A stretch of DNA of 64,000 nucleotides. Source: Sphingomonadales bacterium BRH_c42. GTDB lineage: Bacteria; Pseudomonadota; Alphaproteobacteria; Sphingomonadales; Sphingomonadaceae. Positions within the stretch are counted from its first letter, which is position 1. Every line of letters starts with the position of its first letter. The stretch covers positions 2,488-66,487 of the forward strand of contig LOEX01000107.1 in assembly GCA_001516125.1 (NCBI GenBank), in the 5' to 3' direction. Shown one piece after another: positions 1 through 64,000 of this stretch. A program made the translations under genes and the position numbers. Below the pieces are notes generated by a model, which saw only the letters and a list, made by a program, of their open reading frames with translations, did not search any database and was not told where the DNA came from.

Positions 1-39
1 TCAATCTGATTGGAAGAAGGATCGGCCTGAACCTGCCCG

Positions 40-180
40 TCAAGCGGACCGCCGTTCAATCTGATCTGGGCTGATCCCATTCTTTTCCCTTTCCTTCAGC
101 CGCGCAATATCGCGCGCCGCGTTCGCCCGCGCAAGCGCCTTCACAAAGTCCACGACTGAAGGGTCCACGGGCCGCTTCAT
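40..180 (-). CDS. Small hypothetical phage protein (46 aa)
   Basis: MKRPVDPSVVDFVKALARANAARDIARL..., ATG immediately after the DUF1643 stop; the longer 40..357 ORF is an overextension. Confidence 0.55.
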   Translation of the reverse strand: MKRPVDPSVVDFVKALARANAARDIARLKEREKNGISPDQIERRSA

Positions 181-181
181 G

Positions 182-751
182 TCAGCCCCAGAACTGCCAC
201 GGCTGGGGTTCAAGGTTGGCCGGGAGATAGAGAGGGTGGCGCGGATGACCGTCCTTCGTGAAGGCGAGCGCGTGAAGATCATAGCATTCCACGCCCAAGT
301 CCCGCCGGACATAGAATTCGCGATCCCGGTGCGTGCCGTGAGCGCCCCAGGCGGCAATGTTCAGTGCGCTGTTCTCCAAGGCCACCCGGATTGCCTGATC
401 GTTCCCCGGTCCGACGGGATCGTCCGCGCGCTTCATGGCAGCGGGGTCCGTGTCGCGCCATGCGAACAGGTTCCAGACGACAAGCCCGCCAGCTCCCCCG
501 TTCTGGGCACGGTTGCAACAGCGCGTGACAGTCGGGTCCAGCTTCAGGTGATCCGCCGTGGACGGGTTCAGCATTCCGAAGGACCAGATCGGCAGTGACT
601 GGTCCCAGATGCGCCACAGAAGATAGCGATAGCGCCAGTCCGGGCTGAAGGCCGCGCCTTCGCCCAGCATCATGCCGCGATCCACGCGGAAGCCGGGTTC
701 CTTTTCCAAGGCGACGAACGCACGAAGGGCGGCATGGCCGGGGACGCTCAT
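182..751 (-). CDS. DUF1643 domain protein
   Basis: Motifs YRYLLWRIW, MLNPSTAD...DPT, NLFAWRDTDP, AAWG, HPRHPLY; start coupled to the stop at 748. Confidence 0.88.
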   Translation of the reverse strand: MSVPGHAALRAFVALEKEPGFRVDRGMMLGEGAAFSPDWRYRYLLWRIWDQSLPIWSFGMLNPSTADHLKLDPTVTRCCNRAQNGGAGGLVVWNLFAWRDTDPAAMKRADDPVGPGNDQAIRVALENSALNIAAWGAHGTHRDREFYVRRDLGVECYDLHALAFTKDGHPRHPLYLPANLEPQPWQFWG

Positions 752-1119
752 TCGACTTCCCCGTTCGCGTGCTTCAGAAGGACGTCGGCATGGCACGGCT
801 GGTCCAGCGGGCAGAAGCACGCAAGGTTCTTTCCCCGCAAGCCGGGCAGCAAGGACAGCAGCTTCGTGCGTGCGGCTTCCGATTGTTCGCCGTCCCAGTT
901 GTTCCGCCAGTATGGCGAGAACGCCCATGCTTCGAAGGCGGCGACGCACCGGGCGGCAAGTTCCCGATCCGTCCCGACGAAGCCCGCTTCGCGGCATTCG
1001 CTGACTATGAAGGGGTTCCCGAACGGACCGGGCCTGGCAACGCTCACCGTGTTCGGCGGCATACGCCAGCCCTTCACGCGGCGAAGCTGGACCCTGATCG
1101 GCTGGGCCTCAATAGTCAT
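748..1119 (-). CDS. DUF4326 domain protein
   Basis: Motifs VARPGPFGNPF and LRGKNLACFCPLDQPCHADVLL. Confidence 0.88.
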   Translation of the reverse strand: MTIEAQPIRVQLRRVKGWRMPPNTVSVARPGPFGNPFIVSECREAGFVGTDRELAARCVAAFEAWAFSPYWRNNWDGEQSEAARTKLLSLLPGLRGKNLACFCPLDQPCHADVLLKHANGEVE

Positions 1120-1537
1120 GGGTCATGTCCTGAATTTCGTCCACGATCAGGTCCAGTTCGCTGGCCATCGCGTCGAGACTGTCGCATTCCTGCTTAAGCC
1201 GAAATTGCCACCATCGCGGCTTCAGGCGATCCCGTCGCGCAATCAGCCCAGCGGAGCGCGCGCGAATGTGATCTGCGATCTGATCAATCGCCACACTGGC
1301 GACCGGCTCAATCAGTTCGCGATTGCGCTGGCGACAGAACGGAACGACGTCATACGAACCGTCGGCATACTTCGCCGCCGTCGAAGTCCGCGCTTCGACG
1401 ATATAGAAGACCTTCCCCGGCCATTCCTTCCGCCCTGCCTCTATCGCTTCGTCGCGAGACGTGAAGTCGCCCAGTTCAAAGGCATCTTCATATTCGACGT
1501 TGCCATAGGAGCCGATCCACCATTGCCACGGGGTCAT
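1109..1537 (-). CDS. Hypothetical phage protein
   Basis: 142-aa ORF translationally coupled within the leftward operon. Confidence 0.75.
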   Translation of the reverse strand: MTPWQWWIGSYGNVEYEDAFELGDFTSRDEAIEAGRKEWPGKVFYIVEARTSTAAKYADGSYDVVPFCRQRNRELIEPVASVAIDQIADHIRARSAGLIARRDRLKPRWWQFRLKQECDSLDAMASELDLIVDEIQDMTHDY

Positions 1538-2109
1538 GCCAGTGCCCCCAGCCCTTCGTCCCGCGCGCGGATCAGTTCGGACATGGCTTCGTTCGATCCA
1601 CCCTTGTCCGGGTGCGCGGACTTCGACCGTTCCTTGAATGCGGCGCGGACCTGATCGACCGTCACCGCGCCGGACAGCCCCAGCACGGTCCGCCAGTCCC
1701 GCTTGCCTTCTGGCGCGGGGAGAGCGACGAAGCCCTTGAACGTCTGGCGCACGATATGAAGACCGCCGTGGCGCATTTCAGTGCGCCGGGCTTCCAGAAT
1801 GTGGTGGATTGCCTGAAGGTTGTCTTCGACCTTGGGATAGCGGTCCACGGCGATGCAGCGTTGCGCGCCGTCCCATTCGAACCAGACGGCGACGCCCGTG
1901 TCCGACGGCGCTTCGAAGGCAATCCCGGCGACGTTCGACGTCACCGCGACGTCCTTCACCGGCTTGTTCGTGTCGCTTCCGAATGCCGCCAGCGACTTCT
2001 TCACATTGCTGATCGCAGCGGACAGCGACGTGCGGAACTGGCTGGTAGCCTTGCGTTCGGTCCGGGGCAGGCCTTCAGGCCATGCGAGGGGATAGGGCGG
2101 AAACGTCAT
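1534..2109 (-). CDS. Phage protein with C-terminal J (DnaJ) domain
   Basis: MTFPPYPLAWPEG N-terminus; C-terminal WRTVLGL...AHPDKGGS with HPD motif. Confidence 0.88.
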   Translation of the reverse strand: MTFPPYPLAWPEGLPRTERKATSQFRTSLSAAISNVKKSLAAFGSDTNKPVKDVAVTSNVAGIAFEAPSDTGVAVWFEWDGAQRCIAVDRYPKVEDNLQAIHHILEARRTEMRHGGLHIVRQTFKGFVALPAPEGKRDWRTVLGLSGAVTVDQVRAAFKERSKSAHPDKGGSNEAMSELIRARDEGLGALA

Positions 2110-2720
2110 GCCGCCGCCCTTTCCCCGCACAGGTCTTCGATCCGATGCCCGTAGCGGCTCCATGCGCGCAGCCATGCGGCGGTGGCGAATTCGGGCCGGT
2201 CGCAATTCAGCCGCGTGCGGCGGACCTGATCCCATGCGTCGGGATCGACCGGGATGCTGGACCAGTAACCCGGCACGTTCGGCATGAGTTCGCGCGCTTC
2301 CAGGACGCACATGGCGTTGTCCACGGCCTTGATCGGCGCGGCCTTCAGCGGATCGGCTGGGAATTCACTGGCGACAAAGGACCGTTCGAAGCCGGACAGG
2401 AACCGGCTGGCAATCGCGTCTTCAATCCGCGCTTCGATTTCCCGATAGGCGGGCAGAAGCGCCTTCAGGGGCCGCGTCACGTCGCCGATGAACGCTTCGC
2501 TGGCATCGTGCAGCAAGGCCGCGCGGGCGTGTTCCAGCGGCACGTTGCGGGCAACATGGAAGCAATGTTCGGCGACCGAATAGAAGCGGTTCGTCTGCCC
2601 GGCGAAGCGGCACACCCGCCCCAGCCCGTGGGCAATGTCCTGAAGGGTGAATTCGGAGCCTTCGGGGTCCGTCAGGTCGAACAGCGCGCCCGATGCCAGC
2701 ATGATCCGCGTGTCTGTCAT
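2106..2720 (-). CDS. HD-superfamily phosphohydrolase (YfbR/YfdR-like deoxynucleotidase)
   Basis: DIAHGL..CRFAGQT..FYSVAEHC, ALLHDASEAFIGDV, IKAVD. Confidence 0.88.
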   Translation of the reverse strand: MTDTRIMLASGALFDLTDPEGSEFTLQDIAHGLGRVCRFAGQTNRFYSVAEHCFHVARNVPLEHARAALLHDASEAFIGDVTRPLKALLPAYREIEARIEDAIASRFLSGFERSFVASEFPADPLKAAPIKAVDNAMCVLEARELMPNVPGYWSSIPVDPDAWDQVRRTRLNCDRPEFATAAWLRAWSRYGHRIEDLCGERAAA

Positions 2721-2986
2721 TGTGCCGGTTCCTTTGCTTCAGCGGCTGGGCGGTGCGCCCCTTCTTCGATCAGGTCGGACGCCATGCGGACGGAGCCGGG
2801 CGCGACGGAATGGAAGCCTTCGACTTCGGCGGCGTAGCGCCCCAGAAGATCGCGGACGTCGCCTTCGATCAGCGGAATGATGCGCGCCAGAACGGCGACG
2901 TCCCGATGATCGAATGAGGAACCTTCAAGGCGGTTCAGCAGGTGCGCGGCATAGAGCCGGTCGCCCTGTTCGCGGTCTTCAGTCAT
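2717..2986 (-). CDS. Hypothetical phage protein (89 aa)
   Basis: MTEDREQGDRLY..., ATGA-coupled at both ends. Confidence 0.65.
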   Translation of the reverse strand: MTEDREQGDRLYAAHLLNRLEGSSFDHRDVAVLARIIPLIEGDVRDLLGRYAAEVEGFHSVAPGSVRMASDLIEEGAHRPAAEAKEPAQ

Positions 2987-3366
2987 GCGTTCCCCCATGC
3001 TTCCAGCACTTGCGGCTGGTCCGTGAAAAGATAGAAGTTCAAGCGCGATCCGCGCCGGATCGTGTGGATCAGCGGCTGGTCGAAATCGCGGTCCACCGCG
3101 TCCCGAAGCCGGGATATGTGGACCGCGACGGAATTGGTCTTCGGATCGTGATCCTGTTCCCAGACGTGGCGGCGCAATTCGGCGGCGGTGATCGGGCGGT
3201 TCCGGTTCCATGCGAAATAGACCAGCACGTCCCATTCGCGCGGATGCAGCAACACGCGCCGCCCGGCGCGGCTGGCACGCCGGAAGATCAGGTCCAGCGT
3301 CAGATCGGCGACGTGAAGCTGGACCGTGGCGGCCGGAACGCCCAGGGCAGTGGCACCCGCGTTCAT
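2983..3366 (-). CDS. Stand-alone OmpR/PhoB-type winged-helix DNA-binding domain protein
   Basis: LHVADLTLDL..RRASRAGRRVLLHPREW...HVWEQDHDPKTNSVAVHISRLR..VDRDFDQPLIHTIR; no receiver domain. Confidence 0.85.
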   Translation of the reverse strand: MNAGATALGVPAATVQLHVADLTLDLIFRRASRAGRRVLLHPREWDVLVYFAWNRNRPITAAELRRHVWEQDHDPKTNSVAVHISRLRDAVDRDFDQPLIHTIRRGSRLNFYLFTDQPQVLEAWGNA

Positions 3367-3665
3367 GATGCTTCGCCCGCTGACGTGCCGAGTGGCACGA
3401 AATAGAGCGGTTCCCCGGCTGGACCGCGCGGGATCGACACGCTTGCCAGAACCTCTATGGCCTGATGCCTGCCCGGCAGACGACGGATGCAGCCGCGTTC
3501 TTCCAGCGCGCCCAGCATTCGGGAAACCTGCCCCATGCCCGCAATCCCGCACGCTTCGCCGATCTGGCGATACTTGGGCGCAACGCCGCCGGATGCTTCG
3601 AGATAGCCCGCAATGAAGCGAAGGACGTCCATCTGGCGGGGCGTGGGCGAGACGGCGACGTTCAC
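3363..3665 (-). CDS. LexA N-terminal-like winged-helix protein (no peptidase domain)
   Basis: TPRQMDVLRFI..Y....G.APKYRQIGEACGI....VSRMLGALEERGCIRR; GTG start. Confidence 0.8.
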   Translation of the reverse strand: MNVAVSPTPRQMDVLRFIAGYLEASGGVAPKYRQIGEACGIAGMGQVSRMLGALEERGCIRRLPGRHQAIEVLASVSIPRGPAGEPLYFVPLGTSAGEAS

Positions 3666-3766
3666 CGATCCGCCCCTTCCGCTTCGTGGAACAGGCCGCG
3701 CCATGCAGCGCCAGCGACGAAGCCGACGTTCAGGGCGACGATTGCGGTGATGATCAGCGCGGTCAT
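3662..3766 (-). CDS. Small membrane peptide (34 aa)
   Basis: MTALIITAIVALNVGFVAGAAWRGLF..., one TM segment; coupled at both ends. Confidence 0.55.
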   Translation of the reverse strand: MTALIITAIVALNVGFVAGAAWRGLFHEAEGADR

Positions 3767-3972
3767 GCGTCGATCCTGACGACGCGCCTTGCCGCCATTG
3801 CCTTCAGTCCGCGCAGAAGGTTCTTCACGTCCCGGCGGGTGTAGTCCCGCCCCGTGCCGGTCTTCGTGTCGATCCGGAACCGCCCGCCAGCATCGCGCAT
3901 GATCACGGGAAAGTCCCCGTGAACCGCGAAATAGGATTGGCAATAGTCGCGCATCATCTGTTCGTCGCTCAT
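3763..3972 (-). CDS. Hypothetical phage protein (69 aa)
   Basis: Coupled ORF in the early leftward operon. Confidence 0.65.
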   Translation of the reverse strand: MSDEQMMRDYCQSYFAVHGDFPVIMRDAGGRFRIDTKTGTGRDYTRRDVKNLLRGLKAMAARRVVRIDA

Positions 3973-4118
3973 GCCATTGACCTTTCGGCTGGCACGCGAC
4001 GCGCGCGTTCAGCGGCGCGGGACTGGGCGGCGATGCGACGGAGACGAAGGAAGTCTTCGCGTGCGGCGCAATGGGCGACAGGTGCCCCGTCGAAATAGGC
4101 GGCTTCGGAATAGATCAC
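3969..4118 (-). CDS. Small hypothetical protein (49 aa, not in ORF track)
   Basis: GTG..MIYSEAAYFDGAPVAHCAAREDFLRLRR..TGA; exactly fills the gap with GTGA/ATGA overlaps. Confidence 0.55.
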   Translation of the reverse strand: MIYSEAAYFDGAPVAHCAAREDFLRLRRIAAQSRAAERARRVPAERSMA

Positions 4119-4309
4119 GCCAGCCCCCAGATGCGAGCTGCGAAGCGGATGCCGTGGAAGACGAACAGAAGCGCGGTTGCCGCGATCACCGCATAGGCGA
4201 AGCGCGCCGTCAGCCGGTCAAGCCGGTGCGCCAGTTTGCGCAAGGCCAAGTCCTGTTCGGCTGGGGGGAGTTCCGCGAAGCGGAATAGGTCCGACAGTTG
4301 GTTCGACAC
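4115..4309 (-). CDS. Small membrane protein, first gene of the leftward operon
   Basis: GGAGGA RBS before GTG; C-terminal TM segment. Confidence 0.65.
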   Translation of the reverse strand: MSNQLSDLFRFAELPPAEQDLALRKLAHRLDRLTARFAYAVIAATALLFVFHGIRFAARIWGLA

Positions 4310-4353
4310 GGCAAGTTCCTCCAAGGCCGGTCAACCCGGCGTCGGAGCCTTGC

Positions 4354-4393
4354 TAATACGGAGTGTATTAGTTAGTCAATACCAAATGTATTA
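4354..4393 (-). promoter_or_regulatory. OL-like operators (2 copies) and leftward promoter
   Basis: TAATACGGAGTGTATTA (4354-4370) and CAATACCAAATGTATTA (4377-4393); TTGACT -35 on the minus strand. Confidence 0.8.
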
Positions 4394-4580
4394 AAGGCAC
4401 GATCCCCAGCATGATCGGCACGACATAGAGCGCGATCAGAAGCGCATCGCCGAAGGTGAGGCCGGAAAGCGGGCTGGGGCGGTCCGGCTGGGTTATCCGC
4501 CAGCGGACGTCATCAAGAACCACGGCGGCGATGGTGCCGACGGTGAGCAAGCCGAAAAGGAGATATACCCAGTTCATCAT
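4368..4580 (-). CDS. Two-TM membrane protein downstream of cI (possible superinfection exclusion)
   Basis: 70 aa with two hydrophobic segments; same orientation as and directly after the repressor. Confidence 0.6.
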   Translation of the reverse strand: MMNWVYLLFGLLTVGTIAAVVLDDVRWRITQPDRPSPLSGLTFGDALLIALYVVPIMLGIVPLIHLVLTN

Positions 4581-4588
4581 AAGGCGGT

Positions 4589-5314
4589 CTATTCGGGGAT
4601 CGGGTTCCTTGCCATGCGCAAAAGCCGCGAAGCGTGCGGCTGGTAAGAGCCTATCACGAAGGCGATGACCTGGACATAGCCGTCGTCATCATGGTCCGGA
4701 TCGGGCAGGCCGACTTCGATAGGTGCCTGAAATTCGGGCTTCGTGGACCGGGGAAGAAGCCAGGTGCGCCCGTCATCGTCGCGCTGGAATTCCTTCACCG
4801 TCAGTTCGCGCATTCCATCGGCGCGCTGGCGCTCCACAATGACAAGATCGCCGCTGGCGGGTTCTATCCCCAGATCGAAGATCGACAGGCAATCCAGCAA
4901 CGTCCCCGGTGCGAAGACCTGATCCATTGAATGGCCGTCCACCCGCAAGCCGAAGCGGCGGGCCTTGGGGAAGGGTGAGGGACCGACGACGATTTCGAAG
5001 CGGTCCGACTGGGGCCATTCCGTCGTTTCCCGCCAAACGCCAGCGGCAACCGATCCCGTCACTTCCACGATCCTTTCACGGCTGGCTTCAGCCGGTGCAA
5101 CCTCAACCTTGTCCAGCGCCAGAAGCCAGCCCGGATTGACCCGGAACGCCCTGGCATACCGCTTCGCCGCTTCGACCGTGATCCCGCGCGTCCCGTTTTC
5201 GTGGTGCGTGTAAGCCGGGGCGTTCCAGCCATAGGCGCGCGCCGCCGCCGACGCGCTTTCATAGCCCGCCGCAATCCGCGCCTTGCGCAACCGATCTGCC
5301 ATTTCGTCCGTCAT
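4589..5314 (-). CDS. cI: CI-like repressor (XRE HTH + S24 peptidase)
   Basis: N-terminal RLRKARIAAG..HENGTRG HTH; Ala-Gly site VAAG; LRVDGHSM (Ser) and LTVKEF (Lys). Confidence 0.93.
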   Translation of the reverse strand: MTDEMADRLRKARIAAGYESASAAARAYGWNAPAYTHHENGTRGITVEAAKRYARAFRVNPGWLLALDKVEVAPAEASRERIVEVTGSVAAGVWRETTEWPQSDRFEIVVGPSPFPKARRFGLRVDGHSMDQVFAPGTLLDCLSIFDLGIEPASGDLVIVERQRADGMRELTVKEFQRDDDGRTWLLPRSTKPEFQAPIEVGLPDPDHDDDGYVQVIAFVIGSYQPHASRLLRMARNPIPE

Positions 5315-5321
5315 TGGCAGG

Positions 5322-5380
5322 CAATACACAATGTAATAATACATGCGGTATTGACTTGGCTAATACGCTTTGTATTAATG
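5322..5380. promoter_or_regulatory. OR-like operators (3 copies) with divergent PR/PRM
   Basis: CAATACACAATGTAATA 5322-5338, TAATACATGCGGTATTG 5337-5353, TAATACGCTTTGTATTA 5361-5377; TTGACT at 5351. Confidence 0.85.
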
Positions 5381-5385
5381 CCCCC

Positions 5386-5712
5386 ATGTCTCACCTGAAG
5401 CCCATCTATGCCGTCTGGGATCACAATGCCGAAGCGATGGCTTCGGACATTGGCGAACCGGGCGTGAAAGTCCGCCAGTGGCGCAACCGGGGCAATATCC
5501 CCGCCGTTTACTGGCAGCGGATCATTGACGCTGCCTTGCGGATCAAGGGCCAGCGGCTGGACCTTTCCCAGTTCATCCCGCCCGATCCCGCGCCCGTCGT
5601 CACGCCTGAACGGATCATCGTCTGCGACGTCTGCGACCGGCGGGTGGATGAACAGCTTCCGAAGGCCTGCACCTTTGTCGATTGCCCGCATTCGCAAAGG
5701 GCGGCGGCATGA
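5386..5712 (+). CDS. Cro-like protein (carph-isopro-type HTH) with Cys-rich C-terminus
   Basis: Divergent from cI; AMASDIGEPGVKVRQWRNRGNIP..YW; C-terminal CDVC...CTFVDCPH. Confidence 0.82.
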   Translation: MSHLKPIYAVWDHNAEAMASDIGEPGVKVRQWRNRGNIPAVYWQRIIDAALRIKGQRLDLSQFIPPDPAPVVTPERIIVCDVCDRRVDEQLPKACTFVDCPHSQRAAA

Positions 5713-5878
5713 TGGCTTCCCTTCTTCAGTTCCCTGCGAACGCGCACCACGGCATTCAGCCGCGCGTTCCGGGTCGCACGCCCGGCGGGGCTTCCCCCCC
5801 GATCCCCCAGCCCCGCCGGGCACATAACCGTCTTCGTGTTCCATGCGCCGACAATGCGCGCCGCGACGGGGCTTGCAC

Positions 5879-6325
5879 ATGGAAATGATGCCCGACTTTT
5901 CCGTCCCCAGCGTAAAAACGCTGATCGGCGACACGCTGCGCCTGTTCGTCGGGCATGGTCGCCGCATTTCCTGGGCGGACCTTGCCGCCGCCACCGGGGA
6001 CAAGGAACGCAAGCTGCGATCCTATGTCGAGACGGACGGGCCGGAAATGCCGCTGGACGTGTTCATGCGCGTCTTCGCTATCCTGCCACCCGATGCCTTC
6101 GCCCGCGTCGCCCGCCACATGGGTTTCGGCGCGGAGCCGCTGGACGTCTGCCCCGATGCGACCGTCCTTCGCGCGCTGTCACAATCCGCCCGGCTGGTCG
6201 CCGACGGAAACGAGTTTCTGGAAGACGGACGGCTTTCGCCGCGCGAGCGCGCGCAGCTCGCCGAACGCGCATCCGCGCTTCTTCCAGTCCTGCAATCCAT
6301 CGCGGGGAGCGGTTCGGCGCATTGA
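5879..6325 (+). CDS. CII-like regulatory protein
   Basis: HTH-like ISWADLAAATGDKERKLRSY; C-terminal DGRLSPRERAQL; located after cro. Confidence 0.7.
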   Translation: MEMMPDFSVPSVKTLIGDTLRLFVGHGRRISWADLAAATGDKERKLRSYVETDGPEMPLDVFMRVFAILPPDAFARVARHMGFGAEPLDVCPDATVLRALSQSARLVADGNEFLEDGRLSPRERAQLAERASALLPVLQSIAGSGSAH

Positions 6326-6433
6326 ACAGGAACCGGGCGCTTCGGCGTCTTGGGCGACCTGTTCACGCCATTTCCCCGCGATGGAACCACAACCGCGCCC
6401 GGCTGGCGGGGCGGATCATAGGGAGCAAGTGAC

Positions 6434-6853
6434 ATGAACGACAAGGTGAAGGCGTCGGACGTCACGCTGGATCAGCCACAGAAGGCGGCTGACGGCGGAC
6501 ACGTCCCCGGCGCTTGCAACACAATGGGCGAATTCGTCCGGTCGCTGGAAGACGGGCAGTTCGACGCCGATTGCTATGAGGCGATCAAGGAACTGTCCGC
6601 CGCCATGCACGAACACGCATGGAACAACGGCGGCAAGGCCAAGGGCAAGGTGACTATCTCGCTGGACTTCACCCAGGAAGGCGGCGTCACCGAAATCAAG
6701 GCAAACTTCAAGGTCGCCCAGCCTGAAGTCAAACGCCCGAAGTCCATCATGTGGACGACGGAAGATCACCGCATGACACGCACGCGCCCCGGACAATCGC
6801 AGTTGTTCGGCATTCGTGACGTCTCTGGGGCGTCGGCTGCGCGCGACGCCTGA
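6434..6853 (+). CDS. YfdP-like phage protein
   Basis: GGKAKGKVTISLDF...RPGQSQLF; directly upstream of the DUF2303 gene, the usual pairing. Confidence 0.7.
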   Translation: MNDKVKASDVTLDQPQKAADGGHVPGACNTMGEFVRSLEDGQFDADCYEAIKELSAAMHEHAWNNGGKAKGKVTISLDFTQEGGVTEIKANFKVAQPEVKRPKSIMWTTEDHRMTRTRPGQSQLFGIRDVSGASAARDA

Positions 6854-6888
6854 TCCACACAACTTCAACCTGAAGGAAGGAAATCGAC

Positions 6889-7809
6889 ATGGCCGATCTG
6901 GCTGAACAACGAGGTATCGCGACCGAAGTCCGCGCGATTATCGAAGACTACAGCGAACCCGAACTGATCACGCTGCAAGAGCCGGGCACGGGCGTCGAAG
7001 CCCTTGCCTTGATCACGAAGGACGGCGCGAAGCCGGTCCCCAGCGAAGTCTTTGACGAATACCGGCGCTCGCCTTCCGCACGGCACGGCACGGCGGAACT
7101 GACGGCGATTGAAAGCCTGATCGACCATGTGAACCGCTTCAAGGACGCGGACAGCGCCCTGTTCGCGGTGGACGACAGGTCGAAGCCTTCGATCACGGCG
7201 GTTCTGGACTATCACCGCGCCGGGGCCGAAGCCGATCCGCGCTTCGGGCTTCACCGCTCCCTGTTCCAGTTCCCGCTGTCCGACGAATGGAAGGCGTGGA
7301 TCAAGAGCGACGGCGAGGCCTTCAGCATGGGCGAATTCGCCGCCTTCCTGGAAGACCGGATCATTGACGTTCTGGACCTGATCCCCGGCGAAGACAGCCT
7401 TCCGGAAGAAATGCAGCGGTTCGTCAACACCGTCGGCGGGTCCATCGCAAGCCCTTCCAAGCTGATCGAATTGTCCGTCGGGCTGAAGGTGAACGAACGG
7501 TCCGCCGTCAAGGAAGCGATCAATCTGAAGTCTGGCGAAGCCCAGGTCCAGTTCGTCGCGGAGCATGTGGACGACGCCGGACAACCGCTTCGCGTGCCGG
7601 GACTGTTCCTGATCGGCATTCCGGTCTTCAATCAGGGGCCGATCTACCGGCTGGCGGCGCGGCTTCGCTATCGCAAGACCCCCGGCGGGCTGGTCTTCTT
7701 CTATCAGCTCTGGCGGGCGGACCGGACGTTCGATCACAGCTTCCGCGAAGCGTGCGAGCGGGTCCGCGTCGAAACCGATCTGCCCTTGCTGTTCGGCAAG
7801 CCTGAATAG
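6889..7809 (+). CDS. DUF2303 (YfdQ) family protein
   Basis: ITAVLDYH, LSDEWKAW, FAAFLEDRI.D, F.IGIPVF...ARLRYR; AAGGAAGG RBS. Confidence 0.88.
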   Translation: MADLAEQRGIATEVRAIIEDYSEPELITLQEPGTGVEALALITKDGAKPVPSEVFDEYRRSPSARHGTAELTAIESLIDHVNRFKDADSALFAVDDRSKPSITAVLDYHRAGAEADPRFGLHRSLFQFPLSDEWKAWIKSDGEAFSMGEFAAFLEDRIIDVLDLIPGEDSLPEEMQRFVNTVGGSIASPSKLIELSVGLKVNERSAVKEAINLKSGEAQVQFVAEHVDDAGQPLRVPGLFLIGIPVFNQGPIYRLAARLRYRKTPGGLVFFYQLWRADRTFDHSFREACERVRVETDLPLLFGKPE

Positions 7810-7811
7810 CC

Positions 7812-8048
7812 GTGTCGGGCACGCGCGAACTTGGCCTGTTCACCGCGTCGGCGAAACGCGGGCAACCGCGCGACGCGCGGGGCCGGTTCGTGCGTGTCCG
7901 CTATTCCGCCCAGCGGCTGAAGGTTCTCGAAGTCGCCCGGAAGATGCGCGAAGACATGGGGCTTCCGCCCAGTCCGTGGCTGGACCCGCCGTGCCAGCGC
8001 CCCGTCGCCAGTGATCGGGCCGAACGCGCATCGGAGAAATCCGAATGA
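7812..8048 (+). CDS. Hypothetical protein
   Basis: QPRDARGRF motif; coupled to the next gene. Confidence 0.6.
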   Translation: MSGTRELGLFTASAKRGQPRDARGRFVRVRYSAQRLKVLEVARKMREDMGLPPSPWLDPPCQRPVASDRAERASEKSE

Positions 8049-9232
8049 GCCGTGGCGGGGAAGGTGAATTCCGCGACGGAGTTCTTGCACAGACATTCGG
8101 AAACCAGATCGCAATGGAAGCCAGCCTGAACGGCATCCTTCCGTTCGACGACTGGGTTTCCCTCAATACCCGCAAGGCGCAAGCCATGTTCGGCAATCAG
8201 GGCGTGCAGCCCGCCGCGATCTGGCTGGCGGCGCTGCATCCGCGCGCGCTGGAATATCTGGAACAGGCACCTGTCCTTGCGCTGGCGGCGACCTTCGGCG
8301 GCAAAGCGTCGAAGCGTGCCGAGCGCGCCTATGTTGCGATGAACTTCCGCCCGCTGATCGAACGCGGTGCGAAGCTGAAGGACGTCATGAAGGCGTTCCG
8401 CGTCGCCTATCCGCTGCGCGCCATATCCGCCAAGGCGATCCGCCCCGGCGTCTGGTCTATCCTTCAGGCGATCACGCGGCTGGTCGATCCTTCGACGATC
8501 AGCCAGGCCATTCCGGACTTGCCCACGCGGCACATGCACTGGCTTGGCGATCTGGACATTCTCTGGACCGTGCTTCAGCGCCGTGCGCCCGACGAACAGG
8601 CGAACGCGCCGATCCTGCGCTGGGCCATGCTGGCGCTGTCCCGCCACGGGCGGACGGGCGATCCGGCGGAAGGGCTGCAATCGGAACAGATCGCGGACTT
8701 CCTGATCTGCAACCGGGACCAGTGGAACGCGCGCTGGACGTGGGACCGGCTGATCCGTGAGACGCAAGCGTGGCACGAAGCCCTGGCGAACGCCGACATA
8801 GACCGGATCAATGACGGGACATATGATCAGGACGTCCCCTATGGGCCGTTCCCGGCGGAAGTGTCTCTGCCAGATCGGGACGGGACAACCTTCGAATTCC
8901 ATGCGCTGCGATCCCTTCGCGCGCTGGTGATCGAAGGCAAGGCGATGCACCATTGCGTCGCCAGCTATTACCGCGACATTCAATCTGGCCGCGCCCGGAT
9001 TTATTCCATCCGCAAGGACGGGAAGCGGCTGGCGACCGCCGAATTCATGGTCCTTCCGGGTCGGGTCCGCGCGGTCCAGATCAAGGGCGTCTGCAATGCT
9101 CGCCCGTCGAAGGACGTGATCGCGGCGGCCGACCTGTTCGCGCGGTGCATGACGGACCCTGACAAGGCGCTGCGGGGCTTGCGCAAGGCCACCCGTGACG
9201 CCTTCCGCGATGCGAGGGCGGCGCAATGGTGA
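8045..9232 (+). CDS. PcfJ-like domain protein
   Basis: C-terminal L.IEGKAMHHCVASY....SGRARIYSIR...RLATAE..VQIKGVCN. Confidence 0.85.
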   Translation: MSRGGEGEFRDGVLAQTFGNQIAMEASLNGILPFDDWVSLNTRKAQAMFGNQGVQPAAIWLAALHPRALEYLEQAPVLALAATFGGKASKRAERAYVAMNFRPLIERGAKLKDVMKAFRVAYPLRAISAKAIRPGVWSILQAITRLVDPSTISQAIPDLPTRHMHWLGDLDILWTVLQRRAPDEQANAPILRWAMLALSRHGRTGDPAEGLQSEQIADFLICNRDQWNARWTWDRLIRETQAWHEALANADIDRINDGTYDQDVPYGPFPAEVSLPDRDGTTFEFHALRSLRALVIEGKAMHHCVASYYRDIQSGRARIYSIRKDGKRLATAEFMVLPGRVRAVQIKGVCNARPSKDVIAAADLFARCMTDPDKALRGLRKATRDAFRDARAAQW

Positions 9233-9762
9233 AGCGCGCGATCTTCCAGCAATCCCGAAGGGGCGGCAAGAACTGGGCGGCTGGCCTGTCTCGCGGCGAC
9301 GCGCCGAAGAAGGCCAAGCGCGCGCCGCGTCCGCGCCCCGATCCGAAGCCGGTGGATGACATTGCCGATCTGCCAGCCGGTCCCGAAGTTCTGGGGCGTG
9401 TGATCGTGCCGTTCCCCCCGGTCGAGTTGTCGCCAAACTGGCGCGGGCACTGGTCGAAGCGGTCGCCGATTGCGAAGACCTATCGCCGCCTATGCTGGGC
9501 GCTGGCGCTGGAAGCGAAGCTGAAGGTTCCCGCCTATGCGGCTGGCGGCGGCAAGATCGCCGTGCGGCTGGACTTCTTCCCGCCGGATCGGACCAGCCGC
9601 GACGACGACAATGTTCCCGCCAGCTTCAAGGCCGGGCGGGACGGGATCGCCGACGCGCTGAAGTGCGACGACGCCCGCTTCCAGACGGTGAACGTCCTTC
9701 ATGACGAACCGCGTTCGTGCGTCGTGGTGACGCTGATCACCCCGGAAGGCGAAGCCGCGTGA
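9226..9762 (+). CDS. RusA-like Holliday junction resolvase
   Basis: PFPPVELSPN, FFPPDRTSRDDDN...KAGRDGIADAL..DDARF. Confidence 0.8.
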   Translation: MVKRAIFQQSRRGGKNWAAGLSRGDAPKKAKRAPRPRPDPKPVDDIADLPAGPEVLGRVIVPFPPVELSPNWRGHWSKRSPIAKTYRRLCWALALEAKLKVPAYAAGGGKIAVRLDFFPPDRTSRDDDNVPASFKAGRDGIADALKCDDARFQTVNVLHDEPRSCVVVTLITPEGEAA

Positions 9763-10322
9763 CGGACGCACTGATCTGTTCCGATTGCGGCACTGCGCTG
9801 GCACCTTCGAAGCAACGCAAGGGCACGCGCTGCAAGAGCTGCACCGCACGGGCCATGTCGCGCAACCCGGCAACGCGGGCGAAGATCAGCGCGGCCATGC
9901 GGAAGAACTGGTCCGATCCCGATCAGCGCGCCGCGCGCGTGGCGAGCATGACGGAAGCCAACCGCCGCCCGGACATGATCGAGCATCGCCGGGCGCTGGG
10001 CAAGGCGCTGAACAATATAGGGCGCTTCGCCCGCCCGCTTCCCGCCGGGCACCCTTCGCGCGTCCAGGCGGGCCGGACGCTTACCGAACGGCGGCTGGCA
10101 TGGTGCCCGCCAGCCTATCGCCCGCTTTATGCCCGCCTGACGGAAATCGACGGCTTCCGGGCAAAGGAAGCGCGGGCAATCGTGGAAGATCAGATCGCAT
10201 CCGATCTTGCCGCCATGCGGAAGGGGAGCCTGTCGCCCAGCCAGTTCATGGCGGCGCGGGAAGCCGCGCGCTGGATCAGGGAACGCGCCGCCGAAGAAGC
10301 GGCAAGGCAGGGAACATCATGA
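9759..10322 (+). CDS. Zn-finger / NUMOD-like DNA-binding hypothetical protein
   Basis: CSDC...CKSC followed by TRAKISAAMRKNW; GTGA coupling. Confidence 0.65.
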   Translation: MTDALICSDCGTALAPSKQRKGTRCKSCTARAMSRNPATRAKISAAMRKNWSDPDQRAARVASMTEANRRPDMIEHRRALGKALNNIGRFARPLPAGHPSRVQAGRTLTERRLAWCPPAYRPLYARLTEIDGFRAKEARAIVEDQIASDLAAMRKGSLSPSQFMAAREAARWIRERAAEEAARQGTS

Positions 10323-11173
10323 CGAAACCTTCGCGCCCGGTGCTGCGCTGGCACGGCGGCAAATGGCTATTGGCACCGTGGATCATTGAACACTTCCCGC
10401 CTCACCGTGTCTATGTCGAACCGTTCGGCGGCGCGGGGTCCGTGCTGTTGCGCAAGCCGAAGGCCTATTGCGAGGTCTATAACGACTTGGACGGCGACGT
10501 CGTGAACCTGTTCCGGCTGTTGCGTCAATCAGACGCGGACCGGCTGGTCGAACTGATCCGCCTGACGCCATTCGCGCGCGAAGAATTCGTCGCGGCCTAC
10601 GAAGCGTGCGACGATCCCCTGGAAAGGGCGCGGCGCTTGGTCGCGCGCAGCTTTATGGGCTTCGGGTCCGGTGGAGCGACCGCGAACAGCACGGGCTTTC
10701 GTTCGAACAGCACGCGATCCGGCACGACGCCCGCCGAAGATTGGGGCAACTATCCTGAAGCCTTGGAAGCCGTGATCAGGCGCATGAAAGGCGTCATTGT
10801 CGAGAACCGCCCGGCGGTGGACGTAATGCGGCAACACGACGGGCCTGAAACGCTCCACTACGTCGATCCGCCCTATCTTCCGGAAACCAGGTCGAAGTCC
10901 AGCGTCGGTTCGACGACGCCGAAAAACACCTATCGGCACGAACTGACGGTGGAAGACCATATCGAGCTTCTGGACGCGCTGACGGGCCTTTCCGGCATGG
11001 TGATACTGTCTGGCTATCCCGCGCCGCTATACGATGATCGCTTGCGCGGCTGGCAGCGCATCGAGCGCGCGGCCTTGGCTGACGGTGCCCGTGCCCGGAC
11101 GGAAGTTCTCTGGCTGAACCCCGCCGCCGCTGCAAAGTCAGATCAGCCCAGCCTGTTCGGGGAAGCGGCATGA
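10319..11173 (+). CDS. dam: DNA adenine methyltransferase (Dam/D12 class)
   Basis: LRWHGGKW, YVEPFGGAGSV, NDLDG, YVDPPY. Confidence 0.93.
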   Translation: MTKPSRPVLRWHGGKWLLAPWIIEHFPPHRVYVEPFGGAGSVLLRKPKAYCEVYNDLDGDVVNLFRLLRQSDADRLVELIRLTPFAREEFVAAYEACDDPLERARRLVARSFMGFGSGGATANSTGFRSNSTRSGTTPAEDWGNYPEALEAVIRRMKGVIVENRPAVDVMRQHDGPETLHYVDPPYLPETRSKSSVGSTTPKNTYRHELTVEDHIELLDALTGLSGMVILSGYPAPLYDDRLRGWQRIERAALADGARARTEVLWLNPAAAAKSDQPSLFGEAA

Positions 11174-11616
11174 AACTGGTCGCCGCCCCTATTTCGTTCA
11201 GGGACGCCGCCGCGTTCGTGAAGGTGCATCATCGCCACCATACGCCCCCCGTCGGTCACAAGTTCAGCATTGCGGCATATGCGGACGGCGAACTTGTCGG
11301 CGTTGTGATCGTCGGACGTCCCGTCGCCCGCCGCCGTGACGATGGGTTCACCCTGGAAGTGACGCGGCTTTGCACGAATGGGCATCCGAACGCCTGTTCC
11401 TTCCTCTATGGCGCGTCGGCGCGTGCGGCCTTCGCTTTGGGTTATACCCGGATCGGGACATATATCCTGAAGTCCGAACCCGGCACGTCACTTGCCGCCG
11501 CTGGCTGGAAGGTCATTGCCGAAACGCCTGGAAAGTCGTGGTCCGTTCCGTCGCGCCCGCGATCCGACAAGCATCCGCTGGAACCGAAGTTGCTGTTCGA
11601 AAGGACGGCGGCATGA
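11170..11616 (+). CDS. XF1762 family (Mom-like GNAT fold) protein
   Basis: HHRHH..P.GHKFS, GV.IVGRPVAR..DDG.TLEVTRLC, NACSFLYGA, TYIL.SEPG.SL.AAGW. Confidence 0.85.
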   Translation: MKLVAAPISFRDAAAFVKVHHRHHTPPVGHKFSIAAYADGELVGVVIVGRPVARRRDDGFTLEVTRLCTNGHPNACSFLYGASARAAFALGYTRIGTYILKSEPGTSLAAAGWKVIAETPGKSWSVPSRPRSDKHPLEPKLLFERTAA

Positions 11617-12728
11617 GCTGGGAAACCCAAAGCTGGGCGGCGAAGCAACGCCCCGGATCAGCATCCGCGAAACTGGTCCTTCTGGGGCTGGCGTCGTGCG
11701 CCGATGCGAACCATTGCGCCTTCCCGTCGATCCAATGGCTTTGCGACTTCAGCGACCTGAACCGCAAGACCGTGATCGCAGCACTTCAGCGGCTGGAAGA
11801 CGGCATGTTCCCGCTGATCGAAGACACGGGCGAGCGGCGCGGGCGGACGCTTCAGGTGAAGGTCTATCGGCTGGCGGCGGGGGTTGAAGGCGCGTCCGCC
11901 GATCCCGCTTCGCAAACAGTCCCAAAAGCGGAACAGTCCCAAAAGCGGAACAGTTCCGGTTCTTCCCGGAAACAGTCCCAAAATAGGGACACGGAACCTG
12001 TTTCTAACCTTCTACCCCCCTTAACAGCTAAAGCTGTTAAGACCCCCAGGGGTTCACCTGCCCCCGATTTCAATGATGGATCGAAGGGGGAAGGACAGGC
12101 ACCGGCTGGGCGTGCTGGCAGGCGTGGTTCGCGTGGAACCCGGCTTCCCGAAGACTGGGCACCGCCGCCAGCGGACCAGCTTCAGCCGATGGCGGGGAAA
12201 CTGGTCCGGCAATGGCCGTCCGGTGCCTATGAGGCGGTTTGCGAGACGTTCCGCCTGCACTGGCAGACGGAGACGCGGGCTATCGGTTGCAAGCGCGACT
12301 GGGGCGCTGCGCTGGCGAAGTGGCTGATCAATGATCATTCGAAGATCATGCGGGACGCGAAGGCGGGCGTCAGCTTCGCGCACCTTGCCCCGGCGAAGCC
12401 GTCGGGATCGTCACCCGCGCGCCCGCCGCGCCCGGTTGCCGCCAAGGCGAACGAAGACGAACGATCCAAGGCGATCAGGGAGCATCTTCGCCGCGCGCTG
12501 GGCGCGGTTATCTATGACCAGTGGATCGAACCTGTCGCCGTGATCTGGGACGCGCCCGGCGTCGTGGTGATCGCGTCCAGCGAATTTCAGCGATCATGGA
12601 TCGAAGATCACTTCCAACCGAAGATCATGGCGGCGGCGCGCGCCGTCCTTGGGTCCGGCGTGCGCTGGACCCGCTTTCAAGTCGATCAGGCGCAATCAGG
12701 ACAATCCGGCAGGGAAGGACGGGAATAG
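11613..12728 (+). CDS. Replication initiator (N-terminal HTH, C-terminal DnaA domain I-like)
   Basis: AKLVLLGLA..AD...CAFPSIQWL HTH; RGTRLPEDW; C-terminal LG..IYDQWIEP...SSEFQRSWIEDHF; internal iterons. Confidence 0.85.
   Translation: MSWETQSWAAKQRPGSASAKLVLLGLASCADANHCAFPSIQWLCDFSDLNRKTVIAALQRLEDGMFPLIEDTGERRGRTLQVKVYRLAAGVEGASADPASQTVPKAEQSQKRNSSGSSRKQSQNRDTEPVSNLLPPLTAKAVKTPRGSPAPDFNDGSKGEGQAPAGRAGRRGSRGTRLPEDWAPPPADQLQPMAGKLVRQWPSGAYEAVCETFRLHWQTETRAIGCKRDWGAALAKWLINDHSKIMRDAKAGVSFAHLAPAKPSGSSPARPPRPVAAKANEDERSKAIREHLRRALGAVIYDQWIEPVAVIWDAPGVVVIASSEFQRSWIEDHFQPKIMAAARAVLGSGVRWTRFQVDQAQSGQSGREGRE
11915..12040 (+). repeat. Putative phage origin: iterons plus AT-rich palindrome
   Basis: AACAGTCCCAAAAGCGG x2 in tandem (11915-11948), AACAGTTCC, AACAGTCCCAAAATAGG (11971-11987); TTAACAGCT-AA-AGCTGTTAA (12021-12040). 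Confidence 0.75.
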
Positions 12729-12730
12729 CA

Positions 12731-13351
12731 ATGGCGAAGTCACGGAAGAAGAACAGGACGAAGCGGGCACCGGGCAGCGCGCCCAGTGTGAGGCAGGCGC
12801 ATCCGATCATGCAACAGGCGGTGAGCAACGGTGCGCGGCTGGAACGCGGCACGTTCGAAGTCGCCCAGGTCGAAAACCCCTATGGCGAAGTGATCATCCG
12901 GGGCGAGCTGCGCCGTCACAAGGCTGTCCGCCGCGTGCCGCATTTCGAAACGCTCTATCGGTCCAAGGTGATCGACCGGACCGTGTTCGCCTGTCTTGAA
13001 TGGTATGCGGATCGGCTGGCGCTCGCCCAGTCGGGCTTGATCAAGTGCGGCCTGGACACGTCGGGCAGCGGCGGCGGATCGGCGGCGCACCACATTCCGA
13101 CGACGGAAGCGGCCATGCAGGCGCGTTCGGACGTGGACTGGGCGCGCGGCTTCATTCCCGACAATGACGTGCGGGCCGTGTTCGACGGCGTGATGGAAGA
13201 CGGGGACAGCTTCGCCGCCATTGGCGAGCGCGTCTATCCCCATGTCTGCGCGGACCGGGCGAAGCGGAAAGCGTCGTCGGCATTCAAGATCGCCGCGAAC
13301 TATTTGCTGATCGGGATCGGCGCTCATGTCGTCGGGAAGCAAGCGGCATGA
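12731..13351 (+). CDS. Putative late-gene regulator (Q-like position)
   Basis: C-terminal HTH-like GDSFAAIGERV; last early gene before the late promoter/terminator. Confidence 0.6.
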   Translation: MAKSRKKNRTKRAPGSAPSVRQAHPIMQQAVSNGARLERGTFEVAQVENPYGEVIIRGELRRHKAVRRVPHFETLYRSKVIDRTVFACLEWYADRLALAQSGLIKCGLDTSGSGGGSAAHHIPTTEAAMQARSDVDWARGFIPDNDVRAVFDGVMEDGDSFAAIGERVYPHVCADRAKRKASSAFKIAANYLLIGIGAHVVGKQAA

Positions 13352-13379
13352 TCGTCAACAGTCTTCAGCCGGGAAATGA

Positions 13380-13465
13380 TTGACAACGCACATGGACTTG
13401 TTAGTGATCAGTCATCGTTTGAAGTTGCGTCCGGCGGCGGTGTTCCGTTCCGGGCGTTTCTTTTT
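13380..13465 (+). promoter_or_regulatory. Late promoter followed by terminator-like hairpin (pR'/tR'-like)
   Basis: TTGACA at 13380-13385; stem GCGTCCGG/CCGGGCGT (13427-13457) followed by TTCTTTTT. Confidence 0.55.
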
Positions 13466-13480
13466 CTAGCCCTCCCTTTC

Positions 13481-13792
13481 GTGGCGAAGCGCCCCCCCAA
13501 TTTTCAAACCCGCCCCCCCTCCAGGAAACGGGGCTGGTCCGCCACCACACGGCGAACGCGAACCGAACGCGGCTATGGCTGGGACTGGGAACAGCTTCGG
13601 GCGCGGATATTGAAGGGCGAGCCGCTTTGCCGTTCATGTCGGAAGGAAGGCCGATCAGTCGTCGCCACGACGGTCGATCACATTGTCCCGAAGCACAAGG
13701 GCGGGACTGACGCTGAAGGCAATCTTCAGCCGCTCTGTGATCCATGCCATCGGGCCAAGACGGCACGGGAAGGCCAGTCGTCGCGGCGCTGA
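13481..13792 (+). CDS. HNH endonuclease (packaging-associated, HK97 gp74-like)
   Basis: RGYG.DW..LR, EPLCRSC, VDHIVP..KGG...NLQPLCDPCH..KT. Confidence 0.92.
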   Translation: MAKRPPNFQTRPPSRKRGWSATTRRTRTERGYGWDWEQLRARILKGEPLCRSCRKEGRSVVATTVDHIVPKHKGGTDAEGNLQPLCDPCHRAKTAREGQSSRR

Positions 13793-13899
13793 AGCGCGCG
13801 GCGTGAAACGCAACCGGAAGCGGGCCATATGTCCGTCCATCCGTCGATCTGAACACAACCGAAATCGCAAAGGCTGGCGTCACCGGAGACGCGGACCCC

Positions 13900-13962
13900 A
13901 AGGGGGGTCTTAATCTCTGGGAGCGCCAGCCTTCCGGACCGGGGGTGGGGTCAAAAATTTGC
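13900..13962 (+). other. Candidate cos site
   Basis: Between HNH and terS: GGGGGGTCTTAATCTCT...GACC-GGGGGTGGGG-TCAAAAATTT, resembling the layout of HK97-type 3' cos regions. Confidence 0.5.
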
Positions 13963-14016
13963 GCAGTCAGATTGAACTTTCCGGCGCAATTGAATTCTCC
14001 AGATAGGGGGTCCGTC

Positions 14017-14202
14017 GTGGCGTCGATTTCTCTTGACATTAACAACATCGTTCGTGGCCGCTTGTCGGTTTCCGTCACTTTGAAGGGCGTCCGCCTCTTT
14101 AACTTCCGGCTGAAGGTGGCGATTGCCGTCATGCGACTGGCGGGCTGGATCAGTCCCGTGCCGTTTGACGTGGCAGTCGAAGAACATGAAACCCGGACCT
14201 AA
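14017..14202 (+). CDS. Small hypothetical protein between cos and terS
   Basis: GTG start after AGGGGG; 61 aa. Confidence 0.5.
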   Translation: MASISLDINNIVRGRLSVSVTLKGVRLFNFRLKVAIAVMRLAGWISPVPFDVAVEEHETRT

Positions 14203-14596
14203 GCCCCAGACAGCCGTCACGAAAGCCAAGCGCGGAACACTTCGTCCGGACCGCGACGGGGGCGGGGCGGTCCAGTTGATCACGGCTGGCGATCCGCCTT
14301 CCATGCCGGACTACATGTCCCCGGCGGCGCAAGACATTTGGATGGAAGAAATCAGCCGCGTCATGGTTTCGGGCGTGTCGGAAGTCGATAGCTCGCTGTT
14401 CGCGACTTACTGTTCGACCGAAGCCCTGGTCCGTGCGGCGTTCATTGCTGGCGAACCGCCGCCCGCTGCATACCTGACGGAGCTTCGCCGGATGCGCGAA
14501 CTACTCGGCATAGCGGGACCGCGCGTGCGCCAAGGGGCGAAGAATGGCGTCACGCAAACCGAAAACCCGTTCGCGAAGAACGGCAAGCGTAGCTGA
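14186..14596 (+). CDS. terS: Terminase small subunit (P27-like)
   Basis: MKPGPKPQ....K..RGT.R.DR, P.P.YMS..A..IW, C-terminal NPF. Confidence 0.85.
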   Translation: MKPGPKPQTAVTKAKRGTLRPDRDGGGAVQLITAGDPPSMPDYMSPAAQDIWMEEISRVMVSGVSEVDSSLFATYCSTEALVRAAFIAGEPPPAAYLTELRRMRELLGIAGPRVRQGAKNGVTQTENPFAKNGKRS

Positions 14597-16469
14597 CGGC
14601 TTCGAAAGCGAGTTCGTCCAGACGGCGGTCCGCTTCGCGGAAGCCGCTGTCAAGGACCGGAAACGAAAGGAGAATTGCGAGTTCGTCCGCCTGGCGGCGC
14701 GGCGGTTTCTGGACGATCTGAAGCGCGCCAAGCGCCGGAACTGCGAGTTCTATTTCAGCGAATGGCACGGCGATGACGTCTGCGATTTCATCGAGAAACT
14801 GCCCCATGTGCAAGGTTCATGGGAGACGCCGACGCTGACGCTGGAACCGGCGCAAACCTTCGTGCTGGTCAATGTCTTCGGCTTCCGCCGAAAGTCGGAT
14901 GACCGTCGGCGCTTCACCCGCGCCTATATCGAAGTCGCCCGGAAGAACGCGAAGTCCACGCTGACGGCGGGGATTGTGCTTTACTGCCTCACCTGCGAAG
15001 GCGAGCTGGGGCCGGACATTGTTGTCGGCGCGACGACGGGTGCCCAGGCCGATAAGGTCTTCAAGCCCGCGAAGCAAATGGTGGATCGCACCGCCGCGCT
15101 TCGTGAAGCCTTCGCCCTGAAGGCGTGGGCGCGGTCGATCACATGCGGCGACAATGGCGGATCGGTTCAGCCGATCAATTCGAAGTCGTCCACGCAAGAC
15201 GGATGGAACCCCTACGTCGGCGTCCTGGACGAACTTCACGCGCACAAGGATCGCGGCCTGTTCGACGTGATCCGGTCCGCATTCGGCGCGCGGAAACAGC
15301 CGCTAATGTGGATGATCACGACGGCGGGCTATAACGTCCACGGCGTTTGCTATGAACAGCGGACCTTGCTGGTCAAGATATTGAACGGCGCGGTGACTGC
15401 CGATCACTATTTCGGGATCATCTTCACAATCGACGAAGGGGACGATCCCTTCGACGAAGCCAACTGGCGCAAGGCGAACCCGATGCTGGGCAGCGCCGTC
15501 GATCTGTCGGAATTGCGCGGCTATGCGATTGAGGCGAAGGCCAGTCCGGAAAGCCTTGGCGAGTTCCTGACGAAGCGCCTGAACGTCTGGCTGAACGCCG
15601 CCAGCGGGTGGCTGTCCCCGGCGCAATGGAAGAAGGCGACGATTGAAGGGCTGGACTGGTCCGACTTCCACGGGCTGGAATGCACCGTCGGCGCTGACCT
15701 TGCGGACAAGGACGACATTACCGCCGTCGTCATGATCGGGCAGACGGAAGACGGGAAGATCATCGTCAAGCCGAAGTTCTTCATTCCGGCGGCGGCGCTG
15801 GTCCGCGAGACGCAAAGCGACACCGGGCAATCGACCTATGGCGTCTGGTCCGGGCACGCCGCCAAAGAGGGAATGGGGGGCGGACCGCCGCTGGACGATG
15901 ACGATCTGGAAGGCTTGCCGCCGCTGTTCGAACTGGACGACGACGGGAAGCCGATCTGGGACAAGCCGCTGAAGGAACTGCCCGCCGAATGGCAAGGTGA
16001 CTTGCTCACCACGCCGGGCGATTTCGTCGATCACAACACGGTCGAAATGTTCATTCGCTGGCTGGCTTCAACCCAGTCGGTTCGCAAGATCACCTTCGAC
16101 CAGTTCGCCGCCGCCCAGCAAATGGCTTCGCGGCTGAACGAAGACCTGGGATCGCCGGACGATCCGATTGCCGCGATCCTTCACAAGTCTGCGGCGAACG
16201 TGACGAACCCGGCGAAGGAACTGGAAGCGCGCGTCCGGGCGAAAGACCCGGCGAAGCACATAGGACACGACGGCAATCCGGTCATGAACTGGATGATTTC
16301 GAACGCAGTTGTGACGCGGCATGTGAACGGGACGATCATTCCGAAGAAGGAAAGCCCGAACAGCGCCAACAAGATCGACGGAGTGGACGCCATGATAAAC
16401 GCGATTGCGCCGATTGTCGTGGTGGAGACGGACGCCGGTCCGGCAACCCTTGAATATACGGGGCTATGA
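14544..16469 (+). CDS. terL: Terminase large subunit
   Basis: EVARKNAKST Walker A, VLDELHAH Walker B, ITTAG, GADLA..DD, KIDGVDA. Confidence 0.95.
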   Translation: MASRKPKTRSRRTASVADGFESEFVQTAVRFAEAAVKDRKRKENCEFVRLAARRFLDDLKRAKRRNCEFYFSEWHGDDVCDFIEKLPHVQGSWETPTLTLEPAQTFVLVNVFGFRRKSDDRRRFTRAYIEVARKNAKSTLTAGIVLYCLTCEGELGPDIVVGATTGAQADKVFKPAKQMVDRTAALREAFALKAWARSITCGDNGGSVQPINSKSSTQDGWNPYVGVLDELHAHKDRGLFDVIRSAFGARKQPLMWMITTAGYNVHGVCYEQRTLLVKILNGAVTADHYFGIIFTIDEGDDPFDEANWRKANPMLGSAVDLSELRGYAIEAKASPESLGEFLTKRLNVWLNAASGWLSPAQWKKATIEGLDWSDFHGLECTVGADLADKDDITAVVMIGQTEDGKIIVKPKFFIPAAALVRETQSDTGQSTYGVWSGHAAKEGMGGGPPLDDDDLEGLPPLFELDDDGKPIWDKPLKELPAEWQGDLLTTPGDFVDHNTVEMFIRWLASTQSVRKITFDQFAAAQQMASRLNEDLGSPDDPIAAILHKSAANVTNPAKELEARVRAKDPAKHIGHDGNPVMNWMISNAVVTRHVNGTIIPKKESPNSANKIDGVDAMINAIAPIVVVETDAGPATLEYTGL

Positions 16470-17743
16470 TGGACATTCGCAGCATCCTTTCCCGCTGGGT
16501 TTCCGGCGGCGGCGAACCCGTGTCCGGCGGTCCTTCGGCGTCCAGCGACCTTACCGATACCGATAGCGAAACCTTCTGGATCATGACCGGCACGAAGGGC
16601 GGAAGCCGCGTGTCGATCAATGAGCGTTCGGCGATGGCGCTTCCGTCGGTTCTCCATGCGCTGGAAATCCTGACGGGCGTTTTCGCCATGACGCCGATGA
16701 TCTACTATCGCCGCGAAGGCGACGGGAAGACGCGGGCCGATAATTCGCCCCTGTTCACTCTGTTCCATGATCGCCCGAACGATGCCCAGTCCGTCTTTCT
16801 GTTCAAGGAAGTCTTGCTGGGCGACATGCTCATGGCGGGCAGCTTCGCCAACTTCGTCCACCGTGACGGCATGTTCCGCCCGAAATCGCTGTCCCGCCTT
16901 GATCCCCGGATGGTGCATCCCGCCCAGCACTGGGACCGGACGGACGGGATCGAACTGTTCTATGACGCCCGCCTGCCCGACGGGTCGAACGGACGCTTCA
17001 CGCGGACGGACATTTGGCATGTCCCCGGCTTCAGCCGCGACGGCTTGCTGGGGGTGAACCGGGTCAAGTTGCTGGACGACATGCTGGGATCGGCGGTCGC
17101 CGCCGGGGAGTATGCCCGCCACTTCTGGGAGAACAACGCCCAGCCCGCCACGCTTCTGAAGACGAAGGGGAAGGTCAACCCGGAAGACAAGGCGAAGATC
17201 AAGTTCGACTGGAAGCGCATGTTCGGCGGGGCACGCAAGGCCGGTGACGTCGCGGTTCTGGATCAGGAAATGGACGCGGAAGTCCTGGGCGCGACGAACC
17301 GGGACAGCCAGTTCGTGGAAGTCCGGGCCTTCAATGTCGTCGAAGTGGCGCGCGCCTTCGGCGTCCCGCCGCACCTGCTCTATGAATTGTCACGCGCGAC
17401 GTTCTCAAACATTGAACAGCAATCGCTGGAATTCATCATGTATTCGATGATGCCGCATTATGAGCGGGTTGCCAGCGCCGCCACGCATTACTTCGCGGAA
17501 CCGGGACACTTCTTCGAATTCCTGCCCGACGCCTTGCTGAAGGGCGACGTGAAGACCCGCTGGGAAGCATACAAGGCCGCGCGCGAAACCGGCGCGATGA
17601 ACGCCGACGAAATCCGCCGCCGCGAAAACTTGCAGCCGATAGGCGGAAAGGCGGGCGAAGAATACTGGCGACCGGCGAACATGGCCGTGTCCGGCGAACC
17701 CAATCAGGGACCATTCCCCGGCCAACCCGAAGGGAAAAAGTGA
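16466..17743 (+). CDS. Portal protein (HK97 family)
   Basis: LFHDRPN, IWHVPG.S.DGLLG, EVARAFGVPPHLL, ATFSNIEQQ, NADEIRRRENL. Confidence 0.95.
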   Translation: MMDIRSILSRWVSGGGEPVSGGPSASSDLTDTDSETFWIMTGTKGGSRVSINERSAMALPSVLHALEILTGVFAMTPMIYYRREGDGKTRADNSPLFTLFHDRPNDAQSVFLFKEVLLGDMLMAGSFANFVHRDGMFRPKSLSRLDPRMVHPAQHWDRTDGIELFYDARLPDGSNGRFTRTDIWHVPGFSRDGLLGVNRVKLLDDMLGSAVAAGEYARHFWENNAQPATLLKTKGKVNPEDKAKIKFDWKRMFGGARKAGDVAVLDQEMDAEVLGATNRDSQFVEVRAFNVVEVARAFGVPPHLLYELSRATFSNIEQQSLEFIMYSMMPHYERVASAATHYFAEPGHFFEFLPDALLKGDVKTRWEAYKAARETGAMNADEIRRRENLQPIGGKAGEEYWRPANMAVSGEPNQGPFPGQPEGKK

Positions 17744-17744
17744 C

Positions 17745-18689
17745 ATGAACAACCGGGTTCTGGCTGCGATACGCTCGCAGCCCTGGGCGATCCTGCCCGA
17801 ATACATGGACGCAATCGAAGCGATTGCGTCGCGCGCCTTCGACAATCCCGCCGTGATCGGCGTCGAGCTGGACGGGCACAAGGAACGCATGGCGGAAGCC
17901 ATCGCCGAAATGGGCGCACCGTTCCCCGGTTCGCGCGCGGCGGCGATCCGCGACGGGGTTGGCAGTCTGCCCCTGTTCGGTCCGATCTTCCCGCGCGCCA
18001 ATGTCATGACGGAAATGTCGGGCGCGTCGTCGCTGGCGAGCCTTGCCGCCGACTTCCGCAAGCTGGACGCCAGCCCTGAAGTCCGGAACATTCTGATCGT
18101 GGCGGACAGCCCCGGCGGCGTGATCACGGACGTTCGTGCCTTCGCGTCGCTGATCGCCGGTTCTTCGAAGCCGGTGACGGTCTTCGTGTCGGGGCTTTGC
18201 TGTTCCGCCGCCTATCACATTTGCAGTCAAGCGACCGAAATTGTCGCCGATCCGTTCGCCCTGATCGGGTCCATCGGCGTGATGATGTCGGGCAGCGTGC
18301 AGGAAGCGCCAGACATGAACGGCGCGCGCTCTGTCCATGTCGTCAGCACACACGCGCCGGACAAGCGCGTGGACCTGTCCACGGACGAAGGACAGGCGAA
18401 GGTTCGCGAAATGATCGACGGGATCGAAGAAGTGTTCCTGTCAGACGTCGCACGGGGCCGAAAGGTGCCTGTTTCCACGGTGAAACAGGACTTCGGTCGC
18501 GGCGGAACGAAGTCTGCGCGGCAAGCCAAGGAAGCCGGGATGATCGACCGAGTTGAGGCCGGTGGCCTCTCTGCGGTCCTTCAGCGGCTTGCACGGCCTG
18601 TCCGTTCAGCAACGCCACGGCGGGCCGCTGCGGCGCTTTCCCTCGAAGTTGCGCAAATGCGCGCCGCTTCACTCACCACAGGAGACTGA
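17745..18689 (+). CDS. S49 family prohead protease
   Basis: DSPGG, CCSAAYHI, GSIGV, GMIDRV. Confidence 0.92.
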   Translation: MNNRVLAAIRSQPWAILPEYMDAIEAIASRAFDNPAVIGVELDGHKERMAEAIAEMGAPFPGSRAAAIRDGVGSLPLFGPIFPRANVMTEMSGASSLASLAADFRKLDASPEVRNILIVADSPGGVITDVRAFASLIAGSSKPVTVFVSGLCCSAAYHICSQATEIVADPFALIGSIGVMMSGSVQEAPDMNGARSVHVVSTHAPDKRVDLSTDEGQAKVREMIDGIEEVFLSDVARGRKVPVSTVKQDFGRGGTKSARQAKEAGMIDRVEAGGLSAVLQRLARPVRSATPRRAAAALSLEVAQMRAASLTTGD

Positions 18690-18692
18690 ATT

Positions 18693-20021
18693 ATGCTGCG
18701 CATTGCTGCATTGAAGCAAAAGCTGGCGGCCGTCCTTGCCGACATGGACGCCGTTATCGAAGCTGCGACGGACGCCGAAACCGGCGATCCCCGCGATATG
18801 TCGGCGGAAGAACAGACGTCGTTCGACGATCTGAAGGCCAAGGCCACCGCGCTTCAGGCTTCGATCAAGCGCGAAGAAGAAATGCTGGCGCTGAAGGCGT
18901 CGGCGGCTTCGCCCGTGATCGTCCCCGGCGGCAACCCCGGCAATCCGGGTTCGCCGGGTGCCACGGTGCCCGCCCAGCCCAAGGCCGAAATGAAGCCGGG
19001 CGTCATGGTCGCCCGGATCGCCCAGGCGGTTGCCCTGGGCGGGTCCGATCAGCGCACCGTCGCGAACGCCGCCGAACAGCTCTACGGTTCGGAAATGGGC
19101 CAGATCGTCGCCAACATGGAACAGGCGACGGACACGAAGGGCGGCTTCCTTGTCGATGAAGCCTATTCGTCGGATTTCATCGACATTCTGCGCCCGCGCG
19201 TGGTCATCCGCCAGATGGGCGCACGCACGATCCCGATGCCCGAAGGCAACCTGACGACGCGGAAGAAGACGGCGGGCACGACTGCCAGCTATGTCGGCGA
19301 GCGCGTTCCTGCACCGGCAACCGGCGCGACTGTCGGGCAGATCACCATGTCCGCCAAGCGGCTGACGGCGCTGGTTCCGATCACGAACCAGCTCATTCGC
19401 CGCGCTTCCATGAACGTCCAGATGATGATCCGGGACGATCTGATCGAAGGCGTCGCGGTGAAGGAAGATCAGCAGTTCCTTCGCGGGACCGGATCGGCGA
19501 CCGCGCCGACTGGCCTGCGGAACCTGATCGCCGCTGGCAACGTGATCGCTTCGGGCGGTGCGTCGGCACTCGCTTCGGTGCGTGCCGAACTGGGCAAACT
19601 GCGCCTTGCCGTCCTGAACGCGAACATTCCCATGACCCAGTGCGGCTATATCATGTCGCCGCGCTCGCTGATCTTCCTCGAAAGCCTGAACGATGCCAAC
19701 GGCAACAAGGCGTTCCCGGAAGTCGCGGAAGGTCGCCTGGGCATGTATCCGATTGGCGTGACGACTTCGGTCCCCGACAATCTGGGCGCGGGCACGAACG
19801 AAAGCGAAATCTACTTCGGCGATTTCGCCCAGTTCATGATCGGCGACACGGAGCGCGTTGCCATCGCGGCGTCCGACGTTGCGGCCTATGATGACGGCGG
19901 CACTATCCGCGCGGCCTTCAGCAATGACGAAACTGTCGTTCGTCTGATCGCCGAACACGACACCCAGGTCCGTTACGACACCGCCTTCGCGGTTCTGACC
20001 GGCGTCGTCTGGACGGTCTGA
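18693..20021 (+). CDS. Major capsid protein (HK97 fold with delta domain)
   Basis: N-terminal coiled coil, GGFLV, YVGE, AKRLTALVPITNQL, YFGDF; GGAG RBS. Confidence 0.95.
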   Translation: MLRIAALKQKLAAVLADMDAVIEAATDAETGDPRDMSAEEQTSFDDLKAKATALQASIKREEEMLALKASAASPVIVPGGNPGNPGSPGATVPAQPKAEMKPGVMVARIAQAVALGGSDQRTVANAAEQLYGSEMGQIVANMEQATDTKGGFLVDEAYSSDFIDILRPRVVIRQMGARTIPMPEGNLTTRKKTAGTTASYVGERVPAPATGATVGQITMSAKRLTALVPITNQLIRRASMNVQMMIRDDLIEGVAVKEDQQFLRGTGSATAPTGLRNLIAAGNVIASGGASALASVRAELGKLRLAVLNANIPMTQCGYIMSPRSLIFLESLNDANGNKAFPEVAEGRLGMYPIGVTTSVPDNLGAGTNESEIYFGDFAQFMIGDTERVAIAASDVAAYDDGGTIRAAFSNDETVVRLIAEHDTQVRYDTAFAVLTGVVWTV

Positions 20022-20025
20022 TAAC

Positions 20026-20057
20026 CGGGCTGGGGCGGCGGTCGCCGCCCCGGTTCG
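20026..20057 (+). terminator. GC-rich hairpin after capsid gene
   Basis: GGGGCGGC-GGTC-GCCGCCCC stem with G-U extension; no U tract, so it may be a stability element. Confidence 0.45.
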
Positions 20058-20087
20058 TCCACCCCTACCCATAGAAGGACGCTGACC

Positions 20088-20345
20088 ATGAAGGCCGTCA
20101 AATTCCTCATGCCCTACACGCTGGGCGCACTCTACAACGAAGGCGAAGTCGCCGGGTTCGACGAAGCCATTTCGGACGATCTGATCAAGCGCAGCATTGC
20201 CGAAGCGGTGAAGCCCGCCAAGGGCAAGGCGGCGGACGAAGAGGCGGCGAAGAAAGCCGCTGAAGAAGCCGCTGCGAAGAAAGCCGCCGAAGACGAAGCC
20301 GCGAAGAAAGCGGCTGACGAAAAGGCCGACGCGAAGAAGGCCTGA
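20088..20345 (+). CDS. Small head-associated protein with EEAAAKKAA repeats
   Basis: YNEGEVAGF...LIKRSIAE core plus tandem Ala/Lys/Glu repeats. Confidence 0.8.
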   Translation: MKAVKFLMPYTLGALYNEGEVAGFDEAISDDLIKRSIAEAVKPAKGKAADEEAAKKAAEEAAAKKAAEDEAAKKAADEKADAKKA

Positions 20346-20430
20346 TCCCGCTTCGATACTCTATCCCTGAACTGGCGGTTGCCCGGTCCGCTTGCGTGCC
20401 CGGCAACCGCATCTTGTCGAAGGAACCGAC

Positions 20431-20697
20431 ATGCAAGACAATTACGCGCCCGGCGGTGACAGCGTGATCAGTTCGTCGCGCAACCCTTATGCGATCACGC
20501 CGCACGACACCGATCCCTTGCCGATTGTTCCGAAGGCTATCTTCGTCGGCACGGCGGGCGACGTGACGTTGCGTGGCGTCAATGGCGAAGCGGACGTCAC
20601 CTTCCGCAATCTTGTTGCGGGCTATGAACTTTGCGTCCGCGCCTCGCATGTCCGCGCAACCGGGACCACGGCGTCCGATCTTATCGCGCTGGCTTGA
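20431..20697 (+). CDS. Head spike base protein (RcGTA Rcc01079-like)
   Basis: AITPHD...L....KAIFVGTAGDV......VTF.NL.AG..L.VR...V.ATGTTASDLIAL. Confidence 0.85.
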   Translation: MQDNYAPGGDSVISSSRNPYAITPHDTDPLPIVPKAIFVGTAGDVTLRGVNGEADVTFRNLVAGYELCVRASHVRATGTTASDLIALA

Positions 20698-20699
20698 TC

Positions 20700-21413
20700 A
20701 TGACCGCGTGTTCGACCGAACAGGCCAAGGACCAGCTATTGGCGCGCTATGACGAACGGATCGGGCTGGCGGAACGCAACCTTGAGAAACTGCGGATGCG
20801 CCGCGCGAAGGTGCAAGCCGACTGGCAGGCGCTGAACTGCGAAGACGATCTGCCCGAAGGGTTCGATGCGCTGGGCGCGGTCGAAGCCTATCTGAAGGAC
20901 TACGGCATTTCCGCCCGCGTCTTCGGCACGACGTTCTTCAGCGATCCGCGCTTCGTCTATGATCTGCGCAAGGGGCGCGCGCTGAACGAACTGAACACGC
21001 GGCTGGTCTTCAAAGTGGTCAACACGCCGCCGGTCGAACTTCAGGAAGGCGGACGCCTGCCCCAGAACTTCAGGCTGGAAGCCGGGAAACCGCTGACGCT
21101 GACGATCACCGTGTTCGACGAAGCGGGCGAGCCTATCCCGCTCACCGGAACACGGTCCGTCGTCTGGCGCATCGCCCGGACATGGGTGAGCAAGCCCGAA
21201 TTCATGAAGACGCTGGGCGACGGGATCACGATCATCGCCGAAGACGCGGAAGAAGGCGGCGCGAATTGCGGTCGCCTGAACGTCCAGATCGACGGCGCGG
21301 ACAGCGCCAGGCTGAAGGGCGATTACATTCACGACTGTCGTTTGCTGGACGAAAGCGGTGACAGTTCGCGCATTTTCTACGGGCACGGGTCCATAGTGCC
21401 CGCGTCGAACTGA
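20700..21413 (+). CDS. Fusion protein: coiled coil + Cro-like HTH + BppU-like beta domain
   Basis: VEAYL...GISARVFG....DPRFVYDLRKGR followed by QNFRLEAG..LTLTITV.DE.GEPIPLTG...GDYIHD. Confidence 0.6.
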   Translation: MTACSTEQAKDQLLARYDERIGLAERNLEKLRMRRAKVQADWQALNCEDDLPEGFDALGAVEAYLKDYGISARVFGTTFFSDPRFVYDLRKGRALNELNTRLVFKVVNTPPVELQEGGRLPQNFRLEAGKPLTLTITVFDEAGEPIPLTGTRSVVWRIARTWVSKPEFMKTLGDGITIIAEDAEEGGANCGRLNVQIDGADSARLKGDYIHDCRLLDESGDSSRIFYGHGSIVPASN

Positions 21414-21426
21414 CGGGGGGAAGGCC

Positions 21427-22014
21427 ATGCGGCAAGGAAGCATCGTCACGGTCAAGCCCGTGGGGCACCCTCTTTCGGTTGACGAAGCGAAGCGCCAGCT
21501 TCGGATCGAACCCGAAGACACGGACCAGGACGTTCATATCGGCGACTTGTGCGCCGCCGCTCACCGCAAGGTCGAACGCGAGCTGGGCTATCCGATCCTT
21601 GTCCAGACGCGCGAAACGCACCTGTCCGGCTTCCCGCGCGGACCGATCTGGCTGGGGGGCGGGGATAGCCCGTCGATCCTGTCGATCACCTATCGCGACG
21701 GAGCGAACGCGGTGCAGACGCTGGACCCGGCGGACTACAGCCTGGACGGCGTTTCCCGCGTCGCCCAGGTCTTCCCCGCGCCGCTGAAGTCGTGGCCTTC
21801 CACGTCATGCACGCCGGGGGCGGTGATCGTGGAATGGCAAGCGGGCTGGGCGACGGCGGGCGACGTTCCCGAAGACCTGATCCACGCCATGAAGTTGCTG
21901 ATCGGACACTGGGACCAGAACCGCGAAGCCGTCGTCATCGGGACCATATCGTCCGAAGTGCAGATCGCGCTGGACGACTTGCTGCGCCCCTTCCGTCTTC
22001 CCTTTGTCGCCTGA
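21427..22014 (+). CDS. Head-tail connector/adaptor
   Basis: PLSVDEAKRQLRI, VPEDLIHAMKLLIGHWDQNRE, LLRPFR. Confidence 0.9.
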   Translation: MRQGSIVTVKPVGHPLSVDEAKRQLRIEPEDTDQDVHIGDLCAAAHRKVERELGYPILVQTRETHLSGFPRGPIWLGGGDSPSILSITYRDGANAVQTLDPADYSLDGVSRVAQVFPAPLKSWPSTSCTPGAVIVEWQAGWATAGDVPEDLIHAMKLLIGHWDQNREAVVIGTISSEVQIALDDLLRPFRLPFVA

Positions 22015-22025
22015 AGGACGAAGCC

Positions 22026-22421
22026 ATGACCAGCATTTCACAGCGGATCGGCGCGGCGATTGCCGGGGCCATACTGGACAACGTGGGGCCGGACGACTTG
22101 CTGGCGAAGTGCGGCGACGCCGCGTCGTGCTGCACGAAGGCGGACGAAGACCCGATCCAGTTCCCCTATGGTCAAGCCGGGCTGGGGCACGATCTGGAAA
22201 TCACCCTGCCCATGCCGTGCGTCGATCTGGCGGAAGCCGCCCGCCTTTCGGACCTGATCCGCGAACGGCTGGACGCGAAGATCGCGGACGATGCGATCAC
22301 CGTGCCGGGGCACCTGATCATGGAAGCCGAAATCACGACGCAAGTGGTTCATCTGGACCGCGTGCGCAGCATCGCCTTCCTTCGCTATCGCATCGCCGCC
22401 AAGTCGATTTCGGAACAGTAA
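22026..22421 (+). CDS. Hypothetical protein, weakly DUF3168-like
   Basis: AEAARLSDLIRERLD...TVPGHL...LRYR resembles the C-terminal half of tail terminators. Confidence 0.5.
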   Translation: MTSISQRIGAAIAGAILDNVGPDDLLAKCGDAASCCTKADEDPIQFPYGQAGLGHDLEITLPMPCVDLAEAARLSDLIRERLDAKIADDAITVPGHLIMEAEITTQVVHLDRVRSIAFLRYRIAAKSISEQ

Positions 22422-22766
22422 ATGCGGCTGGGGCGGCTGAACAAGCGGATCACGATCCGCCGGGCTTCTGCGCCCACGCGGAACGCCATGAACGAACCCG
22501 TCGAAGTCTGGGCGGACTTCGGCACGTTCTGGGCGGAGCCGGTGAAGCAACAGAATGCCGAACGCTGGCAGGCCGATCAGACGTCCGCCCAGTCGGATCG
22601 CGTCTGGCGGGTCCGGTGGACGGATCGCACCGCGACGATTTCCCCGCTGGACCGGCTGATCTGCGACGGGCGGGAATTCGAGATCACCGGCACGGCGGAG
22701 ATAGGTCGCCGCGTCGGCATTGAAATCACGGGCATCGCCCATTCGGAACTGGGCACCGCGCCCTGA
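22422..22766 (+). CDS. Head closure / head-tail adaptor (SPP1 gp16-like)
   Basis: MRLGRLNKRITI...N.MNEPVE.W, DRL..DGREFEI. Confidence 0.9.
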   Translation: MRLGRLNKRITIRRASAPTRNAMNEPVEVWADFGTFWAEPVKQQNAERWQADQTSAQSDRVWRVRWTDRTATISPLDRLICDGREFEITGTAEIGRRVGIEITGIAHSELGTAP

Positions 22767-22791
22767 TCCCCAATCCGCGAAGGAAGCGAAC

Positions 22792-22992
22792 ATGCAGGTC
22801 AAGACCCTGAAGCCGCACGGCAATGGCTATGGCGCGAAGTTCTGGAAGGACAAGGGTGATACCTATGACCTTCCCGAAGTTCAGGCGAAGCCGCTGATCG
22901 CCGCCAAGCTGATCGCCGAAGCGAAGACCGAAGCCCAGTCCAGCACTTCGGGCGCGAAAGCAGGCGGCGGAGCCGATGGCGCAAAGGGTTAG
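22792..22992 (+). CDS. Small hypothetical virion-region protein
   Basis: AAGGAAG RBS; MQVKTLKPHGN...GDTYDL. Confidence 0.7.
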   Translation: MQVKTLKPHGNGYGAKFWKDKGDTYDLPEVQAKPLIAAKLIAEAKTEAQSSTSGAKAGGGADGAKG

Positions 22993-23428
22993 AATTGCAG
23001 GCCTGCGCGAACTGGAAAACGCGCTTGCCAATCTGCCCAAGGCCACCGGCAAGAACGTCCTTCGCCGGGTTCTGCGAAAGGCGGCAGCGCCAATCGAAAG
23101 CACGGCGGAAGCCCTTGCGCCCCGGTTCACCGGCACGCTGGAAAGCAAGATCGTCACCGGCACGCGGCTGACGCGGCGGCAAGCCCAGATGGTGCGCCGC
23201 GCGGACAGCAAGTCTTCCGCCGAAATCCATGTCGGCACGTCCGATCCGGCGGGCGTGCAGACGGAGTTCGGCAACGCGCATCAAGCCCCCGATCCGTGGC
23301 TTCGTCCGGCATGGGACCAGAACAAGGACGGCGCGCTGAATACCATTTCCGGCGAACTGGGCGGCGAAATCGAAAAGGCCGCGCAGCGGCTGGCGCGCAA
23401 GGCCGCACGCCGCGCACGGGGGGGATGA
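22976..23428 (+). CDS. HK97 gp10-like tail completion protein
   Basis: GLRELENAL..L, AP..TGTL, EFGN....P.PWLRPAWD. Confidence 0.9.
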   Translation: MAQRVRIAGLRELENALANLPKATGKNVLRRVLRKAAAPIESTAEALAPRFTGTLESKIVTGTRLTRRQAQMVRRADSKSSAEIHVGTSDPAGVQTEFGNAHQAPDPWLRPAWDQNKDGALNTISGELGGEIEKAAQRLARKAARRARGG

Positions 23429-23431
23429 CCG

Positions 23432-23830
23432 ATGGAAGAAGCCCTTGTCGCCCGGATGCTGGCTGCGGCCGCGATCAGCGCGATTGCCGGTCCACGCGTG
23501 AACTGGGGCTTCCGCGTTCAGGGTGAAGGCGGTCCCGGCGTCACGCTGTTCGATGCCTCACCGGGCCGGACCTATACCTACAAGGGCGCAAGCGGGCTGG
23601 CTGGTCCGCGCGTCCAGGTCGATTGCTGGGCGGCTGATTTCGCCACGGCAAAGGCGCTCGCCCGCGCGGTGATCGCCACACTTGAACCGCCCGCCACCGT
23701 GGCGGGGATAACCTTCCAGGGCGCGTTTCTGGCGAACGAACGCGGACCTTCCACGGAAGACCTTGGCGGCGGACGAAAGGTCCACCGTGTTTCGCTGGAT
23801 TTCTTCGTCTGGTTCTCACCCGCCGCGTGA
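23432..23830 (+). CDS. Tail terminator (DUF3168)
   Basis: MEEALVARML, RVQVDCWA...AKALARAV...L, RVSLDF. Confidence 0.88.
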   Translation: MEEALVARMLAAAAISAIAGPRVNWGFRVQGEGGPGVTLFDASPGRTYTYKGASGLAGPRVQVDCWAADFATAKALARAVIATLEPPATVAGITFQGAFLANERGPSTEDLGGGRKVHRVSLDFFVWFSPAA

Positions 23831-23869
23831 TCCCGGAAGGGCACGGGCACATTCAAGGAGTATTGTCTT

Positions 23870-24310
23870 ATGTCTGGGGAAAGCATTGGCTGGGGCGCTG
23901 AAGCGTCCCTGCACGACGGCGCAACGCCGGGCGCAATGGTCGAACTGGTTGGCGTCTTCAACCTCACCCTGCCCAATCCGCAAACGGACGACGTGGAAGT
24001 CACGCACTACAAGTCGCCGAACCGCGAACGCGAATATATCGCGGGCCTGATCGAGAACGGCGAAATCCAGCTCGAAATGAACTACGTCGCCGGATCTGCG
24101 ACCGATCTTCTTCTGTCCGCCGCCAAGGCGTCGGGCGAAGTGCGTTCGTGCAAGATCGTGGTTCCGACTTCGACCAATGCCACCGGCTGGGGCTTCACCT
24201 TCAACACCTATGTGAAGGGCTATGAACGCGCGATCCCGGTGGATGATCGCCAGACGGCGGTCGCCACGCTGAAGGTCGCCGGGGCCGTCACTGAAGCGGC
24301 GGAAGCCTGA
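23870..24310 (+). CDS. Tail tube protein
   Basis: DDVEVTHYKSP..REYIAGL.ENGE..LEMNY, PVDD...A.ATLKVAG. Confidence 0.9.
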   Translation: MSGESIGWGAEASLHDGATPGAMVELVGVFNLTLPNPQTDDVEVTHYKSPNREREYIAGLIENGEIQLEMNYVAGSATDLLLSAAKASGEVRSCKIVVPTSTNATGWGFTFNTYVKGYERAIPVDDRQTAVATLKVAGAVTEAAEA

Positions 24311-24312
24311 TC

Positions 24313-24648
24313 ATGGCGGCGAACGGAAAGCGCCAGTTCGACGCGCTGGGCAGTTCGTGGACCCTTGCCTATGACATCAATGCGCTTTGCCGCATTGAAG
24401 AACGGCTGGGCATCGAGAACGCCCAGGAGTTCCAGCGCACGCTTCAGAAGAACCTGTCGTTCCGCACGTTGCGGGCGCTGTTCTGTTGCGGCCTGTCGCC
24501 GGATGCGACCGAAGAACAGGCGGGCGAAATCATGTCGGCGCTGGGGATCGACGAAGTGTCGGGCATGATCACGGAGACGATCCAGGCGGCGTTCCCCAAT
24601 GCCCAAGGGAAAGCGGGAAACGCGGACGCCCCCAAGCCGAAGAAGTAG
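24313..24648 (+). CDS. Tail assembly chaperone (gpG-like)
   Basis: L.YDINALC.IEE.LG; located between tube and tape measure; slippery site near the 3' end. Confidence 0.85.
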   Translation: MAANGKRQFDALGSSWTLAYDINALCRIEERLGIENAQEFQRTLQKNLSFRTLRALFCCGLSPDATEEQAGEIMSALGIDEVSGMITETIQAAFPNAQGKAGNADAPKPKK

Positions 24649-24977
24649 GCTGGGGCTGGCTGGAAGTCCTTACCGAATGGACGGCGGCGGGGCTGGACCC
24701 TGACGCCTTCTGGAAACAGACGCCGCGCACGCTGGACGCTATCCTGTCCGGCTGCGCGGAAGCCCGTTTGCGCCAGCACGAGCTGGCCATGTCCCAAGCG
24801 TGGCACACCGCCGCGTTCCAGCGAATGAAGAAGTTCCCGCGCCGCGTGCCCGATATTCGCACGCGCCGGGCATCGCCGGACAATCCCCAGTCCGGGTCCG
24901 ACGTTCTGTCGATCATGCGCCAGCTTGTCGCCGCGACGAACGCGAAACCCAAAGCCCCGAAGCCCGAAGCGGAGTAA
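24615..24977 (+). CDS. Tail assembly chaperone gpGT extension via -1 frameshift
   Basis: In-frame G GGA AAC (24615-24621); the -1 frame reads ...GLDPDAFWKQTPRTL... to 24977. Confidence 0.82.
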   Translation, partial: GKRGRPQAEEVGWGWLEVLTEWTAAGLDPDAFWKQTPRTLDAILSGCAEARLRQHELAMSQAWHTAAFQRMKKFPRRVPDIRTRRASPDNPQSGSDVLSIMRQLVAATNAKPKAPKPEAE

Positions 24978-24982
24978 GGACA

Positions 24983-27400
24983 ATGGCAGGAGCCTTGATC
25001 GGCGCGCTTCGCGTCACCCTGGGCATTGACACCGCCGCCTTCGAAGAAGGGCTGGGGATTGCCCAGCGGCGTCTGAATGCCGCCGGGCAGAACCTTCAGC
25101 AGATCGGCGACCGCATGGCGGGGCTGGGATCGACGCTTTCCATCGGCGTCACCGCCCCGCTGGTCGCCTTCGGCGCGTCCGCCTTCAAGGCCGCGTCCGA
25201 CGCCGCCGAACTGCAAAGCGCGTTCGACCAGACGTTCGGCGACATGGCGGCGGAAATGACCGCGTGGGCCGAAGCCACGGGCGACGCTATGGGCCGGTCA
25301 ACCCAGTCCATTCAGCAAGCCGCCAACACCTTCGGCATCTTCTTCAATCAGGCCGCGCCGACGCGCGAGGTAGCGGCGGAAATGTCCCAGACATTCGCCG
25401 TTCTCGCCCAAGACCTTGCGTCGTTTTACAACGTCGCGGAAAGCGATGCGCTTGAGAAATTGCGGTCCGGACTGTCCGGTGAAAGCGAACCGCTGCGCGA
25501 TTTCGGCGTCTTCCTGACGGAAGCGAACGTCAAGGCGAAGGCGCTGGAACTGGGGCTGGGAAGCCTGGGCGGCGAATTGAGCGAGCAAGACAAGATCATG
25601 GCGCGCTATGCCCTGATCCTTGACGCCACGTCGAACGCGCAAGGTGACGTCGCCCGGACCAGCGAAGGCACCGCGAACCAGATGCGCGCCGCGCAAGCCG
25701 CATTCCAGGAACTTCAGGTGACAGTGGGGACGAAGCTGATCCCCGTCCTGACGCCGCTGATCACGAAGCTGGCGGGTATTCTGGACGCTTTTTCCGGCCT
25801 GTCCGAAGGAACCCAGACGTTCATTGTCGCCGCCGCTGCGATTGCCGCCGCCGTCGGGCCGGTCCTGTTCGCGCTGGGAAGCCTTGTGTCCGTCGTCGGC
25901 GGGCTGGTCCCGGTCTTCGCCCCGCTTGTGGCGGTTGTCACCGCCGCCTTCGGCGCGGGCGGCGTCTTCGCCGGGGCATTCGGCAGTTTGAGCGCGTTCG
26001 GTTCCATGCTGTCCCTGATCGCAGGGGCAGCGGCTCCCGTGCTGGCACCGCTGGCGGCGGTTGCCGCCGTCGGCGCGCTGATCTGGGCGAACTGGGACAG
26101 GATCGGACCAGTGCTGGCGGAACTGCGGGACAAGTTCGTCGCTGCGCTGGGGCCGAAGCTGACGGCCCTGGTCGATACGGTGAAGACCAAGCTGACGGAA
26201 TTGTGGAACGGTCCGTTCGGCGAAGCGATCCGCTGGGTTATCGGCGTGCTGGGCGAGTTCGGCGCGGCTTACACGTCCGTCATGGGCGAAGCCCTGATCC
26301 GCATTATCAGCGCGGCGGTGGACATTGTGACCGGCGCGTTCTCTGCCATCATTGACGCGGTGCAGCTTGTGATCGCCGTCCTGACGGGGGACTGGGCAGG
26401 CGCATGGGAAGCGGCGAAGTCGCTGGTTTCCAATGCGATCAATACCGTCCTGAACGTGCTGAACAGTCTGGCACCCGGCGCGGGTGACGCGGTGAGGGCA
26501 TTGGCAACCCGCCTATGGGAAGGCCTTACCCAGATCGTGAACGACATGCTGACGATCGGGCGGAACATCGTGCAGGGGCTGGTCAACGGGATCAGGGCGA
26601 ACGCCGAAGCCGTGTGGAATGCGCTGCGATCCGTTGTCATGGCCGGGGTGGATCGCATCCGCGACTTCCTTGGCATCCGCTCCCCCAGTGTCCTGTTCAT
26701 GGAAATGGGCGGGTTCATCACCGAAGGCCTTGCCATCGGGATCACGGGCGGGCTGGGCGACGTGGAAACCGCAATGGACGCGCTGGGCGCGACGGTTGCC
26801 GACGGGCTTTCCGGCATGTCCGCCGGAACGGGGATCGCACTGGACCCGACGTTCGACGTCGGGGGCGATGCCGCCGGGGCCGGGAACGACTTGCGCGAAA
26901 GTTTCCGACAGTCGTTTTCCGAAGGCATCAAGGCGGCGCTCGAAGGCGATCTGGCAGGGTTCTTCCAGAACTGGTTCGAACGCATCGGCACGCGGTCTTT
27001 CGAGAACATCCTTAACACCGTCGCGGACGAATTCGCCAATCTCTTGTCCGGCCTGTTCGGGCAGACAGGCGGCACGGCTGGGACCGGGGGACTGGGCGGC
27101 GTGCTGGCGGGCGTGCTGGGAAGCATCTTCGGCGGCACGCCCGGCTTTGCCCTTGGGGGCAGCTTCACCGTCGGCGGAAGCCCTGGGCGCGACGCCAATC
27201 TGGTCGCCTTCCGCGCCACGCGGGGGGAGAAGGTGACGATCAGCAATGACGATGCTGACGGAGCCGGAAGCGGCCTGCCCGGATCGCTTCAGTTCAACTT
27301 CTATGGGCCGGTGACGAACCCGGAACAGGTCCGCCGATCCGCCGCCCAGGCAGGCGCGCACCTGTTGCGCATGTCGTCGGCGGGCAAGCGCGGGATTTGA
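24983..27400 (+). CDS. Tape measure protein
   Basis: IGALRVTLGIDT, Ala/Gly-rich with periodic Trp, LGIRSPS, FALGGSF.VGG..G.D. Confidence 0.93.
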   Translation: MAGALIGALRVTLGIDTAAFEEGLGIAQRRLNAAGQNLQQIGDRMAGLGSTLSIGVTAPLVAFGASAFKAASDAAELQSAFDQTFGDMAAEMTAWAEATGDAMGRSTQSIQQAANTFGIFFNQAAPTREVAAEMSQTFAVLAQDLASFYNVAESDALEKLRSGLSGESEPLRDFGVFLTEANVKAKALELGLGSLGGELSEQDKIMARYALILDATSNAQGDVARTSEGTANQMRAAQAAFQELQVTVGTKLIPVLTPLITKLAGILDAFSGLSEGTQTFIVAAAAIAAAVGPVLFALGSLVSVVGGLVPVFAPLVAVVTAAFGAGGVFAGAFGSLSAFGSMLSLIAGAAAPVLAPLAAVAAVGALIWANWDRIGPVLAELRDKFVAALGPKLTALVDTVKTKLTELWNGPFGEAIRWVIGVLGEFGAAYTSVMGEALIRIISAAVDIVTGAFSAIIDAVQLVIAVLTGDWAGAWEAAKSLVSNAINTVLNVLNSLAPGAGDAVRALATRLWEGLTQIVNDMLTIGRNIVQGLVNGIRANAEAVWNALRSVVMAGVDRIRDFLGIRSPSVLFMEMGGFITEGLAIGITGGLGDVETAMDALGATVADGLSGMSAGTGIALDPTFDVGGDAAGAGNDLRESFRQSFSEGIKAALEGDLAGFFQNWFERIGTRSFENILNTVADEFANLLSGLFGQTGGTAGTGGLGGVLAGVLGSIFGGTPGFALGGSFTVGGSPGRDANLVAFRATRGEKVTISNDDADGAGSGLPGSLQFNFYGPVTNPEQVRRSAAQAGAHLLRMSSAGKRGI

Positions 27401-27403
27401 CGC

Positions 27404-28030
27404 ATGGACTTCGACGACATTCAGTTCCCCGGCAAGATTTCGCTGAACAGCGTTGCCGGTCCCGAATTCTCTACCGACGTCACGGAGACGGCGGGCGGGT
27501 TCGAAAAGCGCAATCAGAACTGGTCCGGCGCGCGGCTGCGCTTCAATGTCGCCACGGGCGTCCGCACGGAAGCGGACTATGAAATCGTGCTGGCGTTCTT
27601 CTATGGGCGCGCCGGGCGTGCCCGCGCGTTCCGGTTTCAGGACTGGTCCGATTACAAGTCGTGCGCGCTGGACGACGCGCCCGCGCATGACGATCAGGTT
27701 CTGGGCGTCGGCGACGGGTCGCAACAGTTCTTCCAGCTTCAGAAGTCCTATGTGTCCGGGCCTGTCACCTATGTCCGCAAGATCACCCGCCCGGTTGCCG
27801 GGACGGTGAAGGTCGGGCTGGGCGGGATCGACCAGCCCAGCGGCTGGTCTGTCAATGTCGATACCGGGCTGATCACCTTCACGACGCCGCCAGCGCCGGG
27901 GATCGCCGTGTCCGCCGGGTTCGAATTCGACATTCCCGCGCGCTTCGACATTGACCGGCTGGAACCTGTCCACATGTTCCGGGGCGCGGTGCAGCTTCCC
28001 GAACTGCCCGTGGTGGAAGTGCGCGAATGA
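27404..28030 (+). CDS. Distal tail protein (DUF2460, RcGTA g12-like)
   Basis: GPEFSTDV...GG.EKRNQNW, FF..RAGRARAFRF.DW.D, AGFEFDIPARFD.D.L. Confidence 0.92.
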   Translation: MDFDDIQFPGKISLNSVAGPEFSTDVTETAGGFEKRNQNWSGARLRFNVATGVRTEADYEIVLAFFYGRAGRARAFRFQDWSDYKSCALDDAPAHDDQVLGVGDGSQQFFQLQKSYVSGPVTYVRKITRPVAGTVKVGLGGIDQPSGWSVNVDTGLITFTTPPAPGIAVSAGFEFDIPARFDIDRLEPVHMFRGAVQLPELPVVEVRE

Positions 28031-28064
28031 TCCGGCCTATCGCTTCGCTGCTTGAGGCCACGCC

Positions 28065-30842
28065 ATGAGCAAGTTCGTCACCTATCCCAAGCCGGGCGCG
28101 GCTGGCACGATCCGCCGGTTCGAACCGGCTTACTGGACGGTCGATTTCCCGATTTCGATGATGGCGACCATCATCACCACGGGACCGAATTCGCTGCGCA
28201 TGAAGGCGCTGTTCCGCACGAACCGCGATCTTATGGGCCTGATCTGGGAAATCGAAGACCGCGACGATCACGGTGCCTATGCCTATCCGCGCCGCAAGGA
28301 CTATCGCGGGTGCGTGCTGGAATTCGACTGGGCATCGTCCGGCATTCGCCAGATCGACAGGCTTCAGTCCGTCACCCTCACCGTCGAGACGTTCACGCAC
28401 GGCACGCACTTCGTTCGCATCTGGAACTATGCCACGTCGGGCACGCCGGACAGTTGCCATATCCGAATGGTCCTGGACGGCACGACGCTTTCGGGCTTCT
28501 TCGCGGACAGCTTCGTCCCCTGGGACGACGTGAAGCGCATGTTCATTTCCATTCAGCCGCTGGAAGCCGGGCGGGGGGATTGCTCGCTCGCATCGTCCGC
28601 CGCGCCCGGTGCGACGTCGATCACGCTGAACGTGGGCGACGCGGGGCCGATCACGCCCGGCGCGCAAGTGTTCATCCTTGGGTCCAGCTATGACGTGCCA
28701 GCCTACACGGTGACGTCCACGACTTCCGGCCCGGTGCAGACGGTGACGATCACGCCGCCGATCAGCACGACGGGCGGCTTCAGCATTCCTTCAGGGGCGG
28801 AAGCCTTCGTCCAGACGGCGACGGACGAACCAATCGACGAAAGCCCTGCCCAGGTCGAAATCACGAACCTTTCCGTCACCGGGCCGAACAGCACGCTTCC
28901 CGTTCTGACGGACCCGCAACCGGCGCACGCGCTGCGCATGACGGACGGCTATGACAATGCCTATCCGTTCACGCCCGCGCGGCTGGTCGATCAGGTCCAC
29001 GCGCTGGGCTATCGCGGGCAATATGTCCTCTACATGGGGATCAGCAAGTTCCATTCGCTGTCATGGGACGCGGGCGAGGAACGCTATGTCGTCGATCCCG
29101 CGAAGGCGAAGCTGAACGATCCGACGATCCAGTGGCTGGAAGACTTCTTCGCCCGGCTGCACGCGGCTGGCTTCACCATCATCATATCCGTGTCGTTCGA
29201 AATTCTCGGCATGTATATGCCGACGGACTGGAACCAGCGCGATCATGAAGGCAATCTGGCGCGCACCGGCTGGCAACCCCCTTCGGGGCTGGTCCGCCCG
29301 ACAAGCACCGCCGGGCTGGACTATCTGTCGGACGTGTTCCTTGAAACGCTGGCGCTTCTTCCGGCGGGCGCGGAAGTCCATTTCCAGATCGGCGAACCGT
29401 GGTGGTGGGATGGCAGCTTCGGCACGCGCAAGCCGCACATCTACGACGCCGCGACGCTGACAGCCTACAATGCGGCGACCGGCCTGTTCGCGCCGACGCC
29501 CTATCTGGACACGGTGGAAGGACAACCCGATCCGATCCATCTGCCCTATCTCGAATGGTGCCGCGATCAGCTTGGCGTGGCGACCAGCTATATTCGCGAC
29601 AAGGTTCTGACGGAGCATCCGGGGGCGACCAGCTATCTTCTGGTCTTCACGCCGCAAATTCTTCGGGACGATGCGCCGATGCTGCGCACGCTGAACTTCC
29701 CGGAAGCCGACTGGTCCTTCCCCGCGTTCGACGTGCTTCAGATCGAAGACTATGACTGGGTTGTCGAAGGCCGCTATGACGACATGCGCAAGACCTGGCT
29801 TCTGGCAACCGACGTGCTGGGCTATGCGAAGGCGGACATTCACTATTTTGCGGGCTTCAACCTGCTACCGGAAACGACGTGGGTCTGGTTCAACACGGAC
29901 CGCGCGATCTGGCGAGCGTTTCAGGAAGCCCCGGCGGAAGTGTTCGTCTGGTCCCGCGAACAGGTCATGCGGGACGGCTGGCTGTTCGACGAACAATCGT
30001 GGAAGGTCTATCCCGCCGTCACCCGCCTTGCGCAATGCTGGCGGATCGACCGCACGGACGGGGTGACACAGGCCTTCACGTCGTTCGACAAGCCGCTGAC
30101 GGTGGGCGGGATCACCTATCAGCCCGCGAACAGCTTCAGCGCATCACAGCTTGCCAGCGACACGGACATGTCGGTCGCCGACGTCGAGCTTCTGGGCGCG
30201 CTGGACAGCGACGACATTAGGGCAGCGGACCTTCTGGCGGGCGTCTATGACAATGCCGAAGTCGAACTGTTCCTTGTGGACTGGGGCGATCTGACAATCC
30301 CCCGGACCGTGGTGAGGCGCGGGACAATCGGCACGATCAGCCAAGCCGGGATTGCCTTCCGTGCCGAGTTGCGCGGGCTGGGGCAGCGTATCCAGCAACC
30401 CGTGATCGACAGCTATTCGGCGGAATGCCGGGTCGATCTGTTCAGCGCAAAGTGCGGGGTGAACCGCGCGGCCTTCGCCGTGGGGGCGACCGTCACGTCC
30501 CTGACAGACGGATCGCTGGGCGCGTCGTCCGACAACCGCGTGTTCTTCGCGTCGGCGCTGGGGCAGGCGGACGGCTGGTTCGACTATGGCGAAGTGTGGT
30601 GGACCGGCGGCGCGAATGCCGGGCGGAAGACCGAAGTCCGTTCCTTCAAGGACGGGCGGATCGAACTATGGGAGCCGATGGGGCTGGACATTGCCGTGGG
30701 CGACACGTTCACCGTCCACGCCGGTTGCGACAAGTCCTTCGCCACCTGCAAGGCCAAGTTCGCCAATGTGCTGAACTTCAGGGGAGAACCGCACGTCCCC
30801 GGAAGCGACGCCATGCTGCGCTATCCGGACCCGAAATCATGA
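28065..30842 (+). CDS. Fusion of non-contractile tail sheath-like/TIM-barrel domain and baseplate hub (DUF2163)
   Basis: N-part RRFEP.YWTVDFP, QIGEPWWW, DVLQIEDYDW; C-part LAQCWRI.RTDG..AFT.FD...GCDKSF.TC..KFAN.LNFRGEPHVPG.D; single 925-aa ORF. Confidence 0.8.
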   Translation: MSKFVTYPKPGAAGTIRRFEPAYWTVDFPISMMATIITTGPNSLRMKALFRTNRDLMGLIWEIEDRDDHGAYAYPRRKDYRGCVLEFDWASSGIRQIDRLQSVTLTVETFTHGTHFVRIWNYATSGTPDSCHIRMVLDGTTLSGFFADSFVPWDDVKRMFISIQPLEAGRGDCSLASSAAPGATSITLNVGDAGPITPGAQVFILGSSYDVPAYTVTSTTSGPVQTVTITPPISTTGGFSIPSGAEAFVQTATDEPIDESPAQVEITNLSVTGPNSTLPVLTDPQPAHALRMTDGYDNAYPFTPARLVDQVHALGYRGQYVLYMGISKFHSLSWDAGEERYVVDPAKAKLNDPTIQWLEDFFARLHAAGFTIIISVSFEILGMYMPTDWNQRDHEGNLARTGWQPPSGLVRPTSTAGLDYLSDVFLETLALLPAGAEVHFQIGEPWWWDGSFGTRKPHIYDAATLTAYNAATGLFAPTPYLDTVEGQPDPIHLPYLEWCRDQLGVATSYIRDKVLTEHPGATSYLLVFTPQILRDDAPMLRTLNFPEADWSFPAFDVLQIEDYDWVVEGRYDDMRKTWLLATDVLGYAKADIHYFAGFNLLPETTWVWFNTDRAIWRAFQEAPAEVFVWSREQVMRDGWLFDEQSWKVYPAVTRLAQCWRIDRTDGVTQAFTSFDKPLTVGGITYQPANSFSASQLASDTDMSVADVELLGALDSDDIRAADLLAGVYDNAEVELFLVDWGDLTIPRTVVRRGTIGTISQAGIAFRAELRGLGQRIQQPVIDSYSAECRVDLFSAKCGVNRAAFAVGATVTSLTDGSLGASSDNRVFFASALGQADGWFDYGEVWWTGGANAGRKTEVRSFKDGRIELWEPMGLDIAVGDTFTVHAGCDKSFATCKAKFANVLNFRGEPHVPGSDAMLRYPDPKS

Positions 30843-31264
30843 CGGCGACACGGGACCAGATTGTCAGCGCCGCGCGCGGCTGGCTGGGCACGCCGTTCCA
30901 TCATCAAGGGCGGCTGAAGGGCGTCGGCGTCGATTGCGCCGGGGTGATCGTGGAAGTCGCCCGTGAACTGGGCATCGGAGACGTGGACCTTCGCGGATAT
31001 GGGCACCGCCCGGACAGCCGCGAACTGGAACGGCTTTGCCATGAACACATGACGCCCGTCACCTTCGCCCAGGCGAAGCCGGGGGACGTGTTGCTGATCA
31101 TGATCGACGGTGCGCCCCAGCATCTGGCCTTCGTGACGGAAATCAATGGCGGTCCGGGGATGCTCCATTCCTATGCACCCGCGCGCCGCGTCGTCGAACA
31201 TGGAATTGACCGGGACTGGGCGGGGCAGATCGTCGGCGCGTTCATCTTGCCGGGGGTGGAATAG
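30839..31264 (+). CDS. NlpC/P60 tail peptidase (RcGTA g14-like)
   Basis: ARGWLGTPFHHQGR..GVGVDCAG, PGDVLL, PQHLA. Confidence 0.92.
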   Translation: MTATRDQIVSAARGWLGTPFHHQGRLKGVGVDCAGVIVEVARELGIGDVDLRGYGHRPDSRELERLCHEHMTPVTFAQAKPGDVLLIMIDGAPQHLAFVTEINGGPGMLHSYAPARRVVEHGIDRDWAGQIVGAFILPGVE

Positions 31265-33513
31265 TGGCAACTATCGTTCTTTCCGCCGTTGGCACACTGA
31301 TCGGCGGGCCGCTGGGAGGCCAGATCGGCGCGCTGATCGGATCGCAGATCGACCAGGCGCTGTTCGCGCCGACGATCAGGTCCGAAGGTCCACGGCTGGG
31401 CGACCTGACGGTTCAGGCTTCGTCCTATGGCAACCCGATCCCGCGCATCTTCGGGCCGGAAAACCGCGTGGCGGGCAATCTGATCTGGTCCACCGGGCTT
31501 GTCGAAACGAAGTCCACCACGAAGCAAGGGGGCAAGGGCGGCGGCGCGAAGTCGGAAACCACGACTTACACCTATCACGTCGATTGCGCGATTGCCCTTT
31601 GCCGGGGACCGATTGCCAGCGTGAAGCGCATCTGGGCGGACGGGAAGCTGTTCCGCGACGAAAGCGGAAGCCAGACACAGGCGAACGCCGTGCGTATCTA
31701 TACCGGCACGGAAACCCAGATGCCCGATCCGACGATGGAAGCGGCGCTGGGCGCGGGCAACTGCCCCGCGCACCGGGGGCTGGCCTATGTCGTGTTCGAC
31801 CGGCTGGAACTGGGCGACTTCGGCAACCGCATTCCGAACTTCACCTTCGAAGTGGAAGCGCATTCGTCCGCCACCGTCGCGACTGTCATTGACGAACTGG
31901 CGAGCGCCGCCAACGTGCCTTATCTGGACGCCGCGCGCGCCGATTATCTGGACCTTCGCGGCTATAACGTGGCGCGGTCTTCGACCATTCGCAGCGTGCT
32001 TGATCCGCTGCGCACGGCGTTCTTCTTCGACGCATCGGAGATCGAAGGCGAATTGCAGTTCTTCCCTTCGGACAGCACGCCGATTGCGAGGGTGCCCCGC
32101 GACGATCTGGGCGCGCATGAATTCGGCACGGACCGTCCGGCGGATTATGAATTGCAGCGGACCGCCGACATAGAGCTTCCGCGTCAGATACTGGTCCAGC
32201 ACATGGACCCGGCGCGCGACTATCAGTCGAACAGCCAGCGCGCCCGGCGAAGCACCACGAACAGCGACGCGGACATTTCGGTCGAACTGCCCATTGTCCT
32301 GTCCGCCGACGACGCCAAGGCCGTTGCCGAACGCATGGCATCAATGGCGTGGATCGGACGGGACGCCTTCACCTATCAGCTTCCGATCACCTATCTGCAC
32401 GTCGAAGCGGGGCACAAGATTGTTGTCGCCCACGCCGACGGGAAGGACCGCGTGGTCCGTGTAGCGCGGCGCGAATTGCGGCTTCCCGGTTCCTTGCTGG
32501 TCGAATGCAAGACCGACGGTGCCGCCGTGCTTTCGAAGGGTGCGAGCGCCGCCCCGGCGCTGGTCCCGACGCAAACGGTCAACCTGCCCGGCGTGACGGC
32601 GGCGCACATTCTGGACCTGCCTATCCTGCGCGACGTGGACGACGTGTCTGGCTTCTATGCCGCCGGGGCCGGGGCATCGAGCGGCTGGCGCGGGGCGATC
32701 CTCTATCGTTCGCGCGACGGCGGCGTGAACTATGACACGTTCGCGGAGCTGATCGACGGCGCGGTGATCGGCACGACAGACGACGCGCTGGACGTGGGAT
32801 CGCCGCACTACTGGGACGAAGCGAACAGCGTCACCGTTACCTTGCTGAACAGCGCCGACACGCTGGCAGGCGTCACCGCGCTTCAGGTTCTGAACGGATC
32901 GAACGCCGCCGTGATCGGCGGGGAAGTGATGCAGTTCCGCGACGCCACGCTGATCGGGCCGGGGCAATACCGGCTGGAAGGATTGCTGCGCGGCCGGAAG
33001 GGGACCGAAGACCGGATCGCCGGGCACGCGGCTGGCGAACGCTTCGTGCTGTTGACCGGCGGGGGGATATACCGCCCCGATCTGGAAGCGGGCGAAGTAG
33101 GCGTCGAACGGTTCTACAAGGCCGCGTCCGTCGGAACGAACCTGTCCGACGCCGCGCCGTTCACCTTCACGCATTCGGGCCGCTGGGCGAAGCCCTATGC
33201 CCCGGCGCATGTCCGGGGAACCCGCAACGGCGCGGGCGATCTGGCGATGACATGGATCAGGCGCACGCGGCTGGAAGACCCGTGGACGGACGGGATCGAC
33301 GCGCCGCTGGGCGAGGCCAGCGAAGCCTATGAAATCGACATTCTGGACGGCGCGACGGTGAAGCGAACGCTGACGAGTTCCACGCCGACGGCGACCTATA
33401 GCGCCGCCGATCAGGTGACGGACTTCGGCAGCGCGCAAGCCGCCGTCCAGGTGAAAGTCTATCAGATCAGCGCCCGTGTCGGGCGCGGCCTTCCAACGGA
33501 GACGACGCTTTGA
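31264..33513 (+). CDS. Central tail tip / megatron-like protein (RcGTA g15-like, no TIM-barrel insert)
   Basis: EGPRL.DL.VQ.SSYG.PIP..FG, RIWADGK, PAHRGLAYVVF..L.L..FGNRIP, LLRGR.GTE, WIRRTR. Confidence 0.9.
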   Translation: MATIVLSAVGTLIGGPLGGQIGALIGSQIDQALFAPTIRSEGPRLGDLTVQASSYGNPIPRIFGPENRVAGNLIWSTGLVETKSTTKQGGKGGGAKSETTTYTYHVDCAIALCRGPIASVKRIWADGKLFRDESGSQTQANAVRIYTGTETQMPDPTMEAALGAGNCPAHRGLAYVVFDRLELGDFGNRIPNFTFEVEAHSSATVATVIDELASAANVPYLDAARADYLDLRGYNVARSSTIRSVLDPLRTAFFFDASEIEGELQFFPSDSTPIARVPRDDLGAHEFGTDRPADYELQRTADIELPRQILVQHMDPARDYQSNSQRARRSTTNSDADISVELPIVLSADDAKAVAERMASMAWIGRDAFTYQLPITYLHVEAGHKIVVAHADGKDRVVRVARRELRLPGSLLVECKTDGAAVLSKGASAAPALVPTQTVNLPGVTAAHILDLPILRDVDDVSGFYAAGAGASSGWRGAILYRSRDGGVNYDTFAELIDGAVIGTTDDALDVGSPHYWDEANSVTVTLLNSADTLAGVTALQVLNGSNAAVIGGEVMQFRDATLIGPGQYRLEGLLRGRKGTEDRIAGHAAGERFVLLTGGGIYRPDLEAGEVGVERFYKAASVGTNLSDAAPFTFTHSGRWAKPYAPAHVRGTRNGAGDLAMTWIRRTRLEDPWTDGIDAPLGEASEAYEIDILDGATVKRTLTSSTPTATYSAADQVTDFGSAQAAVQVKVYQISARVGRGLPTETTL

Positions 33514-34145
33514 CCGATACCCCGAACATCGGCCTGCCCTATATCGACACGGGACAGGCGCAAAAGGAACTGACGCACAATGAAGCCCTGAACCGGCTGG
33601 ACGTCATGACCGCCCCTTCCGTCGTCAATGCGACGACAACCGCGCCGCCGGGTGCGCCGACGGACGGACAGGCATGGATCGTCGCGGCTGGCGCGACAGG
33701 TGCCTGGGCGGGCAAGGACGGGCAGATCGCCGCATGGTTTGGCGGCTGGCAGTTCTTCGTCCCCGCCGACGGCTGGAAGGTCTGGGACGCCAGTGCCGGA
33801 CGCCAGATCACCTTCGACGGAACCGTCTGGGGCGACGACAAGCCGACTGCCCAGATACCGGCGCTGGCGCTTTCGTGGATCGGCTATGGCGGTGGCTTCG
33901 GATCGCCGCGCTATTTCAAGACGCCCGACGGGCGGGTGACGATTGAAGGGCTGATGCAGGCTGGAAGCGACGGGACGGTCTTCACCTTGCTTCCCGGCTA
34001 TCGTCCGCCGGACAGGCTCATGTTCGGATGCTGGTCCGGCGGGGGAGCCTATCGGGTGGACGTGGACAGCAATGGCGACGTGATCCTGACGGGATCGAAC
34101 GCGGTCTTCAGCTCGCTTTCCGGCATATCGTTCTTCGCCGCCTGA
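33510..34145 (+). CDS. DUF2793 tail fibre protein
   Basis: LPYI..GQAQKE.THNEAL.RLD, PP..P.DG..WIV...ATGAWAG.DG.IA; C-terminal LPGYRP domain. Confidence 0.88.
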   Translation: MTDTPNIGLPYIDTGQAQKELTHNEALNRLDVMTAPSVVNATTTAPPGAPTDGQAWIVAAGATGAWAGKDGQIAAWFGGWQFFVPADGWKVWDASAGRQITFDGTVWGDDKPTAQIPALALSWIGYGGGFGSPRYFKTPDGRVTIEGLMQAGSDGTVFTLLPGYRPPDRLMFGCWSGGGAYRVDVDSNGDVILTGSNAVFSSLSGISFFAA

Positions 34146-34211
34146 TCGTGCGCGCTCTTTCCTACAGCATTGCGACCGGACGATGGAACCCGTTGAAGAA
34201 AGGGGCGAACA

Positions 34212-34598
34212 TTGAACGGACTTGAAACGAAAGCGGTATTTGCAGGCGTCGCCGCCGTGCTGGCGGCGTTCGGCATAACCGCGCCCCTGCCCGACTTCCT
34301 TGCCGCCATGTTCCTTGCGATTGCCGGGGCATACGGGGCGATGGTCGTGACGCCGCCTTCGTCGCGGCTGTCGTTCCGGGTGACGATCTTTCTGGGCTGG
34401 CTGTTCGGGCTGGTCGCCGGGATCGTTCACGGTGCCATGTTCGAAGAATGGTCGCTGCACCTGTTCATGTTCGGCGCGGGGTTCCTCTCCCGCTATCTGG
34501 CGACGGCGCTGATTGCCTTTGGCAACGGGCTGAAGGTTCGCATGAAGAAAGCTGGGGAAAACCTCAATATCCCAGGGCTGGGCGGCGGCGATGACTGA
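34212..34598 (+). CDS. Holin-like membrane protein
   Basis: 3-4 TM segments and basic C-terminus; upstream of the endolysin; TTG start. Confidence 0.65.
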   Translation: MNGLETKAVFAGVAAVLAAFGITAPLPDFLAAMFLAIAGAYGAMVVTPPSSRLSFRVTIFLGWLFGLVAGIVHGAMFEEWSLHLFMFGAGFLSRYLATALIAFGNGLKVRMKKAGENLNIPGLGGGDD

Positions 34599-34887
34599 AG
34601 CGTTCCAGAACATGGCAATCGGGCTGATCGAACTGACGCTGGCGCTGGTCTATTTCCAAAAGGCCTTGCCGGTGATGCTGGCACAAGCGCGGGTTCAGGG
34701 GCTGAAGATATGGCTGTTCGGCTTCGCGCTGGGACTTATGGGAGCGGGCAGACTGGAAAGCGCGATCCGCGCCGAACCGACAGCCGCGCTTTACGATCTG
34801 GGGCACATGGCCCTGATCATCTACGCCGCGATCTATCTGCGCGCGATACTGAAATCCGGGAACAGCCATTGGTGGCTGAAGCCCTGA
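34591..34887 (+). CDS. Membrane protein (possible holin/antiholin)
   Basis: Three hydrophobic segments; within the lysis cassette. Confidence 0.6.
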   Translation: MTEAFQNMAIGLIELTLALVYFQKALPVMLAQARVQGLKIWLFGFALGLMGAGRLESAIRAEPTAALYDLGHMALIIYAAIYLRAILKSGNSHWWLKP

Positions 34888-34936
34888 TCTGACTGCCCGG
34901 TTCGCCGGGATCATCTTCACAATCGGAGAACCTGTT

Positions 34937-35323
34937 ATGGCCTATCGTCTGGGCTTGCGCTCGCTCGCCCGCCTTCGGGGCGTGCATCCCGATCTAGTCC
35001 GCGTGGTGAAGCGGGCAATCGAAATCACGGAAGTGGACTTCACCGTCCTGGAAGGCGTTCGCACGCCGAAGCGCCAGCGCCAGCTTGTGGCGCAAGGCGC
35101 GTCGCGCACCATGCGCAGCCGTCACCTGACAGGCCATGCGGTCGATCTGGGGGCATGGATTGGCGGCACGGTGCGCTGGGATTGGCCGCTCTACTACAAG
35201 ATCGAAGCCGCCATGAAACAGGCGGCGAAGGAACTGGACGTGCCCATTGAATGGGGCGGCGACTGGAAGTCCTTCAAGGACGGTCCGCACTGGCAACTTC
35301 CGTGGGGGAGTTACCCGGCATGA
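34937..35323 (+). CDS. Endolysin, M15 family L-Ala-D-Glu peptidase
   Basis: LRGVHPDL, EGVRT..RQ, SRHLTGHAVD, WGGDW..FKDGPHWQL. Confidence 0.93.
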   Translation: MAYRLGLRSLARLRGVHPDLVRVVKRAIEITEVDFTVLEGVRTPKRQRQLVAQGASRTMRSRHLTGHAVDLGAWIGGTVRWDWPLYYKIEAAMKQAAKELDVPIEWGGDWKSFKDGPHWQLPWGSYPA

Positions 35324-35700
35324 ACGACTTCGACGCCCGCCACGACAGCCCGGCGCTTCGGCTGGCGACGAAGGCGTTCATCGAGACGTTCTTGGAACAG
35401 GCTCTTCCTGATCTTCGGCTGGCAGCGAAGGGTTGTGGTTATGCTCTTGCAGTCCACGGATCGCTGGCGCGGGACATTGATATGATCGCAATCCCGTGGG
35501 CGAAGTCCGCCGATGCACCTGAATTGCTGGTCCAGCGCATTTGCGGCGTCCTGTCCGGCAAGCTGGGGCGAGCAATCTACAGCGGCGCGGATTGGGCTGA
35601 CAAGCCGCATGGGCGCAAGGCGGTGACGATCATCACGTCCGGTCCGCTGGAACCGGAAATCGACCTTAGCATCATGCCACGAAAAGAAGGGGACGTATGA
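35320..35700 (+). CDS. Hypothetical protein with nucleotidyltransferase-like GS..DxD motif
   Basis: GYALAVHGSLARDIDMIAIPW...KPHGR...EIDLSIMP; coupled between endolysin and i-spanin. Confidence 0.65.
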   Translation: MNDFDARHDSPALRLATKAFIETFLEQALPDLRLAAKGCGYALAVHGSLARDIDMIAIPWAKSADAPELLVQRICGVLSGKLGRAIYSGADWADKPHGRKAVTIITSGPLEPEIDLSIMPRKEGDV

Positions 35701-36044
35701 TGACGCCGATTGCATGGCTGAAAGGGCTGTCCCGGCTGGGCAAGGCTATCGTCGCCCTGATCGCCCTTGGCCTGGCGATCTGGGCGTTCTTCTTCGTGCG
35801 CGGGCTGTTCGTCGGCGATCTGGAAACGCGGGCGCGGCTGGGCACGGAACAGGCCGGGGCCGCGCTGGAAAGCGGCAAGGACGCCGTGAACACCGTCGGC
35901 GAAGCCCAACGCCGCGACGAAGCAACTGACAGGAAAGTGGAAGGAACCCAGAATGAGGTCGATAATGCGACTGACGGCGTTGGCGCTGATCGTGCCGGCC
36001 GCGACGGCTTGTGTGTCAACTTCGGTATTTGCGCCGACGACTGA
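35697..36044 (+). CDS. i-spanin (Rz-like)
   Basis: N-terminal TM, coiled periplasmic part, C-terminal Cys pair. Confidence 0.78.
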   Translation: MMTPIAWLKGLSRLGKAIVALIALGLAIWAFFFVRGLFVGDLETRARLGTEQAGAALESGKDAVNTVGEAQRRDEATDRKVEGTQNEVDNATDGVGADRAGRDGLCVNFGICADD

Positions 36045-36285
36045 CTGTTCGGCGCTGGTCCCGGACGAATGGCGATCCGGCGTGCCCAATGCCGCGCCCC
36101 CTGCCCAGGCTGACAATGATCTGGACCGGCTGAAGGGCTGGATCAATTTCGGCGTTGCCCAGACGGGGAACCTTGAAATCGCCAATGGCCGGACGGCGGA
36201 TGCCATCGGGATCGTGGAACGGTGCGAGGAACGGGACCGCGCAGCGGTGAGGCGAAGCCGCCCGAAGTTCCTGGGGCTGTTCTGA
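35965..36285 (+). CDS. o-spanin (Rz1-like lipoprotein)
   Basis: MRLTALALIVPAATA-C lipobox; overlaps the i-spanin 3' end in another frame. Confidence 0.78.
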   Translation: MRLTALALIVPAATACVSTSVFAPTTDCSALVPDEWRSGVPNAAPPAQADNDLDRLKGWINFGVAQTGNLEIANGRTADAIGIVERCEERDRAAVRRSRPKFLGLF

Positions 36286-36288
36286 TCG

Positions 36289-36582
36289 CTAGTCTGGACT
36301 TTGGCGGGCAAGGTGGCGGCGGACCAGCTCGTCCGTCACCGGGCGAGCCTTGCGCCCTTCGCGCAAGTTCCTGACGAAGCCGGGATCGTTCAGCAAGTCC
36401 TTGCCGAAACCGCTGGCAGCGGTGCCCGTGGCGGCAAGGTGCGCTTCGATCCATTCCAGAAGATCGACCGCTTCGCCCGCCTTGTGCGCAGCGACGAAGG
36501 CGACGGCAAGGTCCGCGTTCACCCGATCAAGCTGGCGACGGGCCTTGTCCCGCGCGGCCTTCAGTTCCTCAATTCGTGACAT
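36289..36582 (-). CDS. Coiled-coil + Cro-like HTH protein
   Basis: IEAHLAATGTAASGFGKDLLNDPGFVRNLREGR. Confidence 0.75.
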   Translation of the reverse strand: MSRIEELKAARDKARRQLDRVNADLAVAFVAAHKAGEAVDLLEWIEAHLAATGTAASGFGKDLLNDPGFVRNLREGRKARPVTDELVRRHLARQSPD

Positions 36583-36651
36583 GTGACATTCCATAGCGCC
36601 GATCCTGACGCCCGACGGGGTGATTTGGAAGCGCGAACACGGGGGCGGGCG

Positions 36652-36969
36652 CTACGGCGTCCGCCCCTTTCGTGCGTCTGGCGTCCGCGACTTCAGCGCC
36701 GGAAGCCATATCTTGTCCCCCGCCGGGGCGATGACCAGCACGCGCGCCCGGTCCTTCGTCCATGCGATGATCGGACACATGACGACATGCTGGTCCGGCT
36801 GGTCCCATGCGTTGCGCGACGGGGCGGTGAGAGTGACGGGGCGGTCGCTGAAGCGGGTCCAGTGCGGGCGTTCGCGCTTCATGGCGTCGAGCTGTTGCCG
36901 GGTATAGGGCGAGCCTTCGACGGGCGTGCCTTCCCATGCGCTGATCTTCGAAGGCGTGATTTTCCGCAC
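36652..36969 (-). CDS. Hypothetical protein at prophage right end
   Basis: GTG-start 105-aa ORF with phage-like codon usage. Confidence 0.55.
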   Translation of the reverse strand: MRKITPSKISAWEGTPVEGSPYTRQQLDAMKRERPHWTRFSDRPVTLTAPSRNAWDQPDQHVVMCPIIAWTKDRARVLVIAPAGDKIWLPALKSRTPDARKGRTP

Positions 36970-37012
36970 TAAACCGCCGCTTTCAGGAAGTATGGTAGCA
37001 AACAATTCCCTT

Positions 37013-37186
37013 CGCCCGCTCCAGTTTTTGTACAAATAATCAGGCACTTGGCCGCAAACCGAGAGCGGGCGCACTGCTTACAGGCCTCTCACTCGCGCGA
37101 AGTGTAATCACCGTGTAAGCGCGCCGGTTTGCGGCAATCTGATGCTGTCGTGCGGCAGAATGTTTAGGGTGACGCGCCTGTAAGGC
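37013..37186. other. Candidate att arm region
   Basis: 9-bp IR CGCCCGCTC/GAGCGGGCG (37013-37071) around IHF-like AATCAGGCACTTG; four TGTAA(G/T) motifs. Confidence 0.5.
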
Positions 37187-37258
37187 TGGCAAAGATCGTC
37201 ACGACGAATGGGATAAGCGTTGCAGAGGCAAGATGGCCGCTCCAAACGCCGCCGCGAG

Positions 37259-38370
37259 ATGACCATGGCCGCGCTAATCGATTTCTATGAGGCGCATGGC
37301 TGCATGGTCCAGCGCGGTAAGCGGATTGGGGAGCCCATGAACCGCTGACCAAGGCTTATACCCTCGCCCGGCTGCGCCACCACGTCGTTCCCCCTCTCGG
37401 CAATCGCCGCGCCAAGGATGTCACGAGTGGCGACATCGAACGGTTTGCAGCGGACGTGCTCGCAAGCAAGACCGCCAAGAACGAAAAGATAGGCCCGCGT
37501 CGGCGTATCATCGTCAAGGGCGGCCCTGGCGCATCGCGCAAGGTTGTCCGCGATCTCTCGGCCGTGTTCAGCTTCGCCAAGCGCGGCGAGATCGTGGAAC
37601 GTAATCCCGTCGCAAACGCAGCGGTGCGCAAGACCGATGGCCAGAAGACCCGCTTCCTCACTCTTGAAGAGGTGGGGCGCCTTGGCGGCGCACTCGACCA
37701 GCTTGAAAGCGAAGGCACCAACATCAAGGCGATCAACATCGCCAGGCTTTGGGCACTGACGGGCTGTCGCCGCAACGAGATCGCCGGCCTCAAATGGTCC
37801 GAGATCGATTTCGGGAATGGAATGCTCGTGCTTGAGGACAGCAAGACCGGGCATTCTGTGCGACCACTTGGCACGGCGGCGCCGACGCTGCTCCAGCAGA
37901 TCGAACAGACGAATAATTGCGAATTCGTCTTCCCGTCCGATACCGGGGAAGGACATTTCCAGGGGACGAAGACCCCATGGGCACGCGTAGTACGGAAGGC
38001 GGAACTGCCGGGCGTAACTCCGCACACCTTGCGTCACACGATCGGCTCGACCGCGATTTCGACAGGGGAAGCCATGGCGCTGACCGGGGTGATCTTGGGC
38101 CACTCAAATCCGCGCTCGACCGCAATCTATGCGCACATCCAGCATGAGCCCTCCCGCAAGGCCGCGAACCGCGTCAGCAAGAAGATCGCGGCGGCCTTCT
38201 TGCCGAAGGCCGCCCTCACCGGGCCGCTCACGGTAGAGGACCAGAAGCTGCTCCAAACGCTGAAAGCCCGGTTCGGCAAGGCCGACACTAGCGCAAGGGA
38301 ACTCCGCGAGGCCATCGCCGCTCTCGTCGAGCAGAGTGCGTCGGAGCACGACGCCATCAATGCTGCCTAG
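37259..38370 (+). pseudogene. Tyrosine integrase, N-truncated and frameshifted
   Basis: MTMAALIDFY...IGEPM stops at 37346-37348 and continues in another frame (PLTKAYTLARLRHH...); catalytic TGCRRNE, HTLRH, LGH, IYAH retained. Confidence 0.82.
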
Positions 38371-39920
38371 GACAGAATCTGCGCCGCAGTTCGGTCCGAT
38401 AGCGCGAGCAGCGTAAACGTCGGATTGACCGCGCCGCCGGTAGGAAACAGGCTTGCACCAGCGACATAGAGATTGTCGAGGCCGTGGACCCGTCCATATT
38501 CATCGGCAACGGACGATGCCGGATCATGGCCCATGATCGTGCCGCCAATCAGGTGGGCGCTGAACATCTGACCGGTCCAGACTTCGTCCGCCCCGGCGGC
38601 ATTCATCACCGCGATACCCTGATCACGCATGCGTTGCCATGCTGCAAGTGCGTCCGGGTCGTGCCGGTGCGACATCACCGGCGCGCGCGTTCCCCATTCC
38701 GTTTTGGCCCCGCCCAATGTTACGCGATTCTCGGGCAGCGGCAGCGCTTCGGCCATGCCGATCATGTTGCCGATGTGCCGCACAGCGCGGCGCATGAACG
38801 CATCGAGCGGTGCTCCGACGAGGTCGGCACGTGCGTTGGCGATGCCGGCCAGATCGTTGGGCTTGATCGATGGCGCGACGAGCCACTGGAACCCGGCATC
38901 TACCCCCCGGCGGTAACCGTCCTGGGCGATCAGCAGCGCACCCGAAACACCCATGTGCGGCTGGGTATCGATATCGTCAAACATGCCAAACACAGCGAGT
39001 GACGGGTGCGTCATCACATAGCGCCCAACCAGATCCGCGCCATTGCCGATCCCGCGCGGATGGTGATCGCTGGCCGATTGCAGCAGAAGCGCAGCATTGC
39101 CGACCACCGAGGCCGCCAGGATGACAGTGTCGGCCCGGATGCTGCGCGCTGCGCCGTTGGCTCTGTAAACGACGCCGTCAACCCTGCCCTTGCGCGATAC
39201 CAGCAGGCCAACGACCGGCGAATCGGCGTGGAAACTCGCCCCGGCGGCCTCGGCATCGGGCTTGTGTACGACCAGCGGATTGGCCAGTGCGCCTATCGGA
39301 CAGCCCGCGTCGCACCAACCATCATATATGCACGCCGGGCGCCCCCGGTACTCGACCGAGGTGATTGCCATCGGGGCTGGCGCGGTGCGCAGGCCGAGCG
39401 CATCGAATCCCCTTGCGATCGCGCTTGCCTGTCGGGTCAGCGCGAGCGGCGGCATCGGATAGGCTGCGCCGTGCGGCCGCCATACTTCGGCTCCGGCATC
39501 GCCGGATATGCCAACCTCGTCCTGTACCCGGTCGTAATGCTCCCTGAGGTCGGCATAGCCGATCGGCCAATCGAGACCCTTGCCATACAGCGAGCCCAGC
39601 TTGAAATCGGCTTCATGCATGCGCGGCCAGGTGCCATAATGGTGCAGCGCCGCACCGCCGTAGCCCCATCCGGCATTGAACCCAAAACCCACCGGATGTT
39701 CACCCCCGGTGGCGACCGGCGGCCCACCCCAGCGCAGCCGCCTGCTCCAGATCTGCGAACTGACGAGGTCGCCCATTTCCCATGCCGGTCCTGCATCGAG
39801 AACCGCGACGCGCTTACCCCCGTTCGCCAGGCGGCTGGCCAGCAAGGCCCCCGCCGCCCCGGCGCCGACAATCACCACATCGGTCTCGTCGGGCACGGCA
39901 ATGCGTGATGGCTCTACCAT
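38367..39920 (-). CDS. GMC family FAD oxidoreductase
   Basis: VVIVGAGAAG, C.YDGWCDAGC, AHLIGG..MG, NPTFT. Confidence 0.92.
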   Translation of the reverse strand: MVEPSRIAVPDETDVVIVGAGAAGALLASRLANGGKRVAVLDAGPAWEMGDLVSSQIWSRRLRWGGPPVATGGEHPVGFGFNAGWGYGGAALHHYGTWPRMHEADFKLGSLYGKGLDWPIGYADLREHYDRVQDEVGISGDAGAEVWRPHGAAYPMPPLALTRQASAIARGFDALGLRTAPAPMAITSVEYRGRPACIYDGWCDAGCPIGALANPLVVHKPDAEAAGASFHADSPVVGLLVSRKGRVDGVVYRANGAARSIRADTVILAASVVGNAALLLQSASDHHPRGIGNGADLVGRYVMTHPSLAVFGMFDDIDTQPHMGVSGALLIAQDGYRRGVDAGFQWLVAPSIKPNDLAGIANARADLVGAPLDAFMRRAVRHIGNMIGMAEALPLPENRVTLGGAKTEWGTRAPVMSHRHDPDALAAWQRMRDQGIAVMNAAGADEVWTGQMFSAHLIGGTIMGHDPASSVADEYGRVHGLDNLYVAGASLFPTGGAVNPTFTLLALSDRTAAQILS

Positions 39921-40441
39921 CTTGGGTCCGGCTCGATGTGCGGCAGATAGGGCACGCCCAGCCGTTCAAACCCGGCCTCGGTGCCATAAACCACGTCGAT
40001 CGCATCGGCGCGGAGCGCGAAATAGAAGAGCTGCGGCGGGGGAGCGCCCGTCCAACGCGCAATCGACCCGTCTGCGAGCGAAATAGCGATGGCATCCCAG
40101 TCTGCGGAGCGACCGCCGGTAACCCGCGCCAACGCGGCGAGAGCGGCCTGATAGACGCGTGCAAACGGAGGCGCGACATCAAGATAGCGCAGCATCAGCA
40201 GCGATTGCGCGGTCGGCACGCTGATATGATGATCGATATAATAGGCAAGCCCTGCCGCGCGCGCGCCAGGCACCAGCGCTTCGCCCAGATCGCCGAGTAT
40301 TGCCGCTTCGGCTGAGGTCAGCGTCCGGTATCCGGCCCCGCTTGTGGACTTTCCGACCCAGCGCGAAACCGTCGGCACGGCTACCGCCGCCACCGCTGCA
40401 ACACCGGCGCCAGCAAGCAGCTTCCGGCGAACTATCGGCAT
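39914..40441 (-). CDS. Gluconate 2-dehydrogenase subunit 3-like protein with Tat signal
   Basis: MPIVRRKLLAG + hydrophobic stretch; LVPGA..AG...YID. Confidence 0.8.
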   Translation of the reverse strand: MPIVRRKLLAGAGVAAVAAVAVPTVSRWVGKSTSGAGYRTLTSAEAAILGDLGEALVPGARAAGLAYYIDHHISVPTAQSLLMLRYLDVAPPFARVYQAALAALARVTGGRSADWDAIAISLADGSIARWTGAPPPQLFYFALRADAIDVVYGTEAGFERLGVPYLPHIEPDPRW

Positions 40442-40457
40442 CGCTGAACGCTCCAAC

Positions 40458-41567
40458 TCACAAGTTTGGCTTTCTGAGCCCGCGCGATTCGAGCAACGGC
40501 AGTACATTGTCACGAAAGTAGGGGAATTCGTCGACATAATCGACGAAGGATAGCGTCGTCCCGCCGAAGCCAGCCGCATGCAGTTGTGAAATACCGTCGG
40601 CAACCTGTTCGGGCGTACCTATCAACGGGAAACCACCATGGCCCATCGCCATGCGGTTGCGGATCTGAACAAGCAGGTCGTGCGGAAACGACTGGGCGTG
40701 TGCGATCTGCAGCCGCACGAGATTGTCGACTGCCACCCAGTCGGCGTTGGTATGGCCGAAATATTCGGCATAGGCGCGCGCTTCAGCTTCGGTGGGGCGG
40801 CAGACAACATGCGCAAAGGTCAGCACATCAACCGGGCGCCCGCTCGCAGCCGCCTGCGCCTTTAGATCGGCCACCTCTGCCCGCGAGCGTTCGATGTCGA
40901 TCGCCGGGGTAAAAAGGAAATCGGCATTGCGCATGGCGAATTCGCGACCGAGGCCCGATCCAGCCGCATTGAGGATCGGCGGTACGCCGTTAACCGGCTT
41001 GGGATCGCTGTGTACGCCGTGCAGCCTGAAATATTTCCCCTCCCAGTCGAATGTGCTGGGGTCGGTCCACAGGCGGTGGATGATGTCGTACCATTCCTGC
41101 GCATAGGAATAACGGGTTTCGTGATCGTCCGGCAGTGCGAGCCCGAGCGCCTCGTATTCGGGCTTGTTCCAGCCGGCGACGATATTGAGCCCTGCTCGCC
41201 CGCCCGAAACGTGGTCCATTGTGGCGATCTGCTTGGCGACCACGACAGGATGATTGGCGGTGGTGTGAACAGTGCCGATCACCGCAATCCGCCTTGTGCA
41301 GGCCAGCAGGCCGGTCGCCCAGGTGATGGTTTCGAGAACATTGCCGTGAAAATTGGTCTCGCCGCCATAGCCGATCCACCGCGCGATCGGCAGCATGAAG
41401 TCGATTCCGGCATCATCGAGCAAGAGCGCGAGCTTCTGATTATTGCTCCAGCTGTTGTTCCAGCGCTCCGCGATCCTGGTCACCGTCATGCCGCTCGAAC
41501 AGTTCGACGCGAAGGTTCCAAGCTTGAAATGATTGTCTGTTCTCATGCGGTTGTGCGCAGCGGACAT
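40458..41567 (-). CDS. LLM-class flavin-dependent monooxygenase (SfnG/RutA-like)
   Basis: ARWIGYGG, AKQIATMDHVSGGRAGLNIVAGW, NAAGS..GREFA, GTPEQVAD. Confidence 0.9.
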   Translation of the reverse strand: MSAAHNRMRTDNHFKLGTFASNCSSGMTVTRIAERWNNSWSNNQKLALLLDDAGIDFMLPIARWIGYGGETNFHGNVLETITWATGLLACTRRIAVIGTVHTTANHPVVVAKQIATMDHVSGGRAGLNIVAGWNKPEYEALGLALPDDHETRYSYAQEWYDIIHRLWTDPSTFDWEGKYFRLHGVHSDPKPVNGVPPILNAAGSGLGREFAMRNADFLFTPAIDIERSRAEVADLKAQAAASGRPVDVLTFAHVVCRPTEAEARAYAEYFGHTNADWVAVDNLVRLQIAHAQSFPHDLLVQIRNRMAMGHGGFPLIGTPEQVADGISQLHAAGFGGTTLSFVDYVDEFPYFRDNVLPLLESRGLRKPNL

Positions 41568-41605
41568 TCGCACCTCGGTCGCTCGATTGGTCGGTCGTCA
41601 ATATT

Positions 41606-41751
41606 ATTTTAATCATAAACTATTTGTCAATCTGATTGTCATGCACGGCTCATCCTCCTGTGACCTGGCCGATCCGGCCCGGACCAAAAAAGGCATTGTT
41701 GCAGGCAGGAGCGGCGGATTGAATCTTGACAATATATTTTAGGTATAAAAT
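41606..41751. promoter_or_regulatory. Divergent promoters, each with a palindromic operator
   Basis: ATTTTAATCATAAACT 41606-41621 and ATTTTAGGTATAAAAT 41736-41751, each 3-4 nt downstream of a TTGACA. Confidence 0.78.
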
Positions 41752-41800
41752 ACATCTGTAATCCGGCGGTCGCCGGGACATGGGTTACGGGGAGTGGACC

Positions 41801-44239
41801 ATGATGAAAGTTGATCGTAGCGGAATTGTCGCGGGATCACTGGCAAGCATGATGGCGATGATGTTCGCCATTCCAGCCATGGCGCAAGATGCAGCCGACA
41901 CGGAGGACGAACGCTCGCTGCTCAGCGACGAAATCATCGTGACCGCACAAAAGCGCGCGCAGAACGTCCAGGATGTCGGCATCGCAATCACGACCTATTC
42001 CGGGGAACAACTGCGCGAACTCGGGGTTACCGATTCGCCCGAACTGGCGGCGTTTTCGCCTGGCGTACATATCAGCGGCAATCTCGCCGGCCAGAACACG
42101 CAGCTAACGATTCGCGGCGTCACGCAGAATGATTTCAACGACATCGTCGAGGCGCCGAACGCCGCCTATCTTGACGAAGGCTACATCGCCATTGCGCAGG
42201 GACAGACCTTCGCGGTTTTCGATATCGACCGGGTCGAACTGCTCAAGGGCCCACAGGGCACGCTGTTCGGCCGCAATGCCACCGGCGGCCTCGTGCACTA
42301 CATAAGCCGCAAGCCGAGTTTCGACGAGTTCGAGGGCTATATCGATCTCAGTTACGGACTATATGACTCGCCGACGACACCGGGCGCCTTCCGCGGCGAG
42401 GCGGCGATCGGCGGGCCGCTCGGCGAAAAGCTTGCGGCCCGCGCGTCGTTCATGTGGAGCAAGCGCGACGCGCTTCTCATCAATGATTATCCTGCGGGTG
42501 CCGTAGGTGGCTCCCCCGGGCCGGGTGCGGGGGCGAATCTGGGGGATGATGACACACTCGCCGGTCGATTCACGCTCGCAGCCAGGCCGTCGGACACTGT
42601 ACGGTTCACGCTGTCAGCCAATGCCGCGCGCAGCAATCTCGCGACGGGGCCGTATCAGCAAAAACCGACGATCAACGTCTTCGACGCAGCGGGCGAGCTA
42701 GTCAATGTCATCGATGTCGCGGCGAATGAAACGCGCGCGTCAATCGGCGGGAACGGTCAGGATCTCGGTTCCGACCTCAATAACGATGGCGTCTTTGGTG
42801 ACACATTCGGGCGGCCTGCGGGAGCCGATTTCTTCGGATTCATCGACGCGGACGGGGCCGACTTCCGGACTTCGAGCGACTTTGCGTTCAAGGATCAAGG
42901 CCAAGTCGATACCTGGGGCGTGAATCTCAAGACCGAAATCGACCTGTCGGATTCAATCACGCTGACATCGATCAGCGATTACAAGGATTTCGAGAAGCTG
43001 CTGTTCATTGACGTCGACGCCGGGCCGGGCAACCAGTCGGCGAATTATGCCGGTGTCGATGCGACGACGTTCACGCAGGAACTGCGCCTCAACGGCAAGA
43101 CCGACTCCATCAATTGGGTTGCCGGTCTTTATTACCTCAACATTGACGCGCAATCGGCCAACGGGCTGAAGTTCCCGGTTGGCAGCGTGGTTCCTGGTGC
43201 TCCGTTCGATCTCGCTTCAGTGGCACACCTCAAGACCAACAGCTATTCGGCGTTTGGCCAGGCCGAATGGGAATTCGCCGAAAAGTTCACGCTGATCATC
43301 GGCGCACGGGTCATCCGCGAGGAAAAGAATTACAATTTCTTCCAGGCGCTGTTTTTCACGCAGGATTCACGCCAGATCAATCAGGGCGCGCCACTGGTGA
43401 TCGGGCCGGTGTTCGGATCCGGCGGACCGGAAGCCTTCGCGGCCGATACCGGGCAGACGCTGTGGGCGGGTAAATTCCAGCTTGAATACCGCCCGAACAA
43501 TGACCTGCTGCTCTACGCCGGCGCCAACCGCGGGGTGAAGGCAGGCAGCTTCAACGCGCAGTTGGCGGGCGGTCTTGCGGTTCCCGCCAGCGCAATACCC
43601 TATAAGGACGAAACGCTGATCAGCTATGAAGGTGGTTTCAAGCTGACCCTGCCCGATGGCCGCACACGCATCAACGGGTCGACATTCTATTACGACTACA
43701 ATGATTATCAGTCGTTCCTGTTCACCGGCGTTTCGGGTGTGGTGATCAATGCCGATGCGCGCACCTACGGCGGCGAATTGGAACTTCAGACCTCGCCGCT
43801 TTCCGGCCTCGATATCGCTGCCGGAGTTTCGTGGTTCGACGCGACGGTAAAGGACGTGCCGCTGCGTGTCGGTGGGCCGATCATACGTGACGTAAAACCG
43901 ACTTACGCGCCGGAGTTCCAGCTCAACGGCCTGATCCGCTATGCCTGGGATGCGCTCGGCGGGCGAATGTCGATCGGCGGCGACGCGCAATATTCCGATT
44001 CGTATTTCTACAATCTGCGCAATTTCGACGCCGACAAGTTCAACAGCTATTTCGTGCTGAACGCCGGCATTTCGTGGACCGATGCTAGCGACACCTGGCG
44101 GCTCGGTTTAGATGTGAAGAACATCACCGACGAGCGCGTCGGCATTCAGGGCTTCGATCTGGCCGGCCTGTGCGGTTGCAACGAGGTGTCCTACAAGCCA
44201 CCGCGCTTCTTTGCCTTGAGTTCGCGCTATTCGTTCTGA
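41801..44239 (+). CDS. TonB-dependent receptor
   Basis: Signal peptide, EIIVTAQKR, ELLKGPQGTLFGRNATGG, C-terminal Phe. Confidence 0.95.
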   Translation: MMKVDRSGIVAGSLASMMAMMFAIPAMAQDAADTEDERSLLSDEIIVTAQKRAQNVQDVGIAITTYSGEQLRELGVTDSPELAAFSPGVHISGNLAGQNTQLTIRGVTQNDFNDIVEAPNAAYLDEGYIAIAQGQTFAVFDIDRVELLKGPQGTLFGRNATGGLVHYISRKPSFDEFEGYIDLSYGLYDSPTTPGAFRGEAAIGGPLGEKLAARASFMWSKRDALLINDYPAGAVGGSPGPGAGANLGDDDTLAGRFTLAARPSDTVRFTLSANAARSNLATGPYQQKPTINVFDAAGELVNVIDVAANETRASIGGNGQDLGSDLNNDGVFGDTFGRPAGADFFGFIDADGADFRTSSDFAFKDQGQVDTWGVNLKTEIDLSDSITLTSISDYKDFEKLLFIDVDAGPGNQSANYAGVDATTFTQELRLNGKTDSINWVAGLYYLNIDAQSANGLKFPVGSVVPGAPFDLASVAHLKTNSYSAFGQAEWEFAEKFTLIIGARVIREEKNYNFFQALFFTQDSRQINQGAPLVIGPVFGSGGPEAFAADTGQTLWAGKFQLEYRPNNDLLLYAGANRGVKAGSFNAQLAGGLAVPASAIPYKDETLISYEGGFKLTLPDGRTRINGSTFYYDYNDYQSFLFTGVSGVVINADARTYGGELELQTSPLSGLDIAAGVSWFDATVKDVPLRVGGPIIRDVKPTYAPEFQLNGLIRYAWDALGGRMSIGGDAQYSDSYFYNLRNFDADKFNSYFVLNAGISWTDASDTWRLGLDVKNITDERVGIQGFDLAGLCGCNEVSYKPPRFFALSSRYSF

Positions 44240-44334
44240 CACCCGGCGCAAGCCCGGCTCGCGCACCGTCTTGCCAGCAGGCTGCGCGCGGATCACAATG
44301 CGGGCGAAAGCGTATTCACGAGGAATCGATTGAA

Positions 44335-45117
44335 ATGACGGCAGCGCTGCTTGCAGATCTCGCCTCGGGCATCGCCACAGGCACAATTCGCATTGTCGAC
44401 CTGACTGAAACGCTCCGTCCGGAATATCCGACGATCACCTTGCCTTCTGAATTTGGACAGGCCTCTCCATTCGTGAAGCGGCAGATTTCCAGATATGATG
44501 CGGCAGGCCCGGCATGGTATTGGAACAACTTCACCCTCAGCGAACACACCGGCACGCATTTCGATGCCCCGGTCCATTGGGTGACCGGCAAGGATGTGGC
44601 GAACGGTTCGGTCGACACGATCGAACCCGCCCGCTTCATCGCGCCGGCCTGCGTCATCGATTGCAGCCGCGAAGTCGCCGCCAATCCCGATTTCCTTCTG
44701 ACAGTCGATGTGCTGGAAGCGTGGGAAGACAGACATGGCCGCATTCCGGCGGGTGCATGGGTATTCCTGCGTTCGGACTGGCGCAAGATCGCATCGCCCG
44801 ACAACTATACCGGGCTTGACGAAAACGGAGCGCACTCCCCAGGACCTGACGCCGATGCGGTGTTGTGGATGATCGCGCGCGAGGCCATAGGCTTTGGCAC
44901 CGAATGCGTCGGCACCGATGCCGGGCAGGCGTTTCGCTTCGAACCGCAATATCCCTGCCACCATTACATGCACGGAGCCGGAAAATACGGCTTGCAGTGC
45001 ATGACCAATCTCGATCTGCTGCCGCCGACCGGCGCGATCATCGTGGCCGCGCCGCTCAAGATCGAAGAGGGTTCGGGCAGCCCGCTGCGTGTCCTCGCGC
45101 TCGTTCCGGGGGCATAG
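44335..45117 (+). CDS. Cyclase family amidohydrolase (isatin hydrolase / KynB-like)
   Basis: WYWNNF..SEHTGTHFDAP.HW.TGKD, GTE.VGTDAGQ, GSGSPLR. Confidence 0.88.
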   Translation: MTAALLADLASGIATGTIRIVDLTETLRPEYPTITLPSEFGQASPFVKRQISRYDAAGPAWYWNNFTLSEHTGTHFDAPVHWVTGKDVANGSVDTIEPARFIAPACVIDCSREVAANPDFLLTVDVLEAWEDRHGRIPAGAWVFLRSDWRKIASPDNYTGLDENGAHSPGPDADAVLWMIAREAIGFGTECVGTDAGQAFRFEPQYPCHHYMHGAGKYGLQCMTNLDLLPPTGAIIVAAPLKIEEGSGSPLRVLALVPGA

Positions 45118-45126
45118 GCGGACCCA

Positions 45127-47262
45127 ATGGCCGAACGATCTTTTGCCAGGGAGGTTGAAAAGCTGCGCATAGGTGCAGGAGAGTTCTTTCACGGCGAAGG
45201 CATACTCGCTGTCACCAAGGCGTTGCTTCAATCAGGCGTTTCCTATGTCGGCGGCTATCAGGGAGCGCCGATTTCTCACCTGATGGATGTGCTCGCGGAT
45301 GCCGAAGACATCATGGCAGAGCTTGGTGTGCATTTCGAGGCTTCGGCGAGCGAGGCGGCGGCGGCGGCGATGCTGGCTGCATCGGTCAACTATCCGCTGC
45401 GCGGAGCGGTGGCCTGGAAATCGGTCGTCGGCACCAATGTTGCGTCGGACGCGCTATCGAACGTGGCATCAGGCGGGGTCACCGGAGGGGCGCTGATCAT
45501 CGTCGGCGAGGATTACGGCGAAGGCTCGTCGATCATGCAGGAGCGCACCCATGCGTTCGCTATGAAGTCGCAGATCTGGCTGCTCGACCCGCGACCGAAC
45601 CTGGCCTCAATCGTCAATGCGGTGGAGACCGGGTTCGAGCTGTCCGAAGCGTCGAATACGCCGGTCATGCTGCAACTGCGAATCCGCGCTTGTCATGTCT
45701 ATGGCCGGTTTGTCGCACACGACAATGTGCGGCCCGCATACGGGCTTGCCGATGCGATGCAAAAACCTGTGCGTGACACCAATCGCATCGTTCTGCCTCC
45801 GGCAAATTTCCTGCACGAGCATGAGAAAATCGATCGTCGCTGGCCTGCTGCAATCGACTTCATCAAGGCAAGGAAACTCAATGAATTTCTCGGCGGCCAC
45901 ATGGGCGACTCCGGCATTATCGTCCAGGGTGGGCTTTACAACACGCTGATCCGCGCGCTCGAAACGCTGGGCCTTGCCGACAGTTTCGGCGAGACCGATG
46001 TGCCGATCTACGTCCTCAATGTAACCTATCCGTTGATCAGCGACGAGATCGTCGGGTTCTGTGCTGACAAGCGTGCGGTGTTGTTGATCGAAGAGGGACA
46101 GCCCGAATTCATCGAGCATGAGATGAACGCCGTGCTGCGCCGTGCCAATATTGATGCGCGAATCGTCGGCAAATCGCTGCTGTCGCGCGCCGGGGAATAT
46201 ACCGGCCAGCTCGTCAAGGACGGAGTGCTTCGGTTCTTTCGCGAATACGCCCCGTCGCGCGTGGCCGACAGCCAGGTAACGATCGCCGCTGCCCCGAACA
46301 TGCCAACGCTGAACCATGTCGTGCCCGCGCGCCCTGCAGGATTTTGCACCGGTTGCCCCGAACGACCGATCTTCACCGCGATGAAACTCGCCGAAATGGA
46401 CGTCGGCCCCTATCATGTTTCGTGCGATATCGGATGCCACCTGTTCTCGATTCTGCCGCCGTTCAACATCGGCAATACGACGATGGGCTATGGCCTTGGT
46501 ATGGCCGGGGCGTCGGCTTTTCAGGCAAGGGGCTCACAGCGAACCGTCGCGGTAATGGGGGATGGCGGATTCTGGCACAACGGCCTGACGAGCGGCGTCG
46601 GTAATGCGGTCTTCAACGGCAACGACGGCGTGCTCGTGCTGGTGGACAATGGCTATTCGGCAGCGACCGGCGGGCAAGACATCCTCTCATCTCGCGGCAC
46701 CAATTCCAGGCGCAACACGCATCACCCGATGGCTGCGGCGATGCGCGGCGTCGGCGTCGACTGGATCCGCACGGTGCGCAGCTATGACGTTTCAGCACTG
46801 CGGCGCGAGCTTGCGGCGGCAATGACCACCAAGGCGAAGGGGCCGAAGGTAATCATCGCCGAATCGGAGTGCATGCTCAACAAGCAGCGCCGCGAAGCGC
46901 CGTTGACGCGCAACAGGATCGCCAGTGGTGCGCGAGTCGTCAAGGAACGCTTTGGCGTCGATGCCGACACGTGCACCGGCGATCATAGCTGCATCCGCCT
47001 GTCGGGCTGCCCGACGCTGACGATCCGTGACAACCCCGATCCGTTGCGCGAAGACCCCGTCGCGCATGTTCTCGATGATTGTGTGGGCTGCGGCCATTGC
47101 GGAGAGACTGCGCACGCCGCCATTCTTTGCCCATCGTTTTACCGTGCTGATCTCATTTTCAATCCGACCGTGTGGGACCGCCTGAGGGCCAGCGTTCGCC
47201 GCACTGTCATCGGCTTTCTCCAGCGGCGGTCGGACGCCCGTCGCGCGCGCTTCGCATTCTGA
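45127..47262 (+). CDS. iorA: Indolepyruvate ferredoxin oxidoreductase-like alpha subunit
   Basis: GYQGAP, FCTGCPER, DIGCH, ThDP motif GDGGFWHNG, ferredoxin CTGDHSC..LSGCP / CVGCGHC. Confidence 0.9.
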   Translation: MAERSFAREVEKLRIGAGEFFHGEGILAVTKALLQSGVSYVGGYQGAPISHLMDVLADAEDIMAELGVHFEASASEAAAAAMLAASVNYPLRGAVAWKSVVGTNVASDALSNVASGGVTGGALIIVGEDYGEGSSIMQERTHAFAMKSQIWLLDPRPNLASIVNAVETGFELSEASNTPVMLQLRIRACHVYGRFVAHDNVRPAYGLADAMQKPVRDTNRIVLPPANFLHEHEKIDRRWPAAIDFIKARKLNEFLGGHMGDSGIIVQGGLYNTLIRALETLGLADSFGETDVPIYVLNVTYPLISDEIVGFCADKRAVLLIEEGQPEFIEHEMNAVLRRANIDARIVGKSLLSRAGEYTGQLVKDGVLRFFREYAPSRVADSQVTIAAAPNMPTLNHVVPARPAGFCTGCPERPIFTAMKLAEMDVGPYHVSCDIGCHLFSILPPFNIGNTTMGYGLGMAGASAFQARGSQRTVAVMGDGGFWHNGLTSGVGNAVFNGNDGVLVLVDNGYSAATGGQDILSSRGTNSRRNTHHPMAAAMRGVGVDWIRTVRSYDVSALRRELAAAMTTKAKGPKVIIAESECMLNKQRREAPLTRNRIASGARVVKERFGVDADTCTGDHSCIRLSGCPTLTIRDNPDPLREDPVAHVLDDCVGCGHCGETAHAAILCPSFYRADLIFNPTVWDRLRASVRRTVIGFLQRRSDARRARFAF

Positions 47263-48764
47263 TGGTCGAAAATCGCTCGATCAACATCGCTATACTAGCG
47301 ATCGGCGGACAGGGCGGTGGCGTGGTTGCCGAATGGATTGTCCAACTTGCCGAACGTGCCGGATATCTCGCGCAGTACACTTCGGTGCCGGGCGTGGCAC
47401 AGCGCACCGGTGCGACGATCTATTACATCGAACTGTTTCCCGAGGCATTGGCGAAGGCGCGCGGCAAGGAACCGGTGCTTGCACTGATGCCCGTTCCCGG
47501 AGATGTCGACATCGTAATCGCCTCCGAGTTGATGGAGGCCGGTCGCGCCATGCAGCGCGGGCTGGTAACGCCCGACCGGACGACCTTGATCGCTTCGACC
47601 CACCGCATCTATGCGATCAGCGAAAGATCGGCCATGGGTGATGGCCGTAGCAATGGCAGCGAAGTCTTCGCTGCGGGCGAGGCGCGCGCGCGTCGGCTCG
47701 TCTGGCTCGACATGGAAGCAGCGGCGCGGCAGGGCGGCAGCGTCATCAGTGCCGCTATGTTCGGCGCGCTGGCCGGCTCGGGCGCATTGCCGTTTCCACG
47801 CGCCCTGTTCGAAGAGGTGATCCGCGTCGGCGGCCGTGCGGTCGAAGCCAATCTCTCGACATTCGCGATCGCCCATGATGACGCGGTCGGTGCTGTGCAA
47901 CCGCCGGAGTCGGCTCAACCATCGCCGAAACGGCGGGTCGGAGCAGCGGTCGCACCATTGCTGGCCCGGATCGAGACGCTGCCGTTTATCGCGCAAGACA
48001 TGGCGCGCGAGGGCTTGCGCCGGACGGTCGATTATCAGGATATCGCCTATGGAAGGTTGTATCTCGATCGGCTGGCGGCAATCGCCGGTGTAGACCACGC
48101 GTCAGGCGGCGAGCGGTACCGATATGAACTGACGACCGAAATGGCGAGGTATCTGGCGTTGTGGATGAGTTTCGAAGATACGTTTCGCGTTGCCGACCTC
48201 AAGACGCGCAGCACCCGGTTTGCCCGCTTTCGCAACGAGGTAAAGGCAGCGCCCGATCAGATTGTCGGTGTTACTGAATTCATGCACCCGCGCATCGAGG
48301 AGGTCTGCGATTCGCTTCCGGCAGCGGTGGGGCGTGCGATCCTCGGATCTCCACTGTTGAGGCGCGGATTTGGACGCCTGTTTCGGCGCGGTCGCAGGAT
48401 CAGGACAACCAGCCTCGGCGGTTTTCTGCTTCTCTATACACTCGCTGCCGGACGGCGGCTGCGGCGCATGACACTTCGCTATCAGCGCGAATTGGCGGCG
48501 ATCGAGGCATGGCTCGGACGAATTGTCGCGGCAGCGCCCACCCACTATGCGCTCGCGGTCGAGATCGCCATTTGCCAGAAGCTGATCAAGGGCTATGGCG
48601 ATACGCACGCACGCGGTGCGGCAAGCTTTGCACGATTGATGCAGGCGTGCGATCAGCACAAGGCGAGACCGGATTTCGCCGCCACACTTCGCAGTCTGCG
48701 TGATGCCGCGCTTGCCGACGACAGCGGATCCGCGCTCGACAAGGCGATTGCAGATCTCGAATAA
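47262..48764 (+). CDS. iorB: Indolepyruvate oxidoreductase-like beta subunit (long form)
   Basis: AIGGQGGG, SVPGVAQRTGAT, C-terminal helical extension with LIKGYGDT. Confidence 0.88.
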   Translation: MVENRSINIAILAIGGQGGGVVAEWIVQLAERAGYLAQYTSVPGVAQRTGATIYYIELFPEALAKARGKEPVLALMPVPGDVDIVIASELMEAGRAMQRGLVTPDRTTLIASTHRIYAISERSAMGDGRSNGSEVFAAGEARARRLVWLDMEAAARQGGSVISAAMFGALAGSGALPFPRALFEEVIRVGGRAVEANLSTFAIAHDDAVGAVQPPESAQPSPKRRVGAAVAPLLARIETLPFIAQDMAREGLRRTVDYQDIAYGRLYLDRLAAIAGVDHASGGERYRYELTTEMARYLALWMSFEDTFRVADLKTRSTRFARFRNEVKAAPDQIVGVTEFMHPRIEEVCDSLPAAVGRAILGSPLLRRGFGRLFRRGRRIRTTSLGGFLLLYTLAAGRRLRRMTLRYQRELAAIEAWLGRIVAAAPTHYALAVEIAICQKLIKGYGDTHARGAASFARLMQACDQHKARPDFAATLRSLRDAALADDSGSALDKAIADLE

Positions 48765-48765
48765 T

Positions 48766-49155
48766 TCAGTCGGGGATTACCGCAGTGGCTTCGATCTCGA
48801 TCAGCGCCTCGCGCTCGACCAGACCGACAACCTGCACAACCGCCATGGCGGGAAAGTGGCGGCCCATGACCTTGCGATAGACATCGCCCAATTCCCTGGC
48901 TGCGGCCAGATAGGCATCGCGGTCGAGAATATACCAGGTCATCCGCACGATGTGCTCAGGCCCTGCGCCCGCTTCGCCCAGAACCGTCACGATATTGACC
49001 AGGGTCTGATGGAACTGGGCAACGAGGCCATCGGCGAAGACGCCTTCGGCATCCCAGCCAACGAGCCCGCCAAGATAGATCGTTTCGCCGCGCGCTGCGA
49101 CGCCGTTCGAATAGCCCTTGGGTCGTGGCCAGCCTTTGGGTTGCAATATCTTCAC
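48766..49155 (-). CDS. RidA/YjgF family protein
   Basis: LQPKGWPRPKGYSNG, FPAMAVVQV..LVE...IEIEATA. Confidence 0.9.
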   Translation of the reverse strand: MKILQPKGWPRPKGYSNGVAARGETIYLGGLVGWDAEGVFADGLVAQFHQTLVNIVTVLGEAGAGPEHIVRMTWYILDRDAYLAAARELGDVYRKVMGRHFPAMAVVQVVGLVEREALIEIEATAVIPD

Positions 49156-49220
49156 GCCGTTTCCTATTACCGCCCGTCGTCCATGGCAATTAGCTTGACT
49201 TGCCATTCGATTGAACCGAT

Positions 49221-49236
49221 ATTTCAAACTTAAAAT
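49221..49236. promoter_or_regulatory. Palindromic operator between divergent RidA and flavin oxidoreductase genes
   Basis: ATTTCAAACTTAAAAT. Confidence 0.7.
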
Positions 49237-49259
49237 GAAGTCCAGAATTACCTTGCGCA

Positions 49260-50714
49260 ATGTATAAGCCGCCCGCCCGGATCCATTACTCGCCCCGGTC
49301 GGGCTCCTGGCCGGACGCGGACGCAGCGGCTGAGTCCCGGTTGTTCTCGCCGGTCGCCGTCGGGCCGCTGTGGCTGGCGAGCCGCACTTGGGTGCCCGCG
49401 ATGGTGCCGTGGCGCGCCACCGGCGACGGGTTCGTCAACCAGGATGTCATCGATTGGTATGCACGGTTCGCGCGCGGCAGACCCGGGGCGATCGTGGTCG
49501 AGGCGACCGGAATCCGCGATGTGCCAAGCGGTCCGCTGCTTCGCATCGGAGACGACCGCTTCGTGCCGGGGCTGACGCGGCTTGTCGATGCCGTACGGGC
49601 GGCGAGCGATGGCGAAACCCGGCTGTTCATCCAGCTCATTGATTTCCTCGCGATTCGACGGCGTCCGCAGCGCGATGTCTTTCTGAGAAGGTTCCTGGTG
49701 CTCGACGACCGGCACCGCGCCGCCATCGGCGGCGACCTTGACGATGCCGCTGTACGCGAAGCACTGGTTGCGATGCCGGACGAAGAGCTGCGCGGCATTC
49801 TCACCGCGCGCGAACGTGAATCACTCGACCTTGGCTTTCGCGAGCGCGTTTCCGATATGGAACAGCCGCAAATCGCCGATTTGCCGACACGGCTGCCAAG
49901 GCTTTTCGCGGACGCAGCTGGGCGCGCGCAGCTGGCCGGTTTCGACGGCGTCGAACTGCATTATGCCCACGCTTATACGATGGCATCATTCCTTTCGGCG
50001 CTCAATGATCGCGGCGACGGCTATGGCGGTGTGCGCGAGAACCGGGTTCGTCTGCCGCTCGAGGTTTATGCCGAGGTTCGCCGCCGTGTCGGCACCGACT
50101 TCGCGGTCGGTTGCCGCCTGCTCGCCGACGAGTGTATCGAGGGTGGCAGCGGCGTTGACGATGCGATGTGGTTTGCGACCGAGCTTGCGCGCGCGGGGAT
50201 GGACTTCATTTCGCTGTCGCGCGGCGGCAAGTTCGAAGATGCCATGCAGCCGCGTGTCGGCGAAGCGGCCTACCCTTATACTGGCCCAAGCGGCTATGAG
50301 TGCATGCCTCAGCATATTTCCGACGCGCAGGGTCCGTTCGGGCGCAATCTCGGACCATGCGCGCGGATCAGGGCGGCGCTACGGGAAAATGGCCTGCCGA
50401 CCCCGATCGTGGCGGTGGGTGGCATTCACGGCTTTGCCATGGCCGAACGCATCCTTGCCGATGGCCAGGCCGACATCATCGGCGCGGCGCGGCAATCGCT
50501 CGCCGATCCCGACTGGTTCCTCAAGATTCGCAGCGGGAAGGGAGCGGCTGTGCGGCAGTGCACCTTCAACAATTATTGTGAAGGGCTCGACCAGCGGCAC
50601 AAGCAGGTGACCTGCAAGCTTTGGGACCGGCTCGACATCGGCGAGCTGACGCGGGGGTTATCAAGCGACGGCAGGAGGCGGCTCACTGCACCTGAGTGGC
50701 TAGATGCCGAATGA
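49260..50714 (+). CDS. NADH:flavin oxidoreductase (Old Yellow Enzyme family)
   Basis: GFDGVELHYAHAY, D.YGG..ENR.R, ARQSLADPDW, C-terminal C..NNYC...C. Confidence 0.9.
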   Translation: MYKPPARIHYSPRSGSWPDADAAAESRLFSPVAVGPLWLASRTWVPAMVPWRATGDGFVNQDVIDWYARFARGRPGAIVVEATGIRDVPSGPLLRIGDDRFVPGLTRLVDAVRAASDGETRLFIQLIDFLAIRRRPQRDVFLRRFLVLDDRHRAAIGGDLDDAAVREALVAMPDEELRGILTARERESLDLGFRERVSDMEQPQIADLPTRLPRLFADAAGRAQLAGFDGVELHYAHAYTMASFLSALNDRGDGYGGVRENRVRLPLEVYAEVRRRVGTDFAVGCRLLADECIEGGSGVDDAMWFATELARAGMDFISLSRGGKFEDAMQPRVGEAAYPYTGPSGYECMPQHISDAQGPFGRNLGPCARIRAALRENGLPTPIVAVGGIHGFAMAERILADGQADIIGAARQSLADPDWFLKIRSGKGAAVRQCTFNNYCEGLDQRHKQVTCKLWDRLDIGELTRGLSSDGRRRLTAPEWLDAE

Positions 50715-50720
50715 AGCGCA

Positions 50721-51137
50721 TCAGCCGCCAGTTAAATAACGCTCCATGCGCGGTCGCAAATCGTCGGGGATCGGCAGTGATTTCATCGCCTTGGCATCAG
50801 TGAACAGCAGTGTCTGCGCGCAGCGCAGCCGCTCTTCGCCGTGACAGGTGCCGACATGCCTGAGATCGAACGAGCTCGTACCCATTCGCTCGACGGTCAG
50901 GAAAAAGGTCAGGCGTTCGCCCATGGCGCTGCGCGCGACAAAATCGACATCGAAATGCACCGTCGGCGTTGCCAGATTGCGATGGAACAGCATGCCCGAA
51001 AAACTGACTCCCACCGCATCCTCGAACCAGTCCTCGACTATGCCGTTGATCATCTCGAAATATCGCGGGTAGAAGACAATCCCGCCGGGGTCACAGTGCG
51101 CGAACCTCACGAGAATCTCGCGCTGATAGGCGCTCAT
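50721..51137 (-). CDS. Acyl-CoA thioesterase (4HBT family)
   Basis: [19 protein letters not shown]. Confidence 0.9.
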
Positions 51138-52312
51138 GACGCAGGCTCAACATTTGCCAGCAATTGCCGCGCAATCACCAGCTTCTGGACTTCGGACGCG
51201 CCTTCGTAAATGCGCAGCGCGCGGATCTCACGGTACAATTCCTCGACCGGAACACCGCTGACGACCCCAAGGCCGCCGAACAATTGTACTGCCTTGTCGA
51301 TGACAGTCTGCGCGCGGTCGGTGGCAAACAGCTTGGCCATCGCCGCCTCGCGCGTGACGCGGCCTTGCCTCACGTCCTTCGTCCACGCGGCGCGATAGAT
51401 CAGTAGCGCGGCGGCATCGACATCGAGCGCCATTTCGGCAAGCTGCGTCTGCGCGATCGGTTGATCGGCGAGCGTTGCGCCGAACATCTGGCGTGTCTGT
51501 GCACGACCTACCGCCTCGTCAAGCGCACGGCGCGCGAAGCCAAGCGCAGCAGCACCGACGGTCGAGCGGAAGATATCGAGCGTCGCCATCGCCTGCCCGA
51601 AGCCCGCGCCGGCCACACCGACCAGTTGGCTCTTGGGCACCTTGACAGCGTCGAAACCGAGCGTTGCGAGCGGGTGCGGTGCCATCACCTCGATCCGCTC
51701 GGTGATCTCGAAGCCCGGTGTATCGGCGTCGATGACAATCGCGCTGAGGCCACGCGCGCCAGGTGCCTCGCCGGTGCGCACGAAGGTCACATAGAAATCG
51801 GCAATGCCGCCGTTTGAAATGAAAGTCTTGGCACCGTTGACGATATAATGGTCACCCATGTCGACGGCGCTCGAAGTTGTCGCAGCGACATCCGAACCCG
51901 AATCAAGTTCAGTCAGCGCGAAAGCGGCAATGAGCGATCCGTCCGCCACGCCCGGCAGGTATTTGCGTTTGAGCTTTTCGCTGCCGAACAGGCCGATCGC
52001 ACCGCTGCCCAGGCCCTGCATGGCGAACACGAAATCGGCCAGCCCGCAGTAGCGCGCCAGTGTTTCGCGGATCAGGCATAGCGAACGCACGTCGAGCTGT
52101 TCGTTTACGCCGCCATACGCCGCAGGCACTGCATATCGCAGCCAGCCGCCGTCGGCGAGCGTTGCAAGGATCGCCTTGCACGCCATATCGACCTCGCCAT
52201 GCTGCGAGGAGAACGGAGCGATGCGTTGTGCGGCGAAGGCTTCGAGCGAAGTGGCGAGATCGCGGTGCCGGTCCTCGAGGAACGGCCAGTCGAGAAAGCT
52301 GCGGTCGCTCAA
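51134..52312 (-). CDS. Acyl-CoA dehydrogenase (abm-cluster type)
   Basis: [33 protein letters not shown]; TTG start. Confidence 0.92.
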
Positions 52313-52313
52313 G

Positions 52314-53123
52314 TCAGTTGCCCTCGAACACCGGTTTTTCCTTGGCGACGAAGGCTCGGTATGCTCGCTCGAAATCCCTGGTCTGCATGCAGATCGCCTG
52401 CGCTTGCGCTTCGGCCTCGATCGCGGCGTCAAGGCTCATGTCCCATTCGGCATGAAGCTGGTTCTTGGTCATTCCATTGGCGAACGACGGGCCTGCCGCG
52501 AGCCGGTCGGCCCAATCGCGTGTTTCTGCGGCAAGTCCCGATGCAGCGACAATCTTGTTGAAATAGCCCCAGCGCTCGCCTTCCTCGGCGGTCATCACAC
52601 GGCCAAGGAACAGTAGTTCCGAAGCCCGTCCCTGACCGATGATTCGCGGCAGCATGGCGCATGCACCCATGTCACATCCGGCCAGCCCGACACGGTTGAA
52701 CAGGAACGCTGTCTTTGCCTCAGGGGTTGCGATGCGGATGTCCGAGGCCATCGAAATGATCGCGCCGGCACCGGCGCACACGCCATCGACAGCGGCGATG
52801 ATCGGCTGCGGGCAATGCCGCATGGCTTTGACCAGATCGCCGGTCATGCGGGTGAATTCCAGCAGGCCGATCATGTTCATGCCGACCAGCGGGCCGATGA
52901 TTTCATGGACGTCACCGCCCGAACAGAAATTCCCGCCTGCGCCCGAAATGATGATCGCCTTGACCTTCGGCAGTGTGCACAGCGCGCGAAACAGATCGCG
53001 CAGTTCGGCGTAGGAATCGAAGGTCAGCGGGTTTTTGCGCTCGGGCCGGTTGAGAGTGATCTCCCCGACGCCGCCATCGTAGTGCCAGAGGAAATGGGTT
53101 GGCTGGTAGTTTTGCGGGTTCAT
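52314..53123 (-). CDS. Enoyl-CoA hydratase (abm-cluster type)
   Basis: [28 protein letters not shown]. Confidence 0.92.
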
Positions 53124-53626
53124 GGCGCGTCGATGCTTTCCATTCGGTCGTGGACATCGTGATAAAGCTGGGTGACCAGGGTCAGTAAGGTCTTCATGTC
53201 CCGGTCGGATACGCTCTCGAACATCTCGTCGACCCATAGCTCATGATGCGCCGCCATCGCCGCGAATGCTTTGCGACCCTTTGCGGTCAGACTGACATAG
53301 AGCGTGCGGCGATCATCGGGATCGGCGTTGCGCTCGACCAGCCCGCCCTCGACTAGTCGGCTGACCAATCCTGTCACATTGCCGTTCGAAACCAGCAGCC
53401 GGTCCGAAAGCCGGCTCATGGTCACCGGCCCGGATTCGCGATCTAGCGCGGCGAGTACGTCGAAACGTGGCAACGTCGTATTGCAGCCAGCCTTCAGCCT
53501 CGAACGCAGCGTCTTTTCAATGATTGTCGTCGTTCCGAGCATGCGCAGCCACAACCTCAAGGACTGTTTTGCATGCGGCGATGCGGTATCTGCCGCGTAC
53601 AGGCGCGGTTTTGCCTTCGACTTCAC
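53120..53626 (-). CDS. MarR family transcriptional regulator
   Basis: [28 protein letters not shown]. Confidence 0.92.
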
Positions 53627-54384
53627 ATGACCTCTCCACCGGCAATCGCGATCGATTGACCATTTACAGACGCCGATAGCGGATCACAAAGCCAAAACAC
53701 AGCGGCGGCGACTTCGTCGGGGTCGATCAGCCGGTTTTGCGGGTTTTCCTTGATGAAAGCGGCAAGCGCCTCCTCCCGTGTCATGCCGGTCTTGCGCATC
53801 ACTATGTCGAGCGACCGCTCCAGCAGGCCGGTGTCGGTAAACCCCGGGCAGACGGCGTTCGCTGTCGCGCGCGTTCCCGCAATTTCGAGCGCCAGCGAGC
53901 GGGTCAGACCAATGACGCCGTGTTTTGCCGCAGCATAGGCAGATGTGTAGGCATAGCCCTTCAGCCCTGCTGTGCTCGCGACGTTGATGATCCGGCCGTT
54001 GGGTGCGGAGATGATCGATGCAAGCAAGGCGCGACTGCACAGGAATGTGCCAGTCAGATTAAGCGCGATCATGCGCTGCCACAGGTCGAGCGATGTTTTG
54101 GCGAGCGGTGCAGTTTCTGCCCCACCGGCATTGTTGACAAGAATGGACACCGGGGCACGCGCAGTCGCCGACTCCATGGCAATGGCCACCGAGGCTTCAT
54201 CGGTAATGTCGAGGTGCACCGCCTGAGCGTCGGGGAACGTCGCGCAAAGTGAGCGCAGCCTGTCGACATCGCGCGCCGCCAGGGTCAGTTTTGCCCCTTC
54301 GGCGGCGAGCCGCCGCGCGATTGCCGCACCGATTCCCGTGCCGCCACCAGTAATGACGACGTGTTGACCAGCAAGGTGGCTCAT
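53623..54384 (-). CDS. SDR dehydrogenase (3-hydroxyacyl-CoA dehydrogenase-like)
   Basis: [17 protein letters not shown]. Confidence 0.92.
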
Positions 54385-56684
54385 GCGCTGCCTGCCTTAG
54401 CCTGCATTGCGGCGGCACGGGTAGCGACGCGCTCGTGCTGCTCAAAGCCGTTGAGGTAGGGCATTGGTATGCTGACTCCGTGATAGGCCTGCTCGGCGGC
54501 GGCGCGCAGTGTCCAATGCGGATCAATGAGGTGCGGCCGTGCCAGCGCACAGAGGTCGGCGCGGCCCGAAGCGATGATGCCGTTGACGTGATCGACTTCG
54601 TAAATGTTGCCGACTGCCACCGTCGAAACTCCGATCTCGTTGCGGATGAGATCTGAAAACGGCGTTTGGAACATGCGGCCATAAACAGGTTTTGCGTGGG
54701 TGCTGGTCTGACCCGCCGAAACATCGATCAGGTCGACACCGGCGTCGCGAAAGGCGCGCGCGATAGCAACCGCGCATTCGGGAGTCACACCGTCCTCTCC
54801 AACCCAGTCGGTTGCCGATATGCGCACCGACATTGGCTTGTCGTCAGGCCACACCGCCCGCATCGCGGCGAAGACTTCGAGTGGGAAGCGCAGCCGGTTT
54901 TCAAGGCTGCCTCCGTATTCGTCGGTGCGCCTGTTCTGCAATGGTGTGATAAAGCCCGACAAAAGATAGCCGTGCGCGGCATGCAATTCGATCATGTCGA
55001 AGCCCGCGGCAAGACCTCGCAATGTGGCGGCGACGAAATCCTTGCGCACTTTGTCCATGTCGGCCCGCGTCATCGGGCGTGGGGTCTGGTTGTCCGCAGA
55101 CCAGGCGATGTCGGATGCAGCCATGACCGGCCAGTTTCCGGCCTCGAGCGGAGTATCCATGCCTTCCCAGCCGATACGCGTCGAACCCTTGGCACCGCTG
55201 TGGCCGAGTTGAAGGCAGAACCTCGCCGACGATTCGGCGTGCACATAATCGACGATGCGACGCCACGCTGCCTGCTGCGCGTCAGTATAGAGCCCTGCGC
55301 AGCCGGGCGTGATGCGGCCTTCGGGTGAAACACAGGTCATCTCGGTAAAGACCAGCCCGGCACCGCCCATGGCGCGGGCGCCATAATGGACGAAGTGAAA
55401 ATCGCCGGGCACGCCATCGACCGCCCGATAGGTTGCCATCGGTGAGACGATGACACGGTTGGCGAGGGTGAGGCCGCGCAGGCGCTTTGGCGTGAACATC
55501 GGCGGCATTGGCTCGTCGACGGGGTGGCCGAGCGCCTCGCCGGCGAACCATTTTTCCATCTCGCCGAGCCAGCGCGGATCGCGGACGCGAAGGTTCTCGT
55601 GGCTGACGCGCTGGCTTCGCGTCAGCAGCGCATAGGTGAATTGCAGCGGCGGCAGCGGCAGATAGCGATCCACCTCCTCGAACCACTGCGTCGAATTCTT
55701 CGCTGCGCTCTGCAATTTGACCACTTCGAGCGAGCGCTCCTGCTGATACTGTTCAAGCCCTTCGGCAAGCGGCAGGTTACGGTCATTGAGCACTTCGGCA
55801 AGCTTGATCGCGTCCTCGAACGCCAGCTTGGTACCCGAGCCGATCGAAAAATGCGCGGTATGCGCCGCATCGCCGAGCAGGATGATTTTGCCATCATACC
55901 AGCGTTCGCAGGTCACCCGCGGAAAATGTATCCATGCGGAGCCGCGGATGTGGCCTGCATTGGTCAGCAGCTTCTGGCCGTCGAGATGGCGGGCAAAGAT
56001 GCGCTCGCAGGCCCGGCAGGTTTCTTCCTGGCTCATCCCACCAAAGCCGAATGCCTCAAAGGTTTCGGGCGCGCACTCGACGATGAACGTCGAAGTTTTG
56101 GCATCGAAGCGGTAGGCATGCGCCCAGATCCAGCCGTGCTCGGTTTTTTCGAAAATGAAGTTGAATGCGTCGAACATCCTGCGCGTTCCCAGCCAGACGA
56201 ACGCATTGCGGCGGACGTCGATATCGACACCGAAGCGTTCGGCGCGCGCGGTCCGGACTTGGCTGTTCAATCCATCGGATGCGATGATCAGATCGTAACC
56301 TTCGAATCCGGCAAGATCGGGGTCGATCTCGACCTCGAAGTGCTGGACCACGCCAAGTTCGCTTGCGCGATCCTGCAATATGTTGAGCAGGCGCTTGCGC
56401 CCGAGGCCGATGAATCCGTGGCCAGTGGTCGATGTCATGCGATCGCCGACACGGACTTCGATGTCTTCCCAGTGGGTCAACTCATCCTGCATGGTCTTGG
56501 CGCTGACCGGGTCGCCGAGACGCAGGTTTTCCATCGTCTGATCGGAAAAGACCACACCCCAGCCGAAGGTATCGCTGGGACGATTACGCTCGAACACCTC
56601 GATTTCGGTGCGCGGATCGCGCAGCTTCATCAGAATCGCGAAATAGAGGCCGGCTGGTCCGCCGCCAATGCAGGCAATTTTCAC
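54381..56684 (-). CDS. abmA: 2-aminobenzoyl-CoA (anthraniloyl-CoA) monooxygenase/reductase
   Basis: N-terminal FAD monooxygenase ([33 protein letters not shown]) fused to an OYE domain (HAAHGYL); abm-type gene neighbourhood. Confidence 0.9.
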
Positions 56685-56716
56685 ACTGACTCCATGAGTT
56701 GAAGGATCACGATTTT

Positions 56717-56732
56717 ATTTTAATCTTAAACT
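56717..56732. promoter_or_regulatory. Palindromic operator upstream of abmA
   Basis: ATTTTAATCTTAAACT. Confidence 0.72.
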
Positions 56733-56742
56733 ATCATTTGCG

Positions 56743-57732
56743 TCAAGGTGCCCCCGATGGTCGCAGAACACCGTCGCCGCTGCGCAAGAGCGGCGCGGAA
56801 TGCGCCGGCAGGGGGGCTCCGGGTGCCTCCGCCAGGGTAACTCCGTACGGCCAGTCCGACGGCGCAATTGCGACGAAGCGGGCAAGCCCGCCGGTGCCAC
56901 CCTCGGGACGTGCAAAGCCGATCGATACGAGCGCGCCGGATTCGGGTACCTTGTCGAGATTCGCGACAGATTCGGCCTGCGTGAAATTGTTCTTCAGCAG
57001 CCATGCCTCGGCTTCGAAAGTGGGCGAATTGTCAGTATCGAGCGTTTCGTGGCCGTGGAACAGGATGTGCCGTTTGAGGTGAAGTAGTTTCAACGTCGCA
57101 AGGCTGACGCCCGGATGGGGCGAGCGCTGGAAGCGTTCGGGGTTCGACCACAGGCGCGACCAATCCGAGCGGAACATCACCACAGAACCGGCCGGGATGC
57201 GACCGTGCCGCCGTTCCCAGGCGGCGATGTCCGTGGGCGTCGCTTCATAGCCCGCATTCTTCGCAACCTTTGGTGCGATATTGATGACGACAAGCGGCCG
57301 AAGCGCGTAGGTTGGCGGAATATCGCTGATCGTTGCGCCGTGCGCGTTGAAGTGGGCTGGTGGATCAAGTTGGGTGCCGACCTGATCCGACCCGAAGCCA
57401 TAGGCAGTGATTGCACCCCCGACATGCGCATAATCCAAGGGTTCCCCACGCATGACGAGACCGGGAATGGCGCTGTCCGCGCGCGCATCGGAGACCGTCA
57501 TTTCGCCAAGGCCTGCGCCACGCGCCTGCCCCGGCGCGAAGGCATGGGTCAAATCGATGTATTTCGCGCCGGAAAGCCCTGTCGTATAGATTGGCCATAG
57601 TGAGGCCGGTGGATCAGGTGGGCCAAGGGTCTCGCTCCACAGTGCAAATGCACCCGCAGCGCCGATCAGAAGCGCGGCAACCCCAATGGTATTGCGATGA
57701 CTGGTCAATCCCACCCTCCGCTGCGTCGACAC
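56743..57732 (-). CDS. Exported cyclase-family protein with variant metal motif
   Basis: N-terminal signal/TM; QVGTQLDPPAH instead of HxGTHxDxPxH; GHETLDTD. Confidence 0.82.
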   Translation of the reverse strand: MSTQRRVGLTSHRNTIGVAALLIGAAGAFALWSETLGPPDPPASLWPIYTTGLSGAKYIDLTHAFAPGQARGAGLGEMTVSDARADSAIPGLVMRGEPLDYAHVGGAITAYGFGSDQVGTQLDPPAHFNAHGATISDIPPTYALRPLVVINIAPKVAKNAGYEATPTDIAAWERRHGRIPAGSVVMFRSDWSRLWSNPERFQRSPHPGVSLATLKLLHLKRHILFHGHETLDTDNSPTFEAEAWLLKNNFTQAESVANLDKVPESGALVSIGFARPEGGTGGLARFVAIAPSDWPYGVTLAEAPGAPLPAHSAPLLRSGDGVLRPSGAP

Positions 57733-57743
57733 GGTCGCCCGCG

Positions 57744-58793
57744 CTAGTAATTGATCGCAGGCGACATCGACGGATAGAATACGCCGACCAGCAGCATGCC
57801 TTCAGGACTGGTGCATTCGACCGAATGCGACTGCTTGCGCGGCAGGAAGATCACGTCACCTGCCTTCAGGGCAGCTTTGGTCCGATCAGTCCACATGATA
57901 CCATCGCCCGACAGCACCAGCAACGTCTCTTCATAGAGGTGGTGGTGGTGCGCGGCGCGCGACAGGGGAATATGTCCGATGAATTGCGTCACCTGGGTGC
58001 CATGGTGTTCTCCATCGACCAGCACCTGGTAAAACCGATCGGCCATTGCCGAGCGTTTCGCCGGGTCGAGCGGGACGATGCGAATCGGCACACTCGTATC
58101 GAAACCCGCAGGCATGTCGTCGAGAATCTCGGGCATTGGGCCAAGCGGGCAGACCGAGATGTTGAAAACGAACGGTTGGCCGCTGTCGGCGATCAGCCTG
58201 AACGCTTCACTGGCGCGGACATAGGCCCCGCTATGCGCAGCAAGATCGAACGATCGCGCGCCGATTTCGATCTTCCCGGTTCCGGATACGATGAACAGGG
58301 CCGCATCGCTGCCAGCAAAGCGCAGCACCGGAGAGGTGCCTGCCTCAAGCTGGCCTGCGAACTGGCTGATGTGCTTTGCCCCGTCACCCGGACCGATCGT
58401 TTGTTGCATACGCAACCGTCCGAACTGCTTGCCGCTGCCTGGGCGAAGCACGAAGCAATCGCTGTCAAGCTGCGCGCGCGCGCCCTCTGGTGTTTCGACG
58501 AAGGTGACCGTTTCGGCGTCCGTGGCGGCATCCATCGGCTCGCCGTAGCTGTCAGACAGCGCATTGTGCGACCCGTCGCACCACGGGCCGCCGCGGGTCC
58601 GCTTGCAGGCGCATAGAAGCGCATCACCGTTTTCTTCAGCCTTGAAGGCCAGCGGCTCGATGCCGGTGCCTTTGTGCGATCCGTCGCAGTATGGTTGCTT
58701 GCTGCTCCTGCCGCACGCGCACCAGAAATAGGTGCGGCCTGCAACAAGTTCGACAAGGCACGGCTTTACCGCCGCGACCACAGCTTTGGTCAC
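57744..58793 (-). CDS. Tandem CDGSH [2Fe-2S] domain + bicupin fusion
   Basis: CACGRS..QPYCDGSH and CACKRT..PWCDGSH, then two cupins, the second with HHHHLYEE...H. Confidence 0.85.
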   Translation of the reverse strand: MTKAVVAAVKPCLVELVAGRTYFWCACGRSSKQPYCDGSHKGTGIEPLAFKAEENGDALLCACKRTRGGPWCDGSHNALSDSYGEPMDAATDAETVTFVETPEGARAQLDSDCFVLRPGSGKQFGRLRMQQTIGPGDGAKHISQFAGQLEAGTSPVLRFAGSDAALFIVSGTGKIEIGARSFDLAAHSGAYVRASEAFRLIADSGQPFVFNISVCPLGPMPEILDDMPAGFDTSVPIRIVPLDPAKRSAMADRFYQVLVDGEHHGTQVTQFIGHIPLSRAAHHHHLYEETLLVLSGDGIMWTDRTKAALKAGDVIFLPRKQSHSVECTSPEGMLLVGVFYPSMSPAINY

Positions 58794-58818
58794 ACAACTT
58801 TCCCTTCAACTGCGGCGA

Positions 58819-61128
58819 TCAGAACCGCCGTGTTACGCTGACACCCAATGTGCGCGGGCGCACTGTGATGAACGCCAGCGGATCCTGATCCGACGAAATC
58901 GCATCGACCTGCGCACGCTTGTCGAAGATATTGCGCGCGAAGGCCACGAGGGTCCAGTCGTCATTCTTGATCCCGATCCGCAGGTTGGCCAGTGCATAGC
59001 TGCCAAGCCGGACATCGAAGCCGTCGCGCTCGCGGCCAAGCGTGGTATGCGAACTGCCGCGATGGCTGACATCGGCATGCACGATATAGTTCAGCGTATC
59101 GGTCAGGGGTCGTTCGACGTCGAGGTTCAAACTGCCGATGAATTTGGGCACATTGGGAATCTTGTCGCCGTCAAGACCAAGGCTGGGCGGTCTGGGCCCT
59201 GTTTCCGGCCCTGGTTGATCGTCGGTCAGATTGGCATCCTGGTATGACCCGCCGAGATTGAGCGTGACGCCGGTTGCGACGCGCGCGGTCAGTTCGAGTT
59301 CGGCACCGTCGACATTGGCCGAACCCGCGTTGGTAGTGAACGGGAAGGCACCGGTTGCATCAAGCGCACGCACCTGGATGTTCGACCAGTCGATGTGATA
59401 CACCGCACCATTGAGCCATATCCTGCCGTCCGCGAGGGTCAGCTTGGCGCCCAGTTCATAGTTCCATAGCGAATCAGAATCATACCCGCGTGGAATCCCC
59501 GATGCGAAAGGCAGGTCCGCCTGGTTGAGCCCGCCGACGCGAAAACCCTGCGCGGCGGTCGCGTATACCAGCACATCGCCGTTCGGCTTCCAGTTCAGGT
59601 TGAATTTGTAGGTCGCCTTCGAATCCGAATCGTGGTTGCTGAGCACGCCCGGCGGGTTCGGTCCGAAGCCGCCAAACGGATGCGTCGTTTCCTGGCGCGA
59701 GTTCAAGGTTGAATCAAAGTAACGCGCACCAACCGTGCCCGACAGGGTTGAGGTGAAGTCGAAGGTCGCTTCACCGAACACTGCAAACTGCCGCAGCCGG
59801 TTGTTGTCGAAACGCCCGAAGAAGGTGTTGCCGTCAGGGTTGCTCAGCGCATCGTCGGAATTCAGCCGACTGAACGGCCCGCGGGGCTCGCCAAAGCCGT
59901 TCGAACGCACCACCTGCACATCGAAATCGGATTTCTCCTTGCTGTAGAAGCCGCCGATGACAAGGTTGAAGGGGCCGTCGAATTTCGATGCATAGCGAAG
60001 TTCATTCGACCAGATACGGCGTGATTGCGGCTGGATGGTAATGCCGGGAATCGGCACGCCGAAGAAGAACAGGATCGGAGAGGAATCGAACACGAAATTG
60101 ATGTCACGGTCAAAATAGTTGGTCGTTGCGACAATGCTGCCGCGATCGAAGGCATATTCCCCCGTCAGACTGTAAACCTCGATCTGCTCGTCATATGGGC
60201 TGCGGGTCAGATCGGTATTGATCAGATCGCCCCCGGGAACCGGCGGAAAGCCATTGGCCGCATCACCGAAGGAAAGCGAGCCTGACGGCGTGAAACGCGA
60301 AGACCCGTCGGAATGCGTGTCTTGAATTGTCGCCGACGCCGTAAGCGAAAAATCGCTGGTCGGCGTGTAGCGCAAACTCGCGCGCCCGCCCGAAGTCTCG
60401 TCGGTGTTGATATTGTCGAGACGGCCTGACGGAATGCGCGTGGCGTCGATGTATCCGCTGTTGTCGATGTACCAGCCGACCACGCGCATTGCCAGCTTGT
60501 CCTCGACGATCGGCAGGTTGATTGCACCGTTGACGCTGTAATTGGCGCCCCCCTTTTCGGTATCCGAAAGATCGCCGGCAATATAGCCGCTGACTTCATC
60601 GGCAACAGGCTTGTTGGTGATGATGCGGATCGTGCCGCTTTCGGAACTGGCACCATAGAGCGTGCCCTGCGGCCCCTTCAGAACCTCGATTCGTTCGATG
60701 TCGTAGAGGCGTATGTCGGCATTTCGGCCGCCGCCGTCGTTGCGGTTGTCGGCGCTGATGACCGCTTCGTCGTAATAGGCCCCCACGGTAGCAGCGCCGG
60801 TCGAATTGATGCCGCGGATGATGTATTTCTTGTCGCCCGGACCAAGGTCCTGGAAAGTAAGGCTGGGGACGCGCGCCGCAAAATCGATGAACTCGACCGC
60901 ACCTGCATTGCCGAGTGCCTTGCCGGTGATTGCCTGGATCGAGATCGGCACGCCCTGGAGCGCTTCGTCGCCACGCTTTGTCGCGGTAACGATGATTTCT
61001 TCAAGACCAGTGCCCACGGTATCAACACTCTCGGCATCGGCCTCCTGAGCTTGGGCGGGCGCAAACTGGGCGGTGGCAAGCACAAGCGCGCAACATGCCG
61101 CTGACAGGCGTAGATCAGGCTTAGTCAT
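58819..61128 (-). CDS. TonB-dependent receptor
   Basis: Signal peptide, EEIIVTATKR, EVLKGPQGTLYG, terminal Phe. Confidence 0.95.
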   Translation of the reverse strand: MTKPDLRLSAACCALVLATAQFAPAQAQEADAESVDTVGTGLEEIIVTATKRGDEALQGVPISIQAITGKALGNAGAVEFIDFAARVPSLTFQDLGPGDKKYIIRGINSTGAATVGAYYDEAVISADNRNDGGGRNADIRLYDIERIEVLKGPQGTLYGASSESGTIRIITNKPVADEVSGYIAGDLSDTEKGGANYSVNGAINLPIVEDKLAMRVVGWYIDNSGYIDATRIPSGRLDNINTDETSGGRASLRYTPTSDFSLTASATIQDTHSDGSSRFTPSGSLSFGDAANGFPPVPGGDLINTDLTRSPYDEQIEVYSLTGEYAFDRGSIVATTNYFDRDINFVFDSSPILFFFGVPIPGITIQPQSRRIWSNELRYASKFDGPFNLVIGGFYSKEKSDFDVQVVRSNGFGEPRGPFSRLNSDDALSNPDGNTFFGRFDNNRLRQFAVFGEATFDFTSTLSGTVGARYFDSTLNSRQETTHPFGGFGPNPPGVLSNHDSDSKATYKFNLNWKPNGDVLVYATAAQGFRVGGLNQADLPFASGIPRGYDSDSLWNYELGAKLTLADGRIWLNGAVYHIDWSNIQVRALDATGAFPFTTNAGSANVDGAELELTARVATGVTLNLGGSYQDANLTDDQPGPETGPRPPSLGLDGDKIPNVPKFIGSLNLDVERPLTDTLNYIVHADVSHRGSSHTTLGRERDGFDVRLGSYALANLRIGIKNDDWTLVAFARNIFDKRAQVDAISSDQDPLAFITVRPRTLGVSVTRRF

Positions 61129-61230
61129 GTTTCCTCCCCATGGCAGTACGGAAATTGAAGTCCGCGACGCGATTATGCCGGGCGCGAGACGAACGCCTGC
61201 CGAGCCCGAATCTTGCATCATAAAAAAACT

Positions 61231-61246
61231 ATTTTCAACTTAAAAT
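61231..61246. promoter_or_regulatory. Palindromic operator between divergent TBDR and transporter
   Basis: ATTTTCAACTTAAAAT. Confidence 0.72.
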
Positions 61247-61352
61247 ATCTAGCTATCCGGTCACCTTGCCTTATGATGCGGCGACAACTGCGGCTTGCGG
61301 TTTCCTTTTGCCATGCGCAGGACCGACAGCCGTGCATGGGAAAGGTAGAGAT

Positions 61353-62744
61353 TTGAACAAGCAGATCGCGGAGAACACCATACCTGATCGGGCTGTTGAA
61401 GGCTGGTCTTCGCGGATCGGCTTTCTGCTGGCGACGGTCGGTGCTGCGACGGGCCTGGGCGGGCTCTGGCGATTCCCGTTCATTGCGGGCGAAAACGGCG
61501 GCGGAGCCTTCGTATTGCTCTATCTCGTTTTCGTCATTCTGCTCGGAATGCCGATCATGATGGCCGAGATGGCGATCGGCAGGCTTGGGCAGCACAGCGC
61601 TGTGGGCAGTATTCGCCGTCTCGTCGCCGAGGGTCGCCATGCCCGCGTGTGGCAGTCCATCGGCCTGCTCAGCGTCTTCATTCCCTTTTTCGGGCTTGCC
61701 TATTACGCGGTCGTGGCAGGCTGGTCGCTCGATTATCTGTTTCTGGCAGCGACTGGCGCGCTTGACGCTGCCACCCCTGATGCCTCACGTCGGGCATTCC
61801 AGTCTTACACTACCGCCCCGCCGCGCCAGTTGCTGTTGCACGCTGCCTTCATCGTCATGACCGTGGTCGTCGTCTCGCGCGGCATAACGGGCGGGATCGA
61901 ACGCGCTTCACGGATCATGATGCCGGCGCTGTTCGTGATCCTTGTGGCTCTCGCAATCTACAACATGGCGACCGGTGCCGGTGCCGAAGCTGCCGATTTC
62001 CTGCTGCGCCCGGACTTTGGCAAGATCACCCCCGAAGTTGCGCTGATGGCGATGGGCCATGCGCTGTTCTCGCTGGCGGTCGGCGTCGGCATGCTGATCA
62101 CTTACAGCGCCTATGCTTCACCGGCCTATCGGTTACCGTCGGCGGTTGCCATTATTGCAGGGGCCAACACGCTGGTAGCGATCCTTGCGGGCCTTGCGAT
62201 CTTTTCGGTCGTGTTCGGTTACGGGCTCGATGCGGGCGAGGGGCCAGGGCTGCTGTTCGTGACGCTGCCGGTCGGCTTTGCACTTATGCCAGGCGGCCGG
62301 ATTGTCGCGACATTGTTCTTCCTCTTGGTTGTTTTTGCCGCTTACACCACGACCATCGGCATGCTCGAGCCTGTGGTGGCGTGGCTCGACGAGAAGCTGA
62401 AGTGGGGGCGCGCAAGACTGGCTTGGCTGGCTGGCGCTGGTGCCTGGCTGGCAGGGATCCTGCCCGTGCTGTCGTTCAATGTGCTTGCCGACTGGCATCC
62501 GCTCGGCGGCATCAGGCTGCTCGCGGGCAAGACGATGTTCGACCTGTATGACTTCTTTATTTCAACGGCGCTGCTTCCGCTGAACGCGCTGCTTATTGCG
62601 CTGTTCGTCGGCTGGGCGCTCGGCACGCGCATGACCGGCGACGCGCTCGGTCTCGGAAGCGGGCCTGGCTTCCGGGCGTGGTCGTTGCTGCTTCGCTTTG
62701 TCGTACCGGTCGCGATCACCATCCTGTGGCTCAAATCATGGTAA
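61353..62744 (+). CDS. Sodium-dependent transporter (NSS/SNF family)
   Basis: WSSRIGFLLA.VG.A.GLG.LWRFP...GENGGGAF; ~11-12 TM segments; start uncertain. Confidence 0.9.
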   Translation: MNKQIAENTIPDRAVEGWSSRIGFLLATVGAATGLGGLWRFPFIAGENGGGAFVLLYLVFVILLGMPIMMAEMAIGRLGQHSAVGSIRRLVAEGRHARVWQSIGLLSVFIPFFGLAYYAVVAGWSLDYLFLAATGALDAATPDASRRAFQSYTTAPPRQLLLHAAFIVMTVVVVSRGITGGIERASRIMMPALFVILVALAIYNMATGAGAEAADFLLRPDFGKITPEVALMAMGHALFSLAVGVGMLITYSAYASPAYRLPSAVAIIAGANTLVAILAGLAIFSVVFGYGLDAGEGPGLLFVTLPVGFALMPGGRIVATLFFLLVVFAAYTTTIGMLEPVVAWLDEKLKWGRARLAWLAGAGAWLAGILPVLSFNVLADWHPLGGIRLLAGKTMFDLYDFFISTALLPLNALLIALFVGWALGTRMTGDALGLGSGPGFRAWSLLLRFVVPVAITILWLKSW

Positions 62745-62749
62745 GAACG

Positions 62750-63928
62750 ATGGAGCAACACCTCATGCACTGTGATAATATCGATTCCGGTATCGACTGG
62801 GAGCGCCAGCGGGCACGCTTCCCGATTTTCGGCTCGACGCTCTACATCAACAGCTGTTCCTATGGGGCGTTGTCGAACGAGGTGGAAGCAGCGTTTCTCG
62901 CTTACCTTGCCGACCGCCACGCCAATGGCAGCGACTGGGACAATTGGGTTGGTCACAACGAGGCGCTGCGCGTCGATTACGCCGGACTTTTGGGCGTTTC
63001 GCCTGCGGAAATCGCCGTCACGCCGTCAGCCTCGGCCGGCATCAACTCTGTAGCCAGCGCAATGGACTTTTCGGGCGTGCGCAACAAGGTCGTCATTACC
63101 GACCTCGAGTTCCCGACCAACGCTCAAATCTGGTATGCTCAGGAGCCGCGCGGGGCGGTTGTCGAGCGCGTCACTGCCAGCGATGGAGCCGATCTCATCG
63201 AAAGCCTCTCAGCGGCGATCGACGAGACGACGCGCATCGTCGCGGTAACGCACGTTTGCTACCGCAATGGCGAAAAACTGGACATTGCAGCGATCGGTAA
63301 GCTGGCGCGGGCCAAGGGTGCGTATTTCCTCGTCGACGGGTACCAGGCGGCGGGCACCATGGCGATCGAACTTGCTTCGTGGGGGGCTGATTTCTACGTT
63401 GGCGGCACGCTGAAATATCTGCTGGGCACAGCCGGTGTCGGCTATCTTTATGCGCGTCATGCTATTCTCGATCAACTGCAACCCACGGTGACCGGCTGGT
63501 TTGCACAGGAGAATATCGGCGAGATGGACCATACCCGCCACACCCCGGCGCACAGTGCGCGCAAGTTCGAGGGCGGAACACCGCCGGTGCCCAATATTTA
63601 TGCTGCACGCGCCGGGATTGGCATTCTTGCGCAAATCGGCCTTCACTCGATCGAGGCTCGGATTTCAGGGCTTACTGCGCGCATCGTCGAGCACGCTGAA
63701 GCGGCCGGTATTGCGCTTGCAACTCCCGCCGATGCCAAATGCCGCGGCGCGATGGTCGCGCTGCGTTGCCGCGATGCAGGCGGACTCGTTGACGCCCTAA
63801 GTCATGAGAATATCGTGACATCGTGGCGCGACGGCAACCTCAGGCTGTCGCCGCATTTCTACAACAATGAGGATGATATCGACATGGTTTTTGCCGCGCT
63901 GGGCCGACACGCGCACCTCGTTAGCTAG
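62750..63928 (+). CDS. Class V PLP enzyme, kynureninase-like
   Basis: YINSCSYG, EFPT, DGYQAAG, GGTLKYLLG..G, TGWF, FEGGTP, R.SPHFYN. Confidence 0.82.
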   Translation: MEQHLMHCDNIDSGIDWERQRARFPIFGSTLYINSCSYGALSNEVEAAFLAYLADRHANGSDWDNWVGHNEALRVDYAGLLGVSPAEIAVTPSASAGINSVASAMDFSGVRNKVVITDLEFPTNAQIWYAQEPRGAVVERVTASDGADLIESLSAAIDETTRIVAVTHVCYRNGEKLDIAAIGKLARAKGAYFLVDGYQAAGTMAIELASWGADFYVGGTLKYLLGTAGVGYLYARHAILDQLQPTVTGWFAQENIGEMDHTRHTPAHSARKFEGGTPPVPNIYAARAGIGILAQIGLHSIEARISGLTARIVEHAEAAGIALATPADAKCRGAMVALRCRDAGGLVDALSHENIVTSWRDGNLRLSPHFYNNEDDIDMVFAALGRHAHLVS

Positions 63929-64000
63929 GAGTTTGGTCGCGGAGGCCTAGGCCAAGCAGCAATTTGGATGAAACCGGCCTTAGCTCTCGATCTGGCGATC

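Follow-up and report, generated by a model that had tools for sequence, protein, structure and literature searches.

A tRNA-Gly-inserted gene island under a common operator in a Sphingomonadales bacterium: a proposed funnel from oxidised indoles via isatin into anthraniloyl-CoA

The window, a stretch of 64,000 nucleotides from Sphingomonadales bacterium BRH_c42 (genome G000, 78% complete), carries a 27 kb gene island with tRNA-Gly repeats at both ends (Table 1). The left repeat divides the island from a prophage upstream. In the comparison sequences X15, X16 and X17 the island contigs begin at position 37007; in X16 and X17 tRNA letters precede this position and the prophage is absent. Given the broken integrase, the island is probably immobile. 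The genes comprise a core (isatin hydrolase and IorAB), an abm lower operon, module A (LLM, Tat-GMC and TBDR1) and module B (CDGSH-bicupin, class-V PLP enzyme, amino-acid transporter and TBDR2). Every gene listed in the initial annotation was recovered at its place, and its report that a Rieske dioxygenase is lacking was confirmed for the island ORFs scanned. In the test for the Rieske oxygenase alpha and beta subunits IadD/IadE, PF00866 had no match in the 78% complete G000, and two PF00848 genes lie on contigs other than that of the island. A canonical iad or iac upper pathway just past position 64,000, which had been left as a possibility, is not there: the island closes within 305 bp, and no iad/iac genes lie between the window end and the tRNA-Gly repeat. 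No island ORF encodes an AMP-binding protein (IadF CoA ligase) or a thiolase (IadG). The initial annotation had overlooked both boundaries, the damaged integrase, the common operator and the lack of a CoA ligase.

Table 1. Features of the island and its boundaries, in positions of the window
Feature	Position	Strand	Basis or remark
17-bp copy of tRNA-Gly(GCC) 3' end	37007..37023	+	left island boundary
Tyrosine integrase with frameshifts and stops disrupting its 5' part	37200..38370	+	PF00589, reading frames
GMC flavoprotein large subunit, CxxxxxCxxxCP motif	38367..39920	-	module A
Small subunit, RR leader, gluconate 2-dehydrogenase subunit 3 type	39914..40438	-	module A
Luciferase-like monooxygenase (LLM), SfnG/RutA branch	40458..41573	-	module A; likely start 41546 or 41567
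Operator palindrome	41605..41622		upstream of LLM; overlaps sigma70-like site
Operator palindrome, perfect	41735..41752		upstream of TBDR1-cyclase-iorAB
TonB-dependent receptor 1 (TBDR1)	41780..44239	+	module A
Isatin hydrolase (cyclase 1; HTGTHFDAPVH, WYW, GLQC)	44335..45117	+	PDB match, motifs
IorA-type ThDP/Fe-S subunit (iadA-like)	45127..47262	+	PF02775
IorB-type subunit (iadB-like)	47262..48764	+	NF006179
RidA family	48766..49170	-	profile search
Operator palindrome	49220..49237		between RidA and OYE
Stand-alone old-yellow-enzyme-type reductase (OYE)	49260..50714	+	profile search
Thioesterase, acyl-CoA dehydrogenase, enoyl-CoA hydratase (PRK08258), MarR, SDR	50721..54384	-	abm lower operon
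MarR	53120-53626	-	within abm lower operon
AbmA-type bifunctional aryl-CoA monooxygenase/reductase	54381..56684	-	NF006101
Operator palindrome	56716..56733		upstream of abmA; overlaps sigma70-like -10
Second cyclase, hydrophobic N-terminus, QVGTQLDPPAH	56743..57732	-	optional part of module B
Bicupin with one His3-Glu site, fused to a MiNT-like double CDGSH domain	57744..58793	-	module B
TonB-dependent receptor 2 (TBDR2)	58819..61221	-	module B; likely start ~61128
Operator palindrome	61230..61247		between TBDR2 and NSS
Neurotransmitter:sodium symporter (NSS) family amino-acid transporter	61266..62744	+	module B
Class-V PLP enzyme, kynureninase paralog	62765..63928	+	module B
Right boundary tRNA-Gly repeat	64251-64305		island end 305 bp beyond window

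The gene set, inserted at a tRNA-Gly gene, is under a common operator. An 18-bp palindrome, TATTTTA-N4-TAAAATA, is found upstream of every island transcription unit, and the five island sites are the sole matches at ≤2 mismatches in the 2.19 Mb searched. Being common to both gene sets, it supports the earlier proposal that the upper-module genes belong with the abm and ior genes. The palindrome also precedes orthologs of island genes and is missing at the Steroidobacteraceae and Woeseia module-B loci checked. Compared with IAA-binding IadR-type MarR proteins, the island MarR gives weak matches to 3CDH and 7KFO (E 4e-5, 1e-4), its best PDB match being 3BOQ. As judged from the sequence, it is likely that all island units form one MarR regulon and that this MarR is the repressor acting at the palindrome.

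Cyclase 1 matches the isatin hydrolase structure 5NMP with E 1.8e-108 compared with E 1e-4 for KynB, and the three isatin hydrolases LaIHA, LaIHB and RsIHA (PDB 5NMP, 5NNA, 4J0N) with E 1e-108 to 1e-86. It carries the HxG[T/A]HxDxPxH, WxW and GLQC/GLAS motif set of these enzymes, as given in excerpts of PMC6117287. Its predicted role as an isatin hydrolase converting isatin to isatinate is well supported by these family signatures. The IorB-type subunit scores 684 bits on NF006179 (cut-off 348) and the IorA-type subunit 274 bits on TIGR03336, under the cut-off of 651; the likeness of both to iadA/iadB is one of family profiles, not of alignment to the Variovorax proteins. From the chemistry of its family, IorAB is predicted to decarboxylate isatinate (2-aminophenylglyoxylate) oxidatively to 2-aminobenzoyl-CoA. 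The core thus likely turns isatin into anthraniloyl-CoA with no need of an ATP-dependent ligase. According to excerpts of PMC12633357, the Variovorax iadC-K2 region yields anthranilate even when iadA/iadB are absent, and its cyclase IadI works at a point downstream of C8H7NO2. It follows that isatinate need not be processed by Ior, and that the ring opened by the cyclase may be that of dioxindole and not of isatin.

AbmA scores 1271 bits on NF006101, above the cut-off of 1078; family signatures support well that it would attack anthraniloyl-CoA, followed by beta-oxidation-type steps. Azoarcus evansii reportedly uses such a 2-aminobenzoyl-CoA (abm) pathway with a 2-aminobenzoate-CoA ligase. The island resembles it in AbmA, SDR, MarR, enoyl-CoA hydratase, acyl-CoA dehydrogenase, thioesterase and RidA, but differs in the absence of the ligase, the predicted entry via IorAB and the extra stand-alone OYE. 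No 2-aminobenzoate (anthranilate)-CoA ligase is encoded in the island, and in the 78% complete G000 no CoA ligase exceeds the cut-off of TIGR02262, nor is there an ortholog of a cluster-linked ligase. An outline of the abm pathway is also given in part of PMC6221969.

In module A, the best PDB matches of the GMC protein are large subunits of glucose/fructose dehydrogenases (E 1e-56). Its small subunit has no Pfam match of its own and shows 42% identity to the L166 protein, which matches PF13618. Together they form a GDH/FDH/GADH-type pair including the Fe-S Cys motif, while the island has no ORF for the cytochrome c subunit, the third subunit of such enzymes. The initial annotation had described a Tat-GMC oxidoreductase; GMC and twin-arginine leader are both present, but the leader belongs to the small subunit (39914-40438) and not to GMC. 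The LLM remains under the cut-offs of both the SfnG (184 versus 383 bits) and the RutA profile (162 versus 498 bits). We predict the LLM to be an oxindole C3-hydroxylase and GMC to be a dioxindole (or 2-aminomandelate) dehydrogenase, both with putative substrates.

The CDGSH part of the module B oxygenase candidate, which is of type 6 (MiNT-like), has two CxCx9Cx3H motifs (C25 C27 C36 H40 and C61 C63 C72 H76) that are invariant across 74 sequences, as in MiNT/Miner2 (PDB 6AVJ, 3TBN; E 2.5e-23 to 3TBN). The bicupin part resembles quercetinase YxaG (PDB 1Y3T, 2H0V) in fold (16% identity, Z 22.4, rmsd 3.0 Å over 239 residues), YxaG being tied in this search with seed globulins and DUF861 proteins, i.e. 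generic neighbours; conserved metal ligands are confined to the C-terminal cupin. Unlike MiNT/Miner2 or YxaG, the protein joins both domains in one chain, a fusion for which no description was found in the literature searched. Its family is large (1,700 matches), and the names given to the listed members are all generic. We predict the protein to be an oxygenase with Trp or oxindolylalanine as substrate. Cyclase 2 differs from LaIHA, LaIHB and RsIHA by its hydrophobic leader and by Gln replacing His at two metal-ligand positions; it has neither GLQC nor WxW, hence not the isatin hydrolase motif set, and is closest to C-PTE 8F9X (PMC12135135).

The PLP enzyme had been annotated as kynureninase-like. 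Its best PDB sequence match is indeed KynU of P. fluorescens (1QZ9, E 2e-28; 23% identity, Z 41.9, rmsd 2.9 Å over 373 residues), and it retains the KynU-type fold (fold type I, class V), the PLP Lys, GWF, GTP, FPT and the C-terminal Arg. Membership in the kynureninase family was rejected, however, at 83 bits on TIGR01814 versus a cut-off of 246.4; the host KynU on contig C84 reaches 270. Its family has FPTN, DGYQ and TLK/MLK instead of FPTD, DxxH and TYK: at the positions of KynU Asp132, His204 and Tyr226, which we take to be active-site/catalytic residues, it has Asn, Gln and Leu/Val/Met/Asn/Phe. The structure model is equally far from SufS, KynU, PvdN and C-DES (Z 41-42.5). Assignment as a SufS cysteine desulfurase was likewise rejected (TIGR01979, 134 versus 475 bits; EFPTN, not EHHSN). 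The family is large (4,055 matches at E≤1e-40), and the listed names are all generic, often 'cysteine desulfurase'. The enzyme is a predicted C-beta/C-gamma retro-aldolase.

The distribution of these genes was surveyed in one set of 300 genomes of the order, which did not include G000, with overlaps counted by hand from lists. The PLP enzyme occurs in 31 genomes of 11 genera, each of which also has iorA and isatin hydrolase, against an iorA background of 67/300; as 14 of the 31 belong to a single genus, the counts overstate independence. The bicupin is present in 35 genomes, 33 with iorA, and in 30 of the 31 PLP carriers; G037 and G059 have the bicupin and no iorA, PLP enzyme or isatin hydrolase. 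All 16 genomes with a close LLM contain iorA and isatin hydrolase. A core gene lies nearby in 30/70 module-B loci and 16/39 LLM loci, compared with 0/46 control loci. The upper genes are thus co-conserved with isatin hydrolase, ior and abm, as the initial annotation had supposed. Only 6 genomes have both modules: 25 of the 31 PLP carriers lack a close LLM, 10 of the 16 LLM genomes have no PLP enzyme, no LLM occurs in the 70 module-B loci, and neither PLP enzyme nor CDGSH-cupin in the 39 LLM loci. GMC follows the LLM (15/16 close-LLM genomes versus 1/25 PLP-positive, LLM-negative genomes). Therefore, module B reaches the core without a carbinol dehydrogenase, as expected of a retro-aldol giving isatin directly. 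Module B, which spans Alpha- and Gammaproteobacteria, includes an amino-acid transporter in 43/70 loci. Hence, the distinct upper pathway proposed earlier is linked to the core, but consists of two independent modules, each tied to isatin hydrolase-iorAB. These most likely take two different substrates, and where an unassigned N-heteroaromatic compound had been envisaged, the make-up of module B suggests an amino acid of the tryptophan type.

Our best explanation, held with slightly less than even confidence, is that the island funnels two kinds of oxidised indole via isatin into anthraniloyl-CoA. The funnel into anthraniloyl-CoA is itself quite probable, and the individual upper reactions are tentative. 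In module A, the LLM would hydroxylate oxindole at C3 to dioxindole, a flavin reductase of the host supplying FMNH2, and the Tat-exported GMC would oxidise the carbinol to isatin. In module B, TBDR2 and NSS would import Trp or oxidised Trp, and the CDGSH-bicupin would oxygenate Trp/oxindolylalanine at C3 by means of its pair of [2Fe-2S] clusters and the single metal site of the bicupin. The PLP enzyme might then split dioxindolylalanine (oxidised Trp) into isatin and alanine. This retro-aldol step at the C3 carbinol would use kynureninase/SufS-type ketimine-enamine chemistry (for kynureninase, see excerpts of PMC7461572) and could either precede or follow the opening of the lactam. Isatin hydrolase would form isatinate, IorAB anthraniloyl-CoA, and AbmA would pass this on to beta-oxidation-type steps. 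When Trp is degraded abiotically, Oia and diOia are major products (PMC8228365), and an oxindole-dioxindole-isatin-anthranilate metabolite route has been reported from bacteria (excerpts of PMC6221969). Against the explanation count the generic neighbours in the fold searches, the Variovorax results on Ior and IadI, the cluster-type CoA ligase of 16/31 PLP genomes, the bicupin genomes G037 and G059, the loci of GMC relatives (47/54 with no isatin hydrolase within 10 kb) and the module-B loci that lack the operator. No description of the proposed island steps into anthraniloyl-CoA was found in the literature searched.

Module B might instead be a second kynurenine pathway for D-Trp or substituted Trp. 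A heme dioxygenase or cupin would then produce N-formylkynurenine, a cyclase would deformylate it and the PLP enzyme, as a divergent kynureninase, would release anthranilate, with isatin hydrolase and IorAB serving other inputs. Besides the match to KynU and the retained motifs, an SO4414-type heme protein in 17/70 module-B loci, a shortened bicupin copy adjoining TDO and KynU in G059, and a cluster-type CoA ligase in 16/31 PLP genomes are consistent with this. We consider it rather unlikely, since the PLP enzyme falls under the family cut-off with three altered active-site positions, and true KynU is present alongside (it exceeds the cut-off in G000 and in 23/31 PLP genomes and scores 203-240 bits in another 6). 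In addition, isatin hydrolase and iorA accompany the enzyme in every PLP genome, whereas the ligase is missing from 15/31 and from G000, and the heme protein was found in only 3/45 genomes tested.

A serial pathway, in which the PLP enzyme would beta-eliminate (di)oxindole from (di)oxindolylalanine, passing aminoacrylate to RidA, before LLM and GMC convert oxindole to isatin, seems improbable. Both modules, RidA and the core do share one regulon here, in a Pontixanthobacter MAG and in G066, and class-V C-DES-type beta-lyases are structurally as near the PLP enzyme as KynU; the separate occurrence of LLM/GMC and PLP enzyme argues against it. LLMs carry out hydroxylation, epoxidation and Baeyer-Villiger reactions on many substrates, and the funnel could be right with other substrates: those of module A might be skatole, 3-methyloxindole, indole-3-carbaldehyde/carboxylate or a quinolinone. 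Alternatively or in addition, the cyclase might convert dioxindole to 2-aminomandelate for oxidation to isatinate by GMC. The position of IadI downstream of C8H7NO2 fits this, as does GMC elsewhere, where it is paired with Rieske monooxygenases and extradiol dioxygenase clusters. Given the isatin-hydrolase signature of cyclase 1, the loci where GMC directly adjoins hydrolase or iorAB (L262, L215, L094) and the finding that 5/5 LLM carriers from beyond the order have an isatin-hydrolase-like gene, we give these variants a small chance.

Excerpts of PMC9613470, PMC12633357, PMC10374108 and PMC12852158 describe the iad auxin locus of Variovorax and Bradyrhizobium, with isatin, isatinic acid and anthranilate as intermediates; iadA/iadB are its marker genes (PMC9613470). 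The island shares with it iorA/iorB (iadA/iadB), a cyclase and a MarR gene (a repressor in iad). It lacks the IadCDE Rieske oxygenase, IadF ligase, IadG thiolase and ABC binding protein; in their place it has the LLM/Tat-GMC module, the CDGSH-bicupin/PLP module, TonB receptors and a complete abm operon. In the iif (Acinetobacter) and iac systems dioxindole or dioxindole-3-acetate is central, as dioxindole is in our model, but in iif the enzyme IifA provides a way around isatin, and iac has catechol as its end point (excerpts of PMC6221969, PMC7225977); no island protein was annotated as an iif or iac enzyme.

The excerpts of PMC6117287 name no upstream isatin source for LaIHA, LaIHB and RsIHA. 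The island offers candidate enzymes for isatin supply to bacterial isatin hydrolases and for the role of iadA/iadB (Ior), which can be assayed with few purified proteins, and the operator is a direct handle for finding the inducer. If our preferred reading is true, it would assign genes to the oxindole-dioxindole-isatin route, which is known from studies of metabolites. That module B is an undescribed route for Trp or oxidised Trp, combining a non-Rieske, non-heme CDGSH-bicupin, a retro-aldol kynureninase paralog and the ATP-free IorAB step, is doubtful as a whole. It is a possibly new route for oxidised tryptophan and, if true, module B would serve bacteria as a sink for tryptophan damaged by oxidation.

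All genes that the initial annotation had named were recovered by ORF and domain/profile searches of the window. The 27-kb island is a real, bounded, co-regulated and co-conserved cluster, with a core of isatin hydrolase, iorA/iorB and abm genes. Two further gene sets accompany the core, namely module A (LLM and Tat-GMC oxidoreductases with the TonB receptor TBDR1) and module B (CDGSH-bicupin, class-V PLP enzyme, amino-acid transporter and TBDR2). Curated NCBIfam cut-offs were passed by AbmA, the enoyl-CoA hydratase and IorB; IorA, LLM and the PLP enzyme each fell short of the cut-off for the closest named family. The stand-alone OYE-type reductase adjoins RidA, AbmA having a reductase domain of its own, and recurs beside iorAB/abm or LLM-GMC in the compared loci L136, L193, L202, L206 and L209.

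Positions of island features, of flanking elements and of related genes in compared loci (L); C107 is the contig holding the window
Feature	Location	Remark
Intact tRNA-Gly(GCC)	C107:656-730	ahead of window start
Region reading as prophage	window 1-37006	upstream of island
tRNA-Gly 3'-end copy	window 37007-37023	17 bp
Cyclase 1 (isatin hydrolase)	window 44335-45117	
OYE-type reductase	window 49260-50714	
Cyclase 2	window 56743-57732	
Bicupin	window 57744-58793	
PLP enzyme	window 62765-63928	
tRNA-Gly 3'-end copy	C107:66738-66792 = window 64251-64305	55 bp, 98%
CDGSH-less bicupin, TDO, KynU	L105:2419-5446	genome G059
Rieske-like or extradiol oxygenase	L217:5260-6351	
Rieske-like or extradiol oxygenase	L218:5300-6376	
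Rieske-like or extradiol oxygenase	L224:18214-21466	

The island lies between two partial copies of tRNA-Gly and has a GC content of 61.3% versus 63.9% for the prophage; inspection of the frames showed its integrase to be broken. The region upstream, at the same tRNA-Gly, reads as a prophage from its terminase, portal, capsid, tail and lysis ORFs. In three other sequencing runs not marked as possible sources (X15, X16 and X17), the island contigs start at 37007, preceded by tRNA letters in X16 and X17, and depth over 30000-37004 is near zero; run X20 was fragmented. The island's place at the tRNA is thus independent of the phage, and carriage as prophage cargo is ruled out. It ends 305 bp beyond the window at the tRNA-Gly repeat. 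The canonical iad/iac upper pathway that might have lain just past 64,000 is absent, because the remaining 759 bp of the contig consist of this repeat and the end of a gene whose translation reads as LysR-like. The host's own TDO, KynB-like cyclase and KynU are all located on another contig, C84, and a Rieske beta subunit was not found in the host assembly (78% complete). A syntenic copy of the island with 75-77% nucleotide identity is present in a Pontixanthobacter MAG, and the bicupin was found in 0/36 genomes of the host genus. The plasmid records of the three closest hits were unannotated. Metagenomes of subsurface, groundwater and oil origin contain the island DNA, and no RNA dataset is among the runs listed for it.

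When up to 3 mismatches are allowed, the window contains five copies of the palindrome TATTTTA-N4-TAAAATA (mean of 0.07 in shuffled sequence; 0/100 shuffles reached 5), one in each intergenic gap heading a transcription unit. All five fall within 2 mismatches, and no other site in 2.19 Mb does; 8 further sites match at 3. This count is partly circular since the pattern was derived from the window's own sites. Independent tests on orthologs, at up to 2 mismatches and within 400 bp upstream, gave the palindrome for 17 of 43 LLM genes (0/860 shuffles) and 9 of 35 PLP genes (0/700 shuffles). Altogether 115 sites were detected in 73 of 203 module loci vs 3 sites in 2 of 46 control loci; the loci of Steroidobacteraceae and Woeseia that were checked had none. 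Sigma70-like sequences overlap two of the five window sites. Genome-style scans of 44200-64000 remained at chance for both promoters (7 vs 5.8) and terminators (15 vs 17.5). MarR is the only regulator in the island, orthologs of the regulators of related loci were not found in the host assembly, and we infer that MarR binds the palindrome.

Co-occurrence was assessed in a single sample of 300 genomes from the order (host excluded), with overlaps between the lists counted manually. It contained 67 carriers of iorA, 31 of the PLP enzyme, 35 of the bicupin and 19 of LLM, 16 of them with close orthologs; G261, G274 and G130 (37-43% identity; two have iorA) were left out of the close-LLM counts, and LLM loci L183-L189 were dropped before loci were counted. 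The expected co-conservation of the upper genes with the core was borne out: iorA and isatin hydrolase accompany the PLP enzyme in 31/31 and the close LLM in 16/16 genomes, and the bicupin is present in 30 of the 31 PLP genomes, counts that are inflated by kin (14 PLP genomes belong to one genus; 11 genera and 7 families are covered). The proposal that LLM, GMC, cupin and PLP enzyme form one upper pathway had to be abandoned in favour of two modules. PLP enzyme and close LLM occur together in only 6 of the 300 genomes. GMC, tested in 69 genomes (the iorA carriers plus two), is present in 15/16 close-LLM genomes vs 1/25 PLP-positive, LLM-negative ones. In neighbourhoods outside the order (loci of 2-21 kb), LLM occurs in 0/70 module-B loci, and PLP enzyme and bicupin each in 0/39 LLM loci; a core gene is found in 30/70 and 16/39 of these, respectively, and in 0/46 control loci with a CDGSH domain only. 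Distant LLM carriers have an isatin-hydrolase-like gene in 5/5 and iorA in 4/5 cases.

The label of isatin-hydrolase-like cyclase suits cyclase 1, which matched solved isatin hydrolases with E values between 1e-108 and 1e-86 but kynurenine formamidases with no better than 1e-4. It bears the metal motif, WxW and GLQC, the isatin-hydrolase signature according to the available text of PMC6117287. In cyclase 2, Gln replaces two motif His, a change present in 10 of 47 cyclase motifs of the scanned loci. This subfamily (QxGTQxDPPxH vs HxGTHxDAPxH), with a hydrophobic or lipoprotein-like leader, accompanies module B in the window and in L109-L116, L026, L029, L035 and L039; among solved structures, C-PTE 8F9X is nearest to it.

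For module A, the simplest fit would be that oxindole is hydroxylated and the resulting carbinol then oxidised; PMC6221969 reports a series of metabolites running through oxindole, dioxindole and isatin to anthranilate. LLM is closest to SfnG and RutA, and a flavin reductase follows it in 10/39 loci and lies elsewhere in the host genome. GMC groups with large subunits of glucose/fructose dehydrogenases; the RR leader ascribed to it exists and is carried by the small subunit. In several loci GMC directly adjoins isatin hydrolase or iorAB, LLM being present or not, and Tabrizicola loci show FMO, SDR and AraC, then LLM-reductase-iorBA-hydrolase. No hydrolase is nearby in 47 of 54 GMC loci, and module A may also act on substrates other than oxindole. 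In LLM loci that lack GMC (L145-L148, L159, L272), phytoene-dehydrogenase-like flavoproteins flank isatin hydrolase and may take the place of the GMC step. In other sphingomonad-type loci (L217, L218, L224), Rieske-like oxygenases and an extradiol dioxygenase replace LLM beside the TBDR-Tat-GMC block.

An NSS or APC amino-acid transporter in 43/70 module-B loci and a Shewanella SO4414 ortholog in 17/70 make a Trp-type amino acid a reasonably probable substrate of module B. The SO4414-type heme protein, which we take to have IDO-like activity, is ruled out as obligatory partner (3/45 genomes). The PLP enzyme deserves the name kynureninase-like insofar as the FPT, GWF, GTP, Lys and Arg positions are as in KynU, and not by its family score. 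Asp132, His204 and Tyr226, presumably active-site residues in KynU numbering, are replaced in it by Asn, Gln and, in most cases, Leu/Met/Val. In fold searches SufS, KynU, PvdN and C-DES are all equally distant from its model, and KynU rows form a separate clade in a quick class-V tree built without SufS and with long branches meeting. True KynU coexists in the host and 23/31 PLP carriers, and a further 6 carriers score close to its cut-off; a replacement of KynU is thereby ruled out. The cluster-type CoA ligase, a ligase by Pfam whose anthranilate specificity is assumed from context, was not found in the host assembly (78% complete) and is lacking in 15/31 PLP carriers. KynU cleaves C-beta/C-gamma of a gem-diol via a ketimine, yielding alanine (PMC7461572, available text). 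Such chemistry on dioxindolylalanine would need no water addition because a hydroxyl is already at that carbon, and the PLP enzyme may convert dioxindolylalanine to isatin and alanine by this cleavage. Absence of GMC from module-B-only genomes fits direct cleavage to isatin. Oia and diOia are described as major abiotic Trp products in the accessible part of PMC8228365.

In the bicupin, two CDGSH motifs are invariant and a single His3-Glu site is conserved; our best guess is an oxygenase supplied by clusters within the same protein, and it may instead be an isomerase or a peroxide-handling protein. Its model is confident (pLDDT 88) with generic fold neighbours only. Fold searches of the module proteins found no specific function, and the ESM Atlas yielded nothing beyond unnamed cupin and LLM clusters. 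Bicupins of ~250 aa that share these features and the fold but have no CDGSH domain are common there in Actinomycetota and Acidobacteriota. In L105, a CDGSH-less bicupin is transcribed divergently from TDO and KynU; this genome has neither iorA nor isatin hydrolase. Woeseia and related Gammaproteobacteria (L119-L134, L141) have larger module-B clusters, which also encode another class-V enzyme, a PALP resembling threonine dehydratase, two amidohydrolases, an LLM of the F420 type, an FAD oxidase and a transporter similar to Nramp.

Taken together, a funnel via isatin or isatinate to anthraniloyl-CoA is very likely, and each specific upper reaction of modules A and B is put forward tentatively. 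Several data count against the model. In Variovorax, iadC-K2 suffices to yield anthranilate in the absence of iadA/B, and the step of the cyclase lies downstream of C8H7NO2 (PMC12633357); two bicupin genomes lack the core, and in one of them a truncated bicupin adjoins TDO and KynU; and the ligase is retained in half of the PLP genomes. The island resembles a combination of abm with the lower part of iad and, by comparison with PMC9613470, PMC10374108, PMC12852158 and PMC7225977, does not qualify as an iad, iac or iif locus. Neither module was described in the mainly open-access literature searched. There, no bacterial gene set for degradation of dioxindolylalanine or oxindole and no CDGSH-cupin turned up, in searches of which several were swamped by unrelated papers. 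Roseibium aggregatum IAM 12614 (L149), the source species of the solved isatin hydrolases A and B, carries a 73% identical LLM with a flavin reductase, and is a convenient test host.
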